Part shown: positions 1 through 64,000 of the stretch, one piece after another
Numbering within the stretch: position 1 is the first letter of the stretch
Layout of the letters: each line of letters starts with the position of its first letter
From: a phage
Assembly (NCBI GenBank): GCA_036252695.1
Contig: GCA_036252695.1_4122.1
Reading direction: 5' to 3' (one strand)
DNA length: 64,000 nt
The notes under the pieces: generated by a model
The model's database searches: none
Seen by the model: the letters and a program-made list of their open reading frames with translations, nothing else
What the model was told of the DNA's origin: nothing
Translations under genes and position numbers: made by a program

Positions 1-46
1 ACTGTATCATGTACTGTACCTAGCTTTCGTGTACTAAGAGAACAAT

Positions 47-232
47 ATGCATAAAGAATTCTACTTAAGCCATCTGGAACTAAACTCCCAAATGCTTATA
101 CCACTAAAACCAATAGATATCAAGGATAAGAAAAATACCAAACAATTCCACTACCACACACTATGTGCTATCAACCCAGATTATAATACATATAAACTGT
201 ACTACATTCTCGCCCTAATATATAGGTACTGA
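47..232 (+). CDS. small Tyr-rich protein, KE(F/Y)Y...LIYR tandem paralog 1
   Basis: ORF track; N-term MHKEFY, C-term LIYRY; no clear RBS. Confidence 0.3.
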   Translation: MHKEFYLSHLELNSQMLIPLKPIDIKDKKNTKQFHYHTLCAINPDYNTYKLYYILALIYRY

Positions 233-233
233 T

Positions 234-419
234 ATGCATAGAGAATACTATATACAATTTGTTAAAGGGAACTACAAACACGCCGTCCCCGTAAACCCCT
301 TAAATTCTAATGACCCAAGTACTATATTCTTGTTCCATGACGCAATACGTACAGTACTCAATACTAAAGATGAACAGGTGCAGTACGTATTCTTACTATT
401 ACTTATATACAGACACTAA
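234..419 (+). CDS. small Tyr-rich protein, tandem paralog 2
   Basis: MHREYY...LIYRH; paralog of neighbours. Confidence 0.3.
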   Translation: MHREYYIQFVKGNYKHAVPVNPLNSNDPSTIFLFHDAIRTVLNTKDEQVQYVFLLLLIYRH

Positions 420-424
420 CTAAT

Positions 425-634
425 ATGAATAAAGAACATAAAGAATTCTACTCCAAACACCTCAGCCCCTCAGAACAAATGTTTCTAAGGACTACAGCAC
501 CTTTAAGTACTGATACATATTTCGGCAGAGTATGCTACAATAATTGTATTCAAATGACTTTAAACGCAAACGCCAATAATAACAGTACTAATATGTACTC
601 CGGCATCATAGGTATACTATTTCTATATGAATAA
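425..634 (+). CDS. small Tyr-rich protein, tandem paralog 3
   Basis: MNKEHKEFY...; paralog. Confidence 0.3.
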   Translation: MNKEHKEFYSKHLSPSEQMFLRTTAPLSTDTYFGRVCYNNCIQMTLNANANNNSTNMYSGIIGILFLYE

Positions 635-809
635 AGAACATAAAGACTTCTACATAAGAAAACTAACATTCGTCCCCGTAAAAATATATAAAGAATGCGA
701 CCCAAGATTATACCTATGGCACTTCAATGAGTGCATAAAAGATTCTATATACCCTAAGAACTATAAAGAACAATTGTGCTCAGTACTAACACTAGTACTA
801 TCATATTAA
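627..809 (+). CDS. small Tyr-rich protein, tandem paralog 4
   Basis: MNKEHKDFY...LVLSY. Confidence 0.3.
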   Translation: MNKEHKDFYIRKLTFVPVKIYKECDPRLYLWHFNECIKDSIYPKNYKEQLCSVLTLVLSY

Positions 810-822
810 TAGAGATAATACT

Positions 823-1014
823 ATGCATAAAGACTATAAAGAGTACTATATAAGTAAACTAAAAGAAAACGAACAAGCATGGATTAACAATTTAATCCCC
901 CTGGCAATGACTCAATACGAATTTAATATGTGTACAAAGATTGTTTTAACTAGTAATGATATCTCTAATACGTACTACTTCCTATTAAGAGTACTATATG
1001 GTACTTTGAAATAA
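823..1014 (+). CDS. small Tyr-rich protein, tandem paralog 5
   Basis: MHKDYKEYYISKL...; shares EQAWI with paralog 6. Confidence 0.3.
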   Translation: MHKDYKEYYISKLKENEQAWINNLIPLAMTQYEFNMCTKIVLTSNDISNTYYFLLRVLYGTLK

Positions 1015-1025
1015 TAAGGTATACT

Positions 1026-1232
1026 ATGCAGAACATAAAAAACTATAAAGAGTACTATATAAGTAAACTACCACCGACTGACCAAGCATGGATTAGATCT
1101 ATAATAGTACTGGCATTTAATAGATATGCATTTAACAGATGCACAGAGATTGCTATAGACCCTTGTCCTATTAAAGAGAAGGCACAGTACAATCAGTACT
1201 ACTATATGTTAATGCTTATATATAGGAAGTAA
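1026..1232 (+). CDS. small Tyr-rich protein, tandem paralog 6
   Basis: KEYYISKLPPTDQAWI...LIYRK. Confidence 0.3.
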   Translation: MQNIKNYKEYYISKLPPTDQAWIRSIIVLAFNRYAFNRCTEIAIDPCPIKEKAQYNQYYYMLMLIYRK

Positions 1233-1299
1233 TTCAACATATAGACAGGGGAAGCTCCGTAGGGAAAGCATTGGACAGGCTTTAACATATGTTATATAT

Positions 1300-1346
1300 G
1301 TTAAAATTCAGCCTGCTCGACGTCTGAATTGTTAAAATTCAGCCTG
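1300..1346. repeat. direct repeat gttaaaattcagcctg x2
   Basis: Identical 16-mers at 1300-1315 and 1331-1346. Confidence 0.8.
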
Positions 1347-2359
1347 GACAAATGCGATCACTAGGATTCTCCCCAGGCTAAACCCCGTAATCATATGTAG
1401 TCATAAGTAATCATATATAAACATTTATATTAGCACCGTAGAATCACAGAATGATTATATATGATTCAGTACTGATTAGTATAGACAAGATTGCTCAAGA
1501 TTGCTCAAGAATGCTAGGGAAGGATTCAGTACTGCCCCAAAAGTATTCAGTACTGAAGGTGTCGATATCCCACTAAGTAGGCAGAGGAAGTCTGCCGTAC
1601 TTTGTAGTTTCCAAGCTCCTTTTCCATTTTGCAAATTACATCAAATGTAATCAAAAGTAATCACGCAATGATTAGTACTGAATTATTACTTTCACCTTAA
1701 TTACAATTACCCTTTTACCAGTCGGGGTAAAATTCAATTACCCCTTGAGGCTCCAGCAAAAAGTTGGTTAGTACTCCATCCTAAATCTCGATCCTAAAAA
1801 TTTTGGAGTACCTATGAAATAAAAGTTGGATCTTCGAAAGTTGAAATTTACGTTGGGACGTTTATGATTTGTGGGATATAATGATGTTTGTAGTCGGGTA
1901 GTTCTCAAGAATATCAGTACTGAAAGATGAAAGAAAGTTATTGACTTTATGATTCAGTACTGTATAATGTTCTACATAGCTTCAAGGGGTGATGAGTTGC
2001 TGCGAACAATTCATTTACTCTACCTACTGTCGTGAGACAGTACAGAAAAGATAGTTCCTCCTATTGGTGGTACATCTTTTTGAACCTCATATGAAAATCG
2101 TAATAACAGTACTGATATTAACAGAATGGTATCAGTACTGATTTTAATCTAAAGCATTATGCCACCAGCACAAGCTGGTGGATTCCCTCTAACAGTATTC
2201 AGTACTACATGATAGTCTTCATCCTCCTAGGGTAACATAGTGAGGGCTATGATGGCAGTACTGAATACTCCCTTTCAAAAGATAGATCTATGGTATAGTA
2301 CTGACGGATTTTGGGTGTAGTTACCCTGGGTGGATTTTGGACGTAGATATGTCTAGCCC

Positions 2360-2490
2360 TCCAGAAGTCTGGAAGTAAAGATGGCTATCCATCTAGACGG
2401 CTAAACGGCTAGATTTCTGGATGGCTAGACGTTTGGACGGCTAAACGGCTAGATGGTTACACGTCTGGAAGTATAGACGGCTAAATCAAA
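2360..2490. repeat. iteron-like interleaved direct repeats
   Basis: gacggctaaacggctagat at 2396-2414 and 2436-2454; agacggctaaatc 2475-2487; gtctggaagta 2367 and 2463. Confidence 0.7.
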
Positions 2491-3188
2491 ATTTTATTTT
2501 GTTTTTTCCAATAGTTCCCCTACCGCGTGGGGATAGTTTCCCCGCAGTATCTGGAGTTAGATTTTTCTGAATCTGGAATCATTATCTTATAAACTGGGGG
2601 CAATGTCAACGGCCTGGACGGATATTTTTAAAAATTTTTTTCAGTACTGAATTTTGGGCGTAACTATGCACCCGGTGGGCTTGAGTCTTTCTCGACTTGA
2701 TGGAACTATTATACAGTACTGAAAAAAATAAAGCAATACCCTGGAAGCAAAAAAGTTTTAATTAATTTGCTTGCTATCCTGGGCCGGACTATGGTACTAT
2801 ATTTCAGTACTGAGAAAGTGCGTTTACCTGCTAGGGTGCGGGAGTGTATCCTTTTTTTATATCTTGAATTTTGGGCGTAATTCCGCACCCTCTGGGGTTT
2901 CCGCTTTCTCGCGTCTATGTAGTAATTATACGCTTTTTCAGGATCAAGTCAATACCTAAAAACAAAATAATTGAAAATAATTTAACGCGTTTAAACGGCC
3001 CGTAAAGCCCTGGAATGATTGGAATGGTGCAAATGTATAGCTTAGGTGTATTAATGCGTTAGAATGCGTCTGAGGCCGTTTTATGGGGTGTAGTAGTGAT
3101 TTGGTTGATTCAGTACTGAATGATAGTACTGAATAATAGTTCCCCTATATAGAAAGAAAACTATTTTAAAAGTACATGTAGAAAGTAC

Positions 3189-3247
3189 TTGCAAACTATG
3201 TTTAAAGGCGTATAATGTTTTACATCGAGAGCGGGAACACTTCCCGC
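3189..3247 (+). promoter_or_regulatory. sigma70 promoter + 5' stem-loop cassette
   Basis: -35 TTGCAA 3189-3194, -10 TATAAT 3211-3216, hairpin gcgggaacacttcccgc 3231-3247. Confidence 0.75.
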
Positions 3248-3271
3248 TACACTTTAAAAGAGATTAATACG

Positions 3272-3634
3272 ATGGCGACCCAAATCAATAAAATTATTGC
3301 TAACCTGGTCAACTTCCGTGAAGAGATGAAAGGTCTTCCGGCTGAAACGGTAAAAATTCACATTTCAGCTTATCGGGAACTTATTACAATGTTGCCGCTT
3401 AAGCGTGAACAATACGCCGCTACCGTGATGCTTGATGCGATGATCCATAAGATGATCGCCAGTGATTTAACGATGGTTTATCAGTATATGGGCGAAAATT
3501 TCGCGGTGTATAGTAAACCAGTACCAGGAATGGAAAGTACAGAAGTATTACACGGTTTAAATTTAAAACAAGATGCATGGGATAATATGCCTCGTTTCCT
3601 GGTATGGGCTGACAGTGGCAAAATTTACGAATAA
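3272..3634 (+). CDS. hypothetical early protein
   Basis: ATG at 3272 downstream of promoter/hairpin; ORF track frame of 3215..3634. Confidence 0.65.
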   Translation: MATQINKIIANLVNFREEMKGLPAETVKIHISAYRELITMLPLKREQYAATVMLDAMIHKMIASDLTMVYQYMGENFAVYSKPVPGMESTEVLHGLNLKQDAWDNMPRFLVWADSGKIYE

Positions 3635-3648
3635 GTTTAATAAAGTAC

Positions 3649-3707
3649 TTGCAAACTAAGTTTAAAAGCGTATAATGTTTTACATCAGGTGGGGAATAGT
3701 TCCCCAC
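3649..3707 (+). promoter_or_regulatory. sigma70 promoter + 5' stem-loop cassette
   Basis: -35 TTGCAA 3649-3654, -10 TATAAT 3671-3676, hairpin gtggggaatagttccccac 3689-3707. Confidence 0.75.
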
Positions 3708-3727
3708 TATATAAGAGGATTAAAAAA

Positions 3728-3967
3728 ATGGCTAAATCAAAAATGTTCTTAGGTCACAAAAACAAAACTCATTGGAATGTAAGCCTTTGGATTAATAACG
3801 ATGAGGCATTGTATCGGCTGGCCCAGGACTTTATTGCCGCCAATACTAATCGTAATGATGCGGCCCGTCATATGATGCTATTTTTAGAACAGACTGGGCA
3901 AGATAAAACTCCAGACGGCTTTAAGTATAGCACTACTGCGATCCGTGCGGCGATGGTTGGAATGTAA
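3728..3967 (+). CDS. hypothetical early protein (paralog of 5770..6009)
   Basis: RBS aagagga; shares GHKNKTHWNVSLWINN and TPDGFKYSTTAIRAAMVGM with 5770 gene. Confidence 0.7.
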   Translation: MAKSKMFLGHKNKTHWNVSLWINNDEALYRLAQDFIAANTNRNDAARHMMLFLEQTGQDKTPDGFKYSTTAIRAAMVGM

Positions 3968-4055
3968 TAGAATAGAATTTATTTAAAGTACTATTGCACG
4001 GTGATAGTACTTTATAATAGTGTTTTATTCATACACCAACGATAAGGGCAACAGC

Positions 4056-4322
4056 ATGAATATTAAGTATTTTGCGACGCGTGAACAAGCTCGGATCGCC
4101 GCACGCCAGGACGGGGCAACGTTTAAAGATATGGGCGTACAATCGGAACGTGGTAAACGTTGGGCCATTGTAAAGCGTAGTACCGCCAGATCATTACAGT
4201 ACTGGTTAGCGGCCTTAAAAAGTCCCGATAGTGTATCGCGACGAGTGGTAGAAATAAAGCTCGACCGAAAGGGCAACCGCGTGACCGTGTACCGTACTAA
4301 AAAGATTGCAGTACTTGAATAA
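4056..4322 (+). CDS. hypothetical early protein (paralog of 17098..17493)
   Basis: FATREQARI...RKGNRVTVY shared with 17098 gene; upstream promoter has a 13-nt spacer (weak). Confidence 0.6.
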   Translation: MNIKYFATREQARIAARQDGATFKDMGVQSERGKRWAIVKRSTARSLQYWLAALKSPDSVSRRVVEIKLDRKGNRVTVYRTKKIAVLE

Positions 4323-4329
4323 AAAGTAC

Positions 4330-4388
4330 TTGCAAACTATGTTTAATGGCGTATAATGTTTTACATCGAGAGCGGGAACACTTCCCGC
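4330..4388 (+). promoter_or_regulatory. sigma70 promoter + 5' stem-loop cassette
   Basis: -35 TTGCAA 4330-4335, -10 TATAAT 4352-4357, hairpin gcgggaacacttcccgc. Confidence 0.75.
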
Positions 4389-4409
4389 CTATAACCTGGA
4401 GTAATAAAA

Positions 4410-4640
4410 ATGACTAATATGTATATGACTGAAGTTAAAACTGTAAAAGATACTACCACGAATAAAACTACTTACTTACAGCGGATCTGCGGTGTATGGC
4501 AACGTATCAGCAAATCAAAGTACTATAAATTAACATCATATGCAAACCGTTCGGATTCATTCAGTACTGAAATAAAAGGTAATAAAGTACACCAATACGG
4601 CACTTATTATTATTATAGCCTGGACGCGATTGCAGTATAA
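4410..4640 (+). CDS. hypothetical early protein
   Basis: RBS ctggagt; ORF track. Confidence 0.6.
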   Translation: MTNMYMTEVKTVKDTTTNKTTYLQRICGVWQRISKSKYYKLTSYANRSDSFSTEIKGNKVHQYGTYYYYSLDAIAV

Positions 4641-4887
4641 GCAGTTTACAAATCTTTACAATTGCCGGTATTGACTTATTTTGTCAGTACTGGCATAATG
4701 TATTCATTGGCAGATAAGCCGTAGCCCATAGGGTGCGGGAGTGTATCTATAGAAAAAGTAGTTTAGTATAGTTACAATTGTGCACCCGGTGGGTTAGCTG
4801 TTGTCATGGGGTATATTATGCCAGTACTTGATAATGCTGTCAATACTTTTTTAATATTCAGTACTGAAAACTATTTTTAAAAAGTAC

Positions 4888-4915
4888 TTGCAAACTATGT
4901 TTAAAGGCGTATAAT
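4888..4915 (+). promoter_or_regulatory. sigma70 promoter (upstream of conserved 80-nt leader)
   Basis: -35 TTGCAA 4888-4893, -10 TATAAT 4910-4915. Confidence 0.65.
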
Positions 4916-4921
4916 GTTTTA

Positions 4922-5000
4922 CATCAGGACGGGGAACGAAATAAGTAACTTCCCGTTAAGTAGCCCAGGAGTAAGGCACACGAAAAACTCCCCTGATAAA
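4922..5000 (+). ncRNA. candidate small RNA / structured leader, copy 1
   Basis: ~80 nt between two tandem promoters; near-identical copy at 15897-15976; no ORF. Confidence 0.25.
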
Positions 5001-5005
5001 ATAGT

Positions 5006-5035
5006 TTGACAAATGTTTTTTTAAAAGCGTATAAT
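5006..5035 (+). promoter_or_regulatory. sigma70 promoter
   Basis: -35 TTGACA 5006-5011, -10 TATAAT 5030-5035. Confidence 0.65.
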
Positions 5036-5067
5036 ACTTACATCAACTACTGAATGAGGGTTACAAA

Positions 5068-5679
5068 ATGAAAACTATCACTACTACTACTTATGTTATG
5101 GATTTTTCTGAATTGAACGCAGAACAAAAAACGTCAGCTATCGAACTGGTTCGGGATCGTGAGCGTTCATGCGGTGATTATTTCTTTTCTGAGGGCGTAT
5201 ACGAATACTATAAAGAAACAATTTTGCCGGAGTATGGCATTGATGACGCTGATTTGCAATTCAGTGGTTTTTGGTCGCAAGGTGACGGTGCATCAATTAG
5301 TACTGACCACGTTGACGCAGTGAAGTTTTTACGTAAGGTAAGAGCATTAACTAAGTATCGCTCAATCCGGCACCTGCTGAATGAAGATGATTTGGCGATG
5401 AGTGTAAAGCGTTATCACTACCACTACTCGCATGAGAATACTGTAAGCGGGTACATTGAATCGGCTTACACTGATTTAACCGCAAAACAAGAAACGTTAG
5501 TTAATGAGCTTGAGGAACTACTCACTGACACTATTCGTGAATTGTCCCGCAAGTTGTACCGTGATTTAGAGAATGCATATGAGGATCAATTCACTACTGA
5601 AAACATTACGGCACTGATTGAGGGTAACGAATATCAATTCAATGTTATTGATGGCGTAGTAGAATCAATCGAATATTAA
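5068..5679 (+). CDS. hypothetical acidic protein (203 aa)
   Basis: RBS gaggg; ORF track. Confidence 0.7.
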   Translation: MKTITTTTYVMDFSELNAEQKTSAIELVRDRERSCGDYFFSEGVYEYYKETILPEYGIDDADLQFSGFWSQGDGASISTDHVDAVKFLRKVRALTKYRSIRHLLNEDDLAMSVKRYHYHYSHENTVSGYIESAYTDLTAKQETLVNELEELLTDTIRELSRKLYRDLENAYEDQFTTENITALIEGNEYQFNVIDGVVESIEY

Positions 5680-5691
5680 TTTAAAAAGTAC

Positions 5692-5751
5692 TTGCAAACT
5701 AAGTTTAAAAGCGTATAATACTTTATATCGAGGCGGGGAGTGGTTCCCCGC
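5692..5751 (+). promoter_or_regulatory. sigma70 promoter + 5' stem-loop cassette
   Basis: -35 TTGCAA 5692-5697, -10 TATAAT 5714-5719, hairpin gcggggagtggttccccgc 5733-5751. Confidence 0.75.
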
Positions 5752-5769
5752 TCAAACGAGGATTTAAAA

Positions 5770-6009
5770 ATGGCTAGTACTAAAACTTACAACGGACACA
5801 AAAACAAAACTCATTGGAATGTAAGCCTTTGGATTAATAACGGTGAGTCATTGTATCGGCTTGCTCAAAGTTGCATCGCACAAAGTAGAACTAAAGATAT
5901 TGCAGCGGAATGTATGTACCGCAGATTAAAAGCCAACGGTACTACTACAACGCCGGACGGCTTTAAGTATAGCACTACTGCGATCCGTGCTGCAATGGTT
6001 GGAATGTAA
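5770..6009 (+). CDS. hypothetical early protein (paralog of 3728..3967)
   Basis: RBS gagga; identical C-terminal 19 aa to 3728 gene. Confidence 0.7.
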   Translation: MASTKTYNGHKNKTHWNVSLWINNGESLYRLAQSCIAQSRTKDIAAECMYRRLKANGTTTTPDGFKYSTTAIRAAMVGM

Positions 6010-6067
6010 TATTCAGTACTGTAACAATGGCGGGGAATGGTTCCCGCCTTTATTGAGGGTTTATCTA

Positions 6068-6328
6068 ATGAGTAAAGTAATTAACTATACAGTACTAAGC
6101 AAGTCATTATCTATCAGTCATTGCACCGATGGTTATTGGCTATTTGATGAAACGCGTGGCATGAATTTAGCTATGCGTGCAAAAACTGCTGAGGCGGCGT
6201 ATATTCAAGCACTGGAATACTACCAGGAACGTTTAAAGGAAGTAGAAGAAGATTATAAAAGCCTCAAAGCGAAAGTAGATCATTTCGTCGGTCAATTCAT
6301 CGAGGAAGACGACGACAAACAATATTGA
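6068..6328 (+). CDS. hypothetical early protein
   Basis: RBS tgagggt before ATG 6068; hairpin ggcggggaatggttcccgcc 6029-6048 upstream. Confidence 0.55.
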   Translation: MSKVINYTVLSKSLSISHCTDGYWLFDETRGMNLAMRAKTAEAAYIQALEYYQERLKEVEEDYKSLKAKVDHFVGQFIEEDDDKQY

Positions 6329-6336
6329 AAAAGTAC

Positions 6337-6396
6337 TTGCAATTAGTTTCAAGTACTGTATAATGGTTTACATCAAAGGGGGAAATGGTTCTCCCT
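6337..6396 (+). promoter_or_regulatory. sigma70 promoter + 5' stem-loop cassette
   Basis: -35 TTGCAA 6337-6342, -10 TATAAT 6359-6364, hairpin agggggaaatggttctccct. Confidence 0.75.
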
Positions 6397-6414
6397 GGTA
6401 ATGAGGAAAATAAA

Positions 6415-6636
6415 ATGGCTAATATCACTACTCTTTCCCAACTGGAAGCACTGGTTAAATCTATGCGGGAACATGCCGACAAAATCGGCGTACAAGATCC
6501 AGCCGTTTGCTTCTGCGACGAATTGAATGATGATACACTGGTAATAGCAGAAGTCCAGGACGTTTCTAACTATTCCTCGCGTTACACTGGCGGCGTAGCA
6601 AATAAAGGTGACTTCTGTTTATACCTTACAAAATAA
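6415..6636 (+). CDS. hypothetical early protein
   Basis: RBS gagga; ORF track frame. Confidence 0.65.
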   Translation: MANITTLSQLEALVKSMREHADKIGVQDPAVCFCDELNDDTLVIAEVQDVSNYSSRYTGGVANKGDFCLYLTK

Positions 6637-6640
6637 CAAC

Positions 6641-6671
6641 GCGGGGAGATAATAACTCCCCGTTACTTTTT
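6641..6671 (+). terminator. intrinsic terminator
   Basis: cggggag...ctccccg stem followed by ttacttttt. Confidence 0.55.
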
Positions 6672-6804
6672 CAGTACTGAATCATTTAATAGACGGATCT
6701 ATGCACCCGGTGGGTTAGTGACTGTTTCGTCTTGATGTAGTAATTATGCCAGTACTGGATGCACTTGTCAACAATTATTTTTCAAATACTTTTTATTAAA
6801 ATAC

Positions 6805-6859
6805 TTGCAATTAGTTTTTAAACGCGTATAATGTTTTGCATAGGGGGAGCGGTTCCCCT
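6805..6859 (+). promoter_or_regulatory. sigma70 promoter + 5' stem-loop cassette
   Basis: -35 TTGCAA 6805-6810, -10 TATAAT 6827-6832, hairpin gggggagcggttcccc. Confidence 0.75.
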
Positions 6860-6879
6860 GGTAACTAAGGAATAATAAA

Positions 6880-7137
6880 ATGCTTGAACAAATCAAATCA
6901 ACGTCTGCGAATGTAACGGGAACGGTAGCACACTTTACTAGTGATGAATCGCGGGGCGTTCCCTATTGTGCTGTACATGTAAACACTGAGGGTAACTACT
7001 GGTTTACGGTTTACGGATCATATTCATTTGGACGGCCAGGGCATCAAAAAATTCTGGATAAAGTACAACCAACGGGTAAAAATATCACTGCCGAAATGTT
7101 TTATAAAAATCATAAAGTACTTGATAATAGTTTTTAG
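6880..7137 (+). CDS. hypothetical early protein
   Basis: RBS aaggaa; ORF track. Confidence 0.65.
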   Translation: MLEQIKSTSANVTGTVAHFTSDESRGVPYCAVHVNTEGNYWFTVYGSYSFGRPGHQKILDKVQPTGKNITAEMFYKNHKVLDNSF

Positions 7138-7180
7138 TACTGTATAATATTTTACATCGCAAGGGGGAGCGGTTCCCCCT
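7121..7180 (+). promoter_or_regulatory. sigma70 promoter + 5' stem-loop cassette
   Basis: -35 TTGATA 7121-7126, -10 TATAAT 7143-7148, hairpin agggggagcggttccccct. Confidence 0.7.
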
Positions 7181-7199
7181 GGTAACTAAGGATAATCAA

Positions 7200-7499
7200 A
7201 TGAAAATTGCAATCATCGCCCTGGCTTTATCTGTTTCCTCTTTCGCTGTTAATGCGTCATTAGATGTAAGTAGTGAAAAATTCATTCAGTGCACTGTTGC
7301 AATGACCGATGAAAGAACTGGCGAGATTGTATTAAAGGATTTAGAGATCCAGCCAGAAGCATTTAAAAACGGGCCGTTCCATGAAGAAGACGAAAAAGGT
7401 AGCACGACAATTTATTACGATGCAAGTACTAAACGCGGTTCGGTCACTGTTATGGATACTGAGAAAGTAACTCATACTGGCGTTATTAATTGCCGTTGA
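7200..7499 (+). CDS. putative secreted/periplasmic protein with N-terminal signal peptide
   Basis: N-term MKIAIIALALSVSSFAVNA is signal-peptide-like (hydrophobic core, AxA-type cleavage site). Confidence 0.65.
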   Translation: MKIAIIALALSVSSFAVNASLDVSSEKFIQCTVAMTDERTGEIVLKDLEIQPEAFKNGPFHEEDEKGSTTIYYDASTKRGSVTVMDTEKVTHTGVINCR

Positions 7500-7520
7500 T
7501 AGATACTACGGGGTAACATC

Positions 7521-7751
7521 ATGACTAAGCGAATTGTTTTACTTAACGAAAGCAGTACTACACAACTACTTAACGCCGTGCATTATGATATTGAAACGAG
7601 CGTTAATCTTATCAGTACTGTAGTACTATTGGACACTGGAAAGGTCGCCAATGATAAAGCGATTGCAGGTATATTAACGGATCTTGAGCCTGGTAGCAGT
7701 GCACCAATAACGTTAAATGGTAAAGTGTTTAATATTTTACTCACTGATTAA
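7521..7751 (+). CDS. hypothetical early protein
   Basis: RBS gggg; ORF track. Confidence 0.55.
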   Translation: MTKRIVLLNESSTTQLLNAVHYDIETSVNLISTVVLLDTGKVANDKAIAGILTDLEPGSSAPITLNGKVFNILLTD

Positions 7752-7757
7752 GTACAT

Positions 7758-7786
7758 AGCCCACCTGGTGGGCTTTTTTGTTTTTG
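7758..7786 (+). terminator. intrinsic terminator
   Basis: agcccacctggtgggc hairpin + ttttttgtttttg. Confidence 0.8.
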
Positions 7787-7833
7787 TAGTATCGTAGTAC
7801 TGAGATACTTTAAAAATAGTTTTAAAAAAGTAG

Positions 7834-7861
7834 TTGACATTACCACAAAAAGGCGTAGAAT
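7834..7861 (+). promoter_or_regulatory. sigma70 promoter with ~120-nt leader
   Basis: -35 TTGACA 7834-7839, -10 TAGAAT 7856-7861; leader resembles the 4922 leader family. Confidence 0.65.
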
Positions 7862-7984
7862 GTATTACATCAAGACGGGGAGCACTAAGTAGACCGCCAG
7901 TAAGTCGAACGAAAAACTGGACACGTCGAGAAAACTTTGATACACTAATAAACGTAAACTAAACTTTAATTGAGGATTTATAAA

Positions 7985-8467
7985 ATGGCTAATGTAAAAT
8001 CATTCATCAAAGCACTGGTAGCAAATGAAACTAACGTAGCGGCAGAGATCCTGGCTGAACTGGATAACGATACCATGAAAGCGGTACGCAATAATTTTAA
8101 CATCGCTTACAGTACTGCGAAAGAACTACAAGCAAATAAAGCGGCAGAAATTGAAGCGGCAAAGGCGGCCCGTGAAGCAGAACTACAAGCAACAATTGAA
8201 AGTATCCAGGCGGCAGTAGTTGGATTGGATCTGGAAGTAGTTACAGAGATGGCACAAAAAGCCCTGGCGGTTAAGTATGGGGAAGACAAGCCAGAAGTAA
8301 AAGCCAAAAAATGGATTCAGGAACGCGTAGCGGTAGTACTGGACAACGGGGAAGAATATCTGATTCCGGTGCGTGGTAACTGCATTGCGGTAGTACTGGA
8401 TGCGATTAACTCCAGTGGTATGACTCGCGAGGAATGGATCGAAGCTCATCGCAAAGTGGAAGCATAA
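7985..8467 (+). CDS. hypothetical Ala/Glu-rich protein (160 aa, coiled-coil-like)
   Basis: RBS gagga; KAAEIEAAKAAREAELQA segment. Confidence 0.7.
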   Translation: MANVKSFIKALVANETNVAAEILAELDNDTMKAVRNNFNIAYSTAKELQANKAAEIEAAKAAREAELQATIESIQAAVVGLDLEVVTEMAQKALAVKYGEDKPEVKAKKWIQERVAVVLDNGEEYLIPVRGNCIAVVLDAINSSGMTREEWIEAHRKVEA

Positions 8468-8488
8468 CAATTAAAGTACTGAATCACT

Positions 8489-8516
8489 AGCCCACTGCAT
8501 AAGTGGGCTTTTTTGT
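8489..8516 (+). terminator. intrinsic terminator
   Basis: gcccact...agtgggc hairpin + tttttt. Confidence 0.8.
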
Positions 8517-8668
8517 GTTTATCGTTTACCAGGCCACCAGCACCGCCTAGAATCGATTCTAACGCATTAAACTGATTATCTGATGCATCGCCCTAGCTGG
8601 TGGCGTTAAGGTCGTTAGAATGCGATTGAGAGCGTTTAAAGTATTTTGCAAAAAGTAATAAAAAGTAC

Positions 8669-8727
8669 TTGCACGATTAAGAGATTAGCGTATAATGTTT
8701 TACATCGAGAGGGGGAAACGGTTCTCC
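8669..8727 (+). promoter_or_regulatory. sigma70 promoter + 5' stem-loop cassette
   Basis: -35 TTGCAC 8669-8674, -10 TATAAT 8691-8696, GC hairpin. Confidence 0.7.
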
Positions 8728-8751
8728 TTCCAAATCAAAGGAATTAAAACA

Positions 8752-8979
8752 ATGGCTATCGTAATCACTCGCGTAACTGGTACTACTGGCAATTCTTCTA
8801 CTGTTGCTGTAATTACTAATAAGAAAGGTGCGGAACTACATTTTGCAATGTATAACTGGTCAGTTGATGAGTTTGGTCAGTACGCTAGTGTAGAATACAT
8901 TGAAACCTATCAAGTGCCGTCGATTAGTTTAACTGATTTGGGCGTTGAGCGTATCCTTTGCCTGGATGAATTAAATTAA
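8752..8979 (+). CDS. hypothetical early protein
   Basis: RBS aaagga; ORF track frame. Confidence 0.65.
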   Translation: MAIVITRVTGTTGNSSTVAVITNKKGAELHFAMYNWSVDEFGQYASVEYIETYQVPSISLTDLGVERILCLDELN

Positions 8980-8987
8980 AAAAGTAC

Positions 8988-9047
8988 TTGCAAAGTAAAT
9001 CGAATAAAGTATAATACATTACATCAAGGGGAGAAATGGTTCTCCCT
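8988..9047 (+). promoter_or_regulatory. sigma70 promoter + 5' stem-loop cassette
   Basis: -35 TTGCAA 8988-8993, -10 TATAAT 9010-9015, hairpin ggggagaaatggttctccc. Confidence 0.75.
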
Positions 9048-9065
9048 GATAATGAGGAAACTAAT

Positions 9066-9209
9066 ATGAAAACTTGTCAATGTGGTAAAAAATCTATTAC
9101 TGGTTTAAAGCGGGGCGTTGCTCTTTGTCAGTACCATTATAATTTACAAGTATGGGGTAAAGAATGGGCCGACCAGGTGGAAGCAGCAAAGAAAGCAAAA
9201 AGTAAGTAA
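9066..9209 (+). CDS. small Cys-rich protein (47 aa; not in ORF track)
   Basis: RBS gagga; MKTCQCGKK...LCQYHYN; own promoter cassette. Confidence 0.5.
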   Translation: MKTCQCGKKSITGLKRGVALCQYHYNLQVWGKEWADQVEAAKKAKSK

Positions 9210-9288
9210 AAATATTATCACAGTACTATTGACATAGTTTGATAGTACTGACATAATAGATTTTATCAAGACAACTGAGGAAAATAAA
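9208..9288 (+). repeat. duplicated ~80-bp promoter module (copies at 9502-9590 and 12580-12662)
   Basis: aaatattatcacagtactattgacatagtttgatagtactg(a/g)cataata in all three copies. Confidence 0.85.
9229..9257 (+). promoter_or_regulatory. sigma70 promoter
   Basis: -35 TTGACA 9229-9234, 17-nt spacer, -10 CATAAT 9252-9257. Confidence 0.7.
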
Positions 9289-9501
9289 ATGGCTATCATC
9301 ACTAAAATCAAAGTAAGTAAAACCCTGGTTAAACTTGAACAAGTGAAAGCAGGTTATAAAGTATCTTGGTGCGGTATGTATCGGATGTTCGCAGATATTG
9401 ATGAAGCAATCAATTATTACAGCGACACGGTTAAAAACTTTGTTCGTGCTGATGTGGTTATGGCAGTGGCAACGCACAAAGCAGCGAAAGAAAGTAAGTA
9501 A
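9289..9501 (+). CDS. hypothetical early protein (MAII family; paralog of 12663..12842)
   Basis: RBS gagga; ORF track. Confidence 0.65.
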   Translation: MAIITKIKVSKTLVKLEQVKAGYKVSWCGMYRMFADIDEAINYYSDTVKNFVRADVVMAVATHKAAKESK

Positions 9502-9520
9502 AAATATTATCACAGTACTA

Positions 9521-9549
9521 TTGACATAGTTTGATAGTACTGGCATAAT
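9521..9549 (+). promoter_or_regulatory. sigma70 promoter
   Basis: -35 TTGACA 9521-9526, -10 CATAAT 9544-9549. Confidence 0.7.
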
Positions 9550-9590
9550 AGATTTTATCAAGACAACATATTAATTTAAGGAATACAAAA

Positions 9591-9914
9591 ATGGCTAAAA
9601 CTATCATTAACACCGTTTCCCTGGCTGCAATCCGTGCAATCAATGTTGACGGTAAACGTTGGACTGATTCATATGGCAATACTTATCATTCTTGTCATGT
9701 AAGCGTCGAACTGGATAACGGTTTGAATGATCTGGCGGTTGAATCATTTACTTATGGCTATGAAGATGCATATCAACAAACGGCGTTAGATCTATTAAAG
9801 GAATCAGTAGACGGGCTTAATACTGATGAAACCTCCCTTACTCGTTTGTGCAATGATCTTAATATCCCGTTGCATTGTACTGTACAGAATGTTAAACGCA
9901 AAAAAGATCTTTAA
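9591..9914 (+). CDS. hypothetical early protein (paralog of 16675..16998)
   Basis: Shares RWTDSxGNTYHSC...ETFTYGY...KRKKD with 16675 gene. Confidence 0.7.
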   Translation: MAKTIINTVSLAAIRAINVDGKRWTDSYGNTYHSCHVSVELDNGLNDLAVESFTYGYEDAYQQTALDLLKESVDGLNTDETSLTRLCNDLNIPLHCTVQNVKRKKDL

Positions 9915-9994
9915 TTAGCTTTACTTTATGCAGATACTTTGATATAGTGTCTGCATAGGGGAAAGAAATTAAATTAACTTAAGAGGAACGTATA

Positions 9995-10264
9995 ATGAAA
10001 AATATCAGTACTTTAATCGATGCAGGTACTCATGTTCGTCGGTCTATGGTTGCAACCAGTACTACAAAACAAGTAGCGAGCGGTTATCTTGTATTTGTGC
10101 ACGATGGTAAACTCCTGGAACGTTCAATCAATTTTGATGTTAAAAACAATTGCCGTTTTATTATCTTTAAGCGTGAACAATATAAAATTGATTTACCAGC
10201 GAAGCCCATAAGCGGGGCGTACAACGTGCAATCATTGTTTGAACGTCAACCATACACCTATTAA
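9995..10264 (+). CDS. hypothetical early protein
   Basis: RBS aagagga; ORF track. Confidence 0.6.
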   Translation: MKNISTLIDAGTHVRRSMVATSTTKQVASGYLVFVHDGKLLERSINFDVKNNCRFIIFKREQYKIDLPAKPISGAYNVQSLFERQPYTY

Positions 10265-10315
10265 TCAAAACATCGTTAGCGGTCGATTTAGGCCGCTTGT
10301 ATTGGGGATTATACC

Positions 10316-10486
10316 ATGAACGTTAATCAAGTACTGAATGAGATCGAAAGCATCATTAAACCAATGAAACGCATTGATGCTATGTTAACACCGGAAGAAT
10401 GCCGCCTTTATGAGCGTTACAGTGTGGAACAAGCCCAGGAAATGGCCCGTATCCGTCCGGTTGCCAGTACTGATAAGGCGGCGTAA
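10316..10486 (+). CDS. small hypothetical protein (56 aa; not in ORF track)
   Basis: RBS tggggatt; stop overlaps next start (TAATATG). Confidence 0.45.
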   Translation: MNVNQVLNEIESIIKPMKRIDAMLTPEECRLYERYSVEQAQEMARIRPVASTDKAA

Positions 10487-10487
10487 T

Positions 10488-10697
10488 ATGCTTACTGTAC
10501 AGGATAAGATCGACATCTTAAAGGTTAATATGTATGTGATTGATGCCGTACCTGGTAAAGTATTTGCATACGATGATTCTAATCGCAGTCCGTTTTATTG
10601 CAGTCATGTAGTTGGATACGTGCCGTTGGCGTATGTTATAGAAAGAGTGGTTGATGCAGCATACAAACATTTTTTAGAAAATAATACTTGCAATTAG
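10488..10697 (+). CDS. hypothetical early protein
   Basis: In-frame ATG at 10488 within ORF 10410..10697; coupled to upstream ORF. Confidence 0.5.
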   Translation: MLTVQDKIDILKVNMYVIDAVPGKVFAYDDSNRSPFYCSHVVGYVPLAYVIERVVDAAYKHFLENNTCN

Positions 10698-10746
10698 TTT
10701 TCAGTACTGTATAATGATTTACATCGAGAGCGGGAATAGTTCCCGC
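10688..10746 (+). promoter_or_regulatory. sigma70 promoter + 5' stem-loop cassette
   Basis: -35 TTGCAA 10688-10693, -10 TATAAT 10710-10715, hairpin gcgggaatagttcccgc. Confidence 0.75.
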
Positions 10747-10767
10747 CTCACTTTTAAGGAATATGAA

Positions 10768-10914
10768 ATGAAAGCATCAAAAAAGAGTAATACTAAGAAA
10801 GCATGTTCACCTTTCGCTGGGGTATTCCCTTTACGTTTTGTTGATGAAGTAGTTTCCTACCCGCCGGGCCTTACTCCTGAGATGGTAGAAAGTTTGCGTA
10901 AATCTAAAAAATAG
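10768..10914 (+). CDS. small hypothetical protein
   Basis: RBS aagga; ATG 10768. Confidence 0.55.
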   Translation: MKASKKSNTKKACSPFAGVFPLRFVDEVVSYPPGLTPEMVESLRKSKK

Positions 10915-10917
10915 TAC

Positions 10918-10974
10918 TTGCAATTAGTTTTTAGTACTGTATAATAGTTTACATGAAGGGGAAAACGTTCCCCT
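10918..10974 (+). promoter_or_regulatory. sigma70 promoter + 5' stem-loop cassette
   Basis: -35 TTGCAA 10918-10923, -10 TATAAT 10940-10945, hairpin aggggaaaacgttcccct. Confidence 0.75.
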
Positions 10975-10996
10975 TACACCTAACGAGGAAAGTATA

Positions 10997-11248
10997 ATGG
11001 AAACAATTTTAATCAAAGACACTGCTACTACTGTAACTTATGATAATGATTGCATTATCCCAGGGACTGAGTACGGCGAACGTGTACCCGTTCAAGTAGA
11101 GATTGATACCACATACATCGACAAGGCTGACCAGTGTATCACTATTGTAATTGGTGAATATCGTTTTCTACCAGAAGAGATCCAAAAATGGCAGAATATG
11201 ATTGACCGTGCGAAATTAGTCGCACAAAGTTTAAAATACAAAGTTTAA
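10997..11248 (+). CDS. hypothetical early protein
   Basis: RBS gaggaa; ORF track. Confidence 0.65.
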   Translation: METILIKDTATTVTYDNDCIIPGTEYGERVPVQVEIDTTYIDKADQCITIVIGEYRFLPEEIQKWQNMIDRAKLVAQSLKYKV

Positions 11249-11256
11249 AATAATAC

Positions 11257-11316
11257 TTGCAATTAGTTTTTAAACGCGTATAATGTTTTACATGAAGGGG
11301 AGAAATGATTCTCCCC
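11257..11316 (+). promoter_or_regulatory. sigma70 promoter + 5' stem-loop cassette
   Basis: -35 TTGCAA 11257-11262, -10 TATAAT 11279-11284, hairpin ggggagaaatgattctcccc. Confidence 0.75.
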
Positions 11317-11334
11317 AATAACAGGAGAAACAAA

Positions 11335-11487
11335 ATGAAACAATACAACGCTCGGTTTGATGTTACTATCGGTAACGGCAAAGGTCAATTCTCTTTCAGT
11401 ACTCGCAAAAGTTATACAGAAAACTTCCTGCGTAATTGTGCACTGACCGCCGCACAAATTAAACATTACTTTCAGGCTAAAAAATGA
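11335..11487 (+). CDS. small hypothetical protein
   Basis: RBS caggag; ATG 11335. Confidence 0.55.
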   Translation: MKQYNARFDVTIGNGKGQFSFSTRKSYTENFLRNCALTAAQIKHYFQAKK

Positions 11488-11573
11488 AATCATTAGCTTA
11501 TTACAGTTCGGCCCTGGTCGGTGCATTGATCGCGGCGTTGTTAGTAACCTATCTATTCTTTATGGTGATTTAA
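11484..11573 (+). CDS. 29-aa hydrophobic micropeptide (putative single transmembrane helix)
   Basis: ATGA overlap with upstream stop; MKSLAYYSSALVGALIAALLVTYLFFMVI. Confidence 0.35.
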   Translation: MKSLAYYSSALVGALIAALLVTYLFFMVI

Positions 11574-11717
11574 ATGAATCCAACAGGTTTAAACTATAAA
11601 AGTTGTTCGGCGTTTACGAAAGCAAATAAAGCGAATGCACGTAAAGCGAAAGTAAAGGAGTACATCAAGCAAGGCATGACGCGAAAGGCGGCGATTCTAA
11701 AAGCTAAAAATAAATGA
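11574..11717 (+). CDS. 47-aa basic micropeptide
   Basis: Starts immediately after stop of preceding micropeptide; Lys-rich. Confidence 0.3.
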   Translation: MNPTGLNYKSCSAFTKANKANARKAKVKEYIKQGMTRKAAILKAKNK

Positions 11718-11910
11718 AAAAAGTGGTTGACTCCGGTCAGCCATTTTGCTATTATATATTCATTGAGAGATAGCTCACTAGCCCACAGGGTGCATAAGTG
11801 TATCTATTATATAAGTATTGAGTACTGAAAACTATTTTAAAAAAGTACTTGCAAACTATCTCAATAAGCGTATAATGTTTTACATCGAAAGGGGAAACGG
11901 TTTCCCCTGG
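11717..11910 (+). repeat. dispersed ~190-bp intergenic module (hairpin/promoter + AGCCCAC box + promoter cassette)
   Basis: Near-identical to 19012-19205; contains TTGACT 11727-11732 / TATTAT 11750-11755 inside a hairpin, and agcccacagggtgc. Confidence 0.85.
11849..11908 (+). promoter_or_regulatory. sigma70 promoter + 5' stem-loop cassette
   Basis: -35 TTGCAA 11849-11854, -10 TATAAT 11871-11876, hairpin aggggaaacggtttcccct. Confidence 0.75.
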
Positions 11911-11927
11911 TAATAAGGAAACAAATC

Positions 11928-12269
11928 ATGACTATCTCAATTGCTCAATCTAACTTTGAAAACGAAATCATCGCCCAGGCACTGCGTTTAAATGATGGTC
12001 GGGCCGAAATTAATTACGGTTTCAATTCAGGCGGTTGTGAAAAATATCAGTACTTTGTAACGGCTGATGGCGGTGTCCTGGGTATCAATACAGTTATTGT
12101 AAACATCCAAAAAATTAATTTCAATGATCCAGACGATAGCCAGTTTTACATCACTGGCGTAGACGTGAACTATGAGGATGACTCACTAACTGATGATCAC
12201 ACTGGCGAGCGGTTAGAAAGTGCATACGGTGAAGATGATTATCAGTCCGGTCCAGAAGATTTCGAATAA
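11928..12269 (+). CDS. hypothetical acidic protein
   Basis: RBS aaggaa; ORF track. Confidence 0.65.
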   Translation: MTISIAQSNFENEIIAQALRLNDGRAEINYGFNSGGCEKYQYFVTADGGVLGINTVIVNIQKINFNDPDDSQFYITGVDVNYEDDSLTDDHTGERLESAYGEDDYQSGPEDFE

Positions 12270-12284
12270 TATAAAAAAAATAGT

Positions 12285-12344
12285 TTGACAATAGATTATA
12301 GTACTGTATAATAGTTTACATCAAGGGGAGAAAAACTTCTCCCC
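12285..12344 (+). promoter_or_regulatory. sigma70 promoter + 5' stem-loop cassette
   Basis: -35 TTGACA 12285-12290, -10 TATAAT 12307-12312, hairpin ggggagaaaaacttctcccc. Confidence 0.75.
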
Positions 12345-12366
12345 ACTAACAGAGAGAGAAAACAAA

Positions 12367-12579
12367 ATGGCTAATATCCGGTCGAAATTAAAAAATGCAA
12401 AACAAGTTTTATTTTCAGATCATGAATACTTTAATAAAGATATTACAGGAGTTACAAGTATCAAGGAAGTAAAAGAAAAAACCGGCGTTTTGTGTGATGT
12501 GCGATTAGTTGGGACATTTGGGAATAACGTGCTATATCGCTGCGGTGATTACAATTTTACACTGACTATCATTAACTAA
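12367..12579 (+). CDS. hypothetical early protein
   Basis: RBS agagaga; ORF track. Confidence 0.6.
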   Translation: MANIRSKLKNAKQVLFSDHEYFNKDITGVTSIKEVKEKTGVLCDVRLVGTFGNNVLYRCGDYNFTLTIIN

Positions 12580-12598
12580 AAATATTATCACAGTACTA

Positions 12599-12627
12599 TT
12601 GACATAGTTTGATAGTACTGACATAAT
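12599..12627 (+). promoter_or_regulatory. sigma70 promoter
   Basis: -35 TTGACA 12599-12604, -10 CATAAT 12622-12627 (third copy of the 9208 module). Confidence 0.7.
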
Positions 12628-12662
12628 AACTTTTATCAACTACACTACTAAGGAATTAAAAA

Positions 12663-12842
12663 ATGGCTATCATCGCAAAAACTGAAATCGTTGGTCTGGA
12701 TTCTATCATCATGACGTTTGAAGATCAAAAAGGTATGTATGTAGTTTCCTATGGTGATTATGTTCGGGAGTATGAAACGGTAGACGAAGCCTTTGAAAGT
12801 TATATTCGCCAGGTGAATAAAGCATACGACGACTACCGCTAA
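12663..12842 (+). CDS. small protein (59 aa; MAII family; not in ORF track)
   Basis: RBS aaggaa; MAIIAKTEIV... resembles 9289 gene N-terminus. Confidence 0.5.
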   Translation: MAIIAKTEIVGLDSIIMTFEDQKGMYVVSYGDYVREYETVDEAFESYIRQVNKAYDDYR

Positions 12843-12869
12843 AATATATTACCAGTACTATTAAATCTA

Positions 12870-12897
12870 TTGACAACGTTTGATAGTACTGTATAAT
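12870..12897 (+). promoter_or_regulatory. sigma70 promoter
   Basis: -35 TTGACA 12870-12875, -10 TATAAT 12892-12897. Confidence 0.7.
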
Positions 12898-12941
12898 AAG
12901 TTTTATAAACAGTAGTTAACTTAACCTAAGAGAGAAATAAA

Positions 12942-13085
12942 ATGATCGCACTGGATTCATTCATCGACGCAGTACTGGCAAAAACTGGCGAGGATCTGAC
13001 CGCAGAACAATACGCGATGATCGAGCAATGTCAGCAAAACGGTAAATCGGTGAAAGATACTGTTAAGATTATCCGCAAGATGTAA
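12942..13085 (+). CDS. small hypothetical protein (47 aa; not in ORF track)
   Basis: RBS aagagaga; terminator-like hairpin follows. Confidence 0.45.
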   Translation: MIALDSFIDAVLAKTGEDLTAEQYAMIEQCQQNGKSVKDTVKIIRKM

Positions 13086-13091
13086 GATTAT

Positions 13092-13125
13092 AGCCCACTG
13101 GTTAACGCTGGTGGGCTTTAATCAT
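13092..13125 (+). terminator. possible intrinsic terminator
   Basis: agcccactgg...ctggtgggct hairpin; weak T tract. Confidence 0.4.
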
Positions 13126-13190
13126 TTACCCTATACAATGCCAGTACTAAACCGTTTATCTCGTTAGAATGCGTTACAGGACGTTTAACA

Positions 13191-13388
13191 ATGATTAGCA
13201 TGAAATCAGTACAAAAACAAATAGAAACATTATCAAAAATTAAACGTAAACAATACTCCTTAGAATATACAATCAATGGTAACTATCATCTAATGAAAGA
13301 AAATAATTTTATAGTCATTGATGAATCATTGCAAATTATTAGTATAGTACTGAAAGCATTAATCAATGACAGAAAAAAATTAAAATAA
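13191..13388 (+). CDS. hypothetical AT-rich small protein
   Basis: ORF track; weak RBS; composition differs from neighbours. Confidence 0.35.
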   Translation: MISMKSVQKQIETLSKIKRKQYSLEYTINGNYHLMKENNFIVIDESLQIISIVLKALINDRKKLK

Positions 13389-13392
13389 TCTA

Positions 13393-13421
13393 TTGACAAT
13401 ATCCTCCAGTACTGGCATAAT
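13393..13421 (+). promoter_or_regulatory. sigma70 promoter with ~300-nt leader
   Basis: -35 TTGACA 13393-13398, -10 CATAAT 13416-13421. Confidence 0.6.
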
Positions 13422-13481
13422 ACTTACATCAAGACGAGAACGTCACTAACCCATAGGGTGCACAAATGTAACTATATAATA

Positions 13482-13558
13482 TCGATCAATAAATGATCAA
13501 AAAAGTACTGGATCAATTTAGCATAAGGAGTATAATTCTGATCAATTCTTGATCAAAG
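13482..13558. repeat. cluster of five GATCAA motifs (Dam-site cluster)
   Basis: GATCAA at 13484, 13495, 13511, 13540, 13551. Confidence 0.7.
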
Positions 13559-13717
13559 GCAATAAACGCAGTTGAATTTATATAGACAATACGAAGGCGT
13601 TACTATCCGTGGTAATGCTGGTGGATATGTAGTATCATGTGGTTTGAATAAGATTAGCACTAGTAGTATTATTGTAGCATTACAGTACTATAGTATTTTT
13701 ATAATGAGGTTAAAATA

Positions 13718-13975
13718 ATGGCTGTAGGATTTGCGAAGGACGGGGCCGAACAAGACGAGATTAACGCAGTGATTCAGGCCGCCGTAAACCACGCTAGAAA
13801 GCAAATTAACGCACAAATAGAATCACTGATACATTGCCTCGACTGTGGCGATAAAATCCCTGAGAATCGCCGCCAGGCTGTTAAGGGATGTAAGTACTGC
13901 ATAACTTGCCAGGAGGATCATGATAGTACTTTTAAAAGAGATCCGCGTAATTGTTGGCATAGATCTATGAGATAA
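13718..13975 (+). CDS. DksA/TraR-family C4 zinc-finger protein
   Basis: CLDCGDKIPENRRQAVKGCKYCITCQ fits the C-x2-C-x17-C-x2-C TraR/DksA zinc-finger pattern. Confidence 0.6.
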   Translation: MAVGFAKDGAEQDEINAVIQAAVNHARKQINAQIESLIHCLDCGDKIPENRRQAVKGCKYCITCQEDHDSTFKRDPRNCWHRSMR

Positions 13976-13981
13976 AAAGTA

Positions 13982-14009
13982 TTGACAGTACTGAAAGATA
14001 GTGTATAAT
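13982..14009 (+). promoter_or_regulatory. sigma70 promoter
   Basis: -35 TTGACA 13982-13987, -10 TATAAT 14004-14009. Confidence 0.7.
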
Positions 14010-14038
14010 ATTTTATATCTTAACTGAGGATAGTAATC

Positions 14039-14395
14039 ATGGGAATACAACATATCACGCGTACTACTGACAATGGTGAGATCACTGGCTATCAAGTACA
14101 GGGCAAAGTAGCACAATTGCAGTACTGGTTTGAAAAACGTGGAATCATTGCACCGGATCTTGATTATGACCGTGTAGCGTTTATTGATTCTCTTTATGTT
14201 GATCCTGATAGTCGGGGCAATGGTGAAGGTAACGAATTAATGAATGCCTTTATCGATGCCGCCGATGATTCAGATTGTATCATCTTAGAATGCGATACGG
14301 GAGAAGATAACGCCTTTAATCTTAAAGAATGGTACGAAGGTTTTGGATTCGAGGTACTGATCGATAGTGAATATCCTATCATGATTTTATCATAG
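14039..14395 (+). CDS. putative small GNAT-family acetyltransferase
   Basis: RGNGEGNELM (motif A-like R-G-x-G-x-G) and NAFNLKEWYEGFGF (motif B-like); 118 aa. Confidence 0.45.
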   Translation: MGIQHITRTTDNGEITGYQVQGKVAQLQYWFEKRGIIAPDLDYDRVAFIDSLYVDPDSRGNGEGNELMNAFIDAADDSDCIILECDTGEDNAFNLKEWYEGFGFEVLIDSEYPIMILS

Positions 14396-14398
14396 TAC

Positions 14399-14466
14399 TT
14401 GCATTTAGTTTTCAGTACTGTTATAGTACTTACATCAAGGGGAAACGTCTTCCCCTACTAAGAGGA
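14399..14466 (+). promoter_or_regulatory. sigma70 promoter + 5' stem-loop cassette
   Basis: -35 TTGCAT 14399-14404, -10 TTATAG 14421-14426, hairpin aggggaaacgtcttcccct. Confidence 0.6.
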
Positions 14467-14473
14467 AATGAAA

Positions 14474-14662
14474 ATGGAAAACTTATCAAGTATTTTAGTA
14501 CAAGATGATTTCGGTAATCCTGGAAGTGCTATCATAGTTCGGGGCAATAAAGCAACGTTTGTTCTTGCTGGTGGGCCAGTACAGCGTAGCATTAAAAATA
14601 ATGCTGTTACCATTAATAATGTACGCTATCGCTTAGATAAAGAATTAATTAAAAATATGTAA
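14474..14662 (+). CDS. small hypothetical protein
   Basis: RBS aagagga 8 nt upstream of ATG 14474. Confidence 0.55.
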   Translation: MENLSSILVQDDFGNPGSAIIVRGNKATFVLAGGPVQRSIKNNAVTINNVRYRLDKELIKNM

Positions 14663-14687
14663 TATTAACTCAATAGGAAAACGATAA

Positions 14688-15011
14688 ATGTATATTCACA
14701 CTACTATCACAAAAGAAGTCCGTTGTCAATTCGAAAGTATCCCAGGTGTATGTTTCATTACAGGCACTTTCTCACCTGGTGACCGTGATAATCCAGTACT
14801 GTTACAATTACGCCATCCATCATGGGATAAAGCATTTGATCTACCGTTGAATGAATTCGCAACTACTGCTGAAAAGTACATTAAAAATATTCGCGAGAAT
14901 GATCGACTATTCATTAATGCTTTCAGTGATTCCGCGTTAAGCGAGATTCATGCGGTACTAGTTGCAATCATGGAATCAATGCAGAAAACTAAATTCAAAC
15001 AAGGTGAATAA
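14688..15011 (+). CDS. hypothetical early protein
   Basis: RBS aggaaaa; ORF track. Confidence 0.6.
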   Translation: MYIHTTITKEVRCQFESIPGVCFITGTFSPGDRDNPVLLQLRHPSWDKAFDLPLNEFATTAEKYIKNIRENDRLFINAFSDSALSEIHAVLVAIMESMQKTKFKQGE

Positions 15012-15017
15012 AAACTA

Positions 15018-15076
15018 TTGACAATGCAATCCAGTACTGTATAATAAGTTACATGAAGGGGAGAAATGATTCTCCC
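15018..15076 (+). promoter_or_regulatory. sigma70 promoter + 5' stem-loop cassette
   Basis: -35 TTGACA 15018-15023, -10 TATAAT 15040-15045, hairpin ggggagaaatgattctcccc. Confidence 0.75.
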
Positions 15077-15095
15077 CAGTACTGAGGAAAGAAAA

Positions 15096-15308
15096 ATGCA
15101 AGGTCAACTAATCGTTCGTAAATGGTCTGATACTAACGCTAAACCGTGGGATGTACAATACATCGCCCCCAATGGTGAATCCAGATATCAACCAGGTGTA
15201 ACGCATAGTACTGAGCAATTTGCCGCCGCTCACCGTGAACGACTGTTACAATCCATGCAGCAAGGCTTCGGTGAAAAATTCATTCAGGATCATTGGCTGA
15301 AAGATTAA
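15096..15308 (+). CDS. hypothetical early protein
   Basis: RBS gaggaaa; ATG 15096. Confidence 0.6.
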   Translation: MQGQLIVRKWSDTNAKPWDVQYIAPNGESRYQPGVTHSTEQFAAAHRERLLQSMQQGFGEKFIQDHWLKD

Positions 15309-15315
15309 AAAGTAC

Positions 15316-15374
15316 TTGCACAGTACTGAATAAAGTGTATAATGTTTTATATCGAGAGGGGAACTATTCCCCTC
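15316..15374 (+). promoter_or_regulatory. sigma70 promoter + 5' stem-loop cassette
   Basis: -35 TTGCAC 15316-15321, -10 TATAAT 15338-15343, hairpin gaggggaactattcccctc. Confidence 0.7.
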
Positions 15375-15394
15375 CTAACAAAAAGGAAAGTATA

Positions 15395-15568
15395 ATGATC
15401 CAAGTAGAATTATCAGTACTGAAAGATCTATTTTATCGGTTAGGTACTAATGGCGAGTATCCTAAAAGTGATACCGCAAAACTTTTTGTATCACTCGACT
15501 TATGGCAACGCGAACAATTAGTAATGTCGTGGCGTAAAGGTAAAGCAGATCGCGAGGTGAAAGCATGA
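15395..15568 (+). CDS. small hypothetical protein
   Basis: RBS aaggaaa; ATG 15395. Confidence 0.55.
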   Translation: MIQVELSVLKDLFYRLGTNGEYPKSDTAKLFVSLDLWQREQLVMSWRKGKADREVKA

Positions 15569-15714
15569 AAGAATTCTTATTCGAAGTAGTGTTTCAAGGT
15601 GTCGGTAGTAACCAACTGATTCGCTCAAGTGGTTATAATGTTAACCAGGCATGGAATAACATTAAACAAATGTACCCGAACGCTATCACATATCGCAACC
15701 CGAAAGAAGTTTAA
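15565..15714 (+). CDS. small hypothetical protein (49 aa; not in ORF track)
   Basis: ATGA overlap with upstream stop; MKEFLFEVVFQGV... Confidence 0.35.
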   Translation: MKEFLFEVVFQGVGSNQLIRSSGYNVNQAWNNIKQMYPNAITYRNPKEV

Positions 15715-15724
15715 AAATAATTGA

Positions 15725-15900
15725 AAAAGGGATTGACTCCGGTCAATCCCTTTGCTATTATATACGCATAGAAACAAATTAGCCCACCGGGTGCATAAAT
15801 GTATCTATTGTTTGCTGGTGGCTAGTACTATCAAGTACTGAAAACTATTTTTAAAAAAGTACTTGCATTGTACTTAGAATCAAGTATAATGTTTTACATC
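15725..15900 (+). repeat. dispersed ~175-bp intergenic module (copy similar to 20941-21105)
   Basis: Perfect hairpin gggattgactccggtcaatccc with embedded TTGACT/TATTAT; agcccaccgggtgc box. Confidence 0.85.
15864..15890 (+). promoter_or_regulatory. sigma70 promoter (upstream of conserved leader copy 2)
   Basis: -35 TTGCAT 15864-15869, -10 TATAAT 15885-15890. Confidence 0.65.
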
Positions 15901-15976
15901 AGGACGGGGAACGAAATAAGTAACTTCCCGTTAAGTAGTCCAGGAGTAAGACATACGAAAAACTCCCCTGATAAAA
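15897..15976 (+). ncRNA. candidate small RNA / structured leader, copy 2
   Basis: Near-identical to 4922-5000 with a few substitutions; between tandem promoters. Confidence 0.25.
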
Positions 15977-15980
15977 TAGT

Positions 15981-16008
15981 TTGACAATAGAAATTAAACG
16001 AGTATAAT
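15981..16008 (+). promoter_or_regulatory. sigma70 promoter
   Basis: -35 TTGACA 15981-15986, -10 TATAAT 16003-16008. Confidence 0.7.
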
Positions 16009-16040
16009 ACTTACATCAACCACTGATAAGGAAACATAAA

Positions 16041-16316
16041 ATGCGGATTCTACTGACAGCTAACGAAATCGAACAAGTACTGACTACTAACCTGGAAGAC
16101 TGGAAACGTGAAGCAGATATCCAGTCGGTTCAATGGCTTAACGATAAGTTAACGCCGGATGACTTAAGCAAGATTGTAGATCCTCAATTCTACGAAGATA
16201 TCCACGACACCGCGTTAAGCGTCGAGGATGTACTAGATAAGCACTTTATTGATACAGATTTGCAGGTTTACGGTCGTAAAAACTTTATCACTATTCACGA
16301 CATTTACAATACTTAA
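16041..16316 (+). CDS. hypothetical acidic protein
   Basis: RBS aaggaaa; ORF track. Confidence 0.65.
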   Translation: MRILLTANEIEQVLTTNLEDWKREADIQSVQWLNDKLTPDDLSKIVDPQFYEDIHDTALSVEDVLDKHFIDTDLQVYGRKNFITIHDIYNT

Positions 16317-16319
16317 GTA

Positions 16320-16382
16320 TTGACAAAGTATCTTAGTACTGTATAATAGTTTACATCAAGTGAGGGGAAACGGTTCCCCTCC
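16320..16382 (+). promoter_or_regulatory. sigma70 promoter + 5' stem-loop cassette
   Basis: -35 TTGACA 16320-16325, -10 TATAAT 16342-16347, hairpin gaggggaaacggttcccctc; duplicated at 16591. Confidence 0.75.
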
Positions 16383-16404
16383 TAACAAAGAGAGAGAAAT
16401 AAAA

Positions 16405-16587
16405 ATGGCTAAGTGCACTATCTGCAAGAAAGAAATAGTATTAGTTCCAAGTGCCCGTGAACGTGCCGCTCGGTTTGGTGGCAAAGCGTCAGACTATACA
16501 AAAATGTTTACTGCCCATACAGCTTGCCAGGTAGCAAAACGTTCACAAGAAAGCGTAGAATTAATGCGTAAACTTTCCAAAAAATAA
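16405..16587 (+). CDS. small Cys-containing protein (possible zinc ribbon)
   Basis: MAKCTICKKE...HTACQ; RBS agagagaga. Confidence 0.55.
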   Translation: MAKCTICKKEIVLVPSARERAARFGGKASDYTKMFTAHTACQVAKRSQESVELMRKLSKK

Positions 16588-16590
16588 GTA

Positions 16591-16652
16591 TTGACAAAGT
16601 ATCTTAGTACTGTATAATAGTTTACATCAAGTGAGGGGAATGGTTCCCCTCC
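16591..16652 (+). promoter_or_regulatory. sigma70 promoter + 5' stem-loop cassette
   Basis: -35 TTGACA 16591-16596, -10 TATAAT 16613-16618, hairpin gaggggaatggttcccctc. Confidence 0.75.
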
Positions 16653-16674
16653 TAACAAAAAGAGAGAAATTAAA

Positions 16675-16998
16675 ATGACTATGATCCTTACCCAGAAAGT
16701 AGAAATGAAAATTGTAACTTCCTTTGACATTAAAGTTAATCGGTGGACTGATAGCCACGGCAATACTTACCACTCATGCTACGTGTCTGCATTGATTGGT
16801 GACCGCTGGGAAGACCTGGGACATGAAACCTTTACTTACGGTTACGGTACACAAGGCGAATACACGGGCTTGGAGATCATTAAAGAAACCGTTATAGGTT
16901 TCAACCCGAAAGAAAAAGTTATTCACCGCATCGAGGAAGAGATCAACAAAGAAATTACAGTTCGTTACTACGATGTAAAACGTAAGAAAGACATGTAA
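16675..16998 (+). CDS. hypothetical early protein (paralog of 9591..9914)
   Basis: NRWTDSHGNTYHSC...ETFTYGYG...VKRKKDM. Confidence 0.7.
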   Translation: MTMILTQKVEMKIVTSFDIKVNRWTDSHGNTYHSCYVSALIGDRWEDLGHETFTYGYGTQGEYTGLEIIKETVIGFNPKEKVIHRIEEEINKEITVRYYDVKRKKDM

Positions 16999-17020
16999 TA
17001 GAATCCATTTAAAGTACTAT

Positions 17021-17049
17021 TTGACATTGCCCAGATAGTACTTTATAAT
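17021..17049 (+). promoter_or_regulatory. sigma70 promoter
   Basis: -35 TTGACA 17021-17026, 17-nt spacer, -10 TATAAT 17044-17049. Confidence 0.7.
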
Positions 17050-17097
17050 AGACTCTAACTTGTAGTACTAATTAACTTAACTAATAGGATGTACACC

Positions 17098-17493
17098 ATG
17101 ATTACTAAATTCTTCGCTACCCGTGAACAAGCTCGCATCGTTGCCCGTGAAGAAGGTGAAACATTTAAAGACATGGGCAAAGATGCACCGAAAGGACAAC
17201 GCTGGGCGGTACAGTTCAAAGAGATCTCTGATATTGTGAATTCACCTGAACCAGTACTTACTGAAGCAGAACTGAAGAAAGCTCAAGAACTGGCTGAAGT
17301 ACTGAACGCTCAAGATGACTTCTTGAAAGGTTCTGATATTCAAGTACAAGTGAATAGTAATGCATGGACTCACGCGGATCACCTGGCAAACCTTAAGCGT
17401 CCAAGTGAACTGATTCGTAACCAGAAAGAGATTCGTCATGACCGTAAAGGAAACCGTGTAACAGTATACAGTAAACGCCGCCAGGTTATCTAA
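17098..17493 (+). CDS. hypothetical early protein (paralog of 4056..4322)
   Basis: FATREQARIVAREEGETFKDMG...RKGNRVTVY. Confidence 0.65.
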   Translation: MITKFFATREQARIVAREEGETFKDMGKDAPKGQRWAVQFKEISDIVNSPEPVLTEAELKKAQELAEVLNAQDDFLKGSDIQVQVNSNAWTHADHLANLKRPSELIRNQKEIRHDRKGNRVTVYSKRRQVI

Positions 17494-17516
17494 TAACTTT
17501 GCAGTACTAACAACAC

Positions 17517-17542
17517 GGCGGGAACTATTCCCGCCTTTTTTA
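17517..17542 (+). terminator. intrinsic terminator
   Basis: ggcgggaactattcccgcc + ttttttat. Confidence 0.7.
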
Positions 17543-17555
17543 TAGGATAAACAAA

Positions 17556-17810
17556 ATGATTAAGGTTCAACTATCAAACGATAATGTATTACGGGTACAC
17601 TATAAAGCCCCACAGAGAATCATCACAAAGGCCGTACAGCTTGCTAATGAGTTTATTAATGGTAGTCTATTGCCTAGGAAGTTAAGCAACGGGAAACTAC
17701 GTGTTATCGATGTAGACACTAACAATAGAATAGTGATCGAGAGTACTGGAAAAATTAATCTATATGAACACCAACAATACAATAAAAAAATAAAACTAAT
17801 ATCACGTTGA
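17556..17810 (+). CDS. hypothetical protein
   Basis: RBS aggataa; ORF track. Confidence 0.55.
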   Translation: MIKVQLSNDNVLRVHYKAPQRIITKAVQLANEFINGSLLPRKLSNGKLRVIDVDTNNRIVIESTGKINLYEHQQYNKKIKLISR

Positions 17811-17835
17811 CAGTACTCAAATGTTTTAGTATTAT
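17807..17835 (+). promoter_or_regulatory. sigma70 promoter
   Basis: -35 TTGACA 17807-17812, -10 TATTAT 17830-17835; module duplicated at 18088. Confidence 0.65.
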
Positions 17836-17868
17836 GTATCTATACCAACACAGAGAGAGAGAAACAAA

Positions 17869-18087
17869 ATGAAATTATCTAAAATCGAAAAGAAAACTAT
17901 TGATGAAGCAGTGAAGCACGGTTATACCTTTCGTAATGATTCACACTTCACTAGTTTTCAACAGGGAAACCGTACCATCAAAAAACTCATTGATAAAGGT
18001 TTACTCACTAAGGTTGATAACGGGAACGGTGTAGAATATCAACCGACAGAAGACGCATTATCACTAAAGAAATATTCTATTATCTAA
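17869..18087 (+). CDS. hypothetical protein
   Basis: RBS agagagaga; ORF track. Confidence 0.6.
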   Translation: MKLSKIEKKTIDEAVKHGYTFRNDSHFTSFQQGNRTIKKLIDKGLLTKVDNGNGVEYQPTEDALSLKKYSII

Positions 18088-18116
18088 TTGACAGTACTCA
18101 AATGTTTTAGTACTAT
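18088..18116 (+). promoter_or_regulatory. sigma70 promoter
   Basis: -35 TTGACA 18088-18093, -10 TACTAT 18111-18116. Confidence 0.6.
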
Positions 18117-18144
18117 GTACGCATACCAACACGGGGAAAACAAA

Positions 18145-18387
18145 ATGATTACTTTAGAAAAACGTATCAAAGAGACTACAACGCTGGTGGAACTGTTAAC
18201 CGTTCTTAAATGCCGGGTAACTCCATTCAGTACACCGGACTTTATCAACATGGTGGACGTTAACGGTCGATATCGTATTGCGGTCGAACAAGGTACGGCA
18301 AAAGTATTCAGTACTAAAAATACGCGTGAAGTATTCCACGCAGTTCAAGTAAAAAAAGTAGTTGCCATTGATAGTAAAGTACTGTAA
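18145..18387 (+). CDS. hypothetical protein
   Basis: ATG 18145 after acggggaaaacaaa RBS region. Confidence 0.55.
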   Translation: MITLEKRIKETTTLVELLTVLKCRVTPFSTPDFINMVDVNGRYRIAVEQGTAKVFSTKNTREVFHAVQVKKVVAIDSKVL

Positions 18388-18418
18388 TATAGTTTCATTA
18401 ACTCAAGGAGTCAACACA

Positions 18419-19003
18419 ATGCGTAACTATACTAAATTCATCCGTTCACTTCATGCAATGGAAACCAACAAAGAGATCCTTTCAGCTTGTCGGTTAGCTG
18501 GACTGGAGATCGTCGGTGCGGGTTCTTCCCGTATTGTATTCGCTTTAAATGATCGGTTAGTGATTAAGGTCGCGAATTGTGATGCGGGTGTAGAACAAAA
18601 TGAAACTGAATGTAAGGTATGGAATTTTTTAGATTATGACCGTCCGCACCTTAAACAGTACTTTGCTAAAGTGCATATGCATTTATGCGATCCTGATAAT
18701 CTGTTTATTGTTATGGATCGTTTGAGTACTGCAAGCAAAGGCAGTGTAAAGCATGTAAACGCGTGCAATGAGTTAAAGTACAATATTAAACGTAATACGG
18801 TAGAACGCCATCACCATTTCGCTGATGCTCTCAATCACGTTGATGATACATTATCCACACTAACGATAAGAGATATCAGAAAACAGAATATCGGCCAGGA
18901 TCGCAACGGCTTGATTAAAGTACTTGATTACGGTTTAACCCGCAATATCTGGAATCAGTACTATAAAAAACGTGATGTTAACGCGATAACTATAACACGA
19001 TAA
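18419..19003 (+). CDS. putative minimal Ser/Thr protein-kinase-like protein
   Basis: Gly-rich loop GAGSSRIVF, VIKV lysine, catalytic-loop-like IRDIRKQNI, DFG-like LDYG; RBS aaggag. Confidence 0.45.
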   Translation: MRNYTKFIRSLHAMETNKEILSACRLAGLEIVGAGSSRIVFALNDRLVIKVANCDAGVEQNETECKVWNFLDYDRPHLKQYFAKVHMHLCDPDNLFIVMDRLSTASKGSVKHVNACNELKYNIKRNTVERHHHFADALNHVDDTLSTLTIRDIRKQNIGQDRNGLIKVLDYGLTRNIWNQYYKKRDVNAITITR

Positions 19004-19011
19004 AAAAGATT

Positions 19012-19205
19012 AAAAAAGGGATTGACTCCAGTCAGTCCCTTTGCTATTATATATTCATTGAGAGATAACTCACTGACCCATAGGGTGCGGAAGTGTATCT
19101 ATTATATAAGTATTCAGTACTGAAAACTATTTTATAAAAAGTACTTGCAAACTATCTCAATGAGCGTATAATGTTTTATATCGAGAGGGGGAAATGGTTC
19201 TCCCT
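19012..19205 (+). repeat. dispersed ~190-bp intergenic module (near-identical to 11717-11910)
   Basis: Same hairpin/promoter, acccatagggtgcgg box and promoter cassette. Confidence 0.85.
19145..19205 (+). promoter_or_regulatory. sigma70 promoter + 5' stem-loop cassette
   Basis: -35 TTGCAA 19145-19150, -10 TATAAT 19167-19172, hairpin agggggaaatggttctccct. Confidence 0.75.
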
Positions 19206-19227
19206 GGTACTAAAAGGAATCAAGACG

Positions 19228-19449
19228 ATGACTACTATGACATGCGTTCACGCTTCAAATCTTCTGAATGATGCAGCATTTAAAGCAGGTGAAGAATATC
19301 AATGCTATCGGGATGAAAATAAAAAAGTTTTCGTCGTTGATGCTAACGGTTTCCATATTGAATTACAATCCGGCTTCACTGGTGTTGATGGTAAATCAGT
19401 ATGGGGCGTACAGGATGATAACGGTACATATCATTTTAAACGTAATTAA
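19228..19449 (+). CDS. hypothetical early protein
   Basis: RBS aaaagga; ATG 19228. Confidence 0.6.
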   Translation: MTTMTCVHASNLLNDAAFKAGEEYQCYRDENKKVFVVDANGFHIELQSGFTGVDGKSVWGVQDDNGTYHFKRN

Positions 19450-19452
19450 GTA

Positions 19453-19511
19453 TTGACAAAGTATATCAGTACTGTATAATAGTTTACATCAAGGGGAGAA
19501 TAGCTCTCCCC
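19453..19511 (+). promoter_or_regulatory. sigma70 promoter + 5' stem-loop cassette
   Basis: -35 TTGACA 19453-19458, -10 TATAAT 19475-19480, hairpin ggggagaatagctctcccc. Confidence 0.75.
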
Positions 19512-19533
19512 ACCAATAAAAGGAAACAAAATT

Positions 19534-19806
19534 ATGTCCAGCTACTCCGCTACTATGATTATTAAAGATATGAACGGTAATCCTACTTCTGCTGGTGGAT
19601 CATTTGGTAACATTAATTTAGATGGGCGGTTATCAATTGAATCAGCCATCAATGCAGCGAAAGAAGTTTTTAAGAATGAATGTACTGTAAGCAAACTGGA
19701 TTATATGGGCTTCGCTATCGAGAAAACTAATCGTTTTGTGGACTACAAAAAACCACTGATGATTGATACTAACCTGAAAGCAAACGAAGTGGAATACTTA
19801 TTATGA
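19534..19806 (+). CDS. hypothetical early protein
   Basis: RBS aaaggaaa; ORF track. Confidence 0.65.
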   Translation: MSSYSATMIIKDMNGNPTSAGGSFGNINLDGRLSIESAINAAKEVFKNECTVSKLDYMGFAIEKTNRFVDYKKPLMIDTNLKANEVEYLL

Positions 19807-19994
19807 CAGTAGAAGAAGTTAAAAAAGTACTGGCAGTACTACGCTATCATAATCATTGTAAGGTGAAGAATGATCCTGATTATCTTGATTCATCGCTGGA
19901 AGAGGATACACTACAAGCAATAAGCCATATGCAAAAAATGCTTAAGCGTATGACCGAAAAGAACAGGCCGGACTATATCGGAAATAAAATTTAA
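19803..19994 (+). CDS. hypothetical protein
   Basis: ATGA start/stop overlap with upstream gene. Confidence 0.5.
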   Translation: MTVEEVKKVLAVLRYHNHCKVKNDPDYLDSSLEEDTLQAISHMQKMLKRMTEKNRPDYIGNKI

Positions 19995-20001
19995 AAAGTA
20001 C

Positions 20002-20058
20002 TTGCATTGTAAGTAAAACAAAGTATAATGTTTTACATAGGGGGAGATATCCTCCCCC
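20002..20058 (+). promoter_or_regulatory. sigma70 promoter + 5' stem-loop cassette
   Basis: -35 TTGCAT 20002-20007, -10 TATAAT 20024-20029, hairpin gggggagatatcctccccc. Confidence 0.75.
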
Positions 20059-20077
20059 ACTAATAAGGAGTACTAAA

Positions 20078-20302
20078 ATGGCTAACTTTGATGAACTGAT
20101 GCGGGAAGTAGCTACCCTGGCAGAAGAGAAGAAATCATTTGATTCTATCTATAACACCGCTTACAGTGATTCAGTACTGGCATGTACTCAGGATCAAAAA
20201 GATGAACTGATCGCCACCTATCATGAAGCATGGAAGTATTACCGCCAATGGGAGAAAGAAGAAAGCGAGTCTACCATCAACGGCATCAATAATCTAATCT
20301 AA
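20078..20302 (+). CDS. hypothetical acidic protein
   Basis: RBS aaggag; ORF track. Confidence 0.65.
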   Translation: MANFDELMREVATLAEEKKSFDSIYNTAYSDSVLACTQDQKDELIATYHEAWKYYRQWEKEESESTINGINNLI

Positions 20303-20320
20303 AGTTTTATTTCAGTACTA

Positions 20321-20349
20321 TTGACAATGCGTGATAGTACTGATGTAAT
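20321..20349 (+). promoter_or_regulatory. sigma70 promoter
   Basis: -35 TTGACA 20321-20326, -10 TGTAAT 20344-20349. Confidence 0.55.
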
Positions 20350-20377
20350 AACTTTACTAACTACAAGGGGAAACATA

Positions 20378-20635
20378 ATGGAACAGTTCACACAATATCG
20401 GGTAAATCCTCAAGCTATGGCCTACGTAGAAGACCATAAAACATTACCAGTACAGACACCAATCAAAGGCCGTATCTATCGTGCTATGCAGTGGAATAAC
20501 GCCTATAATGGCTATAAAGCGGTAGCGGCTGCAATGTACTTAGGGGATGGCGAATGGTTTGATCCAAATAATCCTGGTGCACTAGATAGTACTGAACAAA
20601 TGACATGGGCCGACTATATCGAAGATATTTCATAA
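20378..20635 (+). CDS. hypothetical protein
   Basis: RBS aagggga; ATG 20378. Confidence 0.6.
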   Translation: MEQFTQYRVNPQAMAYVEDHKTLPVQTPIKGRIYRAMQWNNAYNGYKAVAAAMYLGDGEWFDPNNPGALDSTEQMTWADYIEDIS

Positions 20636-20642
20636 AAACTAT

Positions 20643-20703
20643 TTGACAGTACTACAAGATAATGTATAATGTTTTACATAGAGCGGGGGAATAGTTCTCC
20701 CGC
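20643..20703 (+). promoter_or_regulatory. sigma70 promoter + 5' stem-loop cassette
   Basis: -35 TTGACA 20643-20648, -10 TATAAT 20665-20670, hairpin gcgggggaatagttctcccgc. Confidence 0.75.
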
Positions 20704-20723
20704 ACCTTTAGGAGTAAAACATT

Positions 20724-20924
20724 ATGTCAATCGCTAACGAATTGGTTGCAGTACTGAATGAAGCAAAAGCCAACTGCATCGATGTACAGATCAAAGAGCT
20801 TGGCAATGGCTTGATCGGCTGTACTTGTACAGTGCAAACGGCTACCGATTATCGGGAAGTGGAATCACTCGAATCACTGGTACGGTATATTAAAATCCTG
20901 GTAGAAGATTGGAGAATCATCTAA
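20724..20924 (+). CDS. hypothetical protein
   Basis: RBS taggagt; ORF track. Confidence 0.6.
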   Translation: MSIANELVAVLNEAKANCIDVQIKELGNGLIGCTCTVQTATDYREVESLESLVRYIKILVEDWRII

Positions 20925-20940
20925 CAAAAAAGAATAAAAA

Positions 20941-21105
20941 AAAGGGATTGACTCCGGTCAGTCCCTTTGCTATTATATACGCATAGACAAAAACTAGCCC
21001 ACAGGGTGCAGAGAAGTATCTATAAGATAGTTAATAACGGTGAGTAACTATCTGCTGGTGGATGTAATGCCAGTACTCAAAACTATTTCAAAAAAAGTAT
21101 TGACA
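20941..21105 (+). repeat. dispersed intergenic module (copy similar to 15725-15900)
   Basis: aaagggattgactccggtcagtccctttgctattatatacgcatag + agcccacagggtgc. Confidence 0.85.
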
Positions 21106-21127
21106 AAGTATATCAGTACTGAGATAA
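21100..21127 (+). promoter_or_regulatory. sigma70 promoter
   Basis: -35 TTGACA 21100-21105, -10 GATAAT 21122-21127; module duplicated at 21417. Confidence 0.65.
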
Positions 21128-21182
21128 TGTATCTCGTAGGGCGGCAATAGTGCAGCCCACCTCCAAAAGAGCGAGATATAAA

Positions 21183-21398
21183 ATGGCGTTAACCAAACAA
21201 GAAATTATCGACCGTATCAAAGAGTCAACTGGCTGGTATGTTGGGGACCGTTTAATTGTTAAAGTTCTCGATTATTCAAATAATCCTCTTGCACCGGAAC
21301 CAGTGGCATACAAATTATCCTGGATATCTGCGTTTAGCGGTAAGCGTGAAAGATGTGTGTACTATCCGAACACAGTCGGGCTACAGTTCTGTAAATAA
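21183..21398 (+). CDS. hypothetical protein
   Basis: ATG 21183; ORF track frame. Confidence 0.55.
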   Translation: MALTKQEIIDRIKESTGWYVGDRLIVKVLDYSNNPLAPEPVAYKLSWISAFSGKRERCVYYPNTVGLQFCK

Positions 21399-21416
21399 AT
21401 TTTAATAGAAAAAGTA

Positions 21417-21445
21417 TTGACAAAGTATATCAGTACTGCAATAAT
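21417..21445 (+). promoter_or_regulatory. sigma70 promoter
   Basis: -35 TTGACA 21417-21422, -10 AATAAT 21440-21445. Confidence 0.6.
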
Positions 21446-21498
21446 GTATCTCGTAGGGCGGCAATGGTGCGACGGCCCACAAAGTTAGGAGATTCACC

Positions 21499-21825
21499 AT
21501 GAGTACTTCAATCGCTATCGTTAAAGCTTTCATCCGTACCAATTTCGACCGCATTACTGTTGATGGTAATGATCGGGAAGTAGAATACTCTTTCATTGTT
21601 GCACAAACCGCAAACGGTGCACGCTATATCTTAAACGATAGTGAAGCTAACCACTACTTCTATAATAAAGGATTACACTACATCCCTAGCGAAGTAGTCT
21701 ACAGTAAGATGAATAAGCTGGTAGACAAGATTAACGCTAAAGGTACTATCGATTTACAGTACTGGACCGAAACCGATCCAGAATACGGATCACATCGTTA
21801 CCTGAATCCAGGAATTAAAATGTAA
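21499..21825 (+). CDS. hypothetical protein
   Basis: RBS taggaga; ORF track. Confidence 0.65.
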   Translation: MSTSIAIVKAFIRTNFDRITVDGNDREVEYSFIVAQTANGARYILNDSEANHYFYNKGLHYIPSEVVYSKMNKLVDKINAKGTIDLQYWTETDPEYGSHRYLNPGIKM

Positions 21826-21833
21826 AAAGTACT

Positions 21834-21894
21834 TGCATTGTACTTAGAATCAAGTATAATGTTTTACATAGAGAGGGGGAAATGGTTCTCCCTC
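21834..21894 (+). promoter_or_regulatory. sigma70 promoter + 5' stem-loop cassette
   Basis: -35 TTGCAT 21834-21839, -10 TATAAT 21855-21860, hairpin gagggggaaatggttctccctc; same promoter sequence as 15864. Confidence 0.75.
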
Positions 21895-21914
21895 CTAAAT
21901 TAAGGAGTTTTATC

Positions 21915-22316
21915 ATGACCTTCTCAATCACTTCCTTCGCTGACGTTTTAGTACTGGCTCGGACTTTTGGTAAAGATGCACTGGAGTACGCTGTAAGTAA
22001 TGGCACTCTCCAACCGGAACAATGCCGCATCATTGGAAACTGCAAACGTTGGGCGGTATCCAATACTATTGCACTAGAAAACTTCAACGATGGTAACAAT
22101 GAGTATTCAGTTGATGCAGTATTCGAAGCCGTTGATCTTGGCGGTATCTATAACACTAACCTAAATGATGTGCGTATCGTTCGCACGGGGTTCGGTGCTT
22201 ATGATGTATCTATCCGTGAAGCTATGAACACCGGATACATTAGTAAGGACTTACTTGCTCACATCATGCAGCTATGGACGGAACGTAACGAAGCACGCAC
22301 TATCTTAGGGCTGTAA
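21915..22316 (+). CDS. hypothetical protein (133 aa)
   Basis: RBS taaggag; ATG 21915. Confidence 0.65.
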   Translation: MTFSITSFADVLVLARTFGKDALEYAVSNGTLQPEQCRIIGNCKRWAVSNTIALENFNDGNNEYSVDAVFEAVDLGGIYNTNLNDVRIVRTGFGAYDVSIREAMNTGYISKDLLAHIMQLWTERNEARTILGL

Positions 22317-22340
22317 GCATTACACATCACCAAACATCAT

Positions 22341-22360
22341 AGGCCGCTCTCTAGCGGCCT
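22341..22360 (+). terminator. hairpin, possible weak terminator
   Basis: aggccgctctctagcggcct; no T tract. Confidence 0.3.
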
Positions 22361-22384
22361 TAACTATATCAGGAGGGCATACAT

Positions 22385-22594
22385 ATGTTCTATACAGTAT
22401 ACAGCGTTCTAGGTACTATTGCTGGCGTACATGATAACGTCAGTGATGCTATGCGTACAGTACTGCAACAGGTTCCACTAAAGCCTAAGACTGTTAAGCA
22501 GATGACAGCACGACTAACCAGGGCGACGGATGGCGTGGAAGTATGGCAGGACTACGGGGATACACAGATAATCGTTAGCGTAACGAAGGATTAA
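22385..22594 (+). CDS. hypothetical protein
   Basis: RBS aggaggg; ORF track. Confidence 0.6.
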   Translation: MFYTVYSVLGTIAGVHDNVSDAMRTVLQQVPLKPKTVKQMTARLTRATDGVEVWQDYGDTQIIVSVTKD

Positions 22595-22625
22595 TGCGTA
22601 AAGGGATCTAGTACTGATTCAGAAA

Positions 22626-22690
22626 AAAGTCAAGGCGTTTTTAAAATAATGCGTTAAAAAAATGCATAGGTAATCCCTTGACTTTTTTAA
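22626..22690. repeat. inverted repeat at the compositional boundary
   Basis: aaaaagtcaagg 22626.. and reverse complement ccttgacttttt ..22690, ~35-nt loop. Confidence 0.6.
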
Positions 22691-22785
22691 AATAAAAGGG
22701 ATTGGACTATGGCAAAATGCGTAGGGGGCTAAAGGGCGGGTAACCTTAGCGACTTCGATAAAGGGGTATTACGAATAAAATGTTA

Positions 22786-22813
22786 TTGACTTTTTATACA
22801 ATTCATATATTAT
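22786..22813 (+). promoter_or_regulatory. sigma70 promoter at head of the LGTNYQ-family array
   Basis: -35 TTGACT 22786-22791, -10 TATTAT 22808-22813. Confidence 0.55.
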
Positions 22814-22843
22814 ATGATTGATATTATTTTCAAGGGAGTCCCT

Positions 22844-23041
22844 ATGCGTATTTTAACTCAAGCAGAACACCACGAAAGACTTATCAATAACATGGCTATG
22901 ATAATGTATAAGTCACATGACCGTGGTATTGCCTATAAGCGTGAATTAATTATGGCACTATTCATTGGGACTAACTATCAGGAAAGGTATGTCAAGGATT
23001 GGATTTGGTATTTAATTGAAGATGTAACGAGTAAACTATGA
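22844..23041 (+). CDS. LGTNYQ-family small protein (A1)
   Basis: RBS caaggga; motif FIGTNYQERYV. Confidence 0.6.
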   Translation: MRILTQAEHHERLINNMAMIMYKSHDRGIAYKRELIMALFIGTNYQERYVKDWIWYLIEDVTSKL

Positions 23042-23238
23042 AAATGCGTAAATTAACCGAAAAAGAATATCAAGCACTGTTACGTAAAAACTTCACAAAG
23101 ATTTATAATACAGACTCACACGTAGAACGAATGGAGTTATACCTTTTGATTACATTGGGAACTAACTATCAGGATGCATGGGTAACGAAATATGTGGATA
23201 CATTGAAAAATGAAATTTTGTCCACGAGGAAACAATGA
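23038..23238 (+). CDS. LGTNYQ-family small protein (A2)
   Basis: ATGA coupling; TLGTNYQDAWV. Confidence 0.6.
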   Translation: MKMRKLTEKEYQALLRKNFTKIYNTDSHVERMELYLLITLGTNYQDAWVTKYVDTLKNEILSTRKQ

Positions 23239-23444
23239 AAACTATAACACGAACCCAATCATACGGTCTTATCTTGAAATACATGGACTTAATGGTGGAT
23301 ATCAGCAAAGACCTTCCTAAAACTGAAATTGAAGTTGCAAGAGCAGAGATCCGTATGTTGGCTGTACTGAACACAAACCATCAGGAAGAGTATGTTCAAG
23401 ATTGGATTCGATTTTTAATAGAAGATATTAAGAGTAAACTATGA
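23235..23444 (+). CDS. LGTNYQ-family small protein (A3)
   Basis: ATGA coupling; VLNTNHQEEYV. Confidence 0.6.
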   Translation: MKTITRTQSYGLILKYMDLMVDISKDLPKTEIEVARAEIRMLAVLNTNHQEEYVQDWIRFLIEDIKSKL

Positions 23445-23653
23445 TTATATTAACACCTGAAGAATATAAGAAACGTTTTAAATCTGTCCAGGCTGAAATA
23501 TTACTTATATACCTTTCAAATGCAGATCTTAACTTATCAAGGGTAATGGAGAAGGATTTACTTATGGGTGCATTTTTGGATACAGACTTTCAGGAGTATT
23601 ATGTAGGAGAATACTTTATTGCACTTCAGAACCACATTAAGAGTAAACTATGA
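23441..23653 (+). CDS. LGTNYQ-family small protein (A4)
   Basis: ATGA coupling; FLDTDFQEYYV. Confidence 0.6.
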   Translation: MIILTPEEYKKRFKSVQAEILLIYLSNADLNLSRVMEKDLLMGAFLDTDFQEYYVGEYFIALQNHIKSKL

Positions 23654-23865
23654 TTATTCTAGAAAAATCATATCAATATACTGAACGCATCGCTGCCAGA
23701 CAACTTGAAATCCTCATAATATACGAAGAGACTTCTGATTTAAACTTAGCCGAGGTATTGGAAAATGAAATACTTTTGGGTGCATTCTTGGGAACAGACT
23801 ATCAGGAGTATTATGAGGAAAAGTATTTGTCATCTCTTGAGAAATACGTCAGGAGCAAACTATGA
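23650..23865 (+). CDS. LGTNYQ-family small protein (A5)
   Basis: ATGA coupling; FLGTDYQEYYE. Confidence 0.6.
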   Translation: MIILEKSYQYTERIAARQLEILIIYEETSDLNLAEVLENEILLGAFLGTDYQEYYEEKYLSSLEKYVRSKL

Positions 23866-24089
23866 AACATTTAAGTAATATAGAGAAGAATAAAATTATC
23901 ATTGCTGTAATAAACAAATATTTTACACTTCCACAAAAAGAATGTTTATCTATAAGGGAACACAGGATAAACACCACCGAGATTCGCATGTTGGCTGTAC
24001 TGGGGACTAACTTCCAAGAAGGCTATGTTCATGAGCACATCGTTGCACTCACTAATTACATAATGGACAAATGTAATGAACATCATTAA
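23862..24089 (+). CDS. LGTNYQ-family small protein (A6)
   Basis: ATGA coupling; VLGTNFQEGYV. Confidence 0.6.
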   Translation: MKHLSNIEKNKIIIAVINKYFTLPQKECLSIREHRINTTEIRMLAVLGTNFQEGYVHEHIVALTNYIMDKCNEHH

Positions 24090-24300
24090 TAACTTTGAAT
24101 ACGAGGCCCGTGCTAAGAGTGCCAGAAAAAAAGAGAACACCATTTACTTCACTATGATGTACTTACAATGGACTGAAATTGAAGAAAAGGTTGCTGAAGT
24201 ATGGATGTTGGAATTCATGGGGACGCAGTATCAGAATAGGTTTGCGGGTGAGTATATCAATGTTCTTATGAAACAAATAGAAAGAAAGGAAAAGAACTAA
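24076..24300 (+). CDS. LGTNYQ-family small protein (A7)
   Basis: FMGTQYQNRFA. Confidence 0.55.
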   Translation: MNIINNFEYEARAKSARKKENTIYFTMMYLQWTEIEEKVAEVWMLEFMGTQYQNRFAGEYINVLMKQIERKEKN

Positions 24301-24458
24301 TGGTTTTCATTAACATATCTGACCAACTCGATACTAAACTAAAAGTCGAGCAGAGTGAGGGATGGATGCTGTACTTTCTTGGAACTTCTCATCAGAATTT
24401 TTATGTCCATGAACACATAGTTGCACTCACAAATCTAATAAGGGATAAATGTAAATGA
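24300..24458 (+). CDS. LGTNYQ-family small protein (A8, 52 aa; not in ORF track)
   Basis: TAATG overlap; FLGTSHQNFYVHEHIVALTNLI. Confidence 0.5.
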   Translation: MVFINISDQLDTKLKVEQSEGWMLYFLGTSHQNFYVHEHIVALTNLIRDKCK

Positions 24459-24712
24459 AACACTTGACGAACGATGAATATTCACTTAGAATTCGAAAGC
24501 TCACCCCAGAAGCAAGACTAATCTACGATGACGGTGAACTTTCATGGAACGAGATGAAAGTTAAAGTTCATGAGCTATGGTTGCTGTACTTTGTGGGAAC
24601 CCAATATCAAGAGAAATATTGTACCGATTATCTTGAACAACTAATGGATCTTATACAGATAAAACTAAATGAACGAATTGTGGAAAAATATGAAGACTTT
24701 ATCAAGCACTGA
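24455..24712 (+). CDS. LGTNYQ-family small protein (A9)
   Basis: ATGA coupling; FVGTQYQEKYC. Confidence 0.55.
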   Translation: MKHLTNDEYSLRIRKLTPEARLIYDDGELSWNEMKVKVHELWLLYFVGTQYQEKYCTDYLEQLMDLIQIKLNERIVEKYEDFIKH

Positions 24713-24941
24713 GTATCAGACTGCCCTCTTCTCTCTTCTTAACACCCTTAGAAAAAACTATGCATTACATGGTGCACCTGAATTGGATGTTATCAACGGT
24801 GATGTTTATCTTATGAAATTCATTGGAACAAACTATCAAGAACTGTTCACTCAACGATATATCTCTGCACTGAGAAACGAAATATCAGATAAAACCCGCC
24901 AAGCCCAAAGAGAATGGAAGAGACAATGCAACAAAGACTAA
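24690..24941 (+). CDS. LGTNYQ-family small protein (A10)
   Basis: FIGTNYQELFT; start uncertain (24669 or 24690). Confidence 0.5.
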   Translation: MKTLSSTEYQTALFSLLNTLRKNYALHGAPELDVINGDVYLMKFIGTNYQELFTQRYISALRNEISDKTRQAQREWKRQCNKD

Positions 24942-25177
24942 ATCACAAAATGTATTTTAAACTATTACAGAATCTAGGACAAAAACACTATGATACAGTA
25001 TCTGAAATATTACCCTATGATATCATGCGTTTAATTCATAGTGAGGCAGAGATGCTTGTACTGATGACAGGCACTGATAAAACAGCAATTACCAAATCTA
25101 TAGATATGTTCATCGATGCACACTGCCAACACATTAGAACCGAGATATGGAGACGTGAGAATGAAAATCCTGACTGA
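24926..25177 (+). CDS. divergent member of the small-protein array (A11)
   Basis: LMTGTDKTAIT degenerate motif; start uncertain. Confidence 0.4.
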   Translation: MQQRLNHKMYFKLLQNLGQKHYDTVSEILPYDIMRLIHSEAEMLVLMTGTDKTAITKSIDMFIDAHCQHIRTEIWRRENENPD

Positions 25178-25376
25178 GCATGAGTATTACAATAGGTTAA
25201 GAACTATACAAGGAAAAGTCTCGTGGACTTTTTTAGATAATTCTATTGCAGAAGCGGACCGATGTGTTATAATAGCTGAAATGAAGCTATTACTCTTCAT
25301 TGGGACAAACTATCAAAGTATCTACATAGACGCATGGTTAAGCAGCTTACGTCTGAAGTCGGTGAGTTTAAAATGA
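25161..25376 (+). CDS. LGTNYQ-family small protein (A12)
   Basis: RBS ggagacg; FIGTNYQSIYI. Confidence 0.55.
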   Translation: MKILTEHEYYNRLRTIQGKVSWTFLDNSIAEADRCVIIAEMKLLLFIGTNYQSIYIDAWLSSLRLKSVSLK

Positions 25377-25591
25377 GAAAATTAATAGGTTTCGAATATG
25401 TTAAGCTTCTACAAACCTGTGGAATCAGAAGGAGAATGATTCAAAAGGATAAAAGAATTGCCGAAGAACGAAAGTATATAATGATAACTGAACTTTATGT
25501 CTTAACACTCTTAGGCACAAACTATCAACACACTTATGTAGACCTATGGATCGATGCACTACAGAAAGAGGTTAAAAGTAAATGCAAATGA
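25373..25591 (+). CDS. LGTNYQ-family small protein (A13)
   Basis: ATGA coupling; LLGTNYQHTYV. Confidence 0.6.
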   Translation: MRKLIGFEYVKLLQTCGIRRRMIQKDKRIAEERKYIMITELYVLTLLGTNYQHTYVDLWIDALQKEVKSKCK

Positions 25592-25800
25592 TTAATTTAA
25601 GTAAAGACGAATTTTATGTTATACTGGCGAAAACTTATCCAGCACGTAAGGCCGTTTATGATAGTCACATTATTGAACCCTCAAAGAAGTTGATTTTAGT
25701 AAATGAGATAAAGATGCTTTCAGTCTTAGGAACAAACTATCAAGAGAATGCTGTACTGTTGTTAATTGATGCCCTCAAGAGAGAGATACAAAGTAAATGA
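25582..25800 (+). CDS. LGTNYQ-family small protein (A14)
   Basis: VLGTNYQENAV. Confidence 0.6.
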   Translation: MQMINLSKDEFYVILAKTYPARKAVYDSHIIEPSKKLILVNEIKMLSVLGTNYQENAVLLLIDALKREIQSK

Positions 25801-26021
25801 TTAATTTAACTTACCATGAATATCAAAAACGTTTAAATGCATCCAGAGATATAAGGATTCAAATATTCAATAACAAAAGATTGAAGCCTGATATCAGGAA
25901 AATCAAAATCATAGAAGCAGAGTTGTGCAACTTTCTAGGGACGAACTATCAGGCAGGTAAGGTAAAAAACTATCTTAAAGAACTCATGAATAGTATTGAA
26001 AATAAATGTAAGGGTAATTAA
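25797..26021 (+). CDS. LGTNYQ-family small protein (A15)
   Basis: ATGA coupling; FLGTNYQAGKV. Confidence 0.6.
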   Translation: MINLTYHEYQKRLNASRDIRIQIFNNKRLKPDIRKIKIIEAELCNFLGTNYQAGKVKNYLKELMNSIENKCKGN

Positions 26022-26022
26022 C

Positions 26023-26289
26023 ATGAAAATGATCAATTTAAGTAAAGATGAATATAACGAGCGACGTGCAAAAATCTCAACTAAACGCACCGAAATCTAT
26101 TACAGCGAAGAAATCAAACACGACAAGAAGATGATTATGATACGTGAGTTGATAATGGGTGCTATGCTAGGAACTAACTATCAAGAACAAGAGGTACAAC
26201 TCGTATTAAATGAATTACTAATGGAAATCAGAGGTAAGCTGTACTTTCATCAAATGACCCGCCCACTAAGGTGTACTAGGAATGATTAA
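26023..26289 (+). CDS. LGTNYQ-family small protein (A16)
   Basis: MLGTNYQEQEV. Confidence 0.55.
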   Translation: MKMINLSKDEYNERRAKISTKRTEIYYSEEIKHDKKMIMIRELIMGAMLGTNYQEQEVQLVLNELLMEIRGKLYFHQMTRPLRCTRND

Positions 26290-26497
26290 CATCACATTAC
26301 AAGAAAGGTTCATACGCATCAACTATGCAATTTCCAAATTAGATGCTACAATAGGATTTCAAAGTCTACCATACAAAACCAGATTGTTATTAGAGTGTGA
26401 AGCTAAGTTGGGTGTACTGTTAGGGACGCAACACCAACAACGATATGTGGAAATCTGGATTGACCTTTTAACCCAAAATATATATGAGAGAATGTAA
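26282..26497 (+). CDS. LGTNYQ-family small protein (A17)
   Basis: LLGTQHQQRYV. Confidence 0.55.
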   Translation: MINITLQERFIRINYAISKLDATIGFQSLPYKTRLLLECEAKLGVLLGTQHQQRYVEIWIDLLTQNIYERM

Positions 26498-26728
26498 ATG
26501 CAAAATGAAATGATATACATAACGAATGAAGAATTTCAAGAGAAGATGTTAAAAACAAAAAACATTAATCTTAAGTTCGTTCCAAATCAATCAATATATG
26601 AAGTATCTGCAAATGTATTGTTTCAGAAGTTACCATACGTTCTTGGAACTGATAAACAAGAATTTATGGTTCAAAATATGATTGAACATCTTATGATGAG
26701 TATTAAGGAAAAAGTAAATGCAAAATGA
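26498..26728 (+). CDS. LGT..Q-family small protein (A18)
   Basis: YVLGTDKQEFMV; N-term MQNEMIY shared with A19. Confidence 0.55.
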   Translation: MQNEMIYITNEEFQEKMLKTKNINLKFVPNQSIYEVSANVLFQKLPYVLGTDKQEFMVQNMIEHLMMSIKEKVNAK

Positions 26729-26963
26729 AATGATATACTTAACATATAATGAATACGTCGAGAGATTAGTTAGTGCCAAGAGATATACAAATCAACTTCC
26801 TCACAACCCAAACCAAACCCCAGAGGAAAAGAATGCGGAAGCTCTATTCCAAGCACTACCATACCTTCTTGGAACTGATAGGCAGGAGTATCACGTTGAA
26901 CGTATAATTAAATCTCTTAAAATCACTATTAAGGAAAAGATACATGAAACACTTGACAGATGA
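26718..26963 (+). CDS. LGT..Q-family small protein (A19)
   Basis: YLLGTDRQEYHV. Confidence 0.55.
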   Translation: MQNEMIYLTYNEYVERLVSAKRYTNQLPHNPNQTPEEKNAEALFQALPYLLGTDRQEYHVERIIKSLKITIKEKIHETLDR

Positions 26964-27174
26964 TGAACATGGGCTTATAGTAATGGATGTAATCAACATC
27001 GAATACAAAAAGTTGATACGCTATCGTTGTTATGAAGATAAGCAACTAGTTCTAGCAGAACAGAAGTTGTTTCGACTCTTAAACACAAACTACCAAGCAC
27101 AATACGAAGAATCGTATATGTACCTTTTGGCGAGGAAAGCAAAAAGAGATTATGAAAATTTTAAGCAAAGGTGA
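26944..27174 (+). CDS. LGTNYQ-family small protein (A20)
   Basis: LLNTNYQAQYE. Confidence 0.55.
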   Translation: MKHLTDDEHGLIVMDVINIEYKKLIRYRCYEDKQLVLAEQKLFRLLNTNYQAQYEESYMYLLARKAKRDYENFKQR

Positions 27175-27373
27175 TTCAGTAATATTACTTATAGAGAGTT
27201 CAAGTAAATTCTTAAACATAACACTGTCTGATATAGATGAAGATGATAAAGAAGTACTGAGAGCAGATTTAAGAGTACTGTTACATCTCGGAACAAACCT
27301 ACAAGAAGAATATGTAGAGTACTACATTGATGAACTTAAAGAATCAGTACTGAGAAGATGCAAATGCGAATGA
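27152..27373 (+). CDS. LGTNYQ-family small protein (A21)
   Basis: HLGTNLQEEYV. Confidence 0.55.
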   Translation: MKILSKGDSVILLIESSSKFLNITLSDIDEDDKEVLRADLRVLLHLGTNLQEEYVEYYIDELKESVLRRCKCE

Positions 27374-27585
27374 TTACCGACGAAGAATACCTAACAATTA
27401 TAAATGGATTGTTTTTGAAGTTGTTTGTTATTAACACATCAGATATACCAGATATGGATAAAATTATTAAGAGAAATGAAATCTATGTTCAAGCTACACT
27501 AGGGACTAACTATCAAGAATGCAATATTAATGATTATATTAATACACTTAAACGAGCGATTGAACTAAAATGCCAAAACCACTAG
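27358..27585 (+). CDS. LGTNYQ-family small protein (A22)
   Basis: TLGTNYQECNI. Confidence 0.55.
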   Translation: MQMRMITDEEYLTIINGLFLKLFVINTSDIPDMDKIIKRNEIYVQATLGTNYQECNINDYINTLKRAIELKCQNH

Positions 27586-27785
27586 GAACAGCAGAATACA
27601 TTGAACTCATGGGATTACACTTCTCATCCTTTCAGAAACTTATGCGAGAATCAAAGAATGATTTAGAATATACCATCAGAGGTTCAGAATTAAGAATGCT
27701 TCTCACCCTAGACACAGATTCCCAAGAGAGATTTGTCAATGAGCATATTAGAGCACTTTTAATGGAAATTCAAAGTAAACTATGA
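27570..27785 (+). CDS. LGTNYQ-family small protein (A23)
   Basis: TLDTDSQERFV. Confidence 0.55.
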   Translation: MPKPLGTAEYIELMGLHFSSFQKLMRESKNDLEYTIRGSELRMLLTLDTDSQERFVNEHIRALLMEIQSKL

Positions 27786-27997
27786 AGATAATATCAAATC
27801 AAGAGTACTTGGCACTATTCAGGAAGAATAATCACAAATATATGGCACTTGATTCAAGAACTGATATAAGTGAACTTGAAAAAAATCTTTTGCGTTCAGA
27901 GATGATAGTACTGACACTCTTAGGAACACAGCATCAAGAAAGAACTGTTAATTCACACATAGAAATACTTAAGAAGCTTATACAGGAAAAGTTATGA
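27782..27997 (+). CDS. LGTNYQ-family small protein (A24)
   Basis: ATGA coupling; LLGTQHQERTV. Confidence 0.6.
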   Translation: MKIISNQEYLALFRKNNHKYMALDSRTDISELEKNLLRSEMIVLTLLGTQHQERTVNSHIEILKKLIQEKL

Positions 27998-28215
27998 GAA
28001 TCATAACACAACAAGATATGTTTAAGTTCACAAGGGATTATGCATCTGAATTTGATGCTATATTATCAAAAAGTTACAACAACCCTTATACAGAAGATGT
28101 ACACTACAATGAATTATGGGTGTATATACTTTTAGGTACAGATCATCAAGAGCAAGCCGTACAGAGGTATTTGAGTGCTTTAAGTACTGCTACTGCTAAT
28201 GGAGTATGTGTTTAA
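27994..28215 (+). CDS. LGTNYQ-family small protein (A25)
   Basis: ATGA coupling; LLGTDHQEQAV. Confidence 0.6.
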   Translation: MRIITQQDMFKFTRDYASEFDAILSKSYNNPYTEDVHYNELWVYILLGTDHQEQAVQRYLSALSTATANGVCV

Positions 28216-28216
28216 T

Positions 28217-28459
28217 ATGAAAGTACTGACAGAATTAGAAATGTATCATAGATTTAATAAGTACTATCATTTACTTAAACCTATACAGAGGATTAAGTGT
28301 CCCTTTGTAGTGAAACAGGTATTAATTTATGAGCATAAGTTATTTGTATCATTAGGTACGAATGAACAAGATTATTATTTGAAGTTGTACTTAATTACTT
28401 TAATTGAATTGATTAATTCCAAAACTCAGAAAGCGAAGAAATATAAAAATGAAAACTAA
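28217..28459 (+). CDS. LGTNYQ-family small protein (A26)
   Basis: RBS ggag; SLGTNEQDYYL. Confidence 0.55.
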   Translation: MKVLTELEMYHRFNKYYHLLKPIQRIKCPFVVKQVLIYEHKLFVSLGTNEQDYYLKLYLITLIELINSKTQKAKKYKNEN

Positions 28460-28790
28460 AATTCAACTCAGGGTATACATATCGTATGAAAATATATACG
28501 TTAAAAGTAGTCTATGTAAAGATGTAATGGACTACAAAGGTAAACCATTCACAGTTACTTACAGTTTAACAGGAGGTTTATATATCTCTTTTGCTAATTA
28601 CGAAAATAATATGTACGAACACATTGACATTGAAGATTTAAGTACTTTATCACCAGAGGAATACTTCCAGGAATCATTAGTATGGGATTTAGAGTTCCCT
28701 ATGCCATTAGTACATAAGATGATAGTACTAATGAAAGAATCTAAACAGGAGCCTAATGGTGATTATGAAGAACACATTATTGAGTATTAA
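28449..28790 (+). CDS. FQ-motif family protein (B)
   Basis: motif PEEYFQESLVWD. Confidence 0.55.
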   Translation: MKTKIQLRVYISYENIYVKSSLCKDVMDYKGKPFTVTYSLTGGLYISFANYENNMYEHIDIEDLSTLSPEEYFQESLVWDLEFPMPLVHKMIVLMKESKQEPNGDYEEHIIEY

Positions 28791-28880
28791 GAGTTCTGAT
28801 AGTACTGAGAGTACAAATGTTCTTGACAGTACTTTTCATTACTGATATAGTGCACCAACGTTAATCATAGGGTACAGATT

Positions 28881-29126
28881 ATGTTGAATTTTTTAAATTT
28901 CCTTATCGTCTTGTGTATTGTTCTTGGGATTGCACCATTTGTATTGTATTTCATGGATTCAGATGAAATGCAGAAGATGAATTGCACAAGGACAGGACAG
29001 AGTAGAGTAGAGACGATTCTTATGCCTGTTACGGTTATTGTTAACAACATGCCAATTACGAACATGGTCCCTACCCTAACGACAACGTACCAGTACTCTT
29101 GTACAGACGGAGTGAGGTGGAGATAA
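28881..29126 (+). CDS. hypothetical hydrophobic protein (possible membrane protein)
   Basis: N-term MLNFLNFLIVLCIVLGIAPFVLYF; promoter-like TTGACA at ~28825. Confidence 0.4.
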   Translation: MLNFLNFLIVLCIVLGIAPFVLYFMDSDEMQKMNCTRTGQSRVETILMPVTVIVNNMPITNMVPTLTTTYQYSCTDGVRWR

Positions 29127-29449
29127 TGCGTAAATTCAATTGTATTGTACGTAAGAATTCATGTTACATTGTAGTAGCTGATTTTAATACGGGTTCTGGG
29201 TTGAAGATATTTGAGTACAGAAAATGTAATAATTCTTTTCATTGGAAATTAGGTGCAAGAAAAACAAATACAATTTCAGTACCGAATTTATGTTCTATCT
29301 CTGAAGAAGAAGAGTTTCAGTACATGTTAGTACACGATGATTCTTTAGGTTTTACATTAGAAGATATGAAGAAAGTGCAACAGCAGATGATTGCACATTG
29401 TCATCTTCCAAAGAATTTTGTTCAACACGTATGTGAATTCCACATATAA
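29126..29449 (+). CDS. FQ-motif family protein (B)
   Basis: RBS ggaggtggag; motif EEEEFQYMLVHD. Confidence 0.55.
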   Translation: MRKFNCIVRKNSCYIVVADFNTGSGLKIFEYRKCNNSFHWKLGARKTNTISVPNLCSISEEEEFQYMLVHDDSLGFTLEDMKKVQQQMIAHCHLPKNFVQHVCEFHI

Positions 29450-29557
29450 GAGAAGAATATGAAATTTAATATTCACAGAATGAAGATCAATGTTGACACT
29501 CCATTTGAATAGTGTTAACATGTTTACCTATTCAATTTTAAGATAAGGTACAATGAT

Positions 29558-30367
29558 ATGAAATTTTTAACAGAATCTGAAGCAACCAATTTGATTATGA
29601 AAAAATTTAGTTCTGGTGATTTAAAGAAATCAGCATCTTACAAAGGTTCAGTTGCCTTGAGTTTATATCTTGGTACAAATTATCAGGAAGCAGCACAAGA
29701 GCAATATATTAATGCATTAAAGGAAGAGATTCGAGAAAAAATTAAAATTAATAAAGATTGCAGTACTGATTTTTCAATTGAAAAGTTATTGAATATGTTT
29801 GTCAATACAACAGAGACACCAAGAAAAGAAGATGTTGGTTTAGGTCATGTAAGTGATTTTATGTACGCAGCATATGAATCTTTAGTACAGACTGGGATTG
29901 CTAAATCTGTAATTGAAGTGCATCGTAAATTTGAAGAAGGTGATGAAATTAGACAATTAGTTAAAGATAAAGAAAATAAGATTGGTCGTTTATTTGTTAT
30001 TAAGGACAATGATAGTTCTTCATATATTTTGATTAATACAGATAAGACATTCAATTATTACAAGGATTTACATTATTATATGATTACCAATTACGGAATA
30101 TCCTATTTAAGAAGTAATTGGGAAGTTGAATATGTATTTTATTTTAACAAACATTCGCATGGTTCAACAAGAACAAAAGATTTATATGAGCAAGCATTAA
30201 TGATTGCTACGCCTAATGAAAATGGCATTTTCAGTAAAGATTACGATAAGGTATTGGAACGTTTAAAACACAGAGCTTCGTGCGGGACAATGCCGTGTGA
30301 TTATAGTATTACACAATACAATAAAAATTATCATTGTGGTGTTTTTAAGGAACAATATAAATCATGA
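29558..30367 (+). CDS. two-domain protein: N-terminal LGTNYQ module + ~200-aa C-terminal domain
   Basis: SLYLGTNYQEAAQEQYINALKEEIREKIK at residues ~35-65; 269 aa. Confidence 0.65.
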   Translation: MKFLTESEATNLIMKKFSSGDLKKSASYKGSVALSLYLGTNYQEAAQEQYINALKEEIREKIKINKDCSTDFSIEKLLNMFVNTTETPRKEDVGLGHVSDFMYAAYESLVQTGIAKSVIEVHRKFEEGDEIRQLVKDKENKIGRLFVIKDNDSSSYILINTDKTFNYYKDLHYYMITNYGISYLRSNWEVEYVFYFNKHSHGSTRTKDLYEQALMIATPNENGIFSKDYDKVLERLKHRASCGTMPCDYSITQYNKNYHCGVFKEQYKS

Positions 30368-30684
30368 AATTTAATATAGCAAAAACATCTAATGTATGTA
30401 TATTTGGTTATGCTGATGAGTTAGGTGATCTTGACATTCTATTGTACAAAAAGGATGGTGTTATGCATTTCAAGTACCAGGATGAAGAGGCAGACAATTA
30501 TCCTTTACCTAATTTAGTACAAATGCAGGAAGATGAATTATTCCAGTACAGCTTAGTATATGACATTGATATTTGCACGATGCCAGTACTAATTAATATT
30601 CAAAAAGTGATGCTCGATGTGTTTGATAGGCTAATACAAGGCACACAAGGAAGAACCATATATGTCAATGTACAAGACAATTAA
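30364..30684 (+). CDS. FQ-motif family protein (B)
   Basis: ATGA coupling; EDELFQYSLVYD. Confidence 0.55.
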   Translation: MKFNIAKTSNVCIFGYADELGDLDILLYKKDGVMHFKYQDEEADNYPLPNLVQMQEDELFQYSLVYDIDICTMPVLINIQKVMLDVFDRLIQGTQGRTIYVNVQDN

Positions 30685-30877
30685 TCAAGAATGGAAGACC
30701 CAAAAGTACAGGGAATTCAGTACTAGTTTAACAAAAGATGCATTGAATTTAAAAAGAACAGAGTTTGATATGTTTATTTTTCTTGGAACACGTTCACAGG
30801 AACAATACATTCATTATTATATAAGTTCATTGCGAACGGAGATCGTATGCAAAACACAGGGTATTATAAAAAAGTAA
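30662..30877 (+). CDS. LGT..Q-family small protein (A-like)
   Basis: FLGTRSQEQYI. Confidence 0.5.
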   Translation: MSMYKTINQEWKTQKYREFSTSLTKDALNLKRTEFDMFIFLGTRSQEQYIHYYISSLRTEIVCKTQGIIKK

Positions 30878-31113
30878 ACCAATATTTGTACGCTACAAAG
30901 TACAGGGATTTTTGTTTAAAGGGTGGTGATGAAGATTTTTCTTTGCGATTATCAGAATTTAATCTGTTATTTTATCTTGGTACATCGGAACAAGAAGAAA
31001 TGGCACAGAAATTTATCAAGCACCTTGAACAAAAAATTCATATGCAAATTTTGATGCTTAAGGTACATAATGAGATAAACAAATATGAACCCAACAATAG
31101 TACAGGATCTTAA
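30847..31113 (+). CDS. LGT..Q-family small protein (A-like)
   Basis: YLGTSEQEEMA. Confidence 0.5.
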   Translation: MQNTGYYKKVNQYLYATKYRDFCLKGGDEDFSLRLSEFNLLFYLGTSEQEEMAQKFIKHLEQKIHMQILMLKVHNEINKYEPNNSTGS

Positions 31114-31471
31114 ACAAGTAATATTCCTTTTGAATACAAGAAGTGAAATGTATACAGAGTTTAAAGAGATTAATGCATTTTATCAGAATTTTGTAATTCA
31201 AGAGTTCAGTGATTTAATTACAGATGCATTATTTGAATTATCGGAAAAATACAAAGGATCAGAGTTCAGTGTTAAGAATGTTATTCGTCCAATTACAAGG
31301 AAAATTATATTATCACATTTTACATTTGACAATAAAGATTTATTCAGTCATAATCCAAGTACAGCTTTATATTTTATTCCTGATTCAGACAAAAATCATC
31401 CTATTCATTACGGATGGATTTTGTCGTACATAGTACAAGGAAAGGAGTATCCTATTAAATGGAACGATTAG
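31085..31471 (+). CDS. hypothetical protein
   Basis: ORF track; no family motif. Confidence 0.45.
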   Translation: MNPTIVQDLKQVIFLLNTRSEMYTEFKEINAFYQNFVIQEFSDLITDALFELSEKYKGSEFSVKNVIRPITRKIILSHFTFDNKDLFSHNPSTALYFIPDSDKNHPIHYGWILSYIVQGKEYPIKWND

Positions 31472-31819
31472 GGCGATTAGATTATTACACAATTAATACA
31501 AATTATTTGTTGCGTAATATAAAATCCGATTACAAAATATGGATAAAGAACAGAGATAGTATGTGTTATGAATTTTATTTAGATTATGCCATCAAACGCT
31601 TTTTAAGAGAAGAACATTAATGCACACACCGCACAAAGAGCACAAAAATACAAAAACGATAAATGTTTTAAATGATTCTTTATTGGTGAGTATAAATTTA
31701 TATTATAAAATTCATTTAAATGGTGGTATTGAAAATTTTAGTTATTATTTGAGTACAATATCGCAAGAGCATTTAATATACCAAGATCATTTATTGCACC
31801 CGAATCCATAAGGCGAATT

Positions 31820-32365
31820 ATGAATGAGATAGAATTATTAGCACACAAGATTAGTACAATAATGCTTATCCTAAATAACAACCATCCTATATCGCAGATA
31901 GATGGAATCCTGAGTCAGAGGACAGGTGGTAGTTTATATTTGACATTAACAGAGGTTATCGCAAGGAATTACATTGATATTGAAATCGAGAACAGTGATG
32001 CATCAGGAAAGGTTGATGTAGGTGCATTAATCAGTTCAAATCCAGTATCAGCATCCCCATTGACCAAAGGTGTTAGTACAGGATTCGAAGGGTATTTGTG
32101 GTACAATACCAATGATGATTATTTTATATATCAGCATTCCAATACAAATTATGATGAAGACAAATTTCAGTTCATAGACCCTTATGATGAAGCTGAAGTA
32201 TTTCAAAAATCATTAATCACAAAACCGCATGAGATGATGTATCTAATGTTATTCAGTACAATGCATTTGAATCCATTAATTAAAGGTTTAAAATTTTATA
32301 TTCAATTGAATTTAGTCCATGTAGTTTATGATTTATTAATGCAAGGATATAGTTATGAAGTATAA
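31820..32365 (+). CDS. FQ-motif family protein (B-like)
   Basis: EAEVFQKSLITK. Confidence 0.5.
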   Translation: MNEIELLAHKISTIMLILNNNHPISQIDGILSQRTGGSLYLTLTEVIARNYIDIEIENSDASGKVDVGALISSNPVSASPLTKGVSTGFEGYLWYNTNDDYFIYQHSNTNYDEDKFQFIDPYDEAEVFQKSLITKPHEMMYLMLFSTMHLNPLIKGLKFYIQLNLVHVVYDLLMQGYSYEV

Positions 32366-32672
32366 AATGCTTAATACAGTATCAGGGGTATATGTAGAAT
32401 TAGAATCCGATTATTCAGATGGATGGAATTTTATTAAACGACACGATAGAAATACATGGTACATGGCACATTTGGATAATGACGTAATAATAGATAATTT
32501 TGTCGATTTTAATACATTATCAGAAGAAGAATTTTTCCAAATGCAATTTGTGCTTGATACAAATGGATTTGATTTGCTATTATTAAGGAATATTCAGAAA
32601 GCGGTTAATGAATTCATAATCCAAAATAATTCAGGTAAAATGGGGATGTTCCATGATCTGGAAGTACAATGA
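32355..32672 (+). CDS. FQ-motif family protein (B)
   Basis: EEEFFQMQFVLD. Confidence 0.55.
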   Translation: MKYKMLNTVSGVYVELESDYSDGWNFIKRHDRNTWYMAHLDNDVIIDNFVDFNTLSEEEFFQMQFVLDTNGFDLLLLRNIQKAVNEFIIQNNSGKMGMFHDLEVQ

Positions 32673-33210
32673 AATTCAGTACACCTACGCTAATGCAATC
32701 CTTATGGGACAAAAGTTAGCTTGTATTGTTGCAGCCTTATATAATGCACAGAAAGATTACAAGCGTCATATTCACAAATATATTGGTATTATTCCATCGA
32801 AGTACAATACATATATTGCGTGCACGAGTCATTTTGATAAACGATTCAATACACCTGATACCCCAAATGCCAGTAGTGTTATTGGTCTTTTGGATTTCGC
32901 ACCTGGTGCTGTTATTGGAAAGAATGATTTAGAGTACACATGGTATAATAAAAATGCCCCGTTAGTAATGGTAAAATATGATACAGAAACGAATAAAACA
33001 ATAGAGTACAATACATATAAATCAGAGGAAGAATTTTTCCAAGGTTCATTGCTTGTGCCAGTGCGTTTGTTGTTTTATAATGTCCTTATTAGTACAGTAC
33101 ACAATAGTCCATTACACAAGAATCACAAAATTAATTTCAATTTTTGTGCTTATGCGATTGATGGTGTGTATGAGTGTTTAATGGAGGTATTGAGTTATGA
33201 AGCTGAATAA
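32653..33210 (+). CDS. FQ-motif family protein (B)
   Basis: EEEFFQGSLLVP. Confidence 0.55.
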   Translation: MIWKYNEIQYTYANAILMGQKLACIVAALYNAQKDYKRHIHKYIGIIPSKYNTYIACTSHFDKRFNTPDTPNASSVIGLLDFAPGAVIGKNDLEYTWYNKNAPLVMVKYDTETNKTIEYNTYKSEEEFFQGSLLVPVRLLFYNVLISTVHNSPLHKNHKINFNFCAYAIDGVYECLMEVLSYEAE

Positions 33211-33538
33211 TACATTTGATATTAATAAGTTAAGAGAATGGTTTTATAGTATTGAAATTGAAGCCATCCCATATCATAGATATGAACAATATAATTTAAC
33301 CAGTATTGATATCAGTGAGTTGTACGCGTATTATCAAAGTGCATTAGAGATGCATAAGTTATTTTTGAGTACAGATTTTGTTCTAAATTACAATTTTGAG
33401 GAATTTAATAATTATAATTTAGTACAGAAATATGTAGTAGCAAAGTATATGTACCTTCAAGGAATTACAAGTAATTTGGAATTCAATACAGTCCTTGCTT
33501 TAGTTGAGGTAATTTTATGCAGTACATGTATGATTTAG
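33197..33538 (+). CDS. hypothetical protein
   Basis: ORF track; no family motif. Confidence 0.45.
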   Translation: MKLNNTFDINKLREWFYSIEIEAIPYHRYEQYNLTSIDISELYAYYQSALEMHKLFLSTDFVLNYNFEEFNNYNLVQKYVVAKYMYLQGITSNLEFNTVLALVEVILCSTCMI

Positions 33539-34023
33539 AGTTCAGCTTAGATGCTGCCTTTAAATTTGTTCACAAGATAGAAACAATATACAGTACATTA
33601 TGTGCAATAAAATCAGTAACAGAAGAGCTTGATGTTGGTGAAAAATATCAGGTATGGAATAATACATTTCTAAACAAAGAACGTTGCTCTACGGGGTTTA
33701 ATATTTTAACATTTAATCCCAGCAATTGTTACCCAGAGAAGCATGAACGTTATCCGAATGACGACATGTGGTTTGATTACACAAAAGATGGTGATATGTC
33801 ATCCCTTGTAGTTCCTGATGATTTTAATGCCGAAGATTTAACGGAAGAGTGGTGGTTTCAACAGAATTTAGTCCATGATGATATTGATTTATTTTTTTAT
33901 GTAGTATTTAAAATGCTTTATCACAACAATATATTAAAAGATAGTGTGTTTTTTTCATGTCTATATATTGATGATTTGTACAATGAAATCCAAATCAACA
34001 TTCCCAGCACGCCTGTATCGTAA
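33517..34023 (+). CDS. FQ-motif family protein (B)
   Basis: EEWWFQQNLVHD. Confidence 0.55.
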   Translation: MQYMYDLEFSLDAAFKFVHKIETIYSTLCAIKSVTEELDVGEKYQVWNNTFLNKERCSTGFNILTFNPSNCYPEKHERYPNDDMWFDYTKDGDMSSLVVPDDFNAEDLTEEWWFQQNLVHDDIDLFFYVVFKMLYHNNILKDSVFFSCLYIDDLYNEIQINIPSTPVS

Positions 34024-34048
34024 GATATGGGCTTTTTTCGTTTTGGTA

Positions 34049-34077
34049 TTGACAAAGAAGTGCAAAGCTGTTATCAT
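34049..34077 (+). promoter_or_regulatory. sigma70 promoter internal to the array
   Basis: -35 TTGACA 34049-34054, 17-nt spacer, -10 TATCAT 34072-34077. Confidence 0.55.
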
Positions 34078-34105
34078 GTGTAATCATTTTAAAGGAGAAC
34101 ATATA

Positions 34106-34618
34106 GTGAGTTTCATAATCCCAAGTACATACGAAGATGCATCAAGTGCAGTTCATAAGATTCATTATATTTTTAATTTAATTATTAGATCTGCAAAAAA
34201 TAAAATGTATGCACCTCTTGTGGAATACGATAAAAATGAGGAAATTTTTGTTAGCACAGACCAAATTATTTTTCCATATTTCAATGAAGATAGATTGTGG
34301 TTCATGCATTTAGCTGCATTACAAAAATATAAAATGTCAATTCGTAATAATTTGGATATACCGTTATATCATCCTGATATTGGAGAGGATGAATATTTTC
34401 AGTACAGTACAGTACACCGCCATGAAGATATCTTTGTTGCTATGCTTATTGCTAAATTGAATACCGTTGATTTGGAGCAGTACAAATACAATAATAAATC
34501 ATGTAAGATCATAATCCCTGCATTCATAGCTCTTTATGATTATGTGGTGCATAACAAAAAAGATGATACATATGCTTTCAATGAAGAGTATTTGAATTTT
34601 TTTAAGGAGAACATATGA
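34106..34618 (+). CDS. FQ-motif family protein (B), GTG start
   Basis: RBS aaaggag 8 nt before GTG 34106; ORF-track ATG 33944 lies upstream of the promoter; EDEYFQYSTVHR. Confidence 0.5.
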   Translation: MSFIIPSTYEDASSAVHKIHYIFNLIIRSAKNKMYAPLVEYDKNEEIFVSTDQIIFPYFNEDRLWFMHLAALQKYKMSIRNNLDIPLYHPDIGEDEYFQYSTVHRHEDIFVAMLIAKLNTVDLEQYKYNNKSCKIIIPAFIALYDYVVHNKKDDTYAFNEEYLNFFKENI

Positions 34619-35142
34619 GCAGTGACGTGCAGAAATCAATGACATTCAATGAAATTGGTGCATTTAAAGATAAGATCATTGATTGTCTTGAATACATGAT
34701 TTGTAGTAATATCGAAAGTATCGAGATATTTAACAAGACAAATCGCTCTTACCATATGATGTACATTGCAAACAATAATGGTATCATTCCATTTATTTCG
34801 GATAGTACAATATGGTACGCATGTGATACGAAAAAAACCACAATAGGTTTACATTTATTTGAGACACATTATGATCTAATTATTCCTGAACATTGTATGC
34901 AAGAAGAAGAATATTTTCAAATGCAATGTATACATTCACCATTAGTGTTGTTTAGTTTATATATTATACCTTATATCACCAAATGTGTTCATGAGAATAA
35001 AGCTCCGTGGAATCATGAATTTGTATCGTTGAAGTTATTGTATAATGTATTAGTAGAATATTATGATTACAGGCACAATGGTACAATCAGTGATGTATGG
35101 GATTTTGAATCGCTAAGGGTGAAAACATACACAGGTGAATGA
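34615..35142 (+). CDS. FQ-motif family protein (B)
   Basis: ATGA coupling; EEEYFQMQCIHS. Confidence 0.55.
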   Translation: MSSDVQKSMTFNEIGAFKDKIIDCLEYMICSNIESIEIFNKTNRSYHMMYIANNNGIIPFISDSTIWYACDTKKTTIGLHLFETHYDLIIPEHCMQEEEYFQMQCIHSPLVLFSLYIIPYITKCVHENKAPWNHEFVSLKLLYNVLVEYYDYRHNGTISDVWDFESLRVKTYTGE

Positions 35143-35758
35143 TATGACCAGAATTAAAATGTATGATTTGATGCAGTACAGTAAAATTGCCATTCCGGTG
35201 CTTAATAAAGTGCTGGATGCATTCATTGCCAAATACCCTGAGAATTCAGTGTTATGTATTCCATTTAGTGTTCCAGATAAAGATGATATATTTCAAGTGA
35301 ATGTCAGTACACGTGGTATTACATTGCAGCAGAAATACATGGATACGGAATATTATGGAATAAAGTTGGATTCAGTACAGGGTTCTAAATCAGCCTATGA
35401 TTTTTTTGTTCCTAATAACATCGAGTCATGGGAAACAAACATTTCAAAGAAAGATGAAAATGATGTTCCTATTAGTGGTGTGTTCAACAATAAAGTTTTT
35501 TATTATTACGAAACCGACAAATTCCCTGAAGAGTTATATTACAATTCAGAAATGAATGAAGATGTAGATGCATTCATGTTTCAATTATCTTTAGTACATG
35601 ATATCATTGATGTTCAAGAGTTAAGAGCAGAAATCAATTTAGCTAAAGAGTTATCGGACATGCTCCCACCGTTTAGTATGCTTTTTTGTGAAGGAGGTTA
35701 TTTTTCAAAAGAAGTGTTTGAACATTTCGTAGATGTTGTAAAAGGGTTGGATATATAG
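35135..35758 (+). CDS. FQ-motif family protein (B)
   Basis: DAFMFQLSLVHD. Confidence 0.55.
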   Translation: MNDMTRIKMYDLMQYSKIAIPVLNKVLDAFIAKYPENSVLCIPFSVPDKDDIFQVNVSTRGITLQQKYMDTEYYGIKLDSVQGSKSAYDFFVPNNIESWETNISKKDENDVPISGVFNNKVFYYYETDKFPEELYYNSEMNEDVDAFMFQLSLVHDIIDVQELRAEINLAKELSDMLPPFSMLFCEGGYFSKEVFEHFVDVVKGLDI

Positions 35759-35759
35759 T

Positions 35760-35954
35760 ATGCTTATAATTGATATTAAACAAAAATACCGTAAGTTTGA
35801 TTGGTTCACCGATAGTTTCCAGCTTGAATTATTACATATGAATATCAGTGAAACATTATGTGCAGAAACACAAGATGAATTTGATGATAGAGTGATGAAC
35901 ATAGTAATGCTTTCTTGCTTTAAACATTTTGGTTATTTTTTCGGACAGAATTGA
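35760..35954 (+). CDS. hypothetical small protein
   Basis: ORF track. Confidence 0.4.
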   Translation: MLIIDIKQKYRKFDWFTDSFQLELLHMNISETLCAETQDEFDDRVMNIVMLSCFKHFGYFFGQN

Positions 35955-35962
35955 GGTAAAAA

Positions 35963-36478
35963 ATGCATCAACACAAGCATCATTCATATGATTTTGCAAT
36001 TAACATTATGAAGTTTATTCGAGCGTTGGAGGATGGGAAGCTTAGTCATAAGTACAGGAAAGAGGGTAACAATTGGTTCAGAAATGATTCCGAGTTCAGT
36101 TGTCATAAAATCGTGTATAGTAATCAGTACAGTGCCAATTACCTACAAGATGTAGTGATGTGTTTTGAATACGTGTTGCAGTTCAGGGGTTCAATCCAAG
36201 ATGAGTTGATGGAGAACATGTACATCCGATACCTTCCAATGCTCAAAGATGAAAATGTATTATTAAATTCAATATACCAACGAGTTCGTGAAATTGAGTG
36301 CAGGGATATATTAGATACAGAAGAATCGTATTTCCAGCAATCCCTGATTTATTCACCTGATTTATTACAGGTACATAATTTGTTTAATACATTACGTCAG
36401 AACATCAGTACAGACATATTTTTGTCATTATCGGATTATGATACATTTGTCAAAGATTTAGAGGAAATAGGTTTATGA
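35963..36478 (+). CDS. FQ-motif family protein (B)
   Basis: RBS gaggtaaaaa; EESYFQQSLIYS. Confidence 0.55.
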   Translation: MHQHKHHSYDFAINIMKFIRALEDGKLSHKYRKEGNNWFRNDSEFSCHKIVYSNQYSANYLQDVVMCFEYVLQFRGSIQDELMENMYIRYLPMLKDENVLLNSIYQRVREIECRDILDTEESYFQQSLIYSPDLLQVHNLFNTLRQNISTDIFLSLSDYDTFVKDLEEIGL

Positions 36479-36816
36479 GTCGATTTTCGGTTTGTGTGGT
36501 AAACATAAAAAGTGATGGTAGTTTAATTGAATTAGATGTATATGATGATGATAATGCATATGGTATTAAAGTACAGGACAATGATGTGCAGTTCAGTTCA
36601 AGAACAAATTTTGAAAATCCAGTCCAAGTTCCTAATTTCATAGAAGATGAAGCAGCACGTTTCCAATACGAAACGGCATATGACAATGTACATATGCATA
36701 TTATTATGCAACAAAGTTTAGTTCAATTAGTTCCTTTGTTCAGACAAAATATATATGTACATGAATTGTCGATCAATGACGTTCGCAGTTCCGTATTGTT
36801 CGATACAAATATGTAA
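36475..36816 (+). CDS. FQ-motif family protein (B-like)
   Basis: ATGA coupling; EAARFQYETAYD. Confidence 0.5.
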   Translation: MSRFSVCVVNIKSDGSLIELDVYDDDNAYGIKVQDNDVQFSSRTNFENPVQVPNFIEDEAARFQYETAYDNVHMHIIMQQSLVQLVPLFRQNIYVHELSINDVRSSVLFDTNM

Positions 36817-36826
36817 GGAAAGTACA

Positions 36827-37378
36827 ATGAGTTCAATGAGTTTATTAGATACATTAGAAAAAGACAGAAGTGCAATTAAGCGTTTAAAAGAGCAAGTACA
36901 AAAGATTGTATACAACGTTGATAAGTTTGAGGTTCCCGGAAGATTTGGTGATATTTCCCATACGGAGATCAAATCCCTTAAGTCAGATTTGTTGATTAAA
37001 AATAAAAATGGGTTGATTTTAGTTTTGAGTTCAGATATGATGGGGGCAACACATAGTTATAATGCAGTATCGGTGCGTTCCGAGTGTGAAGGTATATATC
37101 TATCACAGGGTTTCAATAGCGAGACACAGGTTTGTTTTTGTGATGCAGTACATGACCCTATGAAGTTCACGAGAAGTGAAGCCCAAGCGTTATTAGAGCT
37201 ATCAGACGAGAGTTTGTTTCAGTACAGTACAATGTATGACAATGATAAGCTTCGTTGTATGTACGCTGTAAAGCATTATACACAGGAGTTCTCTGGATTT
37301 GCATACCTTTTAGTTAGAACCAATACCAGATATATTGATATGTTAGAAGATTACATCGATAAAGTTGTTAATGTATGA
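36827..37378 (+). CDS. FQ-motif family protein (B)
   Basis: RBS aaggaaag; DESLFQYSTMYD. Confidence 0.55.
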   Translation: MSSMSLLDTLEKDRSAIKRLKEQVQKIVYNVDKFEVPGRFGDISHTEIKSLKSDLLIKNKNGLILVLSSDMMGATHSYNAVSVRSECEGIYLSQGFNSETQVCFCDAVHDPMKFTRSEAQALLELSDESLFQYSTMYDNDKLRCMYAVKHYTQEFSGFAYLLVRTNTRYIDMLEDYIDKVVNV

Positions 37379-37553
37379 TTTTGTGATGGGATGATGCTAA
37401 TGAAAGAGTTATTTGAAGATCAGTTCAATACATATGTGGATAATATTCTTTATTCCAGTCGTGCCAGTCAACGAGGAAATCGTGCTTACAATATTGATTA
37501 CCTATTGGTGGTGCTGAGTTCACAGTACACCAATGCGGTACAAAGGGTTTATT

Positions 37554-37763
37554 ATGAAAAGTGCAAGTAATAGTGATATTGCAAAGGAGAAGTTTAAGTG
37601 CAGTTTAGATTACGGTTTAAATGATTTTCTTACATGCACAATGTACAGGAATGATGATTATGAACAATCCGTAATTTCGTTGCATCGATATTTCGAAATA
37701 ATTTACGCAAGATATCTTAGAAGGTTAGAGGGAATAGGGGATTGGTATTATGATTACGTTTGA
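37554..37763 (+). CDS. hypothetical small protein
   Basis: ORF track frame; start uncertain. Confidence 0.3.
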   Translation: MKSASNSDIAKEKFKCSLDYGLNDFLTCTMYRNDDYEQSVISLHRYFEIIYARYLRRLEGIGDWYYDYV

Positions 37764-37986
37764 AGAACCAGAAACAATGAGTCCATATACGATGAAAGGT
37801 TTTGAATTCATGATGGATTCGATTTTGAAGAGTTCGTGTTTAGTACACAATCCTGAGCGTGCAACAGTGAGGGAATATCAGGACAATGCATTACAGCGTG
37901 TAATGAATATGTACAGGAATACGAGTCGCAAGCTTTGTGCGTTGAAAAGGATTGAAGAAATCAAGGTTTCTAGGCTGAATAAATAG
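37750..37986 (+). CDS. hypothetical small protein
   Basis: ORF track. Confidence 0.4.
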   Translation: MITFEEPETMSPYTMKGFEFMMDSILKSSCLVHNPERATVREYQDNALQRVMNMYRNTSRKLCALKRIEEIKVSRLNK

Positions 37987-38191
37987 AGACGTTTCATTTT
38001 GACAGGCCGCTGGAGGGGGTCAAAAAAATTTCCGCTGAAAAACATGCTAAGGTATATGTTTAATATAAAGTTTTATATTGTGTTTTTCAGAGTACAGTTC
38101 ATGTTTCCTTAAACAAAAAAATACCCCGCCACCGAACGTGCTCCTTATATTGGAGTTTACCTTATTAATTATAGTAGAGACTACAATTGAA

Positions 38192-38575
38192 ATGAAGATG
38201 CAAATAAAATATAATGAATTTTGTGCAAGGACATGGATGTACACTGGTGAGTTAGTTACGCACTCTAACTTATACAAGGGTGATTTAAACTACGCTAGGG
38301 ACAAGATTTTAAAGTACTGGAATGCTGACTTTTATTTGATGGATTTTAGTACTGGGTTTAGGGGTAAAGCAACCGAGATGTTGGACTATACAGTACTTGA
38401 TGATGCTGCACTGTTTCAGGAGGCATTAGTATTTGATAAGAAGTACATCTGTACATTAGAAGAGATGATTGAATTACAGCGTAGAATTAAATGTATTCAC
38501 AGGGAATGTATAGATATCTGGTGCAGTACTGGTGAAGATGATTTTTGTAATCATTTCAATCTAGGGGAAGTGTGA
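38192..38575 (+). CDS. FQ-motif family protein (subtype C, LFQEALVFDKKY)
   Basis: DYTVLDDAALFQEALVFDKKYICT. Confidence 0.55.
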   Translation: MKMQIKYNEFCARTWMYTGELVTHSNLYKGDLNYARDKILKYWNADFYLMDFSTGFRGKATEMLDYTVLDDAALFQEALVFDKKYICTLEEMIELQRRIKCIHRECIDIWCSTGEDDFCNHFNLGEV

Positions 38576-38799
38576 TGGAATTTGATTTTTTAATATCAGT
38601 ACATACGGTCAAGGGTGCACCTCAGTACCTTTGTAATTTAAACAAAGGTGATTTGATTATGGATACAGATACAGAAGTTGTATACAGTTCTAATGTTCTG
38701 TGCAAGGAATTTCAGAATTCGAAAATGCTTGAGTTATTGTGCATTGCTGATTGTAATATTCTGTACAAATTCAGTACTAATCTGAAGGAGATTTTATGA
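38572..38799 (+). CDS. truncated subtype-C paralog (N-terminal part only)
   Basis: MMEFDFLISVHTVKG...CNLNKGDL matches N-terminus of 39164 gene; no FQ motif. Confidence 0.45.
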   Translation: MMEFDFLISVHTVKGAPQYLCNLNKGDLIMDTDTEVVYSSNVLCKEFQNSKMLELLCIADCNILYKFSTNLKEIL

Positions 38800-39164
38800 A
38801 AAAAGAAATTAGAATCCAATTCGGTATGAGGAAAAAAGAGGTCATCTGTACACTGAATCATGCGGACGTGGAAATGGGTGGTGCATTACAAAAATTCTCA
38901 CATTTTGTTCTTGTACTATATGAAAATGGGTCTTTTAAAATCTTCACATATGATGATTCAAAAAATTACCGTAATGATTTTGTAAATCTTACAGTACTGT
39001 CAGAAGAGGAATTCTTTCAGGAAAGTACTGTCTGGAATTTACAAGGAGCACCAATTGAATACGTCCGTGCTACACAGGTAGAGATGATCAAAACAATGCA
39101 GAACTATCCAGAAGATTATATGACTAAGTTTCCTGAATCTTTTAATGTAGAGGTTGAGTACTGA
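38796..39164 (+). CDS. FQ-motif family protein (B)
   Basis: EEEFFQESTVWN. Confidence 0.55.
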   Translation: MKKEIRIQFGMRKKEVICTLNHADVEMGGALQKFSHFVLVLYENGSFKIFTYDDSKNYRNDFVNLTVLSEEEFFQESTVWNLQGAPIEYVRATQVEMIKTMQNYPEDYMTKFPESFNVEVEY

Positions 39165-39520
39165 TGGAATTTGATTTTTTAATATCAGTACATTCTTTTA
39201 AGCACAGTTTTCAGTACTTTTGTAATTTAAACAAAGGTGATTTAATGCACAGTGCGAATGAGTATATTCATTTTACTGATGGTAAATTCTCATTTATTGA
39301 TTACAGTTCATTAGATTTTCCATACACTGATATGCCGGACTATACATTGATGGATGCTGGTGAACTATTTCAAGCTGCATTAGTATTTGACAAGAAGTAC
39401 ATCTGTACATTTGAAGAAGTAATTACTATACAAAATGAAATGAAGGTGTATGCATCGTTGAATAAACCTAATGAATGTATTAATCAAGAATACAAATTCA
39501 ATATAGGAATTCCAAAATGA
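39164..39520 (+). CDS. FQ-motif family protein (subtype C)
   Basis: DYTLMDAGELFQAALVFDKKYICT. Confidence 0.55.
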   Translation: MEFDFLISVHSFKHSFQYFCNLNKGDLMHSANEYIHFTDGKFSFIDYSSLDFPYTDMPDYTLMDAGELFQAALVFDKKYICTFEEVITIQNEMKVYASLNKPNECINQEYKFNIGIPK

Positions 39521-39876
39521 CATATGATTATTCTATGTATTATTATAAGTTACCTAAAGGATGGGACTTGTGCTGTAATCTTATTAAGGGAGACTCGGAA
39601 CATGAGTTGAGTTTATATATGCACTACAAAGATTCTTGTTTTAAATTTATTCATGTATTACATGATGGCTATGACTATGAATCTGAGAGTCTTATAGATT
39701 ATACAGTACTGGACGATGGTGAACTATTTCAGGAAGCATTAGTGTTTGATAAGAATAAGTACTCCTGTACATTTGAAGAAATGGTTTCTTTGCAAAATGA
39801 AATGAAGAGATTTGAAAAAGAAAACGTATTTAATCCATCCCCATCAAGAACGAATAATTATTATTTCAATATATGA
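39517..39876 (+). CDS. FQ-motif family protein (subtype C)
   Basis: DYTVLDDGELFQEALVFDKNKYSCT. Confidence 0.55.
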   Translation: MTYDYSMYYYKLPKGWDLCCNLIKGDSEHELSLYMHYKDSCFKFIHVLHDGYDYESESLIDYTVLDDGELFQEALVFDKNKYSCTFEEMVSLQNEMKRFEKENVFNPSPSRTNNYYFNI

Positions 39877-39885
39877 GATTATAAA

Positions 39886-40356
39886 ATGACATTACAGAGT
39901 TCATTGGAAAAAGCAAAGAAGATTCATGAGTACATGAATATGGCAAAAGAAGGTTCAGTTTACGGTGTTTTCAAAGACACAAGTACTCAATATTATGTGC
40001 CGGATAACCTCCTTTATAATGACTGCTCAGATACAGAAACGTGCGTACTGGATACCGACCCTAATGATTATGAATGCTTCATTAATATGCATAATGAGTA
40101 CATGGTCTATATTAATGATACAGATACCATCTACAGTACTGATAGCGATTCCGATGACATTATAATTCCGAGTGAAGTACTGGAAGGTCCGTGGGATAGT
40201 GAAGAGTATTACTTCCAACAAAGTACTGTATACGATAATGAAGTACTTGATGTTATTATAATTATGTGGTACTTTAAAAGTATTGGTTCTGGGAACTTCT
40301 ATTTCGATTACAAATACGTAAAGAAAACTGTAGATAACGGTATTAACAGGGGTTAA
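39886..40356 (+). CDS. FQ-motif family protein (subtype D, EEYYFQ...WYFK)
   Basis: VLEGPWDSEEYYFQQSTVYD...IMWYFKS...FYFD. Confidence 0.6.
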   Translation: MTLQSSLEKAKKIHEYMNMAKEGSVYGVFKDTSTQYYVPDNLLYNDCSDTETCVLDTDPNDYECFINMHNEYMVYINDTDTIYSTDSDSDDIIIPSEVLEGPWDSEEYYFQQSTVYDNEVLDVIIIMWYFKSIGSGNFYFDYKYVKKTVDNGINRG

Positions 40357-40357
40357 A

Positions 40358-40828
40358 ATGAGTTTAGAAAGAGCATTAGAGATTGCGAAGTTAATTGATT
40401 TATGCAGCAAAGAAATTGTAGCAAATTGTCTCAATGGATATCTATTCAAGGAAGGTAAATCTTATTGTCGAATGAGATACGATGACAGTAGTGAGTACAT
40501 TCACATGTATGAAGAAAACTTAGATTCTTCTGAAACAACACTCAATGGGTGTGATGTTAATTTGGAAGATAATTACATGTACTTCTGTCGTGATGCTGAT
40601 ATTTTAATACAAGATTCTGACATTATATCTGGTGCAGCAGAGAAACATCTTCCGTATTCAGTACTGGATAATGACTGGGGAAGTGAAGAGTACTACTTCC
40701 AGCAGAATACGATCTACGCAGAAGATGTACTTGACAAGCTTGTCATTCTGTGGTACTTTAATAATACAGATTGTCCTAGCTTCTATTTGGACTTGGATCT
40801 ACTACGAGTTATTAAAGAGGATATATGA
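40358..40828 (+). CDS. FQ-motif family protein (subtype D)
   Basis: VLDNDWGSEEYYFQQNTIYA...LWYFNN. Confidence 0.6.
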   Translation: MSLERALEIAKLIDLCSKEIVANCLNGYLFKEGKSYCRMRYDDSSEYIHMYEENLDSSETTLNGCDVNLEDNYMYFCRDADILIQDSDIISGAAEKHLPYSVLDNDWGSEEYYFQQNTIYAEDVLDKLVILWYFNNTDCPSFYLDLDLLRVIKEDI

Positions 40829-41268
40829 GTTTAGCAAGTGCACTTGAACTAGCACACAGAATACATCACTTCCACGATAACATAAAAAGTGGGTTCTATG
40901 GTGATAAAGTAAGTGCATTTGGTGATGAGTATTATCTATCAGGTATAAAGACATACTCTGATGATATTTTACTTATGGGACAGGATAAAGACAATACTAT
41001 ACAGTACTCTTCATGTAGTCAATATACTAATTTTTTTGTATATATTCCAGGTACTAAGATTACTTTTGACACAACAAATACACCTGTTGACTTCGGGGTA
41101 CTTGATGGCCCGTGGGGTACTGAAGAGTATTACTTCCAACAGAGTCTCATTTTTAACCAAGAAATTCTTGATTCCTTGGTTGTGTTGTGGTACTTTAAGG
41201 AATTGAATTTTGAACCATTCTTTCTTGACTGGGGAGCATGTGAATATTTAAGTACAGGGGATTTGTAA
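40825..41268 (+). CDS. FQ-motif family protein (subtype D)
   Basis: VLDGPWGTEEYYFQQSLIFN...LWYFKE. Confidence 0.6.
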   Translation: MSLASALELAHRIHHFHDNIKSGFYGDKVSAFGDEYYLSGIKTYSDDILLMGQDKDNTIQYSSCSQYTNFFVYIPGTKITFDTTNTPVDFGVLDGPWGTEEYYFQQSLIFNQEILDSLVVLWYFKELNFEPFFLDWGACEYLSTGDL

Positions 41269-41756
41269 TGTCATTACAAAGTGCATTGAAAGAAGCAAAG
41301 AAGATTCATGAGTACATGATTATGGTACAGGAAGGTTCAGTACCAGGTGTATATAAAACATCTGATACTGAATTTTTTGTAAAAGACCGTGACGATTATG
41401 ACGAGTCCGAGATATGTGCAGAAACATTAGTACTGCACACTGATACTGGTGACAGTGATAACTGTGAATATCATATGTACAATCAGTACATTAGTTATTG
41501 TCGTAATGAAGATATTACCATCTACAACACAGATAGTGATGCTGATGACACTATCATTCCTTATTCAGTACTGGAAGGACCGTGGGATAGTGAAGAATAT
41601 TACTTCCAGAATAGTACGTTGTACAATGAAGAAGAATTAGATGTTATTGTAATTATGTGGTATTTCAAAAGTATTGACTCCAGTAGTTTCTATTTTGATT
41701 ATGAATATGTAGAGAATACTGTAGGAGAAGGTAATGTCATTACAAAGTGCTCTTGA
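41268..41756 (+). CDS. FQ-motif family protein (subtype D)
   Basis: VLEGPWDSEEYYFQNSTLYN...IMWYFKS. Confidence 0.6.
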   Translation: MSLQSALKEAKKIHEYMIMVQEGSVPGVYKTSDTEFFVKDRDDYDESEICAETLVLHTDTGDSDNCEYHMYNQYISYCRNEDITIYNTDSDADDTIIPYSVLEGPWDSEEYYFQNSTLYNEEELDVIVIMWYFKSIDSSSFYFDYEYVENTVGEGNVITKCS

Positions 41757-42186
41757 AAAAGCAAAAGAACTACATGGATACTTTGACGATATAAAGGCAG
41801 GAAAGTTCAAAGAAGTGTACAAAGCCGAGAACGGCAACTACTACAAGGATGAAATGTATAATAACTCCGTTGGTGTAAGGGTTATTCTTGGGTTGAATTC
41901 CAATAGTCCTATATCGTTTTCTGAATACAATAGAGATGCAGAATTTATTAGTTATGTTGAAAATGGTAGCATTCGTTTTATTAATCGCAAAAAACCATTA
42001 ATTTTGAATTATGAAGTACTGGAAGGTCCGTGGGATAGTGAAGAGTATTACTTCCAAAACAGTACTGTATACGATGATGAAGTACTTGAAGCATTAGTTA
42101 TTATGTGGTACTTCAAGAGTGTTAGCTGCCCTCGATTTTATTTGGATTTCGAAGAACTTCGTAAAGATCCAGAAGGTATAGAATGA
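41734..42186 (+). CDS. FQ-motif family protein (subtype D)
   Basis: VLEGPWDSEEYYFQNSTVYD...IMWYFKS. Confidence 0.6.
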   Translation: MSLQSALEKAKELHGYFDDIKAGKFKEVYKAENGNYYKDEMYNNSVGVRVILGLNSNSPISFSEYNRDAEFISYVENGSIRFINRKKPLILNYEVLEGPWDSEEYYFQNSTVYDDEVLEALVIMWYFKSVSCPRFYLDFEELRKDPEGIE

Positions 42187-42497
42187 AAAACTTATTCAGT
42201 GTTCAGTACGTTCCTGGTGAAATTGGTTTATTGTATCTATTTGACCATGATAATTCATTATTACTAGTAGTGAAGAAATGCCAAGCTAGTTCGTTTGTTG
42301 AATACATTCACGATAGTGAATACATTCCTGATTTCCTAGAGTGTGATTATCACGATGAACATGAATCATTTATTTTTCAGGAATCACTCGTATGGGATAA
42401 ATCGATCAACTTCTTTACGTTAATTGAATTACAAAAGCAGGTGAAGTATCATTGGGATTACTTAATTACACAGGATTACATTGAGATTGAAACATAA
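42183..42497 (+). CDS. FQ-motif family protein (B)
   Basis: HESFIFQESLVWD. Confidence 0.55.
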   Translation: MKNLFSVQYVPGEIGLLYLFDHDNSLLLVVKKCQASSFVEYIHDSEYIPDFLECDYHDEHESFIFQESLVWDKSINFFTLIELQKQVKYHWDYLITQDYIEIET

Positions 42498-42805
42498 TGA
42501 CAAAAAATGAATTTGATTCACTTTGTACGGTTTATAATTCATTGACAGAAATACCTGACTTTATTAATTACATTTCAGCTTTAAATCAAATTATGCATAG
42601 TTTTGAACAATCGTTTGAAGAGAAATATGCAGGTAGAAAAGTTCTATGTCATATGTCAATGTACTTAGGAGATGGTGAGCCTTACACTACCAGTACTACA
42701 TGTGAAATAAAAAAATATAATATATTATTGGGGACAATAGAATTCAAGGTATCCAATGGTGGTAGTTATATGTACTTTAGAGATGGAGTGGTTGAATTAT
42801 TATGA
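42497..42805 (+). CDS. hypothetical protein
   Basis: ORF track; no family motif. Confidence 0.45.
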   Translation: MTKNEFDSLCTVYNSLTEIPDFINYISALNQIMHSFEQSFEEKYAGRKVLCHMSMYLGDGEPYTTSTTCEIKKYNILLGTIEFKVSNGGSYMYFRDGVVELL

Positions 42806-43251
42806 GTTACGAAAGTGCAATCAAGAAAGCAAATGATATTCTAAAAGTTGTTCAGTTCTTCAAAGAAAATCCTGAATACCTAGATGATGAAAACCATGAT
42901 CACGATGAGAGATTGAGACGAAAAATTGTCGCTTTATTTGACACTAATGCGGATAATTATAGTCTAATTGAGTTAGCATACGATTATATTTCATTGAACC
43001 GAAACGGACATTTAGTTAATATAGAAAGACATGCGACTGAAGAATCTTTTAAAATTTCAGACATTTTATCCCTGAGTACTGAAGAAGGGTACTTCCAGGG
43101 TAGTACTGTTTATGAACAAGGAACGCTTGACAATCTATGCACATTTAGTGTAATATATCAGAAATCAGTACTGGATGTATTTTATCTTGACACTGCTGAA
43201 CTGGATACACTAATCAATTTTGTTACTACTGAAGAGGCCACATTTGAGTGA
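42802..43251 (+). CDS. FQ-motif family protein (D-like)
   Basis: TEEGYFQGSTVYE. Confidence 0.55.
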   Translation: MSYESAIKKANDILKVVQFFKENPEYLDDENHDHDERLRRKIVALFDTNADNYSLIELAYDYISLNRNGHLVNIERHATEESFKISDILSLSTEEGYFQGSTVYEQGTLDNLCTFSVIYQKSVLDVFYLDTAELDTLINFVTTEEATFE

Positions 43252-43784
43252 TGAAAGTTAACATCAATGACTTTGATGCATTACAAGATTTATCAAAAAA
43301 GATTCGTATCATCGTACCAGTACTCAAAAAATGCAGTACTGGTTTAATTGATCCTAGTACTGTTGTTAATGAGAAGTACAATTTTCATCGTGTATTACAG
43401 GGTACAGGTGCATTTCAGAAGTGTGATGTACGTGAGAAACACGTAATTGATACATCATTGTTTTCTATTGGTGCACCTGTGTCGAATAATTCTATTTTCC
43501 TGGATAACGCAGGAAATATTCAACAATTAACATTTAAGAAAAGGAAAAAGAACAATAACATTGGTGTGTACGCGATGAAGTGGGGGCAACCTGATTTGAA
43601 GCGTGAAATTCACATCCCTAAGTACAATTACAATGCATTCGACGAACAGTGTTTTCAACTATCGTGTACTGACCCTGACTATGCAATCATTCAGTTCTAT
43701 ATGGAATTGCAGATAGCATTTAACAGTAATTTGTATATTAACTTATTGGCAATGAACATCGATGAAGTATTCAAAAACATTTAA
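43248..43784 (+). CDS. FQ-motif family protein (B-like)
   Basis: DEQCFQLSCTDP. Confidence 0.45.
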   Translation: MMKVNINDFDALQDLSKKIRIIVPVLKKCSTGLIDPSTVVNEKYNFHRVLQGTGAFQKCDVREKHVIDTSLFSIGAPVSNNSIFLDNAGNIQQLTFKKRKKNNNIGVYAMKWGQPDLKREIHIPKYNYNAFDEQCFQLSCTDPDYAIIQFYMELQIAFNSNLYINLLAMNIDEVFKNI

Positions 43785-43980
43785 TCGAATTGAATACATG
43801 AGAACTGTGAGTGCAGTGTGGGACATATGGTTCACTACTAAACCAAAAATGGATTACCATGACTTTAAGCTCTTGTTCTTCGTTGGCTCTAACAAACAGG
43901 ATGTTGCAATGAAGGGTTATATTCAGCACTTACAGGAACTAATACAGAAGAGGGTTAATGAAAATAATAGACCAAGATGA
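43762..43980 (+). CDS. LGT..Q-family small protein (A-like)
   Basis: FVGSNKQDVAMKGYIQHLQELI. Confidence 0.45.
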   Translation: MKYSKTFNRIEYMRTVSAVWDIWFTTKPKMDYHDFKLLFFVGSNKQDVAMKGYIQHLQELIQKRVNENNRPR

Positions 43981-44149
43981 TATTGCTAAACTATTCAATA
44001 TATATTCTACTAGAATGATGCAAACAGACTCATATAGTACTGAATTCAAAGAGTTGAAAGTACTGATGTACTTGGGAACCCAATATCAGGAACAAGTTAT
44101 TTTGGAATATATTAATTCGTTGAAGAAGGATATCCGTTATGTACGATGA
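43958..44149 (+). CDS. LGTNYQ-family small protein (A)
   Basis: YLGTQYQEQVI. Confidence 0.5.
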   Translation: MKIIDQDDIAKLFNIYSTRMMQTDSYSTEFKELKVLMYLGTQYQEQVILEYINSLKKDIRYVR

Positions 44150-44699
44150 TTTAGATCTTGCGTTTGAACGTATGGTAATTTTAATGCAATGTGCAGAAAT
44201 GCATGAAACAATCCGTCGCACCAAAGGGATTGAATATACAAGTAAACTATTCTCATACGAAAGTCGTCGAGGGATGGATCATTTTTACTGCACTGATTGT
44301 TCAAAGTTTTCAGTACTGAAATATTATCATCCTACTGTTTCCAATAATAGTTTAATATCCACATATGACGGTGATCTGTTTAGTGTAATGTATGACACAT
44401 TACATCCATCAATTTCAATCTATAAAGATTGCGATAGTAGTTTATCGTATATAATTGAAGATTACTTATCTCCTAATACTGAAGAGAATATTTTTCAGAA
44501 CAGTGTGTTGCATGATGAATTAAGTATAAAATGCATCTATATGTTCAATAAGTTAAAACAGTACGCCGATAATAATTACTTAATTGATAAGTTAGCAGTA
44601 TTGTCTGTTTCCGTTTTTAATACAAATGACATTGATATGAAATACTATAATGAGATTTGTAAAGTACATCATATGTATAAGGAACTATTATGTCAATAA
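44139..44699 (+). CDS. FQ-motif family protein (B)
   Basis: EENIFQNSVLHD. Confidence 0.55.
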   Translation: MYDDLDLAFERMVILMQCAEMHETIRRTKGIEYTSKLFSYESRRGMDHFYCTDCSKFSVLKYYHPTVSNNSLISTYDGDLFSVMYDTLHPSISIYKDCDSSLSYIIEDYLSPNTEENIFQNSVLHDELSIKCIYMFNKLKQYADNNYLIDKLAVLSVSVFNTNDIDMKYYNEICKVHHMYKELLCQ

Positions 44700-45292
44700 A
44701 TGCAAATAAATGTTGTAGTGCAGATGTGCATTTGTTTTTTAAGAAATTAGCAAATGATATTATATATATGCAGGAAATGATTTATCACAAACGAGCGGAT
44801 TTAGAAAAAGCATTAGTACAGTTCTCATTTATGCTTGATGGTGATATATTTCTAGAGAGTGATGCATTGCGAATAGTATTAGACAAAAATGCTAAAAGAT
44901 TTTTATTTCATATAGATAATAAATTATGTTCCTCCGTATGTCGTACTTTTTATAATCGTGATTCGGACTTATATCAATTCCTTTATTCCAAAGGTGCAGT
45001 AGAAGCATCATATGGTGATGGTTATGCCCTAGGAAAGAGTATTCCATTTATGAAATCATTTAAAATAGAACACATCAGTACTGATGAAGATGCAATGTTC
45101 ACAAATGATATAACTATGGGACGTGAAGATGCAATGCGATATATTACAAATTCTATGCATACATTCTTTCAACGAACAGAATTTGATAATGTATATATAT
45201 CAAATGTAAATATTTTCAATGACCTGTGTCAGTACTTGAGAAGTGTTTGTGACTTCGATGAAAGTTATTGTAAGCTATACACTGAGGTATAA
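44690..45292 (+). CDS. hypothetical protein (200 aa)
   Basis: ORF track; no clear family motif. Confidence 0.45.
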   Translation: MSINANKCCSADVHLFFKKLANDIIYMQEMIYHKRADLEKALVQFSFMLDGDIFLESDALRIVLDKNAKRFLFHIDNKLCSSVCRTFYNRDSDLYQFLYSKGAVEASYGDGYALGKSIPFMKSFKIEHISTDEDAMFTNDITMGREDAMRYITNSMHTFFQRTEFDNVYISNVNIFNDLCQYLRSVCDFDESYCKLYTEV

Positions 45293-45297
45293 AACAA

Positions 45298-45660
45298 ATG
45301 AACACATTAAGTATTACATACTATACAACTAAAAAATTAGTTACTTGTTTAATATCTTTGAAGACAAACCATGATGATATGTTTGATATGGCTGCATATG
45401 AATTAGAATTATCAGAAGATGGCTTCAAGAGCTATGAAGTATATAGCTATGTCCGTGAAGATGTAATTGACACTACACTAATGCAAGAGGATGAGTTATT
45501 CCAAGAAAGTTTAGTATGGGATAATAAGTACGATTGTAACTTTGATTTCTTATGTTTAATCCAGAAAGAAATGAAAAGAATCTTTGATAATTATCCAATC
45601 AAACGTTTCAGTACTGCACCTGAGCAATATAAAAGGATTATATTCACCTATGAAGATTGA
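45298..45660 (+). CDS. FQ-motif family protein (B)
   Basis: EDELFQESLVWD. Confidence 0.55.
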   Translation: MNTLSITYYTTKKLVTCLISLKTNHDDMFDMAAYELELSEDGFKSYEVYSYVREDVIDTTLMQEDELFQESLVWDNKYDCNFDFLCLIQKEMKRIFDNYPIKRFSTAPEQYKRIIFTYED

Positions 45661-46027
45661 ATTTGAAGTTATTACATATAGTATAGGTGATGGTATCCGT
45701 TGCTATGTACAAGCAAGGCATATGGTTCCTGATGATAAACTGTCACCCAAAAGCTTCTGTATCACACAAGATCTCTTAGATATCAACGGAGAGTACAAGT
45801 ACATATATTATCTTACTAAGGGTTATTGTAGTACACGTGGTTTTAATATTGTAGCTGTTTCTAGAGATGAAATTGATGATTTAACTGAGTACGGGGAAGA
45901 AGAGATGTTCCAGTACAGTACTGTTTTTAATGAACTGGATGTGTTTCTGTTACGAAAAATACAACACATTATGCAAGAATGTTTGCATCATAAGAGAGGT
46001 ATTGTATGCGACGTGAATCTGAATTAG
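45650..46027 (+). CDS. FQ-motif family protein (B)
   Basis: EEEMFQYSTVFN; ATG 45650. Confidence 0.5.
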   Translation: MKIEFEVITYSIGDGIRCYVQARHMVPDDKLSPKSFCITQDLLDINGEYKYIYYLTKGYCSTRGFNIVAVSRDEIDDLTEYGEEEMFQYSTVFNELDVFLLRKIQHIMQECLHHKRGIVCDVNLN

Positions 46028-46347
46028 TTAAAGTAATGTACGCTACTCATATTAAACTACTACTTGTTAAATTTGATTATAATAAAAAACATAATGATTT
46101 CTATACTTTAATTCGTGATGAAAATACATTCTCCTTGCGATGCAACAATATACCCTTGAAGATAAATGATTTTACTTCACTTGACGAGGGGGAATTATTT
46201 CAAGAATCATTAGTTTTTAATAGTAATATAAAAATTGATATAGAAGTTATTAAAAAATACCAGATTCTATTGAACAAAATTATGAATTGTTATCCATGTG
46301 AAATAGGTGGTCATATGCAGTTCAAATCAAAAATGTATGAATTATGA
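46006..46347 (+). CDS. FQ-motif family protein (B)
   Basis: EGELFQESLVFN. Confidence 0.55.
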   Translation: MRRESELVKVMYATHIKLLLVKFDYNKKHNDFYTLIRDENTFSLRCNNIPLKINDFTSLDEGELFQESLVFNSNIKIDIEVIKKYQILLNKIMNCYPCEIGGHMQFKSKMYEL

Positions 46348-46354
46348 GGTTTAT

Positions 46355-46891
46355 ATGTTAGATAAAAAAATGAACTCTGGAACCCAATATAATCATCTTA
46401 AGTTGGATACATTCGAATCAGCTATCAGTACAGCACAAGATATAATTGATATTATCAAGTTCATTAAAGAAGATAAGTTCAAATGTGTGAAAATACTAAA
46501 TCGTTCAATGTACCGTGATAAAAATATTCATGTATCAGTACGTAGACCGAAAGATCAAGAAAGTGGGAGAGATTTCTATAACAACAGTGAGCAGTTCGAA
46601 TGTGAATATGATCCAGAATTTAGAGGTGGTTTCATGTGTTACAGTATGAAGGATACCTCACACATTGAGATACGTTCATCGAAAGGTGGCATACGTACAT
46701 TAGAGTTTATTGATATAGTTTTAAATCAGGAATACTACTTTCAACTATCATTATTGTTTCCTGCATACGATTTAGGAGTTCTATTCATGTATAAGTACTT
46801 TCATGAGCACTGGAATGAAGACTTCTATCTGGACTTAGAAGATTACCAATTAGTTTGGGAAGAAATGGTAGAACTTCGCAACCACTCTTGA
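46355..46891 (+). CDS. FQ-motif family protein (D-like)
   Basis: RBS tgaggt; NQEYYFQLSLLFP...FYLDLEDY. Confidence 0.55.
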   Translation: MLDKKMNSGTQYNHLKLDTFESAISTAQDIIDIIKFIKEDKFKCVKILNRSMYRDKNIHVSVRRPKDQESGRDFYNNSEQFECEYDPEFRGGFMCYSMKDTSHIEIRSSKGGIRTLEFIDIVLNQEYYFQLSLLFPAYDLGVLFMYKYFHEHWNEDFYLDLEDYQLVWEEMVELRNHS

Positions 46892-46917
46892 CACCCACCG
46901 ATTTTTTGTGATATAAT
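46888..46917 (+). promoter_or_regulatory. sigma70 promoter internal to the array
   Basis: -35 TTGACA 46888-46893, 18-nt spacer, -10 TATAAT 46912-46917. Confidence 0.6.
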
Positions 46918-46950
46918 CCCTTTATATTAATTGTAAAGGGTTATAACACA

Positions 46951-47427
46951 ATGTCCAAAGACCTATCATTTAGCAATGCACAAAAAATAGCAAAAGACAT
47001 TATCAGGGTTTATAAATTCCTTGCGAATGTTACTGAAGATTTTTTAATTGATAAAAATAAAGTTATTAAACGAAATGGATATCTTTCCTTTATGGATGGG
47101 TTACTCTATAGCTCAGATGAATCAACTTGTAGTATTAGAGTGCTTGATGAAGTACCAAGTGGTGATTTTATTTCATACCATTTCCCAAGTTCAGATAATT
47201 TCAAATACTACAATCATCTTCTTATAAATGAAGCATTTGATACGATTGTAATTAACACTGAAGAAGAGTTCTTCCAGTACAGTACTGTGTATCCAGAGAG
47301 GATTGTTTTCAGTTCAGTGATTTTAACAGCCCTTAAAAATGAACTAAATTCCGATAGTGATCATTTCTACTTGGACCTGAACAATGTCGATTGTATTATT
47401 GAGTACCTGGAGAAAAATGGTTTATGA
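46951..47427 (+). CDS. FQ-motif family protein (D-like)
   Basis: EEEFFQYSTVYP...FYLDLNNV. Confidence 0.55.
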   Translation: MSKDLSFSNAQKIAKDIIRVYKFLANVTEDFLIDKNKVIKRNGYLSFMDGLLYSSDESTCSIRVLDEVPSGDFISYHFPSSDNFKYYNHLLINEAFDTIVINTEEEFFQYSTVYPERIVFSSVILTALKNELNSDSDHFYLDLNNVDCIIEYLEKNGL

Positions 47428-47909
47428 TTACTACAGAATATGATTACTATGGTGTTTTAGAATTTACAGAAAATATCTATCGCATTGCAAAGGAGTTCAG
47501 AAGTCCTAAGCCTTTTGGTGGAATGCCTTTTGGTGGTATGTTTCAATACGATGAGTTCAGTTCATCTAAAGGAAGACTAGCATTTACTAATGGTAGAGGT
47601 AATCAAATCTACGCGGAGTACTTTGATGATAATGACTTTCATTACAAAGCCGAATACATTTCATATTGCCCTGGGTCTGATTTGAAGATTAATATTGATA
47701 CATTTAGAGAAGCAGTATTTGTTCCGTATAATGATTTAGTCTTCATGTCAGAGGAAATGTACTTTCAGGGTTCTTGTATTCATGATGTAAAAGTACTTAA
47801 TGCTATGTTATTTTATGGTGCACTACTTAATCATTACAAATACAATCAACGATTCTTTTTAGATTTAGCAGTCTACTATAAATGCGTGGATTATTTGAAT
47901 GCAAAATAA
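47424..47909 (+). CDS. FQ-motif family protein (D-like)
   Basis: ATGA coupling; EEMYFQGSCIHD. Confidence 0.55.
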   Translation: MITTEYDYYGVLEFTENIYRIAKEFRSPKPFGGMPFGGMFQYDEFSSSKGRLAFTNGRGNQIYAEYFDDNDFHYKAEYISYCPGSDLKINIDTFREAVFVPYNDLVFMSEEMYFQGSCIHDVKVLNAMLFYGALLNHYKYNQRFFLDLAVYYKCVDYLNAK

Positions 47910-48261
47910 GAAAACAATTCAGTACATGACTGATGGTTCTGAATACTTTGTTTCAAGATATGTAATCAACTACAACCATTATGTAACCTATATTCCAGAG
48001 TACAATCAATTTTATATTCAGATTTATCAAAATAATGGAAAGATAAATGATATATATTCAGAAATAAAAATCCCTGATTATAGTACTTTATCAGAAGAGG
48101 AATTGTTTCAGGAGAACACTATAAGTACTGAAGATGTGTACGAAATAATGGAATACCAAAAGGTACTTAAACATTTTCATGAAGCAAATGATATACAAAT
48201 AGATATTGTTAAACCGTGGTGTTACAATACATATGAGGTAAATTATGTTAGAAATGATTAA
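47899..48261 (+). CDS. FQ-motif family protein (B)
   Basis: EEELFQENTIST. Confidence 0.55.
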   Translation: MQNKKTIQYMTDGSEYFVSRYVINYNHYVTYIPEYNQFYIQIYQNNGKINDIYSEIKIPDYSTLSEEELFQENTISTEDVYEIMEYQKVLKHFHEANDIQIDIVKPWCYNTYEVNYVRND

Positions 48262-48658
48262 AATTATGCAACGCTGTCTTGTTGATCAACACGGGGTATA
48301 TGGATATCGTTTAAGTGCTCCTATTGACAAAAATAAAACAACCTATGTAAGCTATAATGCTGTACATGGATTTGATATATTCATTGATGCCAACAATAAA
48401 ATCAAACAAGCTAAGGATGTGTCTATAATGACCCCTGATGAGTTATTCCAGTACAGCTTAGTTCTTCCTACATGTATCGATTTACAACGTCTAGGAGCGA
48501 TACAGAAGGTTTTACGCGAACATAAAGTACAACCCAATAAAGTCACACACATTCCAGAAACAATCTTCAAAACCATAGAAGTAGAAACTCCTGATTATAT
48601 GTTAAGTGATGATGAGTACTACGAAAAACACTTCCCTGGTAAAGTTTGGAGAGACTAA
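48245..48658 (+). CDS. FQ-motif family protein (B)
   Basis: PDELFQYSLVLP. Confidence 0.55.
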   Translation: MLEMIKIMQRCLVDQHGVYGYRLSAPIDKNKTTYVSYNAVHGFDIFIDANNKIKQAKDVSIMTPDELFQYSLVLPTCIDLQRLGAIQKVLREHKVQPNKVTHIPETIFKTIEVETPDYMLSDDEYYEKHFPGKVWRD

Positions 48659-49149
48659 TGAACCGAAAGTACAGAGAAACTATGAAGTTCGCTAAGGAGT
48701 GTTTAGAAGTGTTTGAGTTCATCAATGCTCATAAAGATTTACTCCATAGATACATTGCAATCAGTGAGACAGATGACCATAGGTACATATGTTCTCGAAT
48801 TCAAGATAAGATATATAAGATTGTGTTCTCGGAAACATACACAGATACATCTAATTCACTATATGATTTTGCACGTACTGATTACGTTTCATACAAATCT
48901 TGGTCTGATAGTATTAAAATTGTGCACAAGCAAAATACATTTTATTCTTTTCTTACGGACATTTCCGAAGAAAGTTACTTTCAAAACAGTTTAATTTATA
49001 CAGAAAAAGAACTCAAAATGTTATATATTATGTCGTACTTTAAAAAGTACTGCAAATTTAATACATTATCTTTTGAGATTTCTGCAATGAAAGTATTCAT
49101 TAAAAATGTAAAAGAATTAAAGAGGGCTTTTAATGTACATAGAAAATGA
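48646..49149 (+). CDS. FQ-motif family protein (D-like)
   Basis: EESYFQNSLIYT. Confidence 0.55.
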   Translation: MERLMNRKYRETMKFAKECLEVFEFINAHKDLLHRYIAISETDDHRYICSRIQDKIYKIVFSETYTDTSNSLYDFARTDYVSYKSWSDSIKIVHKQNTFYSFLTDISEESYFQNSLIYTEKELKMLYIMSYFKKYCKFNTLSFEISAMKVFIKNVKELKRAFNVHRK

Positions 49150-49675
49150 GAATGTAAAATGCATTACTGAAATTTGTATAAAATTAATGAAAATTTTCAT
49201 TAACCCAAAATACAAAAAACGTTCATTACATCATAATATTGATGAGCATTGTACCATTAATATACTAGGTAGTATTCTTGATGTAAAATATGATGGTAGA
49301 ATGTTATTTGGCATAAGAGAAGAGAAAATAGATGATGCATTCTTTTCCTGTAAAGATAAATTTGAACCTTCTGATTATAAAGTAATTATTCGTGATGATA
49401 GCATCTACATTAGTAGTGATTATTCAAATTACTTCGATAAAATATACAATGAAAACGTTGACTACCATTATGAAATGATAGATTTACCAGTAACAGACAT
49501 TGATATGGAGAGAATCAAATTTTCATTATCAGATAATGAGTACTTAGGTATACAAACATATTATTCACTACAAGGAAAGATTCCACCTGCTATGTATATA
49601 AGGATTGAGATTGGTAATGTATTCAATGATAAGGTTATATCTATTGCTGATAAAATATTGAGGGTTGAATTATGA
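49133..49675 (+). CDS. hypothetical protein (180 aa)
   Basis: ORF track; no clear family motif. Confidence 0.45.
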   Translation: MYIENENVKCITEICIKLMKIFINPKYKKRSLHHNIDEHCTINILGSILDVKYDGRMLFGIREEKIDDAFFSCKDKFEPSDYKVIIRDDSIYISSDYSNYFDKIYNENVDYHYEMIDLPVTDIDMERIKFSLSDNEYLGIQTYYSLQGKIPPAMYIRIEIGNVFNDKVISIADKILRVEL

Positions 49676-50235
49676 ATATCAATGATTACCAATTTCATAG
49701 GCTTGAATTTCGTCATTGTGTTGCATTTGCAAAAACATTGATGTGCATCATTGACACTCTTTCATCCAAACAATTTCGTAAGGATAATGATTTATTTCTG
49801 AAAAAAGGTCGTGTAACATCAACCGATATCGGTATTGAACTATTTGTTGATATCAGTGTTGATACCGGAGACAGTACAAGGGTTGGTTGTATAGGTCATA
49901 TTGGTACACATTGCTTCACATGGAATCCAAATACAAGTCAAGTACGAATTGATTATAGAAATTCACGTTGGGTTGATCTTAGTACTGAATCAGATTTAGA
50001 ATCAGCTATGTTCCAGCTAAGTTTAATTCACAATCCTAATGAACTTCTTTACATTATTACTTTCAGTTATCTGTTACAAAACTACGATAATCCATCAGGA
50101 TTTTTCATAGAATCAGATATAGATGAAATTATGGAAGAGATTCCAAGTTTAAAGAATATTCTCGAAGAAAAAGATTTCTATGAAGACTTCAGAGATTTAT
50201 ACGACATGCACTTGGAGTTATTTAAGAATGGATAA
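49672..50235 (+). CDS. FQ-motif family protein
   Basis: ATGA coupling; ESAMFQLSLIHN. Confidence 0.55.
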   Translation: MNINDYQFHRLEFRHCVAFAKTLMCIIDTLSSKQFRKDNDLFLKKGRVTSTDIGIELFVDISVDTGDSTRVGCIGHIGTHCFTWNPNTSQVRIDYRNSRWVDLSTESDLESAMFQLSLIHNPNELLYIITFSYLLQNYDNPSGFFIESDIDEIMEEIPSLKNILEEKDFYEDFRDLYDMHLELFKNG

Positions 50236-50746
50236 AGATGATATTCTAATTAGACTAATTAATAGTTTAATAAAGTTCTCAAATAATGATGTCGATACAT
50301 ACAAAGTGGGGGATATTGAATTTAAATCATTTGGTATGTACGGTGAGGATAAAACATATTATGCGTCAATGAAATTTCAAGATTTTCACGAGATGTTAAT
50401 ATCGTTATCATATGAAGATGTTGATCCAAGATGGAGTTCCAGTATTTCACTATCGAGAATGGTAATTCGTAGTAAGCATCGTTATATTTCGTCAAAGAAT
50501 ACTCCTAACTTGATTAATATTGTGTTGAATGAAAATACAAATCCCCTATCTAAACATGATATCGTACCGTTAACCGATGAAGTTATTTTTCAATTGAGTA
50601 CCATTTGTGATGAAGATGTGATATCATGTATGAAAATTTATGAGAAGGTTGGGAGTGATATTCCCATGAACTATTACCTAACTATAGATGGAACGTACCT
50701 TCGAGATGAGGTTCTAGCGTACATCGACAGTGTTTTACCAAAATAA
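50228..50746 (+). CDS. FQ-motif family protein
   Basis: DEVIFQLSTICD; ATG 50228. Confidence 0.5.
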   Translation: MDKDDILIRLINSLIKFSNNDVDTYKVGDIEFKSFGMYGEDKTYYASMKFQDFHEMLISLSYEDVDPRWSSSISLSRMVIRSKHRYISSKNTPNLINIVLNENTNPLSKHDIVPLTDEVIFQLSTICDEDVISCMKIYEKVGSDIPMNYYLTIDGTYLRDEVLAYIDSVLPK

Positions 50747-50772
50747 AGACCCGTATGGGTCTTTTTGTGTTT
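50747..50772 (+). terminator. intrinsic terminator
   Basis: agacccgtatgggtct hairpin + ttttgtgttt. Confidence 0.8.
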
Positions 50773-50833
50773 ATGGCTTTACAAGAGCATTCAGGTGTGT
50801 TATACTTGATTTTAACTAGAGTTGGAGGAATCT

Positions 50834-51400
50834 ATGAGTACTGAATTAATTAAAGAAGTCACATTACTTCTGAAGCATTGTTTTAAGTTCATTCCTGATA
50901 CTGGCTCACGCCAGTACATTAAAGTTAATGAGAAATATAACATCAATATCCTTGTATCTGAAACTGCGAGCAGTTATGCAAACATTGAGTTGGATTCTGA
51001 AGAAAAATATACAGTATTACAAATCATAGCAGATGTACAACGTAAACAAGATTATCGTTCTTCATTTTACAACGATCATCTGTGTGTTTGCTCAAACTTC
51101 AGTGAGAATAAAATTGTGTATAAGAATTTATACACACATGAAGTGATTGATACATATAATTATAAAATTTCATCTGATGAATACAATGTTCTAATGTTCA
51201 ACGCAAACCTTTTGTATGATGCCAGTACTGTACGCTGTTTAGAGTTAGCATATAAAATTCCAAAGATCATGGAAAGAAAAGATTTGATTCACTTTAAAAC
51301 TATTTTAAAATACAGTACAAAAGAATTAGAGGATTTAGTACAGGCTCTTAAGAATTTCATTAATGAACATGTACCTGTTAAATTCGAGGATGCACAATGA
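50834..51400 (+). CDS. hypothetical protein (189 aa)
   Basis: RBS ggagga before ATG 50834. Confidence 0.55.
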   Translation: MSTELIKEVTLLLKHCFKFIPDTGSRQYIKVNEKYNINILVSETASSYANIELDSEEKYTVLQIIADVQRKQDYRSSFYNDHLCVCSNFSENKIVYKNLYTHEVIDTYNYKISSDEYNVLMFNANLLYDASTVRCLELAYKIPKIMERKDLIHFKTILKYSTKELEDLVQALKNFINEHVPVKFEDAQ

Positions 51401-51981
51401 ACCATATCAGAACTAAAATTTTGAGACTCATGCATGACATTGCAGAACTTTCAGAGATTCATGACATTACAGAAATTGTTGAATTTGATGATTATCGACT
51501 GAAAATTGAAAACAAATCCAAACATCGTTTTGGATCAGTTCAGTTGGATGTATATAAAACTTATGAATTTTCTAAAAAAATTAAAAGTTCATGGGATACG
51601 ATTACTATGTACATTCGCACATCCAGAAATCGTGAACGTATTGGTTCTATTTCTTCTAATATGGTATTTGCGAATGCATTACATGAAAAAATGAATAAAA
51701 TTGTAGAATCTAATTTCAGTGAAGATGATGGATTTATTGGGTTGGATGTTCCACCAGAATTAGACCAAAGTGAAGATATTCGAGATGCATTCATTTTCCA
51801 GAAATCCTTGTTGGACAATTACAAAGAATTCGAGTACTTAATGCTTTGTTACGATACTGCAAAAATTCTTGATTGTGGTGAACTAGTTATGTACAATGAT
51901 TTTATCAATTGCAAGACTGATGTTCTGAATACACTACTTCAAAATATAGAATCTGTTAAGGAAAAATATGAACGCTTATAG
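51397..51981 (+). CDS. FQ-motif family protein (B-like)
   Basis: ATGA coupling; RDAFIFQKSLLD. Confidence 0.5.
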   Translation: MNHIRTKILRLMHDIAELSEIHDITEIVEFDDYRLKIENKSKHRFGSVQLDVYKTYEFSKKIKSSWDTITMYIRTSRNRERIGSISSNMVFANALHEKMNKIVESNFSEDDGFIGLDVPPELDQSEDIRDAFIFQKSLLDNYKEFEYLMLCYDTAKILDCGELVMYNDFINCKTDVLNTLLQNIESVKEKYERL

Positions 51982-52546
51982 TTATATGACAGAACGCCAT
52001 CAGTTATTATATGATATCAGTAAAAAAATGCTATCAATTGTTGGTAGTGCGAAAGAAATTGAAAAACAATATCTCATCCGTGATGTATCAATTTCATCCA
52101 AATGTTGGTCAAATGAATATTACGACCACGGTATTCTTACTATTTCTGGGGCCAGAAATATTTGTATTGTAAAAAATAAAAGTAAAAGTAATGAAGAGTG
52201 TGAGATTAGAACCGATATACAAATTAAGGATGATGGAAGTTTTTCACACCACCCATTCCATATTAGTACTGTTGGTGTTTTATATAATATTAAAGTACTA
52301 TTCGGTGATGAAGAGTATGTGTTAAAATCTATCAATCCAGATTCAAGTACAGTTGAAGAAGAACTGTTCCAGATGAGCACTGTTATACCTGAAGAGGTTC
52401 TTAGTACTATTATTTTTTGTAGTTTAATTTATCATGAATACAAAAAGAACCAGTTCGATTTCCACATGTTAGGAACGTACATCTTCAATAATTTGAATGT
52501 AGATCGTTTAAAAGCATTAAATGCAGCAATGGATAAGGTTATATAA
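51968..52546 (+). CDS. FQ-motif family protein
   Basis: EEELFQMSTVIP. Confidence 0.55.
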   Translation: MNAYSYMTERHQLLYDISKKMLSIVGSAKEIEKQYLIRDVSISSKCWSNEYYDHGILTISGARNICIVKNKSKSNEECEIRTDIQIKDDGSFSHHPFHISTVGVLYNIKVLFGDEEYVLKSINPDSSTVEEELFQMSTVIPEEVLSTIIFCSLIYHEYKKNQFDFHMLGTYIFNNLNVDRLKALNAAMDKVI

Positions 52547-52974
52547 TGACAAGAGATGATTGTTTGTACATATGGGATATAATTGAAACTACACTTTCAA
52601 ATCCAGAAAATTATAAAACAAAAAAAAGACAACGACACAAAATATGGATAGATTTGTTCGTTGAGGGCATACACGCAGTGACTATTTGGGATTCACCGAG
52701 GGCATCAGCATCTACTCTATTGGACAATGAATGCATTGATTGTATTAATTCCACTTTTCATCTCTACGGTACTACATTTTTCGGTACATTTCTGGATATT
52801 GAAAGTAAAGATGATATTGATTCACTTGCGTTACAATACCAAGTACTGTATAATACTAAATTAATTTACGATTTAGTACTAGCTTCTTATGTGTATAAAT
52901 TAATGATGAAATATAATCATATTTCAGTTTCAGTTTATACTAAGGATATTCTTTCATTAAGAGACAAAACATGA
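52546..52974 (+). CDS. hypothetical protein
   Basis: ORF track; TAATG coupling. Confidence 0.45.
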   Translation: MTRDDCLYIWDIIETTLSNPENYKTKKRQRHKIWIDLFVEGIHAVTIWDSPRASASTLLDNECIDCINSTFHLYGTTFFGTFLDIESKDDIDSLALQYQVLYNTKLIYDLVLASYVYKLMMKYNHISVSVYTKDILSLRDKT

Positions 52975-53480
52975 GTTTATTAAATGCACGCGAATTAGTT
53001 GAGATGTATGAGATTTTGTCTTCATATAAAAATTCTCATGGAGATGTGATTCTCGACAAAAAGTTCCATGTCAGTGTTGAACATATATCAAATATAGATA
53101 TGATTTCTTTGGTGGAAAGTAATAAGTCAGGTCTTGAACGCGATATCATGCGTTTGATTTATATTCCCAAACCATCATATACTAATGATAGTTCAATTAG
53201 TAATGAGACATTCATGTATAGTCCTGGTACGGATTCTACTATAGTATCGCTGTCCAATAAATCAATGGGTACTTTCCAATTCATCTATACCAGTACTGAT
53301 AACATTGAAGAAATTGAATTTCAAAACAATACATTAAGTCCATGTAGTAGTGTTATAACCTTTATGTCATATCTATGGTCAACTAAAACAAGTGCTGTTG
53401 TATATAGTTCAAATTATACACAAGATAGTATTGTTGAATCATATAAAGTTCTAAAGGAATACTATGAAAATAACAAATGA
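52971..53480 (+). CDS. FQ-motif family protein (divergent)
   Basis: ATGA coupling; EEIEFQNNTLSP. Confidence 0.5.
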   Translation: MSLLNARELVEMYEILSSYKNSHGDVILDKKFHVSVEHISNIDMISLVESNKSGLERDIMRLIYIPKPSYTNDSSISNETFMYSPGTDSTIVSLSNKSMGTFQFIYTSTDNIEEIEFQNNTLSPCSSVITFMSYLWSTKTSAVVYSSNYTQDSIVESYKVLKEYYENNK

Positions 53481-54045
53481 TTTTATTAAAAGTGTAGTAC
53501 ACCCTATGCTTAGTATTATGAAAAAAATACAGAATCTACCGGAAGATAACGATTACAAGTTTAATCGTTTTGATTCAGATGTGTTTTGTATTGAAATTGA
53601 AATTAATAACAATCGCAATTTACATTTAAAATTCAAAGAATCGTCAAGTCCGTACTACAACTTTGATATGAATTTTAAAATAGATACTGACATTGAAGAA
53701 AACGTAATATCAAATCATACTAGCAAAAATGGTTTTATGCATAGAACTACTATGTACAATAATAAAAATAGTATTATATCTAAATGGAATCATCAATTCA
53801 CTAAAATTTGTGAAATTGAATATAGTGATTTTGGTGAAGAGCATTACTTTCAGTTAAGTACAATTCATGAACTTCCACCGTATGATTATGTTAAAACATG
53901 GTTTGATATTCATAATATAATTGATGATGCAATCAAACTTCCATTTGGTGTGTCAATATCATATACTGCTCCTAAAACATTTGTTTTTACTGAAGATATG
54001 ATTATGAAAAAGATATGGGCAATTATCCCACTTATGACGGATTAA
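53464..54045 (+). CDS. FQ-motif family protein
   Basis: EEHYFQLSTIHE. Confidence 0.55.
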   Translation: MKITNDFIKSVVHPMLSIMKKIQNLPEDNDYKFNRFDSDVFCIEIEINNNRNLHLKFKESSSPYYNFDMNFKIDTDIEENVISNHTSKNGFMHRTTMYNNKNSIISKWNHQFTKICEIEYSDFGEEHYFQLSTIHELPPYDYVKTWFDIHNIIDDAIKLPFGVSISYTAPKTFVFTEDMIMKKIWAIIPLMTD

Positions 54046-54050
54046 ATTCG

Positions 54051-54077
54051 TACCAGGGGTTGACTCTGGTATTTTTG
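54051..54077 (+). terminator. intrinsic terminator
   Basis: taccag...ctggta hairpin + tttttgt. Confidence 0.55.
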
Positions 54078-54106
54078 TATGATACATTGTCCTAAAGGAG
54101 AATTTT

Positions 54107-54658
54107 ATGAACTACAATCATGATCTTTTTACATTATGTGCATCCAAATGTGTTGATGGATGGACAGATAAAATCAATACCATAATTCATCGATATCTGG
54201 TCTTTAGTTCTCGTGCACGAAGTGAGGGGGCTATGGATTTCAAATATACACTATCTATTGATGGTGTAACTATCCATGCAGACGAAGAACGTCTGAGCAT
54301 TAATTTGTATGATTCCTGTGTATTTGCTATTCACCAAAAGATGGGGAAAGGATGGGGTTGTAATAACATTAACTCAAAAGCTATCTTTTGGGTTGGTCAC
54401 CACCAGACAGTACTTGATCCTTCAATCAAATCTAATCTTTTATCCGATAATATGGTTTATGATTTATTGTACTCCGAAGAACAACATTTTCAGTTAAGTA
54501 CATTACATGATCTGGCACAGTACGAGGATTGTTACAAAACATTAGAACTATGCCATTCCCTTGAACTTAAAGATAAATTGATACAAGTTTACCCTTCATT
54601 CTTTCATGAAGAAGTACAAAGTACACTAGATCATATTTTATATGGATACGATAAATGA
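54107..54658 (+). CDS. FQ-motif family protein
   Basis: RBS aaggagaa; EEQHFQLSTLHD. Confidence 0.55.
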   Translation: MNYNHDLFTLCASKCVDGWTDKINTIIHRYLVFSSRARSEGAMDFKYTLSIDGVTIHADEERLSINLYDSCVFAIHQKMGKGWGCNNINSKAIFWVGHHQTVLDPSIKSNLLSDNMVYDLLYSEEQHFQLSTLHDLAQYEDCYKTLELCHSLELKDKLIQVYPSFFHEEVQSTLDHILYGYDK

Positions 54659-55257
54659 GAAAAAGTTATCAAGAAGCTATTGACTTAATTCGTGAAGTTA
54701 TCAAGGTGGCTCCTGCTGCTATTGAGTTCAAGAAGTCCATATACAAGAAGTATGGTTCAATGTCGAGTATGTGCTTTCAAAAGAAACGTAGAGCATTCAC
54801 TACCCAGTACTGGAATGATTCTATCATCCTGAGCAATGAGACTCAGCGTATTTTAACACTAGAATCTGAACCTAATGAGTACGGGGAAGGGAACATTTGT
54901 GTACCTGATTATGATGAAATTAACTTCAACTGCGGTGATTTTGAAACAACATTATTACTTCATGAGGGTTATCCAGAAGGTGATGTATTAGCTGAGTACA
55001 ATCCAAAAACTAAAATTCTCAAAAGAGGAATCCAGTTCACTATTAATAACAAAGATGATGTTCAAGCAGCACTGATGCAACTGAGTACAAGTGAACCTAT
55101 CACTATTAGTGTAGAAGAGTTATGGGGAATTATTTCAGTACTCAATGAGTGCTACAAAGTAAAATCATTGCGTAAACACAGCATTATATTACATACCAAT
55201 ATGGCAAATATAAAATGTAAGCACATTCAAGAAATGGTGGTTCCAGATGGACTTTAA
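54655..55257 (+). CDS. FQ-motif family protein (divergent, MQ variant)
   Basis: ATGA coupling; QAALMQLSTSEP. Confidence 0.45.
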   Translation: MRKSYQEAIDLIREVIKVAPAAIEFKKSIYKKYGSMSSMCFQKKRRAFTTQYWNDSIILSNETQRILTLESEPNEYGEGNICVPDYDEINFNCGDFETTLLLHEGYPEGDVLAEYNPKTKILKRGIQFTINNKDDVQAALMQLSTSEPITISVEELWGIISVLNECYKVKSLRKHSIILHTNMANIKCKHIQEMVVPDGL

Positions 55258-55831
55258 AGAAATTGAAAGTAAATTAAAGTACTTCAAAGATATCAAACTT
55301 CTTTGGAAAAAGTATAAAGTTGATTACAATTTCAGTGATGATGAGACAATAAAATACATTGAGATTAATATCAAAATCAAGTTCAAGAATAATAATTATG
55401 GTGAAGTAAGCTTAAATCATACTGGTATATCACTCAAGGACTATGATGGTACAACACTCGCATATTTCGACTTCACACCAGAACCAGGTGAAACACTACT
55501 TAGTGAGATAAATTCCTATGACATGGAAGTGTTCGGCGGGAATCCGTTACTGTTCCGACTTTCTGAAGAGTGGAGTGAAGAGTACTACACTTACAAAGAT
55601 GGTGTAGTACTTGACATTCATGGAGAAGTTGTGAATGACTTGGAAGAACGTTTGTTCCAAGAATTGTGTGTTTCAAATACTTCATATGCATACAATCATA
55701 TCCTTGACATGTTTGATTTATATAATAAAATAGATGCTGAAATGAATGCACATGGTATTCATTACCTTACAATTAACGACTATGCTCAACTCGAAACCGC
55801 TGTGAAAGCATTGACTAAAGTACTGAAATAG
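55247..55831 (+). CDS. FQ-motif family protein (divergent)
   Basis: EERLFQELCVSN. Confidence 0.45.
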   Translation: MDFKEIESKLKYFKDIKLLWKKYKVDYNFSDDETIKYIEINIKIKFKNNNYGEVSLNHTGISLKDYDGTTLAYFDFTPEPGETLLSEINSYDMEVFGGNPLLFRLSEEWSEEYYTYKDGVVLDIHGEVVNDLEERLFQELCVSNTSYAYNHILDMFDLYNKIDAEMNAHGIHYLTINDYAQLETAVKALTKVLK

Positions 55832-55840
55832 GAATGAAAT

Positions 55841-56254
55841 ATGAAACTGTATCATGCGAGTACTGTAAAAATTGATAACTTTTATATCCCGTATGGTGGT
55901 CTTCATATGGGAGGTAAACACAGTGCTTTGGAAGCTGCATTACGCAAGCTGAGAAGCCCACTGAACGTAGTAGACGCATGTACAGTATACTTGCATACCT
56001 TAGAAGTTGATGTTGATAACGTGCTTCTGTGTGAAGATTTAGGTAGTGATGATGAGTGGCGTGCACTAATTGAACATTGTATTTCGAAAGGTTACGATGC
56101 TGTTCAGTACAAAAATGACTACGAGCCTGATAATGTTCCTAGTTATATGATTTGGGATGCATCTAAAGTTCGCATCATTGAAGTTGATGCTATGCATATG
56201 GATGAAGCTGAAATGATTATCGAAGATTTTCTTGATGAATATGAAGGTGTATAA
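55841..56254 (+). CDS. hypothetical protein (137 aa)
   Basis: RBS aggaatgaaat; ORF track. Confidence 0.5.
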   Translation: MKLYHASTVKIDNFYIPYGGLHMGGKHSALEAALRKLRSPLNVVDACTVYLHTLEVDVDNVLLCEDLGSDDEWRALIEHCISKGYDAVQYKNDYEPDNVPSYMIWDASKVRIIEVDAMHMDEAEMIIEDFLDEYEGV

Positions 56255-56790
56255 TGACTGACCCGATGGTAGCACTGGCACGTACAAAATTACTATTAAA
56301 GATTGGTGAGATTTTTACGGTTCTTCTGTCCAATAATATTGATATCACTGAGCTAGATATTAGGCAACCGTGGGAAGTGACTATGTTCTCGGCGTTCCAC
56401 CGATTGTCATATAAAGGTGAAAGTGTTCTTGATTTTAACCCTAAAGCAAAATTCATAGATTATGCTGCGTTGTACAGAGAGTTGCACCGAAATATTTATT
56501 CCGGTTGTATAACCAATAACTTTGACCGAATTCAAGTTCAAACTGCATCACATGAGTTCAATGATTTACTTTATCCAGAATTTAATCTAACTGAAGAATT
56601 ACTCTTTCAGTACTCGTTAATTCTCACAAATCTCGAAACGCTAGAGTACTACAAAGAGTTAGTAGATATTTTTATGAATACACGACTTTCAAAAGATATT
56701 GTGATATTCTGGTATACAGAGCATGTTACGGAGGAATTGCTTACTGAATTTCTTCTAAATATGACAGCTATAAAGGAGAAGTTATGTTAG
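56254..56790 (+). CDS. FQ-motif family protein
   Basis: TAATG coupling; EELLFQYSLILT. Confidence 0.55.
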   Translation: MTDPMVALARTKLLLKIGEIFTVLLSNNIDITELDIRQPWEVTMFSAFHRLSYKGESVLDFNPKAKFIDYAALYRELHRNIYSGCITNNFDRIQVQTASHEFNDLLYPEFNLTEELLFQYSLILTNLETLEYYKELVDIFMNTRLSKDIVIFWYTEHVTEELLTEFLLNMTAIKEKLC

Positions 56791-57257
56791 ATATTTTAGG
56801 AAACATCGATACTGCAAATTATTTTATCCAGGACGCACTGTTCAATACAGTTCAACAAGGATTAGAAGTTCGTCATAACGTTTACCAAGGTGATGGTTAT
56901 TTCGTTGATATTGTTGAGGCACGAAAGAATACGTTTAATGTTAACATTACAACACTGGGTAGACAGAACATTGCACGAATTTTAGTAAGTAAAGATGAAA
57001 TTGTATTGAGATACAGTGCTAAGTTTATGTTGACTTATAAGAAAAAAACTGATATGTTCAGTACTAATTTATTTGATGAACCATTTGACCTTGATGATAT
57101 TGAAGCTACTTTCTTTACTCAAAGTACTATGGTAAAATACACTGATGTTCAATTTTCTGCTGATGTAATGTCAGAAACATTACAAATGATCAAGGTATTA
57201 TTTTATGCATTTGAGCAATTTAGAGAAGAAAGAAACAAGGTTAACAACCACAGATGA
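56784..57257 (+). CDS. FQ-motif family protein (divergent)
   Basis: EATFFTQSTMVK. Confidence 0.45.
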   Translation: MLDILGNIDTANYFIQDALFNTVQQGLEVRHNVYQGDGYFVDIVEARKNTFNVNITTLGRQNIARILVSKDEIVLRYSAKFMLTYKKKTDMFSTNLFDEPFDLDDIEATFFTQSTMVKYTDVQFSADVMSETLQMIKVLFYAFEQFREERNKVNNHR

Positions 57258-57618
57258 ACTAATAGAGGCGATCACTAAGGAGTCAAAATACCACAAAGGG
57301 ATTCGTCTATATTTTATAGATATTGGTTCAATGGAAGGCATATACATTTATGGTTCACAATCTTTATCTTATGATGTAATGCCAAAAAAACACGTAAAAA
57401 TCTTTTTAGGTTCAGATAAAAAAACTTTCTTGACAATTAATGATAAAAACGTTATTATGAATTCGTTGGGTCATGATAAGGTGGAAATTGATCTAAACAC
57501 GCTTGAGGATATTGATTTTTTTCAATACGAGTGTTTAGGTGTTGACTTACATGGCATTAGTAGCGATAAGATAAAATCATTAATCAAATATTTCGAAGGT
57601 GTTCATAAATGTATCTAA
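57205..57618 (+). CDS. FQ-motif family protein (divergent)
   Basis: DIDFFQYECLGV; start uncertain. Confidence 0.4.
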   Translation: MHLSNLEKKETRLTTTDELIEAITKESKYHKGIRLYFIDIGSMEGIYIYGSQSLSYDVMPKKHVKIFLGSDKKTFLTINDKNVIMNSLGHDKVEIDLNTLEDIDFFQYECLGVDLHGISSDKIKSLIKYFEGVHKCI

Positions 57619-58106
57619 CTAAATCAATGAAAAATTCATTTGATAAAATCAAGAGTTGTCTTGATGGGGAAAATATTACAAGTGTTACACAAACTGCTGA
57701 CCAAATTCAAAGCAGTTCAAGTGATTGTACTGTTATTTTAGGTTTACATAGTCTACGTTTATCAATAGTAAATAATATTGACAACACTGCTATTGTAATC
57801 ACACCATGCAATATTCAAAATGAGAATGGTGTATATCTTCATCACATGGGAACAGTATTTCATATTTTCAATACAAACGAAAACATTGTTAAGGAATACA
57901 AATCTCTTAATATTGATTCAGGTGAATTATTTCAAATGAGTACTTTGTACTCATGTAATTTCACAGATACTTCATGCATTTTGCCATTTTTCTTGGAAAT
58001 TATTAAGAAAATGGAAAATTTAAAACGTGAATACAATAAAGAAATGGTTCCTGAAGCTATATTAAATATTACTAATGCTATAGAGAAGTATAATGCAGTG
58101 ACTTAA
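57609..58106 (+). CDS. FQ-motif family protein
   Basis: SGELFQMSTLYS. Confidence 0.55.
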   Translation: MYLTKSMKNSFDKIKSCLDGENITSVTQTADQIQSSSSDCTVILGLHSLRLSIVNNIDNTAIVITPCNIQNENGVYLHHMGTVFHIFNTNENIVKEYKSLNIDSGELFQMSTLYSCNFTDTSCILPFFLEIIKKMENLKREYNKEMVPEAILNITNAIEKYNAVT

Positions 58107-58148
58107 TAAAAACGCACATGGAGTGCATTAGAAGATCAAGGATAGATC

Positions 58149-58622
58149 ATGGAGATTAAAACTGTTGAAAATGGGAAAATTGATGACATTTTAGAGTTGG
58201 ACGCATTCAAAGTTCATGATATAATGTTTAATGTGAAGGACATTATTCAATGTCTATTTTTGTGTAGCAAGACAATGCATGATTTTTTTCACAACCCAAA
58301 TACTAACGTTTTTATACTAACAATCAGTACTGAAAACTCGTTTATCATGGGTATGCCTATGAGTACAAATGAACAATATATTGATTGTGTTATTCGTAAT
58401 AACGATAGTATTACGCCACAATCTGAAGTACGTAAAAAGAAAAACACCTACACAATCAAAGATGATAAAATTATGATGTGCTGTAGTAAAGGGTTTATAT
58501 TAGATAATTTTATCGTCAAAGACAGTTATCACGACTTTAAAGTGTCTGAAAATCAATCCAATGTAGTTCTTTATGCGAGTGACATAGAAAGTCTAACAGT
58601 TAAAGATCCCAGTTTGGAGTAA
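58149..58622 (+). CDS. hypothetical protein (157 aa)
   Basis: ORF track; RBS aaggatagatc. Confidence 0.5.
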   Translation: MEIKTVENGKIDDILELDAFKVHDIMFNVKDIIQCLFLCSKTMHDFFHNPNTNVFILTISTENSFIMGMPMSTNEQYIDCVIRNNDSITPQSEVRKKKNTYTIKDDKIMMCCSKGFILDNFIVKDSYHDFKVSENQSNVVLYASDIESLTVKDPSLE

Positions 58623-58624
58623 GT

Positions 58625-58756
58625 ATGGCTAAGAAAGTAAACAATTTCGTACAGAAACACATGAATGAGTTTAACAAGCCTCAGACACATGTGGATCGTA
58701 AAAAAGAAATGAAAAATGGTAAAGTAAAACACAAGTCGAGATTTATTCTCGACTAA
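58625..58756 (+). CDS. 43-aa basic micropeptide (not in ORF track)
   Basis: RBS ggagtaagt; MAKKVNNFVQKHMNEF... Confidence 0.3.
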   Translation: MAKKVNNFVQKHMNEFNKPQTHVDRKKEMKNGKVKHKSRFILD

Positions 58757-58785
58757 TTTTTTGTCTAAATTTATGAGGATTGTAT

Positions 58786-59634
58786 ATGTTAGATATTTCA
58801 GATTTTCTTAATTTTAAAAAGTATTCAGTACTTGAACATATCAACGAATTTCTGAATTCTACTACACCATTTGGTATCAGTACATCAGATGCATACGATG
58901 GATATACAATCTTCCCATACAATGACTTTCAAATTTCCGTCAAAAAAGGTTTTACAAAAGAAGTTGCAATTCGTGATGTAGTAATGTATAGCGATTCTTC
59001 TATTTCTTACTGTCATGACGTGAACAAGTTTGAATCTCTTTCAACACCTAATTGTTCATACTACAAATCCCATGACACGATGATGTATAAAGAACAACAT
59101 ATTAATGGTGTTTCGTTCTATAAAACTAGCAGTGATAAATCATATACATCTAGAGATGATTTTGGAAAATACACATGTACTATGCACACGGATAATGAAA
59201 AAACAAATTACACTCATTCATTCGAGTCCAAATTCCAAGAGAGTGAAGTTTCAAATATCACTATACAAGAACAGGTTTCAGAAGGCATTGTATATCGTAG
59301 TACTGCATTCTTTCGCATGAAAGATATTGCCACAGGCAGACCAATGATGTACAATATTGACATATACATGAAAGGTGATATATCCGAAGTAGTGATTAGT
59401 ACTGGTTATCGTGAAAAATATACAGTTACAATGGAATCACCAGATGCATCATTAGTTCACCTCTTTAACAATTTATATACATTCCAATTCGAACTTAGTT
59501 TCGATCCAAATGAATATCAAATATTTGATATATTAAAAAGTAATATTATTAATAAGTTAGAATATTACTACAAGTTAGGTGGTAAGATGTGCATAGTTAA
59601 TACTATGTTACATAACATAAAAGAAACATTATAA
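58786..59634 (+). CDS. hypothetical protein (282 aa)
   Basis: RBS gagga before ATG 58786. Confidence 0.6.
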   Translation: MLDISDFLNFKKYSVLEHINEFLNSTTPFGISTSDAYDGYTIFPYNDFQISVKKGFTKEVAIRDVVMYSDSSISYCHDVNKFESLSTPNCSYYKSHDTMMYKEQHINGVSFYKTSSDKSYTSRDDFGKYTCTMHTDNEKTNYTHSFESKFQESEVSNITIQEQVSEGIVYRSTAFFRMKDIATGRPMMYNIDIYMKGDISEVVISTGYREKYTVTMESPDASLVHLFNNLYTFQFELSFDPNEYQIFDILKSNIINKLEYYYKLGGKMCIVNTMLHNIKETL

Positions 59635-59650
59635 ATCTGGAGGATTTGGT

Positions 59651-59944
59651 ATGGATACTAAATTCAAAATTATTTTTAAAACTAAGCCGTATATTCCACA
59701 TACAGCAGAACGTTTTATACCACATGGTGCTGAGGAAATTATTCACCAAGATGGTACTAAGTTATACCTTGTTCCTTGTTCTTATGAACGTGCAGTAGAA
59801 ATGTTACTAATGAATGCTAGACTATGCAAAAACAAGTACATTAGTTACCTATACAATGAACATATTTTAGATTTCAATGATGAAAATATGTTCATTCTAG
59901 CAATTGAGGATTTTGATAACTGGTACAATATTATTAAAATCTAA
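59651..59944 (+). CDS. hypothetical protein
   Basis: RBS tggagga; ORF track. Confidence 0.6.
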   Translation: MDTKFKIIFKTKPYIPHTAERFIPHGAEEIIHQDGTKLYLVPCSYERAVEMLLMNARLCKNKYISYLYNEHILDFNDENMFILAIEDFDNWYNIIKI

Positions 59945-59953
59945 TGAAAATAA

Positions 59954-60000
59954 TGTGAACATATTAGATTCTTGTGATATAATGTTCACATCTTTTTTTT
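59954..60000 (+). terminator. terminator hairpin overlapping a -10-like element
   Basis: tgtgaacat...atgttcaca stem + tctttttttt; loop contains tgtgatataat. Confidence 0.55.
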
Positions 60001-60016
60001 GATAACGGAGATATAG

Positions 60017-60403
60017 ATGAATACAAGTTCAGTCCTAAAAGCAATTGGTGGTGTTTTACTCATTGAAGTAAAAGGTGAGCCAAAGCTATGCTGTTTAGAA
60101 GATATGAAGAATACAAAACACTTCAGTACTGGTCAGATTTTCAATGCCATTCGTATTCTAAATGACAAATCCATTGCTGATTATGGAAAAGTTTGGCCTG
60201 TATATCAAAATGCTGATGGTGATATCAGTACTGATTGGAAAACAATTGAGGCGGTACGACAAAGTTGTGAGAGTGATTGGGACTTCATTGTTGAAGTTTG
60301 TGATCAACTACAAGAAGATGTTCCAGAAATTGTTGAACGAAAAGAAGTTCTAGCACGACTTGAAAAATTCCGTCACGGAACACTACAGTATGACACAATC
60401 TAA
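60017..60403 (+). CDS. hypothetical protein (128 aa)
   Basis: RBS acggaga; ORF track. Confidence 0.6.
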   Translation: MNTSSVLKAIGGVLLIEVKGEPKLCCLEDMKNTKHFSTGQIFNAIRILNDKSIADYGKVWPVYQNADGDISTDWKTIEAVRQSCESDWDFIVEVCDQLQEDVPEIVERKEVLARLEKFRHGTLQYDTI

Positions 60404-60452
60404 TCTGCTTATTAAAAATATCTAATTAACATTATATAAAAGGAATTTAAAA

Positions 60453-60758
60453 ATGGAAGACAATGGAATGAAATTTGATATGTTTGAAGGTGTACCAGAG
60501 TTCGATTTCAACAAACTTGAAGAAGGTGAGGAATCAGAACTAGTTAGTGTTACACTTAAAGCAGATTCTAAAAAGAAATATTCATCATCAGTACGTTCAC
60601 GTTCACAAGAAGAATACGAAACATTTATTGAAAGTATTCATTATGAAACATTCCATCACGCAGATGGAACTCCATATGAAGTACGTGTAACAGTACTGAA
60701 GCCTGAAGTAAATCCAATGGAAAATCTACGTCCTGTTTACTGCTGGGCAAGTCACTAA
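60453..60758 (+). CDS. hypothetical acidic protein
   Basis: RBS aaaaggaa; ORF track. Confidence 0.6.
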   Translation: MEDNGMKFDMFEGVPEFDFNKLEEGEESELVSVTLKADSKKKYSSSVRSRSQEEYETFIESIHYETFHHADGTPYEVRVTVLKPEVNPMENLRPVYCWASH

Positions 60759-60766
60759 TAAACCAA

Positions 60767-60798
60767 AGGACGGGATTTGTTATCTCGTCCTTTTTTTT
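60767..60798 (+). terminator. intrinsic terminator
   Basis: aggacgggat...atctcgtcct hairpin + tttttttt. Confidence 0.8.
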
Positions 60799-60810
60799 GT
60801 CTGGAGATGT

Positions 60811-61665
60811 ATGAAACTTTATCTAATCGTTGACTACAATAAGGATTATGCTGGTAACTTCACCGAAGATTCGGATGGATATTGCACATCGACTAATGTC
60901 AATGTACGTAGCAGTAGTGCTCATGAACATGAATCTTGTAAAAATCTAAAAGATTTTATCGCATACCGAGCATTTGAAAAGAACTTCTGCCGCAGTAGAT
61001 ATTCGAAGTTTGAGTACCCGTTAATTGATGTTCCTGATGATTTAATGTTCCAGTTAATGCTGACTGGAGTTCAAGATTATGATTACATAGCGTATAATCA
61101 TATTACTAAGAAAATTTATATTGGTACATCATCACATGACACTTCTATGTATGCATCATGCCCAGATGATCGAATGAATGATAGAAAATCATACTATAGT
61201 GGGTCAGTTGGTTTAAATGATTCATTAAATAAAAATTCATTCTTTGAGTATGTTTATGATTACCATCATGAGAAAAAAGAACGTGAAGATTACTGTATAG
61301 CAATTGATAGTACTAATGGTTATGAAGACGTGAAAGAAGCACTTATGCCTTACATTATTGAAAAGTACTACAAAGATTTTCAGTACTGTAGTAATTTTCT
61401 AATCAGAAATTCTATTATAATCGGTCGCCAATCTAGTGCATACTCTCAGTACTACAACGATTCACCAGTAGCATCGGCAAATGAAATGTGTGATATTTTA
61501 CAAATTCCACGTGAAGATATGACATTTATTTTTACGTCTTTTATTGAAGATGATGAGTTGTATATTAAAAATAAACATCGTTTCATGCCAAGCAGGATTG
61601 AGGTTATTCGAAGTTTTAGTGTTGATATACTAACAAATTTCACAGAAAAAACCGAATATAACTGA
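60811..61665 (+). CDS. hypothetical protein (284 aa), possible distant FQ-family relative
   Basis: RBS tctggaga; contains PDDLMFQLMLTG. Confidence 0.6.
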   Translation: MKLYLIVDYNKDYAGNFTEDSDGYCTSTNVNVRSSSAHEHESCKNLKDFIAYRAFEKNFCRSRYSKFEYPLIDVPDDLMFQLMLTGVQDYDYIAYNHITKKIYIGTSSHDTSMYASCPDDRMNDRKSYYSGSVGLNDSLNKNSFFEYVYDYHHEKKEREDYCIAIDSTNGYEDVKEALMPYIIEKYYKDFQYCSNFLIRNSIIIGRQSSAYSQYYNDSPVASANEMCDILQIPREDMTFIFTSFIEDDELYIKNKHRFMPSRIEVIRSFSVDILTNFTEKTEYN

Positions 61666-61694
61666 GACAAATGATAAGTTAATGATATAATATA

Positions 61695-61729
61695 AGGTGA
61701 CAACATAATATGTTAGTCACCTTTTTTTA
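61695..61729 (+). terminator. intrinsic terminator
   Basis: aggtgac...gtcacct hairpin + ttttttt. Confidence 0.8.
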
Positions 61730-62270
61730 ATCCTGAAAGGTTCCCATAAGGAAATGATTAAAAGCCTAATCCACTCGAAAATGTAGAGGGTAGATGAGTA
61801 GTCCTTTCAGTACGAACAGCAGATGAAACCCGTTAGATGATGGCATAGTTTGAACCACTCACGGCAATGCGGCTGTATAAAGAACTCCAATAGGATAAAG
61901 AGAGTTCCTCGATAGACATATAAGGATCGCACCTTACCAATTATCTAAGGGAGATTTCATAAGAAATATGCGGTCGGAATTATACAATATAGTTGCGTCC
62001 AAATTTTGTGAAATCAAATACAAGTACTGGTCATATGGTATTTGTATTATGTGTCGGGATGTTTAAGACCGACGACCGTTGCTACAAGAACCGCGATAGA
62101 GAGAAACAGAGCAACCCGCTTTCGTCTCGTAAGAGAATTCGTGATATGAACTATGTGAAGGCCACCAGCGTCAAATTTTTTTGTTCTTTCCCCTGCGGGG
62201 GGATGAAATATGCTCAAGCAAACCCCGTCAATATTAATTAAAAGAAAATAGTACTTGTGTAGAATTAGAC
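61730..62270. other. GC-richer ORF-poor island with multiple hairpins (function unknown)
   Basis: No RBS-supported ORF; hairpins gtcgggatgtttaagaccgac, cccctgcgggggg, ctgaaagg...cctttcag; composition unlike flanks. Confidence 0.4.
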
Positions 62271-62345
62271 ATGCGTAGCATGATAATTCTACTGATGTTG
62301 ATGCAATCAACGTCACGTATATTCATTGATGTTTCCATAGGAATA

Positions 62346-62891
62346 ATGATGGCATTTATTAGAAAAGAAAAAACTGTTACTTATAAAACTTTGAATTTTG
62401 ATGATTGCATTAATCAATCACAAGACGAAGATATCTTTACTGGATATGTGGTTATTAAAGAAAAAGGATGCATTTCTTATATAAAGGAATTACAAAATGG
62501 AATTGAAGTAACTTCAGTTAAATTACTTCCTACTCAAAAACCAACAATATCAAAAGCCCAGTATGGTAATTATTTTGAAGAAAGATATAGTAATAATTCA
62601 ATAAGTGTTAAGGCTCATATTATTAAAGGAGAACTAGAAGGAGAATATAGAAAATACAACCCACAAGGAAAATGTGTTTGGGTTAAATACTTCAATTCAG
62701 GATATGATGTAACATCTGAAATTATAGAGTTCTTGGGTTTAAAATGTACCCCTGAGACTATTCATGATTACAAGTTCAATACTGAAGAAGAGTTTAATCT
62801 GATGATGCGTTACGGTTCACATTTTAAATTTTTATATGAATATAACATTGACAGTAGTACTTTTGATAAGATAGTACACAACTGTCTCTAA
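62346..62891 (+). CDS. hypothetical protein
   Basis: ORF-track ATG at 62271 lacks an RBS; ATG 62346 has agga upstream; start uncertain. Confidence 0.4.
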   Translation: MMAFIRKEKTVTYKTLNFDDCINQSQDEDIFTGYVVIKEKGCISYIKELQNGIEVTSVKLLPTQKPTISKAQYGNYFEERYSNNSISVKAHIIKGELEGEYRKYNPQGKCVWVKYFNSGYDVTSEIIEFLGLKCTPETIHDYKFNTEEEFNLMMRYGSHFKFLYEYNIDSSTFDKIVHNCL

Positions 62892-62907
62892 CAAAAGGAA
62901 TTATATA

Positions 62908-63429
62908 ATGTCGAAGAAGGATGCTTCGAAAAAACATTCAGTACATTTCAGTACTGGAAAAGATAACTGGACAACTCCCAAAGATTTCTTTGAAGATTTG
63001 GATGAGTTATGGGGATTTACACTTGATGCTGCTTGTGTTGATGAGACTGCATTGTGTGATAATTTTTTCACTCCAGAAGATGATTCACTATCACAGGATT
63101 GGGGAAATAATATAGTTTGGTTGAATCCACCATACAGTGACTTGAAAACTTGGTTATCTAAAGCAGTAGATGCATATAATAACGGGGCAACTGTAGTTAT
63201 TCTTGTACCCTCAAGAACCGACACAATTGCTTTTCAGGATTATGCTGCTAAAATATGTGATTGTATTTGTTTTATTAAGGGAAGATTACGATTTGGTATA
63301 CCAGAAGAACCCGATAAGAAAACAGATTCAGCACCATTTCCTTCGTGTCTGATAGTACTGGATAAGTACTTAACCACTGCTAAAATCAATTATCTTAAAT
63401 CTCTTGGGTTGGTGATGAAGAATTTATGA
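62908..63429 (+). CDS. DNA N6-adenine methyltransferase (small phage Dam-like, NPPY motif)
   Basis: WTTPKDFFEDL...WLNPPYS; (D/N)PPY is catalytic motif IV of amino-methyltransferases; 173 aa. Confidence 0.65.
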   Translation: MSKKDASKKHSVHFSTGKDNWTTPKDFFEDLDELWGFTLDAACVDETALCDNFFTPEDDSLSQDWGNNIVWLNPPYSDLKTWLSKAVDAYNNGATVVILVPSRTDTIAFQDYAAKICDCICFIKGRLRFGIPEEPDKKTDSAPFPSCLIVLDKYLTTAKINYLKSLGLVMKNL

Positions 63430-63959
63430 AAGAAACATGTGTATTAACGTTTGGTCGTATTAATCCTGTACATCGTGGACATGGTTTAGTTTTTGAAAAG
63501 GCCAAAACATTACAAGAACAGTACAATGCTGATTTAAAAATATATCTAAGCACCAGTACTGACAATATAAAAAACCCACTCCCACCTGAACTAAAAATGT
63601 ATTATACAGAGGGATTCTATCCTTCAGTGCAAGAGAACATCTACACAGAAGACAATCTATTTGATATAATGAGAGAACTGGATGGAAAGTACTTAGATGT
63701 TCTTTTCATTTGTGGTTCTGACCGTATTGATTCTTTTCAAAAAACTCTTGACATGTACAATGGTAAGTTGTATAATTTTTGTAGTATAAAAGCAATTCAG
63801 GCAGGTATTGACCGTAATGTAAGTCAATATAGCTCAACACAAATGCGTAACTTCGCAAAAAATGAAGATTTTGATAGTTTTCGTGAGTTTTTACCTGGAA
63901 ATGACGAGGACTTAAAAATACAATTATTTGAAGACGTTATAAAATACATGAGGAAATAA
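63426..63959 (+). CDS. HxGH-type nucleotidyltransferase (NMN adenylyltransferase-like)
   Basis: FGRINPVHRGH (GxxxPxHxGH) and YSSTQMR (SxTxxR); ATGA coupling to the methyltransferase. Confidence 0.6.
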   Translation: MKETCVLTFGRINPVHRGHGLVFEKAKTLQEQYNADLKIYLSTSTDNIKNPLPPELKMYYTEGFYPSVQENIYTEDNLFDIMRELDGKYLDVLFICGSDRIDSFQKTLDMYNGKLYNFCSIKAIQAGIDRNVSQYSSTQMRNFAKNEDFDSFREFLPGNDEDLKIQLFEDVIKYMRK

Positions 63960-63961
63960 TT

Positions 63962-64000
63962 ATGTCAGTACTGTTCAAAACCAATCCAGTACTTTGGGAT
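63962..64000 (+). CDS. hypothetical protein, 5' end only (runs off window)
   Basis: ATG 63962 directly after upstream stop; MSVLFKTNPVLWD... Confidence 0.3.
   Translation, partial: MSVLFKTNPVLWD

What the first reader, a model, noticed from the sequence alone, without database searches (positions are those of the whole stretch)
22786..28459. Array of about 26 consecutive ~70-aa paralogs ending in an invariant LGTNYQE-type motif
Twenty-six back-to-back + strand genes, mostly joined by ATGA/TAATG stop-start overlaps, encode 52-90-aa proteins. Their N-terminal halves are almost unrelated, but each ends in (F/L)(L/I)GT(N/D/Q)(Y/H/F)Q(E)..(Y/F)(V/I)....(I/L)..L...I..K. Further copies sit at 30662, 30847, 43762 and 43958. 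This is a hyper-expanded, diversifying small-protein family on a conserved C-terminal scaffold, which is what anti-defence or host-takeover decoy repertoires tend to look like. I do not recognise the motif from any characterised family.
Basis: seen in the sequence. Interest (0 to 1): 0.9.

Follow-up and report, generated by a model that had tools for sequence, protein, structure and literature searches.

The report
Tandem small-protein family in jumbo coliphage
A giant E. coli phage carries about 30 old, individually conserved copies of a tiny three-helix protein of unknown function, 26 of them in one tightly packed operon at the inner edge of its terminal repeat, most likely a set of early host-binding proteins, though that role is untested.

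Summary
Window 22844-28459 holds 26 back-to-back + strand genes of 52-90 aa from one family. No other frame or strand matches the family HMM.

The window is an Asteriusvirus (121Q/PBECO4-like) jumbo coliphage. The family is phrog_4148 (unknown function), with no Pfam, NCBIfam, PADLOC or PDB relative.

AlphaFold gives one confident three-helix bundle domain (pLDDT 97.5). The N-terminal MKxLTxxEY strand is clasped to the LGT..Q loop, so the N-terminal half is not unrelated.

Paralogs are 30-48% identical. Each has a collinear ortholog (47-100%) in other Asteriusviruses under purifying selection (dN/dS 0.33-0.40), and no column exceeds 1.

The array starts about 40 bp inside the direct terminal repeat boundary, behind a conserved sigma-70-like promoter. 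Turkey5/JNE01-like phages have about 20 copies at the same place. Klebsiella RaK2/Muenster have 12-14 dispersed copies.

An early host-interaction binder repertoire is the best reading, but it is inferred. Hua et al. [quoted passage not shown]

The parts
1576..22746 (+). Direct terminal repeat (one copy), delimited by homology to phage fEgEco12. It is a dense early-type region upstream of the array.
   Evidence: fEgEco12 record position 1 aligns to window 1576. Its DTR end (20,993; PhageTerm plus restriction digests, PMC13070987) maps to about window 22746. 22 of the 32 near-consensus sigma-70 promoter matches on the + strand lie at or before 21417.
22786..22813 (+). Sigma-70-like promoter TTGACT-N16-TATTAT in front of the first array gene.
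   Evidence: Conserved in 121Q, Sharanji, fEgEco12 and Turkey3. PBECO4 has a different TTGACA-type site after an insertion.
22844..23041 (+). Family member 1 (65 aa; alternative start 22814).
   Evidence: HMM 67.7 bits; orthologs 58-97%.
23038..23238 (+). Family member 2 (66 aa).
23235..23444 (+). Family member 3 (69 aa; also phrog_28039).
23441..23653 (+). Family member 4 (70 aa).
23650..23865 (+). Family member 5 (71 aa, pI 4.4).
23862..24089 (+). Family member 6 (75 aa).
24076..24300 (+). Family member 7 (74 aa).
24300..24458 (+). Family member 8, truncated (52 aa). It lacks helix 1, and its C-terminal part is 83% identical in DNA to that of member 6.
24455..24712 (+). Family member 9 (85 aa), the protein modelled with AlphaFold.
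24669..24941 (+). Family member 10 (90 aa).
24926..25177 (+). Family member 11, an outlier (83 aa). It has MTGTDKT plus a 6-residue insertion and lacks the Q.
25161..25376 (+). Family member 12 (71 aa).
25373..25591 (+). Family member 13 (72 aa).
25582..25800 (+). Family member 14 (72 aa).
25797..26021 (+). Family member 15 (74 aa, pI 9.8).
26023..26289 (+). Family member 16 (88 aa).
26282..26497 (+). Family member 17 (71 aa).
26498..26728 (+). Family member 18 (76 aa).
26718..26963 (+). Family member 19 (81 aa). Its closest paralog is member 18 (47%).
26944..27174 (+). Family member 20 (76 aa). An internal promoter-like TTGACA-N17-TATAGT lies at 26953-26981.
27152..27373 (+). Family member 21 (73 aa).
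27358..27585 (+). Family member 22 (75 aa).
27570..27785 (+). Family member 23 (71 aa). It has a 68% reciprocal-best ortholog in Turkey5.
27782..27997 (+). Family member 24 (71 aa).
27994..28215 (+). Family member 25 (73 aa). dN/dS is 1.1-3.0 in four comparisons, but not significant.
28199..28459 (+). Family member 26 (86 aa), the last gene of the contiguous array.
29558..30367 (+). 269-aa fusion protein. Residues 1 to about 65 are the family domain. The C-terminal ~180 aa is a domain that is a standalone gene in Klebsiella phage RaK2 (RaK2_00380).
30662..30877 (+). Dispersed family member (71 aa).
   Evidence: E 2e-12.
30847..31113 (+). Dispersed family member (88 aa).
   Evidence: E 7e-7.
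43762..43980 (+). Dispersed family member (72 aa; has GS instead of GT).
43958..44149 (+). Dispersed family member (63 aa).
   Evidence: E 5e-11.

Best explanation
Shown:
- This is a genuine, old multigene family of about 70-aa soluble single-domain proteins (phrog_4148). It is confined to RaK2-like jumbo phages of Enterobacteriaceae.
- Each protein is predicted to be a three-helix bundle. Its first residues form a short strand clasped to the G-T-x-x-Q loop between helices 2 and 3.
- The conserved residues are the hydrophobic core, that clasp, and a T..E pair at the start of helix 1. Everything on the helix surfaces, including net charge (-7.5 to +7.6), differs between copies.
- The 26 genes form one gapless, overlapping unit that starts about 40 bp inside the inner boundary of the ~21-kb direct terminal repeat, directly behind a conserved sigma-70-type promoter.
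- Each copy is kept as a collinear ortholog across the genus under purifying selection. The copies are therefore non-redundant and functional.

Inferred:
- The operon is transcribed early by host RNA polymerase, together with the promoter-dense terminal repeat. The stop-start overlaps couple translation of the copies.
- The family acts as a repertoire of small cytoplasmic binder proteins. Each uses its own helical surface to bind and neutralise or redirect a different host (or host-defence, or competing-phage) macromolecule.
- In short, it is a host-takeover or counter-defence module built by duplicating one stable scaffold.
For: Reality and coding:
- HMM hits occur only in the 31 + strand frames.
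- dN/dS is 0.33-0.40. Nonsynonymous changes are strongly depleted in the two comparisons tested (Sharanji p=1e-19, fEgEco12 p=7e-28).

Fold:
- AlphaFold gives pLDDT 97.5 and pTM 0.81, with helices 6-24, 31-45 and 52-84 and a beta-bridge between residues 2 and 49.
- The same topology appears at pLDDT 88-98 (means of 10-residue blocks) in the N-terminal domain of the 269-aa member.
- It also appears in independent BFVD models of paralogs, with TM up to 0.93.

Scaffold versus surface:
- Conserved columns are M2, L5, T6, E9, Y10, E40, L41, L43, L47, G48, T49, Q52, Y55, Y59, I60, L63, I67 and K70, with heptad-like spacing. The other columns have entropy around 3 bits or more.
- pI ranges from 4.4 to 9.8.

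Non-redundancy:
- Paralogs are 30-48% identical, while positional orthologs are 47-100% identical in five other Asteriusviruses.
- About 10 collinear reciprocal-best orthologs exist in the Turkey5/JNE01 lineage.

Early context:
- A conserved promoter lies at 22786-22813.
- The DTR end maps to about 22746.
- There are 32 near-consensus sigma-70 sites on the + strand against 2.3 expected; 22 lie in the DTR, where 12 of the window's 14 perfect-consensus sites fall.
- In the related phage PA5oct, DTR genes are the highly transcribed early genes and growth depends on host RNAP (PMC7318152).
- The position after the DTR is conserved in Klebsiella phage Muenster, whose annotated DTR is 1-20030 and whose first member lies at about 20.2 kb.

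Other points:
- Not virion-associated: none of phAPEC6 gp467c-gp489c is among the 62 virion proteins found by mass spectrometry.
- Modular use: the domain is fused to another domain in 29558-30367, and it carries C-terminal extensions in RaK2_00362 and a Muenster member.
Against: - There is no direct evidence of expression timing, of any binding partner, or of any phenotype.
- There is no signature of positive or diversifying selection in orthologs, which arms-race proteins often show.
- dN/dS is only about 1.4-1.9 times that of neighbouring small early genes, which score 0.20-0.28.
- The array lies just outside the DTR rather than within it. Its own promoter is a 10/12 match, weaker than the many perfect DTR promoters.
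- Which genome end enters the cell first is unknown.
- The three-helix fold is generic, so the structure says nothing specific about function.
Confidence: 0.45

Rival explanations
1. The proteins are subunits that bind one another, or one common phage partner through the conserved N-terminus/loop clasp. They would form a hetero-oligomeric non-virion assembly or a set of adaptors. Translational coupling would then serve to make them in fixed ratios.
For: - The gapless overlapping operon suggests coupled, near-stoichiometric synthesis.
- One conserved face (MKxL strand plus GT..Q loop) is shared by all copies.
- The domain occurs fused to other early-region domains.
- Helical bundles commonly oligomerise (general knowledge).
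Against: - Copy number varies from 23 to 29 within the genus and from 12 to 21 in related genera. That is hard to reconcile with a fixed-stoichiometry assembly.
- The conserved residues are explained by fold maintenance alone.
- None of the array genes is listed among the 62 MS-detected virion proteins of phAPEC6.
- No co-folding test could be run.
Confidence: 0.12
2. They are small nucleic-acid-binding regulators (helix-turn-helix-like) that each recognise a different DNA or RNA site and reprogramme host or phage transcription.
For: - By eye, the C-terminal motif L-G-T-x-x-Q-E-x-x-V-x-x-H/Y-I-x-x-L-x-x-x-I-x-x-K-L resembles the LuxR/GerE or sigma region 4 pattern. This is my own reading and only a lead.
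- Three-helix size is compatible.
- Phage G has about 35 copies of a zinc ribbon that has been proposed to act as specific transcription factors (PMC7824862).
Against: - No HTH family hits in Pfam or NCBIfam.
- Helix 3 is 33 residues long and antiparallel to helix 2, which is not a recognition-helix geometry.
- Half the copies are acidic, with pI down to 4.4 and net charge to -7.5.
Confidence: 0.08
3. They are immunity or exclusion proteins aimed at competitors rather than at the host. Each copy would neutralise one variant of a polymorphic toxin, or an effector of related co-infecting phages, possibly the neighbouring expanded family famB.
For: - Arrays of paralogous small immunity genes are known next to polymorphic toxin loci (general knowledge).
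- A second expanded family (phrog_13866-like) fills 28-50 kb of the window, and the dispersed copies 29558, 30662, 30847, 43762 and 43958 are embedded in it.
- Mosaic dS (0 to 1.1 between adjacent genes of one genome pair) shows frequent recombination between co-infecting relatives.
Against: - The main array has 26 members with no interleaved partner gene, so there is no 1:1 pairing.
- famB has no recognisable toxin domain.
- Mosaicism is also present in the flanking genes.
Confidence: 0.12
4. The array is mostly evolutionary filler: relics of a tandem-duplication 'genome accordion' that enlarged the genome, with little present function.
For: - Hua et al. 2017 interpreted a tandem array in 121Q as evidence that jumbo genomes grew by tandem duplication (PMC5646251).
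- One copy is truncated (24300-24458).
- Copy number varies between isolates.
Against: - Purifying selection is significant on the pooled array genes in both comparisons tested.
- All copies keep intact frames.
- Order and orthology are conserved across genera despite only 30-48% paralog identity.
- There is no DNA-level repeat signal, so the duplications are ancient and the copies have been retained.
Confidence: 0.04

Closest known systems
phrog_4148 / phrog_28039 (PHROGs families of unknown function)
   Same: All tested window members match phrog_4148 over its full 74 positions (E 1e-9 to 6e-24). One subfamily also matches phrog_28039.
   Different: The PHROG entry is only a sequence cluster with no function, structure or description of the array.
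[quoted passage not shown] 2017, mBio, PMC5646251)
   Same: Same phage genus, and a large tandem array interpreted as the result of tandem duplication. It may be this family or the neighbouring famB.
   Different: It is a one-sentence remark that does not name the genes. The copies here are not 'very similar' (30-48% identity). No fold, position relative to the DTR, selection analysis or function was given.
Host-takeover modules in long terminal repeats of virulent phages (SPO1 gp37-gp60; T5 pre-early genes) and the early DTR genes of jumbo phage PA5oct
   Same: Clusters of many small genes at or next to long direct terminal repeats, read by host RNA polymerase from strong sigma-70/sigma-A-type promoters early in infection. 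SPO1 and T5 are from my own knowledge. PA5oct is from PMC7318152.
   Different: Those modules consist of unrelated genes, mostly each with its own promoter, and lie inside the repeat. Here there is one paralogous family in one overlapping operon just outside the repeat boundary.
Multigene families at the genome ends of large eukaryotic DNA viruses (ASFV MGF110/360/505; poxvirus Bcl-2-like and ankyrin families)
   Same: Tandem paralogs adjacent to terminal repeats, copy-number variation between isolates, and small helical scaffolds with highly diverged surfaces that each target a different host factor (my own knowledge).
   Different: The viruses, hosts and folds are unrelated. A host-range or immune-evasion role is demonstrated there and not here.
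Lineage-specific expansion of a zinc ribbon (~35 copies) in Bacillus phage G
   Same: A very large expansion of one small domain in a jumbo phage, of uncertain function (PMC7824862).
   Different: A different fold (Zn ribbon, proposed to bind DNA), host and phage lineage.
Three-helix-bundle binding modules (staphylococcal protein A / affibody, MIT and FAT domains)
   Same: Similar size and up-down-up helical topology, with a stable core and variable binding surfaces. MIT and FAT domains are among the best, though non-significant, Foldseek hits.
   Different: There is no sequence or significant structural relationship (E>=1.8). The N-terminal strand clasp is not a feature of those domains.

Membership tests
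phrog_4148 | Significant full-length match to the family profile | tested here: met
   All 10 tested proteins hit phrog_4148. The eight tandem-array members match near full length (E 4e-15 to 6e-24, profile positions 1-70/74). The fusion and dispersed copies score 1e-10 and 4e-9.
Any Pfam-A / NCBIfam family | Score above the curated cut-off | tested here: not met
   No family is shared by more than 1 of 31 members, and all scores are far below the cut-offs.
Helix-turn-helix regulators (LuxR/GerE, sigma-70 region 4) | HTH profile match and tri-helical HTH geometry with a short recognition helix | tested here: not met
Known defence-system components (PADLOC) | Match to a PADLOC model | tested here: not met
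   Only single-member, weak, mutually inconsistent hits.
Known anti-defence proteins (Acr, Ocr/Ard, Tad, Gad and others) | Sequence or structural homology to a characterised inhibitor | tested here: inconclusive
   No dedicated anti-defence library was available. The PDB sequence profile search gave 0 hits. PDB fold searches gave nothing significant: T4 Vs.4 appears only at E=5.2. BFVD returns only family members.
Terminal-repeat host-takeover module (SPO1/T5/PA5oct type) | Located inside the long direct terminal repeat | tested here: not met
   The DTR end maps to about window 22746, and the array promoter starts at 22786.
Terminal-repeat host-takeover module (SPO1/T5/PA5oct type) | Early transcription by host RNA polymerase | not testable with these tools
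   Only promoter-like sequence and analogy with PA5oct RNA-seq are available.
Virus multigene family at a genome terminus (ASFV MGF / poxvirus type) | Tandem paralogs next to the terminal repeat, with copy-number variation between isolates | tested here: met
   23-29 contiguous copies in six Asteriusviruses, about 20 in Turkey5, and 12-14 dispersed in Muenster and RaK2, always following the DTR.
Virus multigene family at a genome terminus (ASFV MGF / poxvirus type) | Demonstrated host-range or immune-evasion function | not testable with these tools
   Needs deletion mutants and host panels.

The most novel reading that the evidence does not exclude
The array is a natural library of about 30 'affibody-like' single-domain binders, each neutralising a different host defence or housekeeping factor. 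That would make it the largest single-family counter-defence or takeover repertoire known in any phage. Together with the neighbouring famB expansion, it would be a phage counterpart of the terminal multigene families of ASFV and poxviruses.
Probability: 0.25. Interest if true: 0.85.

Novelty: new member of a known kind. Interest (0 to 1): 0.5.

Why it matters
If the copies really are individual host-factor binders, one operon would give about 26 ready-made small inhibitors or probes of E. coli proteins or defence systems. Each is only about 70 aa on a stable, well-predicted scaffold, which suits pull-downs, structure work and engineering.

It would also show that phages, like large eukaryotic DNA viruses, build terminal multigene families by duplicating one scaffold. 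It would explain part of the 'dark' 80% of jumbo-phage genes.

Even without a function, the data show that about 6 kb of this genome is an ancient, selectively maintained expansion rather than recent filler. This qualifies the published 'genome growth by tandem duplication' remark.

Tried and rejected
- **Sequence-profile search of the PDB:** 0 hits at E<=10.
- **Fold searches:** only generic helical bundles in the PDB. Only family members in BFVD. afdb50 was not available.
- **Wider homolog searches:** 99 clusters among 1.84 billion representatives, and two word-indexed searches. The sampled members with named sources come only from RaK2-like phages (Asteriusvirus, the Turkey5/JNE01 lineage, Alcyoneusvirus). 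All hits are short proteins, and the 'Escherichia coli' hits sit on ~350-kb, phage-genome-sized contigs. No named cellular homolog and no informative domain fusion appeared.
- **Positive-selection test:** no HMM column with pN/pS>1. Gene 27994 has a ratio above 1 but p>=0.09.
- **Structure of the 269-aa fusion, to identify its C-terminal domain:** the N-terminal family domain is confident, but the C-terminal domain has pLDDT<50 and is unusable. Its only homologs are hypothetical proteins.
- **An apparent family hit in RaK2_00380** was an artefact. My broadened HMM had absorbed the C-terminal part of the fusion protein.
- **DNA-level tandem repeats:** none in the array. Only 50-90-nt patches of 60-85% identity at the conserved motif and at two shared C-terminal helices.
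- **Literature:** no paper mentions phrog_4148 or the 121Q gene tags. No Asteriusvirus transcriptome was found.

Full report
**1. What genome this is**

Megablast of the region against GenBank phages hits 36 records. Those listed are ~310-380-kb jumbo phages of Escherichia and Salmonella, including annotated Asteriusvirus members. 121Q is closest (95% identity over 86% of the region), and G17 and Sharanji reach 88% over 100%. Every overlapping feature in those records is 'hypothetical protein'. The fusion gene at 29558 is 100% identical to phage EC.P1.

**2. Checking the observation**

The ORF list shows the run of short + strand ORFs described. I built an HMM from the 26 proteins and searched all 963 six-frame stop-to-stop segments of the window.
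- The 26 array frames score E 1e-17 to 1e-26.
- Five further + strand frames score 1e-7 to 1e-12: 29558, 30662, 30847, 43762 and 43958.
- Nothing else scores better than E=0.012, and nothing on the - strand or in an alternative frame of the array scores.

Corrections to the description:
- The copy at 29558 is the N-terminal domain of a 269-aa protein and was missed.
- Only 12 of 25 junctions are ATGA or TAATG. The others overlap by 8-44 nt or abut, so all 25 are gapless.
- The motif is nearly invariant, not invariant. In alignment A1 only M1, T49, Q52 and L63 reach 90% of 31 sequences. In the HMM-column counts over 30 members, T, Q and L63 are each 29/30 and G is 26/30.
- The N-terminal half is not unrelated. 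M-(K/R/I)-x-L-T-x-x-E-Y and E40 are conserved.

**3. Family identity**

Pfam, NCBIfam and PADLOC give nothing consistent. A profile search of all PDB sequences gives no hit at E<=10. PHROGs places the proteins in phrog_4148, with the array members matching near full length, and one subgroup also in phrog_28039. Both are of unknown function.

A full HMMER scan of 1.84 billion representative proteins finds only 99 clusters at E<1e-3. Sampled members come from Asteriusviruses, Escherichia phage JNE01/Turkey5, and Klebsiella phages RaK2, K64-1 and Muenster. The hits labelled 'Escherichia coli' sit on ~350-kb contigs, the size of the phage genome. I found no named cellular homolog.

**4. Structure**

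AlphaFold2 on the paralog alignment gives pLDDT 97.5 and pTM 0.81 for the 85-aa member. The model has helices 6-24, 31-45 and 52-84, and a beta-bridge between residue 2 and T49.

The same topology comes back at pLDDT 88-98 (means of 10-residue blocks) for the N-terminal domain of the 269-aa member. It is also seen in independent BFVD models of paralogs (TM up to 0.93).

The 'LGTNYQE' motif therefore lies in the six-residue connection between helices 2 and 3, and the conserved N-terminal strand docks on it. T-x-x-E immediately before helix 1 has the form of a helix N-capping box; this last point is inference. The remaining conserved columns are hydrophobic with heptad-like spacing. This explains the conservation as fold maintenance, and I see no sign of a catalytic or ligand site.

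**5. Evolution**
- Paralogs in the window are 30-48% identical. Almost every one has a positional ortholog at 47-100% identity in 121Q, Sharanji, PBECO4, fEgEco12 and Turkey3, in the same order.
- The contiguous copy number is 26 here, 23 in 121Q, 28 in fEgEco12 and Turkey3, and 29 in Sharanji and PBECO4.
- The Turkey5/JNE01 lineage has about 20 tandem copies. About ten of these are collinear reciprocal best hits to window copies and are more similar across genomes than to their own paralogs.
- Klebsiella phages Muenster and RaK2 have 12-14 copies scattered in twos and threes over 15-18 kb.
- The expansion is therefore ancient. TRF finds no DNA-level tandem repeat in the array. Only two sub-genic patches of 81-83% identity show that C-terminal helices have occasionally been exchanged between copies.
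- Pooled Nei-Gojobori dN/dS is 0.33-0.40. Nonsynonymous changes are depleted at p=1e-19 (Sharanji) and 7e-28 (fEgEco12). Flanking small genes give 0.20-0.28.
- No alignment column has pN/pS>1. The single gene with a ratio above 1 (27994) is not significant.
- dS between adjacent genes of one genome pair ranges from 0 to 1.1. This shows recombinational mosaicism, which the flanks share.

**6. Genomic setting**

- Its position 1 aligns to window 1576, and its repeat end aligns to about 22746. By homology, the window holds one repeat copy at 1576-22746.
- The array promoter (TTGACT-N16-TATTAT, 22786-22813) starts 40 bp inside the unique region. It is conserved in five of six genomes.
- In Muenster the annotated repeat ends at 20,030 and the first family member lies at about 20.2 kb. 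Turkey5 has the same arrangement.
- The window carries 32 near-consensus sigma-70 promoters on the + strand against 2.3 expected. Twenty-two lie in the repeat, as do 12 of the 14 perfect-consensus sites.
- In the related phage PA5oct, the repeat genes are the highly transcribed early genes, and infection depends on host RNA polymerase (PMC7318152).
- No strong terminator-like site lies inside the array.
- None of the phAPEC6 array genes (gp467c-489c) is among its 62 virion proteins detected by mass spectrometry.

**7. Interpretation**

Shown: a real, ancient, selectively maintained, non-virion, single-domain family in one compact operon at the repeat boundary. The core is conserved and the surfaces differ widely (pI 4.4-9.8).

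Inferred: early expression by host polymerase, and a role as a repertoire of small binders against different host, defence or competitor targets.

The rivals are ranked lower, for the reasons given under rival explanations. They are a hetero-oligomeric assembly or adaptor set, nucleic-acid-binding regulators, immunity against competitor effectors, and non-functional filler.

**8. Comparison and novelty**

The kind of thing is known: terminal multigene families in large DNA viruses, early takeover modules in phage terminal repeats, and the ~35-copy zinc ribbon expansion in phage G (PMC7824862). Hua et al. [quoted passage not shown] They did not say which genes, and it could be this family or famB.

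I found no published account of the following for this family:
- its fold;
- that the copies are highly divergent rather than very similar;
- per-copy orthology and purifying selection;
- its fixed position at the repeat boundary across genera.

Function remains untested. I rate it a new member of a known kind, of moderate interest.

Noticed in passing
window 28449-50743 (e.g. 28449-28790, 29126-29449, 30364-30684, 32340-32669, 38781-39161, 39158-39517, 45994-46344, 48242-48655): A second expanded paralog family ('famB', about 105-190 aa; phrog_13866 and kin, unknown function, no Pfam). At least 20 + strand ORFs hit a 3-sequence HMM at E<0.01. The dispersed copies of the LGTNYQ family are embedded in it. 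Together the two families account for many of the ORFs in the ~28 kb after the terminal repeat.
   Followed up: partly
window 1576-22746: By homology to fEgEco12, this is one copy of the ~21-kb direct terminal repeat. Window 1-1575 then corresponds to the unique sequence that precedes the right repeat copy, so the source record is probably a collapsed or permuted assembly. The repeat carries 22 near-consensus sigma-70 promoters on the + strand, and 12 of the window's 14 perfect TTGACA-N16-18-TATAAT sites lie in it.
   Followed up: partly
window about 3642, 4310, 4867, 8638, 11828, 15306, 19134, 21821: Short intergenic elements of about 60-95 bp, 75-93% identical to each other, are repeated through the terminal repeat. 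They are probably reiterated promoter/leader cassettes in front of the small early genes.
   Followed up: no
window 22594-22735: The motif AATGCGTA / AAATGCGT occurs four times, including a 13-bp tandem TTAAAAAAATGCG x1.9 at 22641-22665. This lies in the non-coding stretch just before the inferred repeat boundary at about 22746. It could relate to end recognition or cutting, or to transcription.
   Followed up: no
window 29558-30367: This 269-aa protein fuses the family domain to a ~180-aa domain that is a standalone gene in Klebsiella phage RaK2 (RaK2_00380, 40% identity). The fusion is found only in EC.P1/UB-like phages. The C-terminal domain could not be modelled (pLDDT<50) and has no family assignment.
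   Followed up: partly
window 22970-23041 vs 23373-23444; 24024-24076 vs 24402-24454: The third-helix coding segments of otherwise dissimilar paralogs are 81-83% identical in DNA. This suggests occasional sub-genic exchange or partial duplication within the array. The 52-aa gene at 24300 looks like a partial copy of gene 23862.
   Followed up: partly
protein P0001 (ENA metagenome contig, 154 aa): A natural read-through fusion of two adjacent array members. Its second half is identical to window 26944-27174. It is either a real frameshift variant or an assembly error.
   Followed up: no
database hits P0005, P0006, P0010 and others: Many family members are deposited as 'Escherichia coli' proteins on ~340-360-kb contigs. 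This suggests that whole Asteriusvirus genomes are present in E. coli isolate assemblies, through a carrier state, pseudolysogeny or contamination.
   Followed up: no

Follow-up and report, generated by a model that had tools for sequence, protein, structure and literature searches.

AcrID1-type anti-CRISPR families comprise many paralogues of one small protein encoded near the genome termini of archaeal rudiviruses, which are lytic, and at least one family member counters host defence. In jumbo phages, tandem expansions of one domain are found in Bacillus phage G (ca. 35 zinc-ribbon genes) and in the LGTNYQ array that neighbours the locus described here; such lineage-specific arrays are mentioned in the literature just in passing. 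Hua et al. (2017), who put forward a ratchet model, ascribe the tandem arrays of 121Q and phage G to genome growth through duplication (PMC5646251).

We have analysed a 64,000-nucleotide stretch of DNA (the window) from an Asteriusvirus jumbo phage of the 121Q/RaK2 group, which is 97% identical to Escherichia phage 121Q. The original prediction, made from this stretch by eye, was that about 48 paralogous genes between positions 28449 and 58106 share the motif [DE][DE]x[FY]FQxS[LT][VI][YHWF][DN]. An iterative profile seeded from window ORFs retrieved 41 ORFs at E<1e-3, and a broader profile that combined window ORFs with database homologues retrieved 45 at E<0.01. All 45 lie in tandem on the + strand within these 29.7 kb and none was found elsewhere in the window. 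Five to seven more ORFs of the array carry degenerate look-alike motifs that were not significant by hhalign; with 45 demonstrable members, "about 48" is therefore a fair estimate, and the prediction is confirmed. The members and candidates are listed below with HMM E-values.

28449..28790, +, short form, motif SPEEYFQESLVWD, E=9.1e-13
29099..29449, +, short form, SEEEEFQYMLVHD, missing in 121Q and UE-S1, E=5.3e-15
30364..30684, +, short form, QEDELFQYSLVYD, E=9.9e-12
31820..32365, +, long form, E=2e-18
32355..32672, +, short form, UE-S1 orthologue not found, E=8.4e-11
32653..33210, +, long form, UE-S1 orthologue not found, E=1.5e-16
33517..34023, +, long form, TEEWWFQQNLVHD, E=2.6e-15
33944..34618, +, member, GTG-called ORF over-extended, E=1.7e-12
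34615..35142, +, long form, E=1.2e-16
35135..35758, +, divergent long form, VDAFMFQLSLVHD, E=3.8e-5
35963..36478, +, long form, E=1.2e-19
36475..36816, +, short, degenerate motif RFQYETAYD, outside seed set, E=2.9e-5
36755..37378, +, long form, E=6.2e-15
38078..38575, +, subtype C, E=1.1e-13
38796..39164, +, short form, SEEEFFQESTVWN, UE-S1 orthologue not found, E=5.3e-12
39164..39520, +, subtype C, modelled short form, E=6.2e-13
39517..39876, +, subtype C, E=2.5e-10
39886..40356, +, subtype D, E=2.5e-25
40358..40828, +, subtype D, E=4.1e-25
40825..41268, +, subtype D, E=1.3e-24
41268..41756, +, subtype D, modelled long form, E=7.4e-29
41734..42186, +, subtype D, E=4.6e-29
42183..42497, +, short form, E=4e-6
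42802..43251, +, member, TEEGYFQGSTVYE, E=2.4e-24
43248..43784, +, divergent member, CFQLSCTD, outside seed set, E=8.9e-4
44139..44699, +, member, E=1.4e-13
45298..45660, +, short form, E=8.4e-11
45584..46027, +, member, E=1.2e-13
46006..46347, +, short form, E=2.1e-10
46307..46891, +, member, E=1e-29
46951..47427, +, member, E=1.4e-23
47424..47909, +, member, SEEMYFQGSCIHD, E=6.7e-26
47899..48261, +, short form, E=1.6e-13
48245..48658, +, member, E=4.8e-9
48646..49149, +, member, E=2e-26
49672..50235, +, member, E=8.7e-19
50180..50746, +, member, E=4.5e-14
51397..51981, +, divergent member, IFQKSLLD, outside seed set, E=5.1e-4
51968..52546, +, member, E=7.5e-16
52971..53480, +, weak member, syntenic with RaK2 ORF430, E=8.2e-3
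53464..54045, +, member, E=2e-11
54107..54658, +, member, E=1e-7
55247..55831, +, divergent member, LFQELCVS, outside seed set, E=6.4e-5
56254..56790, +, member, E=3.4e-8
57609..58106, +, last member of the array, syntenic with RaK2 ORF439, E=8.8e-6
50822..51400, +, candidate degenerate member, MFNANLLYD, by eye, hhalign probability <4%
52546-52974, 54655-55257, 56784-57257 and 57205-57618, further candidate degenerate members, by eye, hhalign <4%

The family ORFs, 104-224 aa long, cover 21.6 kb, i.e., 73% of the array span and 34% of the window. According to the 121Q annotation, the true start of 38078..38575 is probably an ATG near 38237. The motif as first written proved too strict, since just four ORFs of the region fit it (500 residue shuffles gave none); 20 ORFs contain the core pattern FQ.[SA]..[YHWF][DN] (shuffle mean 0.05) and 39 a relaxed version (shuffle mean 0.07). 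Matches are restricted to the three + frames, with zero on the minus strand. The family consensus is [ST]-E-E-x-[YLF]-F-Q-x-S-[LT]-[VIL]-[YHFW]-[DN], in which Phe-Gln is invariant across members and stands 49-76% along the ORF (median 67%). The claim of highly divergent flanking sequence was borne out, most paralogues being 10-20% identical in pairwise comparisons, and both proposed subtypes are real: subtype C comprises three genes (38078-39876) and subtype D five (39886-42186).

One short and one long member were modelled with AlphaFold (AF2; 39164..39520, pLDDT 80.5, pTM 0.77; 41268..41756, pLDDT 88, pTM 0.82). The models share a predicted alpha/beta core that runs from a beta-meander of 5-7 strands through the motif helix and a long helix to a terminal strand; the long form adds predicted N-terminal and C-terminal helices. 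Neither model matched a solved structure or Pfam family, and the predicted fold is apparently new. Both place the motif in a helix of high confidence (pLDDT ~96) that lies between the sheet and another helix. In the predicted structure, the [ST] residue is the probable helix N-cap, the Glu-Glu pair forms the first turn and Phe-Gln comes next, while S-[LT]-[VI]-[YH]-[DN] joins the motif helix to the following one. Judging from secondary structure and residue pattern, the motif would be buried.

Two known short motifs were compared with the FQ segment and did not fit it. The beta-clamp-binding motif (QL[SD]LF or QLxLxL) has Leu at position 2 and Leu or Phe at its end, whereas the family is hypervariable at position 2 after Gln and has Thr at position 4 in 17 of 41 members; moreover, the FQ segment is internal and folded (pLDDT ~96) and not an exposed, disordered or terminal peptide. 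As for a TEV/NIa-type protease site, E-x-x-Y-x-Q-[GS], Gln is followed by Gly in three of 41 aligned members and by Ser in none. The full site is present in only two members (42802 and 47424; 32653 has Phe at P3), and the conserved motif Ser lies one residue beyond P1'.

The original prediction also held that expansion on this scale implies strong diversifying selection. Within the genus, selection is instead purifying, with gene-wide omega of 0.23-0.28, as in neighbouring genes. Pooled orthologue dN/dS of the family was 0.276 against 121Q, 0.249 against UE-S1 and 0.231 against ph0011, compared with 0.274, 0.234 and 0.185 for neighbouring non-family genes. Individual copies showed omega of ~0.1-0.5, on par with their neighbours, and the highest value for a single family gene was at most 0.66; gene-wide omega revealed no signature of positive or diversifying selection within the genus. 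Since spurious nested ORFs gave omega of ~1 or above in the same analysis, the procedure is able to reveal absent constraint. At the invariant positions, Phe is encoded by TTT 24 times and TTC 17 times and Gln by CAG 24 times and CAA 17 times; the motif Ser uses the AGY codon family 21 times and TCN ten times. Because synonymous codons vary at invariant residues and selection is purifying, origin of the motif from a DNA-level repeat is refuted, and the claim of one large paralogous family under protein-level constraint holds.

For 24 of 45 members, the match in Klebsiella phage RaK2 is better than any among paralogues of the same genome; thus, most duplications are old. Syntenic family orthologues of the window phage and RaK2 are 21-34% identical, whereas interspersed non-family genes are 41-64% identical. 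Divergence between genera is therefore much more rapid in the family than in its neighbours, even though every paralogue is under purifying selection. Among recent orthologues, substitutions are lowest at the motif and C-terminal helices (3-5%) and highest in the beta-meander loops (10-15%).

The superfamily is restricted to RaK2-like jumbo phages. Only 174 cluster representatives were found among 1.84 billion database proteins, and all named relatives come from such phages. Ten representatives matched the HMMs of the PHROG families phrog_9317, 12674, 13866, 15629, 19795, 22855, 31297 and 34636, with E-values from 1e-49 to 1e-144; since these PHROGs cross-hit, they are pieces of one superfamily. 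No Pfam, NCBIfam or PADLOC family was matched by more than one of 41 members, and none above the curated cut-off. A D-type member is annotated in phAPEC6 as gp442c. Comparison of related genomes, which had been proposed as a check, did reveal copy-number variation: there are 45 copies in the window, 44 in 121Q, 42 in UE-S1, 33 in RaK2 and at least 34 in a metagenomic relative. Both 121Q and UE-S1 lack individual genes, and in many relatives coverage of the array's 5' part is just 37-87%. Most copies are kept one-for-one across the genus, and half have a recognisable counterpart in RaK2.

The ~45 products are soluble, have masses of 12-24 kDa and are mostly acidic (median pI 4.8 and median net charge -9, versus pI 7.9 for other window ORFs). 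A scan of the whole region for promoters did not exceed shuffle expectation and only placement in gaps was significant: 7 of 30 promoter-like sites fall in gaps, which make up 4.7% of the sequence (P=4e-4). Terminator-like hairpins share gaps with promoter-like sites. One such gap, with terminator and promoter, opens inside the 5' end of ORF 33944..34618 once its start is placed ~170 nt later, as in the 121Q annotation. The sites are as follows.

28823..28851, +, sigma-70-type promoter-like site, TTGACA-17-TATAGT, TG-extended, in an intergenic gap
34011-34032, +, intrinsic-terminator-like hairpin, upstream of the next site
34049-34077, +, promoter-like site, TTGACA-17-TATCAT, TG, after the hairpin (pair, 34011..34077)
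46888..46917, +, perfect sigma-70 consensus, TTGACA-18-TATAAT, TG-extended, at gap 46892-46950
50745..50806, +, terminator-like hairpin (50745-50764) and promoter-like site (50778-50806), in a gap
54050..54072, +, terminator-like hairpin, in gap 54046-54106

Phage fEgEco12 has experimentally determined termini with a 20,993-bp terminal repeat, and its array occupies ~27.6-55.4 kb; the array thus appears to sit directly inside the left terminal repeat. In the literature, the phAPEC6 virion proteome comprises 62 proteins identified by mass spectrometry, none of them from the gp400-499 range that holds the array (PMC7247149). Adjacency to the terminal repeat, the promoters and terminators, and absence from that virion proteome point to early transcription by host RNA polymerase.

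We tentatively favour, at somewhat short of an even chance, a reading in which the array is a repertoire of early host-takeover or counter-defence binders built on one scaffold. The FQ helix and C-terminal helices would form the invariant fold scaffold and specificity would reside in the variable beta-meander loops, so that each paralogue may bind a different target. Sigma-70-type promoters and intrinsic terminators would divide the array into several units, and the products would bind or inhibit host proteins stoichiometrically, making the array a phage counterpart of multigene families in large eukaryotic DNA viruses. As a counterpoint, gene-wide dN/dS gives no indication that an arms race is under way in the genus. 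Small size and acidity are common in many phage early proteins and hence not specific.

The invariant polar Gln and conserved Glu-Glu pair could equally indicate a functional site common to all members, used in docking or catalysis, in addition to a fold core. The residues E-E...F-Q...S would then engage one common partner, such as a host hub protein or phage machine, with variable parts carrying cargo, as in the F-box/BTB adaptor expansions of large viruses. Phe and Gln are indeed invariant at 10-20% identity, the motif is sharper still in distant relatives (25-45% identity), its conserved residues are mostly polar (E, E, Q, S, D/N), the hypervariable position right after Gln suggests partial exposure, and short forms have a second near-invariant Gln 20 residues past the motif. 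However, E, E and S are each substituted in about a quarter of members, a degree of variation that catalytic sites seldom show, and both models place the motif within a folded helix. An [ST]-E-E helix start and a D/N just ahead of the following helix are classical hallmarks of helix capping and helix dipoles. A structural reason for the motif therefore suffices, and we regard the functional site as rather unlikely. A further reading, in which the proteins are modular adaptors of new fold whose E-E...F-Q helix docks all paralogues on one host or phage machine (the replisome, RNA polymerase or a protease, for example) while ~45 beta-meander faces recruit or block host proteins, is less probable still; if true, it would be the bacteriophage equivalent of giant-virus F-box/BTB substrate-adaptor expansions.

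About as improbable as the adaptors is a polyimmunity-like array, in which the toxic effector neutralised would differ from one paralogue to the next and might be, for instance, an abortive-infection nuclease, a bacteriocin or a toxin from a competing phage. This would be a special case of the binder repertoire. A tandem row of small and acidic paralogues that share one scaffold but are highly divergent is reportedly the layout of polyimmunity loci in the work of Zhang, Iyer and Aravind on polymorphic toxin systems, and genes are gained and lost between strains. Yet the family showed no similarity to SUKH, another known immunity fold or a Pfam family, nor any SUKH-type alpha+beta fold or SMI1_KNR4-type profile match, and no toxin genes are recognisable nearby.

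Largely dispensable filler, i.e., redundant or nearly neutral copies that occupy an enlarged capsid after tandem duplication, along the lines of the ratchet model, is already disfavoured and has a small probability. Hua et al. explicitly interpret the 121Q and phage G arrays as duplication-driven genome growth (PMC5646251), and certain copies differ between close relatives; however, all copies are constrained like their neighbours, unlike nested ORFs, most are retained throughout the genus and half in RaK2, and the paralogues are far too diverged for redundancy.

PhiKZ inner-body proteins include paralogues, 121Q-like phages possess a phiKZ-like inner body, and this body has been seen in 121Q and phAPEC6. 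We nevertheless consider virion or inner-body components very unlikely, given the phAPEC6 virion proteome and given that position and sigma-70 promoters suit early over late expression. Finally, a DNA-level repeat or non-coding ORF artefact, for which no supporting points were found, has a negligible chance in view of the codon usage at Ser and invariant residues, purifying selection, frame- and strand-specificity and confident structure models.

One superfamily makes up ~7% of genes in a whole clade of 350-kb phages, some of which are candidates for phage therapy against E. coli, Klebsiella and Salmonella; the superfamily lacks annotation, a Pfam family and a structural relative, and the literature searched mentions it just as "paralogues" or "a tandem array". 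With one profile and one motif to cover all members, annotating the family is easy, and the layout of the array makes deletion experiments straightforward. If the binder repertoire serves host manipulation or counter-defence, few effector sets of a bacterial virus built on a single scaffold would be known to match it in size, and it would offer new inhibitors of bacterial proteins in compact form. The family is also a clean system for the tolerance of a fold to near-total sequence turnover around a two-residue anchor.

Among the systems compared, AcrID1-type families are unrelated proteins from viruses of another host domain and are the ones with anti-defence activity. SUKH/Imm polyimmunity loci resemble the FQ array in that their paralogues are small, acidic and divergent alpha+beta proteins sharing a scaffold. 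Phage G has a recognisable zinc ribbon, whereas no domain or fold can be recognised in the FQ family, whose members are also larger and far more diverged than the ~70-aa LGTNYQ copies. The T5 pre-early region, the SPO1 host-takeover module and T4 early genes likewise encode small, often acidic, non-virion products, and these early blocks of DTR phages lie beside a terminal repeat and carry host sigma-70-type promoters; they encode unrelated small proteins, whereas the FQ array, for which early timing is inferred, is one 45-member superfamily. In its tandem same-strand paralogues of one ancestry and its copy variation, the array matches the "genomic accordion" type of viral multigene family; its gene-wide omega does not show the diversifying selection of that type. 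African swine fever virus (ASFV) MGF110/360/505 and poxvirus terminal families belong to a different host domain and have another protein fold, and within the genus the FQ family differs from them in purifying dN/dS and fairly stable copy number (42-45); any host-range or immune-evasion role of the FQ family is putative. As in these viruses, dozens of tandem same-strand paralogues near the genome end diverge strongly around a conserved core, are gained and lost, and encode non-structural products.

We have searched the ORFs at 28449-58106 for the strict motif of the original prediction, [DE][DE]x[FY]FQxS[LT][VI][YHWF][DN], and for two looser versions of it. The strict pattern retrieved 4 ORFs (residue-shuffle mean 0), the core pattern FQ.[SA]..[YHWF][DN] retrieved 20 (shuffle mean 0.05) and a relaxed pattern 39 (shuffle mean 0.07), with matches confined to the three + frames. 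Iterating a profile search over the window led to a stable set of 41 ORFs; in their alignment F and Q are the only invariant residues and, two young subgroups aside, members average 10-20% identity to the reference member. A broader family profile of 180 sequences, database homologues included, detected 45 ORFs at E<0.01, all within 28449-58106 and four of them outside every seed set. Each of the 45 carries FQ, at 49-76% of ORF length. The proposed array of paralogues sharing a linear motif (hereafter, the FQ family) is confirmed, with 45 members demonstrated of the about 48 proposed. Five to seven further array ORFs with degenerate look-alike motifs showed no significant hhalign match to the family profile and were left out of the count.

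In the profile logo, F and Q reach 4.4-4.5 bits each, followed by E-E and S-[LT]-[VI]-[YH] and then by aromatic strand positions. The position directly after Q is hypervariable; hydrophobic residues occupy the positions preceding F and the [LT][VI][YH] positions. The predicted subtypes C (three genes, 38078-39876) and D (five genes, 39886-42186) proved to be real and, at 35-59% identity, are the only young duplications.

Identification of the motif as a beta-clamp-binding motif or as a TEV-type cleavage site was rejected. The literal TEV consensus E-x-x-Y-x-Q-G is present in two members, 42802-43251 and 47424-47909 (EEGYFQG and EEMYFQG), very probably as a coincidence of the family motif, and should be borne in mind when either protein is produced with a TEV-cleavable tag.

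The alternative that the motif reflects a DNA-level repeat without protein constraint, raised together with the original prediction, is rejected on codon evidence. The invariant Phe is encoded by TTT in 24 and TTC in 17 cases, and the invariant Gln by CAG in 24 and CAA in 17. Since the AGY and TCN serine codon families are not interconverted through single synonymous steps, the use of both at the conserved Ser (AGY 21, TCN 10) argues against such a repeat.

Window 38000-46000 matches Escherichia phage 121Q over its full length at 97.2% identity, as well as about 35 other Asteriusvirus jumbo phages of E. coli and Salmonella. All substantial ORFs of the window lie on the + strand. The array genes mostly overlap or abut, with few gaps, and in each genome the family accounts for about 45 genes and 21.6 kb. 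ORFs of 63-81 aa nested in other frames within family or neighbouring genes (40632-40847, 40961-41206, 41449-41640 and 60162-60353) served as an internal control for selection analysis, and the dN/dS script returned ratios near or above 1 for them. With a dN/dS of about 1 or more in the comparison with UE-S1, these ORFs are not genes. The pooled ratios were as follows.

Pooled dN/dS of family and non-family ORFs against three relatives
121Q: family 0.276, non-family 0.274
UE-S1: family 0.249, non-family 0.234
ph0011: family 0.231, non-family 0.185

Together with the control, the low family ratios show that every paralogue is a genuine gene held by purifying selection. The original interpretation was right in part: the large family is real, and the strong diversifying selection thought to lie behind it cannot be seen at the level of whole genes within the genus. 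At that level positive selection was rejected, all tests against the three relatives pointing to purifying selection. Counted across orthologue pairs, the motif and the C-terminal helices have the fewest substitutions (3-5% of comparisons) and three beta-meander loop regions the most (10-15%).

A profile search among 1.84 billion cluster representatives gave 174 matches at E<=1e-3. In relatives at 25-45% identity to window members the motif is even sharper, [LMIF][ST]EE.[YF]FQ.S[LT][IVL][YH]. Named relatives are the Klebsiella phages RaK2, K64-1 and Muenster and E. coli jumbo phages, with GAP32, Serratia BF and Yersinia fHe-Yen9 added at weaker scores by a BFVD structure search.

Family copies detected with the same profile
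121Q: 44
UE-S1: 42, one a two-domain fusion
RaK2: 33
Metagenomic relative: at least 34 in a 20-kb piece, the array running off both ends

The RaK2 array is located upstream of the same landmark genes (methylase, cytidylyltransferase). Syntenic orthologues in this phage and RaK2 share 21-34% identity within the family and 41-64% for interspersed non-family genes. For 24 of the 45 members the best match is in RaK2 rather than among the paralogues of their own genome, so most of the expansion is older than the split of the two genera and was followed by the C and D bursts and by losses. Genes 29099-29449 and 29558-30367 are absent from 121Q, and UE-S1 has no orthologue for four family genes. Many relatives cover only 37-87% of the array's 5′ third; the 3′ part is well conserved. 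At UE-S1 19544-20272 (window 38078-39520) two subtype-C units are fused into a 242-aa protein with two FQ motifs (P0014), a natural fusion that might point to pairing between neighbouring paralogues.

An AlphaFold2 model of the long member 41268-41756, with the 41 paralogues as alignment input, was obtained at pLDDT 88 and pTM 0.82 (about 96 pLDDT across the motif). It contains a helix (3-21), seven strands (28-97), a short helix (99-103), the motif helix 109-115 (EEYYFQN) with the linker STLYN, and then helix 121-135, strand 141-144 and helix 145-152. The short member 39164-39520, modelled separately (pLDDT 80.5, pTM 0.77), shows five strands, the motif helix at 65-75 (AGELFQAALVF), a helix at 83-99 and a strand at 108-112. 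The two models point to a common core of beta-meander, motif helix, long helix and terminal strand, with terminal helices as extra elements of the long forms. In short forms a second Gln, in the pattern [ILV]-Q-x-x-[ILMV]-K, is nearly invariant about 20 residues after FQ in the long helix (e.g., Q90 of 39164-39520); the long forms do not conserve this Gln.

A helix that opens with [ST] and E-E, with D/N ahead of the helix that follows, shows classical capping and helix-dipole features. We infer that the motif and helices would form a scaffold carrying a variable face. Alternatively, the invariant Gln and the acidic pair could point to a binding site common to the paralogues, docking or catalytic, in which case the motif would be more than fold core.

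Searches of Pfam, NCBIfam, PADLOC and PDB-sequence profiles with the family gave nothing above noise, and PHROGs splits it over many "unknown function" groups. Array genes are annotated as "hypothetical protein" in every annotated relative inspected (121Q, UE-S1, RaK2, ph0011). Nearly 10% of RaK2 gene products were reported to be mutual paralogues (PMC3622015). A tandem-array remark by Hua et al. (PMC5646251), repeated in a 2026 review, may refer instead to the neighbouring array of 70-aa LGTNYQ ORFs. Our literature search revealed no paper describing the FQ motif, unification into a single superfamily, the fold or any function.

The family is acidic (median pI 4.8, median charge -9; median pI of other window ORFs, 7.9). 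Transmembrane character is not evident, GRAVY being negative for all members except 56254-56790 (0.00). Promoter-like sites, defined as at least 10 of 12 matches on the + strand, fall in gaps in 7 of 30 cases, gaps making up 4.7% of the sequence (P=4e-4).

Promoter and terminator-like features
46888-46917, + strand: perfect consensus TTGACA-18-TG-TATAAT in an array gap
34011: intrinsic-terminator-like hairpin within the array
50745: intrinsic-terminator-like hairpin within the array
54050: intrinsic-terminator-like hairpin within the array
58734: intrinsic-terminator-like hairpin just downstream of the array
60765: intrinsic-terminator-like hairpin just downstream of the array

A second perfect σ70 consensus (TTGACA-17-TATAAT, 63748-63776) lies inside the 3′ end of ORF 63426-63959, which carries a cytidylyltransferase or NrdB annotation in relatives. 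The termini of fEgEco12 and its 20,993-bp direct terminal repeat are known from experiment (PMC13070987); on that genome the array falls at about 27.6-55.4 kb and the window start in the terminal repeat, which places the array just inside the left repeat and reading away from it. Among the 62 proteins of the published phAPEC6 virion proteome there is none of gp400-499; a D-type member in this phage is gp442c. Acidity, promoter-like gap sites, location and virion absence together would fit early transcription by the host polymerase and products acting inside the cell.

The left third of the window, 1 to about 22300, is the counterpart of the long direct repeat found at the termini of these phages: 53-5762 matches fEgEco12 352455-357974, across the start of the right repeat copy, and the Turkey3 record starts at window position 142. 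Small genes here each have their own intergenic spacer. Parts of 3183-7107 share 83-85% DNA identity with the unrelated ~145-kb phages A7_1, A5-4 and JLBYU50, and 197 phage records match window 1-8000, which suggests that these small genes are exchanged horizontally.

The LGTNYQ family (about 70 aa; [LIVMF]G[TSAN].Y[QEKR], typically LGTNYQ) occupies 22814-28459, and a simple pattern finds 14 ORFs; one copy, 43958-44149, is embedded in the FQ array, and in RaK2 the two families are interleaved. The 269-aa product of 29558-30367, with a RaK2 orthologue at 40% identity, joins an LGTNYQ-type N-terminus to a 200-aa C-terminal part; a cryptic FQ domain in the latter was unsupported by the family profile and hhalign. 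The 137-aa non-family gene 55841-56254, inside the array, shares 61% identity with RaK2 ORF435, a much higher conservation than that of the FQ-family genes around it. Its "putative ADP-ribosyl transferase" label in the ph0011 record found no Pfam, NCBIfam or PDB-sequence support.

We therefore conclude that the FQ family is real and large, a superfamily of small acidic proteins confined to one clade. Its fold, as modelled, is apparently new, and sequence comparison indicates that purifying selection maintains it copy by copy, with fast divergence over long time spans. A repertoire of early host-takeover or counter-defence binders is a tentative reading of its function, to which we give slightly less than even chances. 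Essentially nothing has been described of the FQ family, of its scale in a phage or of its fold; viral tandem multigene families and early gene blocks are, as such, an already known kind of thing.

Follow-up and report, generated by a model that had tools for sequence, protein, structure and literature searches.

The 64,000-nucleotide stretch of phage DNA analysed here (the window) encodes an array of paralogous proteins with a motif, F-Q-x-S-T-V, whose last three residues may be spelled by the DNA word AGTACTG, and the word's palindromic core, AGTACT, is greatly over-represented in the same DNA. Either selection on a repeated protein motif inflates the AGTACT count, or a requirement for AGTACT at the DNA level constrains the protein; a sequence-only reading of the window had raised both and leaned towards a DNA signal at least partly independent of the protein. 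We find that AGTACT imposes itself on the genes, not the genes on AGTACT. The window, in which genes were called with a home-made gene model, belongs to an Asteriusvirus jumbo coliphage of the 121Q/PBECO4 group.

The FQ family and its overlap with AGTACT

The FQ family is confined to this phage clade. It has neither a Pfam match nor a PDB fold match, and its structural neighbours are viral proteins of the same clade only. The coordinates of its members from profile searching match the range reported from sequence alone (Table 1). Phe-Gln (F108/Q109) is invariant across the 39 paralogues, within a motif that can be written F-Q-x-[S/A/N/Q/M]-[L/T/V/C/F]-[V/I/L/M]; the key position, following the S/A/N/Q/M column, is leucine in 19 members and threonine in 16.

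The overlap with AGTACTG is genuine, and the example offered near 45901 proved exact, with 45908-45925 reading TTC CAG TAC AGT ACT GTT for F-Q-Y-S-T-V. The word does encode S-T-V in frame, as had been claimed, but not in "many" of the FQ genes: S-T is spelled AGT-ACT in 7 of 39 members, 6 of those as AGTACTG (S-T-V). By codons, the 14 S-T members comprise seven with AGT-ACT, four with AGT-ACA, and one each with AGT-ACG, AGT-ACC and AGC-ACT. The site at 40222 is kept in Ecwhy_1 although the third base of the following codon differs, and the sites at 42061 and 47281 both retain AGTACT in the orthologue with V replaced by L. The overlap of AGTACTG with F-Q-x-S-T-V is real but minor.

Table 1. Coordinates of features in the window.
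Feature	Position	Strand	Basis or remark
Dispersed AGTACT palindrome, 255 copies	1..64000	none	comparison with dinucleotide shuffles
Direct terminal repeat (~21 kb, inferred) and early-gene block	1576..22746	+	homology to fEgEco12 ends
16 near-identical strong early promoters, AAAAAGTACT-TGCAA-N16-TATAAT, with 5' stem-loop	3184..21880	+	
AGTACT-free block 1, array of ~70-aa paralogues	22611..27252	+	
FQ family array, 39 paralogues, 100-190 aa	28449..58106	+	jackhmmer profile search
AGTACT-free block 2, with 8 FQ family genes	30725..38312	+	natural control
AGTACTG as S-T-V in FQESTV	39024..39030	+	motif columns
AGTACTG as S-T-V in FQQSTV	40222..40228	+	motif columns
AGTACTG as S-T-V in FQNSTV	42061..42067	+	motif columns
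AGTACTG as S-T-V in FQGSTV	43102..43108	+	motif columns
AGTACTG as S-T-V in FQYSTV (the example given earlier)	45917..45923	+	motif columns
AGTACTG as S-T-V in FQYSTV	47281..47287	+	motif columns
AGTACT out of the S-T frame, over Q-Y-S of FQYSLI (CAG TAC TCG)	56609..56614	+	
AGTACT as S-T in FQMSTL, without following G	57939..57944	+	motif columns
Dam-family N6-adenine DNA methyltransferase	62908..63429	+	PF05869 match; candidate reader or modifier only

Excess of AGTACT

Dinucleotide shuffles of the window predict 17.1 +/- 3.7 copies of AGTACT, where 255 are observed; AGTACTG has 252 strand-matches against 6.7 expected, and in 28449-58106 AGTACT is found 78 times against 6.9 expected. In the genome of 121Q (n=903, 9x expected) AGTACT is the sole outlier palindrome, the second-ranked standing at 1.6x, while CAGTACTG reaches 44x. 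The core is 6 bp with weak flanks, the favoured context being H-AGTACT-D, commonly tCAGTACTGa, and the one-mismatch neighbours occur at 1.16-2.14x, except for AGGACT/AGTCCT at 0.58. GCGC, CGATCG and ACCGGT, in contrast to AGTACT, are depleted. The word is 40-100 times denser in phage DNA than in that of the host, with 3 copies per 50 kb in E. coli K-12.

Genes contain 165 of the 255 copies (~65%; overall density 2.6 per kb), with a split by reading frame of 67/38/60, and 87 are intergenic. Density is 3x higher between genes than within them, which bears out the noncoding excess noted earlier. Coding sites are distributed roughly uniformly along gene length, and the spacing of sites is more even than random (CV 0.72-0.84, p<=0.0085 in three of four regions). 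Two blocks have none, the second of which includes eight FQ genes (30.75-38.3 kb) with zero AGTACT. A founder effect was rejected as the origin of these blocks, since the paralogues in them are old and the blocks are AGTACT-free in a relative as well.

Independence from the protein motif

If protein-level selection on repeated FQ-x-S-T-V had raised the AGTACT count, the excess should reside in FQ codons. AGT-ACT does stand at the motif in seven paralogues, probably in part through common descent, but FQ motifs hold at most 10-11 of the 78 sites in 28449-58106, and of the window's 255. Masking, which had been proposed as the refuting test, was applied to 43 F-Q motifs plus the next five codons of each (903 nt) and left 68 of the 78 sites, against 6.5 expected. 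The FQ genes inside the AGTACT-free block contribute no sites at all, the excess is larger in intergenic DNA, and other genera, whose FQ motifs lack serine and have zero overlap with AGTACT, are equally AGTACT-rich. The explanation is refuted by the masking result, and we assign it a negligible probability.

A comparison of frames within 28449-58106 gives 33/18/24 sites by frame plus 3 intergenic; the excess is confined neither to one reading frame nor to FQ family genes. Synonymous shuffles with the proteins held fixed yield 40.9 +/- 5.7 sites for the window, where 165 are observed, and 20.5 +/- 4.0 for 28449-58106, where 75 are observed. In genes outside the FQ family, AGT-ACT is used at 48 of 75 S-T dipeptides, compared with 11.7 expected. 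The proteins themselves are affected: the dipeptides ST (1.89), QY (2.14) and VL (1.78) are over-used, whereas the reversed TS (0.87) and LV (0.96) are not, and the direction of constraint therefore runs from DNA onto protein, one of the two options originally raised. The AGTACT excess is independent of the protein motif; the earlier suggestion of a DNA signal "at least partly independent" understated a case now made by masking, frames, synonymous shuffles and conservation together.

Conservation, turnover and distribution

Conservation was measured against a single relative, 85.6% identical (~86%), in which 140 of 170 AGTACT sites are intact versus 94 expected (p=1e-13). Third-position identity, the synonymous-site comparison suggested at the outset, is 94.0% in the motif versus 81.0% in local flanks (p=5e-8), and synonymous positions are 96.5% identical in the motif versus 82.0% for the same codons outside it (p=1e-6). 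Purifying selection acts on AGTACT sites even where a base change would be synonymous. Intergenic copies, at 94.7%, are no better conserved than their already highly conserved flanks (93.7%), and any promoter role therefore rests on architecture rather than on differential conservation.

Sites nonetheless turn over, with 35 gains and 30 losses, and orthologues in 121Q and RaK2 have 33 and 37 sites, respectively, with 7 shared. Density, rather than position, is maintained across genera. AGTACT is the top outlier word in four genera, whose hosts are Escherichia, Klebsiella, Cronobacter/Pectobacterium and Yersinia, and reaches 10-18x expected in RaK2, GAP32, CBB and Yen9-04 (30-50 kb sampled per phage for genera besides Asteriusvirus); the excess is absent from Pseudomonas phage PA5oct. 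Selection keeps AGTACT about 10x too frequent across a clade of giant enterobacterial phages, which our best explanation takes to consist of Asteriusvirus, Alcyoneusvirus, Mimasvirus and Eneladusvirus.

A neutral process, such as very-short-patch-like repair or gene conversion biased toward AGTACT, would yield both over-representation and apparent conservation of a functionless word, and AGTACA, AATACT and AGTATT do interconvert with AGTACT between relatives. The signature of VSP-like repair, however, is not seen, as neighbouring words are at 1.2-2.1x, all but the one pair at 0.58. A genome-wide drive cannot explain two old, conserved blocks without excess in the same genome, nor does it fit over-dispersed sites or promoter offsets that are fixed across genera. 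We regard neutral drive as very unlikely.

AGTACT at early promoters

AGTACT density peaks in the terminal repeat, at ~6/kb overall and 11/kb in its intergenic DNA. The ends of fEgEco12 are experimentally defined; the boundary in the present phage is placed by homology to them. Besides the sixteen near-identical promoters of this region, further predicted promoters take the form AGTACT-A-TTGACA, TTGAC-AGTACT or AGTACT-G-TATAAT. At sigma-70 early promoters the word abuts the -35 hexamer and lies directly upstream of the -10, often in pairs ~22 bp apart, and offsets of -7 and -27 to -29 from TATAAT recur in three genera. The word is an integral part of early promoters, and its offsets there are conserved.

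A search for Pfam DNA-binding domains among the proteins of the terminal repeat found none, and CBB_511, an HTH regulator encoded beside a sigma factor in CBB, was rejected as the reader for want of a detectable homologue in 121Q. The scarcity of long ORFs in 1-28 kb reflects small genes and promoters, and stop-codon reassignment was rejected as its cause; searches for tRNAs and Rfam families found none in the window, including 1-30 kb. Genuine Chi sites are enriched in the phage, and a Chi-like role for AGTACT in end protection is for that reason unnecessary.

A proposed DNA signal and its alternatives

We consider it somewhat better than an even bet that AGTACT acts in cis as a DNA signal, is selected for its own sake and is read by a dimeric factor, the FQ overlap being a by-product. 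An exact palindrome would be read on duplex DNA by a symmetric, sequence-specific protein, most likely phage-encoded, and the most likely form of such a dimeric factor is one that uses AGTACT both as promoter operator and as genome-wide landmark. Paired sites 22 bp apart bracket the -35 and abut the -10 of sigma-70 early promoters, an arrangement that suggests an operator-binding regulator, most plausibly one that shuts off early transcription. With ~900 sites spread evenly over each genome, the factor would gather on phage DNA, and coding sites might conceivably act as roadblocks or as landmarks that organise the DNA or mark it as self. Following the invariant F-Q, the turn appears to tolerate S-T, S-L or S-V, and selection for the word could so have used the FQ motif as one landing pad among many; the same pressure would elsewhere spell most S-T as AGT-ACT and inflate S-T, Q-Y and V-L. 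Against an operator, a typical transcription factor would have a longer core than 6 bp, most operators are less crisp, and the word resembles the targets of restriction-modification enzymes, while the two site-free blocks count against a genome-wide signal.

The best functional analogue for operators with genome-wide copies is provided by the stoperators of Cluster A mycobacteriophages such as L5 and Bxb1: an early-promoter operator recurs in tens of copies along the genome, and a single phage protein binds them all and blocks elongation as well (PMC9283540, PMC6550527). AGTACT shares with them the overlap with early promoters, abutting -35 and -10 at offsets common to three genera. Stoperators, however, belong to temperate phages whose repressor is known, measure 13-14 bp, are asymmetric, orientation-biased and mostly intergenic, and number ~0.5 per kb; the AGTACT palindrome, in a virulent phage, spans 6-8 bp and reaches 2.6 per kb, with ~65% of copies inside genes. 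Chi, DNA uptake sequences and KOPS are likewise short words kept frequent and read by proteins along a whole replicon, but they are asymmetric and orientation-dependent where AGTACT is palindromic.

The closest parallel in abundance is HIP1, the highly iterated palindrome GCGATCGC of cyanobacteria, which overlaps methyltransferase targets and whose function is still debated (PMC6604393, PMC6105098). Like HIP1, AGTACT is a short, exact palindrome ~10-fold or more over-represented genome-wide, unique among palindromes in this, and found in all coding frames as well as intergenic DNA. Unlike HIP1, it is a different word, belongs to virulent jumbo phages of Enterobacterales, and has a fixed place in sigma-70 early promoters; for a cognate methyltransferase, the Dam-family enzyme of the phage is a candidate.

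By analogy with HIP1/CGATCG in cyanobacteria, AGTACT might be the target of a phage methyltransferase. In that case methylation, and not a bound repressor, would carry the signal, either as an epigenetic label of self or as a promoter switch sensitive to methylation. An exact 6-bp palindrome with weak flanks and mildly enriched one-mismatch neighbours typifies restriction-modification recognition, AGTACT contains adenines, adenine methylases of GTAC are known, and the N6-adenine methyltransferase in the window adjoins a cytidyltransferase gene in an arrangement kept in GAP32 and Yen9-04. Copies beside promoter hexamers could make early promoters methylation-sensitive, but AGTACT lies beside, not within, the -35 and -10, which fits protein binding better. 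PF05869 enzymes, furthermore, are common in phages without AGTACT excess (too widespread for this one to be accepted as a diagnostic reader), characterised members act mostly on GATC, a methylation target by itself needs no over-representation, and the enzymes used in published digests are uninformative for AGTACT or GTAC. We judge a methyl signal unlikely but not negligible. Recognition of exactly this hexamer is also a property of ScaI-type restriction-modification systems. Restriction targets are normally avoided by phages; unlike a target under host pressure, AGTACT is not depleted but 9-18 fold enriched, and purifying selection maintains it.

Another alternative makes AGTACT the substrate site of a phage DNA enzyme that must find its sites at regular intervals, for instance topoisomerase II, a nickase or a primase. 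Genes for topoisomerase II subunits (T4-type), a primase and several nucleases are present in the phage, coding sites are more evenly spread than random, the conserved quantity is density rather than position, and cutting at A^GTAC^T would leave ends staggered symmetrically by 4 bases, so that the central GTAC could fit the cut geometry. Such a role leaves the fixed placement at -35 and -10 edges in three genera unaccounted for, however, and would be missing from the two long site-free blocks; no phage topoisomerase or primase is known to require an exact hexamer. Its probability seems to us low.

Recruitment or titration of the host nucleoid-occlusion protein SlmA was considered because its E. 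coli site, GTGAGTACTCAC, shares the AGTACT core (PMC3020112), and AGTACT-rich phages all infect Enterobacterales, the Pseudomonas phage being without excess. The flanks that SlmA requires are avoided, however: 348 kb of sequence holds 3 copies of GAGTACTC versus 194 of CAGTACTG, 2 of GT.AGTACT.AC, 4 of GTnAGnnCTnAC and none of the 12-bp GTGAGTACTCAC, and in each of the four genera C is the least frequent base at +1 (6-9%). SlmA recruitment is largely refuted on flanks, and we find it barely credible.

Neither the AGTACT palindrome nor the absence of GCGC in these phages is mentioned in the literature searched, in which subscription journals are poorly covered. As a speculation that we think more probably wrong than right by a good deal, AGTACT hyperabundance and total GCGC absence could be two halves of a sequence-based identity code in Rak2-like jumbo phages. 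A phage factor would read AGTACT, regulate early promoters, and mark, organise or protect phage DNA, while a phage or host activity would destroy GCGC-rich host DNA and spare DNA free of GCGC. T4 tells self from host by base modification; the code would replace that strategy, would be strong enough to reshape the proteome, and would be accompanied by a dedicated tRNA-Ser(ACU).

Should the cis-acting signal be confirmed, these phages would offer a clear virulent-phage case in which purifying selection on a short DNA word acts genome-wide, dictates codon choice, biases amino-acid sequence and perhaps selects a matching tRNA. It would also give a testable handle on early transcription control and on the distinction of self from host DNA in 350 kb jumbo phages without nucleus or modified bases. 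Anyone who recodes these therapeutic phages synonymously, or rebuilds them synthetically, could remove functional sites by the hundred without noticing. AGTACT density combined with GCGC absence may serve as a simple marker for the clade in metagenomes.

AGTACT and the FQ motif

In an iterative profile search restricted to the proteins of the window, 39 paralogues at 28,449-58,106 group as the FQ family; F-Q is invariant among them, and the residues that follow are x-[S/A/N/Q/M]-[L/T/V/C/F]-[V/I/L/M]. The sequence-only reading had proposed that the DNA motif AGTACTG and the protein motif FQ-x-S-T-V overlap in many of these genes. The overlap is real, and the example cited for it is exact (45908-45925, TTC CAG TAC AGT ACT GTT, encoding FQYSTV), but "many" was an overstatement: S-T is spelled AGT-ACT in only 7 of the 39 members, and AGTACT sites in paralogues are not independent of each other. 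G comes next in six of the seven, and one further member carries AGTACT in another frame, spanning Q-Y-S (see the table for sites compared between orthologues). In an AlphaFold model of one member (pLDDT 71 overall, moderate, and 90-95 at the motif), F-Q closes a helix and S-T-V occupies the turn that leads to the next, plausibly a tolerant position.

The DNA signal proved independent of the FQ codons. The range of the family holds 78 AGTACT sites where 6.9 are expected, and masking each F-Q plus the five codons after it in all 39 genes (903 nt), the check suggested in the sequence-only reading, leaves 68, with 6.5 expected. By our own gene calls, frames 0, 1 and 2 receive 33, 18 and 24 of the sites in this range, with 3 intergenic, and 67, 38 and 60 of those in the whole window, with 87 intergenic; the noncoding excess put forward earlier is borne out by window densities of 8.9 per kb between genes versus 3.0 per kb inside them. 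Synonymous codon shuffling with proteins held fixed yields 40.9 +/- 5.7 sites in the window's genes versus 165 observed, and 20.5 +/- 4.0 versus 75 in the FQ range.

AGT-ACT encodes 65 of 106 S-T dipeptides in AGTACT-rich blocks (16.5 expected) and 48 of 75 in non-FQ genes (11.7 expected), with analogous excesses for GTA-CTN (V-L) and xAG-TAC-Txx. The four most over-used dipeptides in the rich blocks are F-Q (2.37x), which is the FQ family's own motif, Q-Y (2.14x), S-T (1.89x) and V-L (1.78x). S-T, Q-Y and V-L are over-used, whereas T-S (0.87x) and L-V (0.96x), with the residues in the opposite order, show no over-use; the constraint therefore runs from DNA onto protein.

Conservation of the word

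Over 46 kb aligned with a single relative, Ecwhy_1 (85.6% identical), 140 of 170 AGTACT sites are intact, where frame-matched control hexamers predict 94 (p ~1e-13). Synonymous sites behave likewise: third positions within AGTACT are 94.0% identical versus 81.0% in the 30 nt on each side (p = 5e-8), and for the codons AGT, ACT, GTA and TAC the third position is conserved at 96.5% inside the word versus 82.0% outside (p = 1e-6). Intergenic sites are no better conserved against Ecwhy_1 than their highly conserved surroundings (94.7% vs 93.7%). Turnover is balanced, with 30 sites found only in the window and 35 only in Ecwhy_1. In 17 orthologous core genes of phages 121Q and RaK2 (~70% amino acid identity), similar counts of 33 and 37 sites with just 7 at the same position (0.06 by chance) indicate that density is maintained while individual sites turn over.

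Distribution across phages

Escherichia phage 121Q and relatives, which match the window at 96-98% identity over 38-58 kb, are Asteriusvirus, "Rak2-like" jumbo myoviruses with genomes of ~350 kb. AGTACT occurs 903 times in the complete 121Q genome; its density is ~1 per kb or more throughout, structural and replication genes included, and climbs to 6-8 per kb within the putative terminal repeat. Among the palindromic hexamers of this genome AGTACT alone is an outlier, at 9x the count expected from dinucleotides (the next palindrome reaches 1.6x), and CAGTACTG stands at 44x. AGTACT is also the top hexamer in samples of 30-50 kb from other genera: Klebsiella phage RaK2 (50 kb, 119 sites, 9.9x), Cronobacter phage GAP32 (253, 18x), Pectobacterium phage CBB (226, 15x) and Yersinia phage fHe-Yen9-04 (30 kb, 158, 17x). 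C is avoided at the +1 flank (6-9%) in all four genera. The more distant Pseudomonas phage PA5oct shows no excess (4 vs 9.9 expected), and 3 sites were counted in 50 kb of E. coli K-12. As a separate observation, ARAGORN confirms a tRNA-Ser (anticodon ACU) at 75464-75555 of 121Q, which falls outside the window; this tRNA would decode AGU, the motif-inflated serine codon, which accounts for 36% of the window's serine codons.

Two blocks (see table) lack AGTACT, correspond to the only two long AGTACT-free intervals of the 121Q genome, and sit just inside the terminal repeat. They are old paralogue arrays (26-32% identity), equally free of the word in the 85%-identical relative, and GCGC is absent from them too. 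The 7.6 kb block provides a natural control, since it contains eight FQ-family genes and zero AGTACT; there the S-T motif is AGT-ACA. A neutral repair drive could produce an excess of the word, but this is unlikely, because none of the one-mismatch neighbours is depleted in the 121Q genome and because two old blocks lack AGTACT in both the window phage and a relative.

Genome ends and promoters

The right end of phage fEgEco12, whose 20,993 bp direct terminal repeats were experimentally confirmed (PMC13070987), matches window 1-22 kb; phage Sharanji has a comparable repeat of 20,668 bp (PMC11895373). In the window, the left physical terminus of fEgEco12 (AGTAGGCAGAGG...) aligns at 1,576 and the inner end of its repeat at ~22,746, and by this homology window 1,576-22,746 is assigned as the putative terminal repeat. 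Genes of the window are small, close-packed and nearly all on the + strand; stop-codon reassignment was rejected as a cause of the few long ORFs in 1-28 kb. Two terminal-repeat proteins (see table) could possibly be host-takeover factors acting on RNA polymerase.

Features of the window (121Q coordinates where stated)
Feature	Position	Strand	Remark
FQ orthologues	42052, 47272		AGTACT kept; following residue alternates V/L
FQ gene	41604		one gene acquires AGTACT by ACG to ACT plus L to V
FQ orthologue	51796		AGTACT at same protein position, other frame, S-V-L as TCAGTACTT
AGTACT-free block 1	22611-27252		121Q 155.5-159.6 kb
AGTACT-free block 2	30725-38312		121Q 161.8-169.4 kb
Tandem array	22844-28459		26 small paralogues (50-88 aa), ...L-G-T-N-Y-Q-E... 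motif, mostly within block 1
Tandem array	47-1232		six ~60-aa paralogues (MHKE/MNKEHKEFY... starts), 1-3 AGTACT each, just before the terminal-repeat boundary
Interval without credible gene	1240-3180		~2 kb, spans putative genome end (1576); 17 AGTACT, mostly CAGTACTG
AGTACT pair	1528, 1549		21 bp apart, directly before putative genome end
Direct repeats	2330-2480		GGCTAAACGGCTAGA-like units
Terminal-repeat protein	18419-19003		weak protein-kinase-like match
Terminal-repeat protein	13718-13975		DksA/TraR C4 zinc finger
Stem-loops (GGGGAA-N3-4-TTCCCC type)	e.g. 3225-3250, 3685-3710, 4365-4390		few bases past predicted transcription start
Chi, GCTGGTGG	2174, 8596, 13107, 13617, 14567, 15814, 18183, 19591, 21054	+	
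Chi, GCTGGTGG	2162, 8534, 62162	-	

Sixteen strong early promoters of nearly identical sequence, AAAAAGTACT-TGCAA-N16-TATAAT, lie in the terminal repeat. Behind each of them comes a GGGGAA...TTCCCC stem-loop, without a match in Rfam, which could stabilise the 5' end of the mRNA or act as a regulatory hairpin. Other intergenic AGTACT sites recur as AGTACT-A-TTGACA, TTGAC-AGTACT and AGTACT-G-TATAAT, commonly paired ~22 bp apart and bracketing the -35 element. The positions of AGTACT relative to TATAAT show peaks at offsets of -7 and -27 to -29 in the window, GAP32 and CBB, and at -7 in fHe-Yen9-04; annotated GAP32 promoters read aaaAGTACT-TTGACA-N10-AGTACT-T-TATAAT. This arrangement is operator-like and is conserved between genera that infect different hosts. 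Within regions, AGTACT sites are spaced more evenly than expected by chance (CV 0.72-0.84, with p <= 0.0085 for three of the four regions), which agrees with AGTACT being an enzyme substrate (for topoisomerase II, a nickase or a primase), a reading with which promoter placement disagrees.

These data show a signal carried by the DNA itself and read as an exact palindrome; this implies duplex recognition by a symmetric factor. The putative reader is most likely a sequence-specific DNA-binding protein. It would regulate early promoters by binding AGTACT as an operator, and dispersed copies may serve as roadblocks or landmarks, an arrangement for which the stoperators of mycobacteriophages are the nearest analogue (PMC9283540). 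No AGTACT-binding protein was identified among the candidates examined. The chief competing explanation is a methylation mark in place of a bound protein, since so crisp a word of 6 bp looks like a restriction-modification target and a Dam-family methyltransferase is encoded in the window. SlmA recruitment was excluded, as the AGTACT flanks do not fit.

Other word anomalies

GCGC is wholly absent from the window (42 expected), from the 121Q genome (178 expected from dinucleotides) and from every AGTACT-rich phage sampled (Ecwhy_1, fEgEco12, RaK2, GAP32, CBB and Yen9-04); PA5oct has 99 versus 90 expected and E. coli K-12 342 per 50 kb. GCGC absence and AGTACT excess co-vary. The closest published parallel is the lack of AGCT in pandoraviruses (bioRxiv 10.1101/712018). 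Strongly avoided palindromes in 121Q are CGATCG (0.06x), ACCGGT (0.07x), GACGTC (0.19x) and TGATCA (0.35x), as are words containing GGTCC/GGACC; samples of terminal repeats show ~2x enrichment of CCWGG. Chi of E. coli is strongly enriched in the window, with 9 (+) and 3 (-) occurrences versus 0.25 expected per strand, and clusters on a single strand of the terminal repeat, which suggests RecBCD attenuation at genome ends. Chi is enriched in other AGTACT-rich genera as well and absent from the PA5oct sample.
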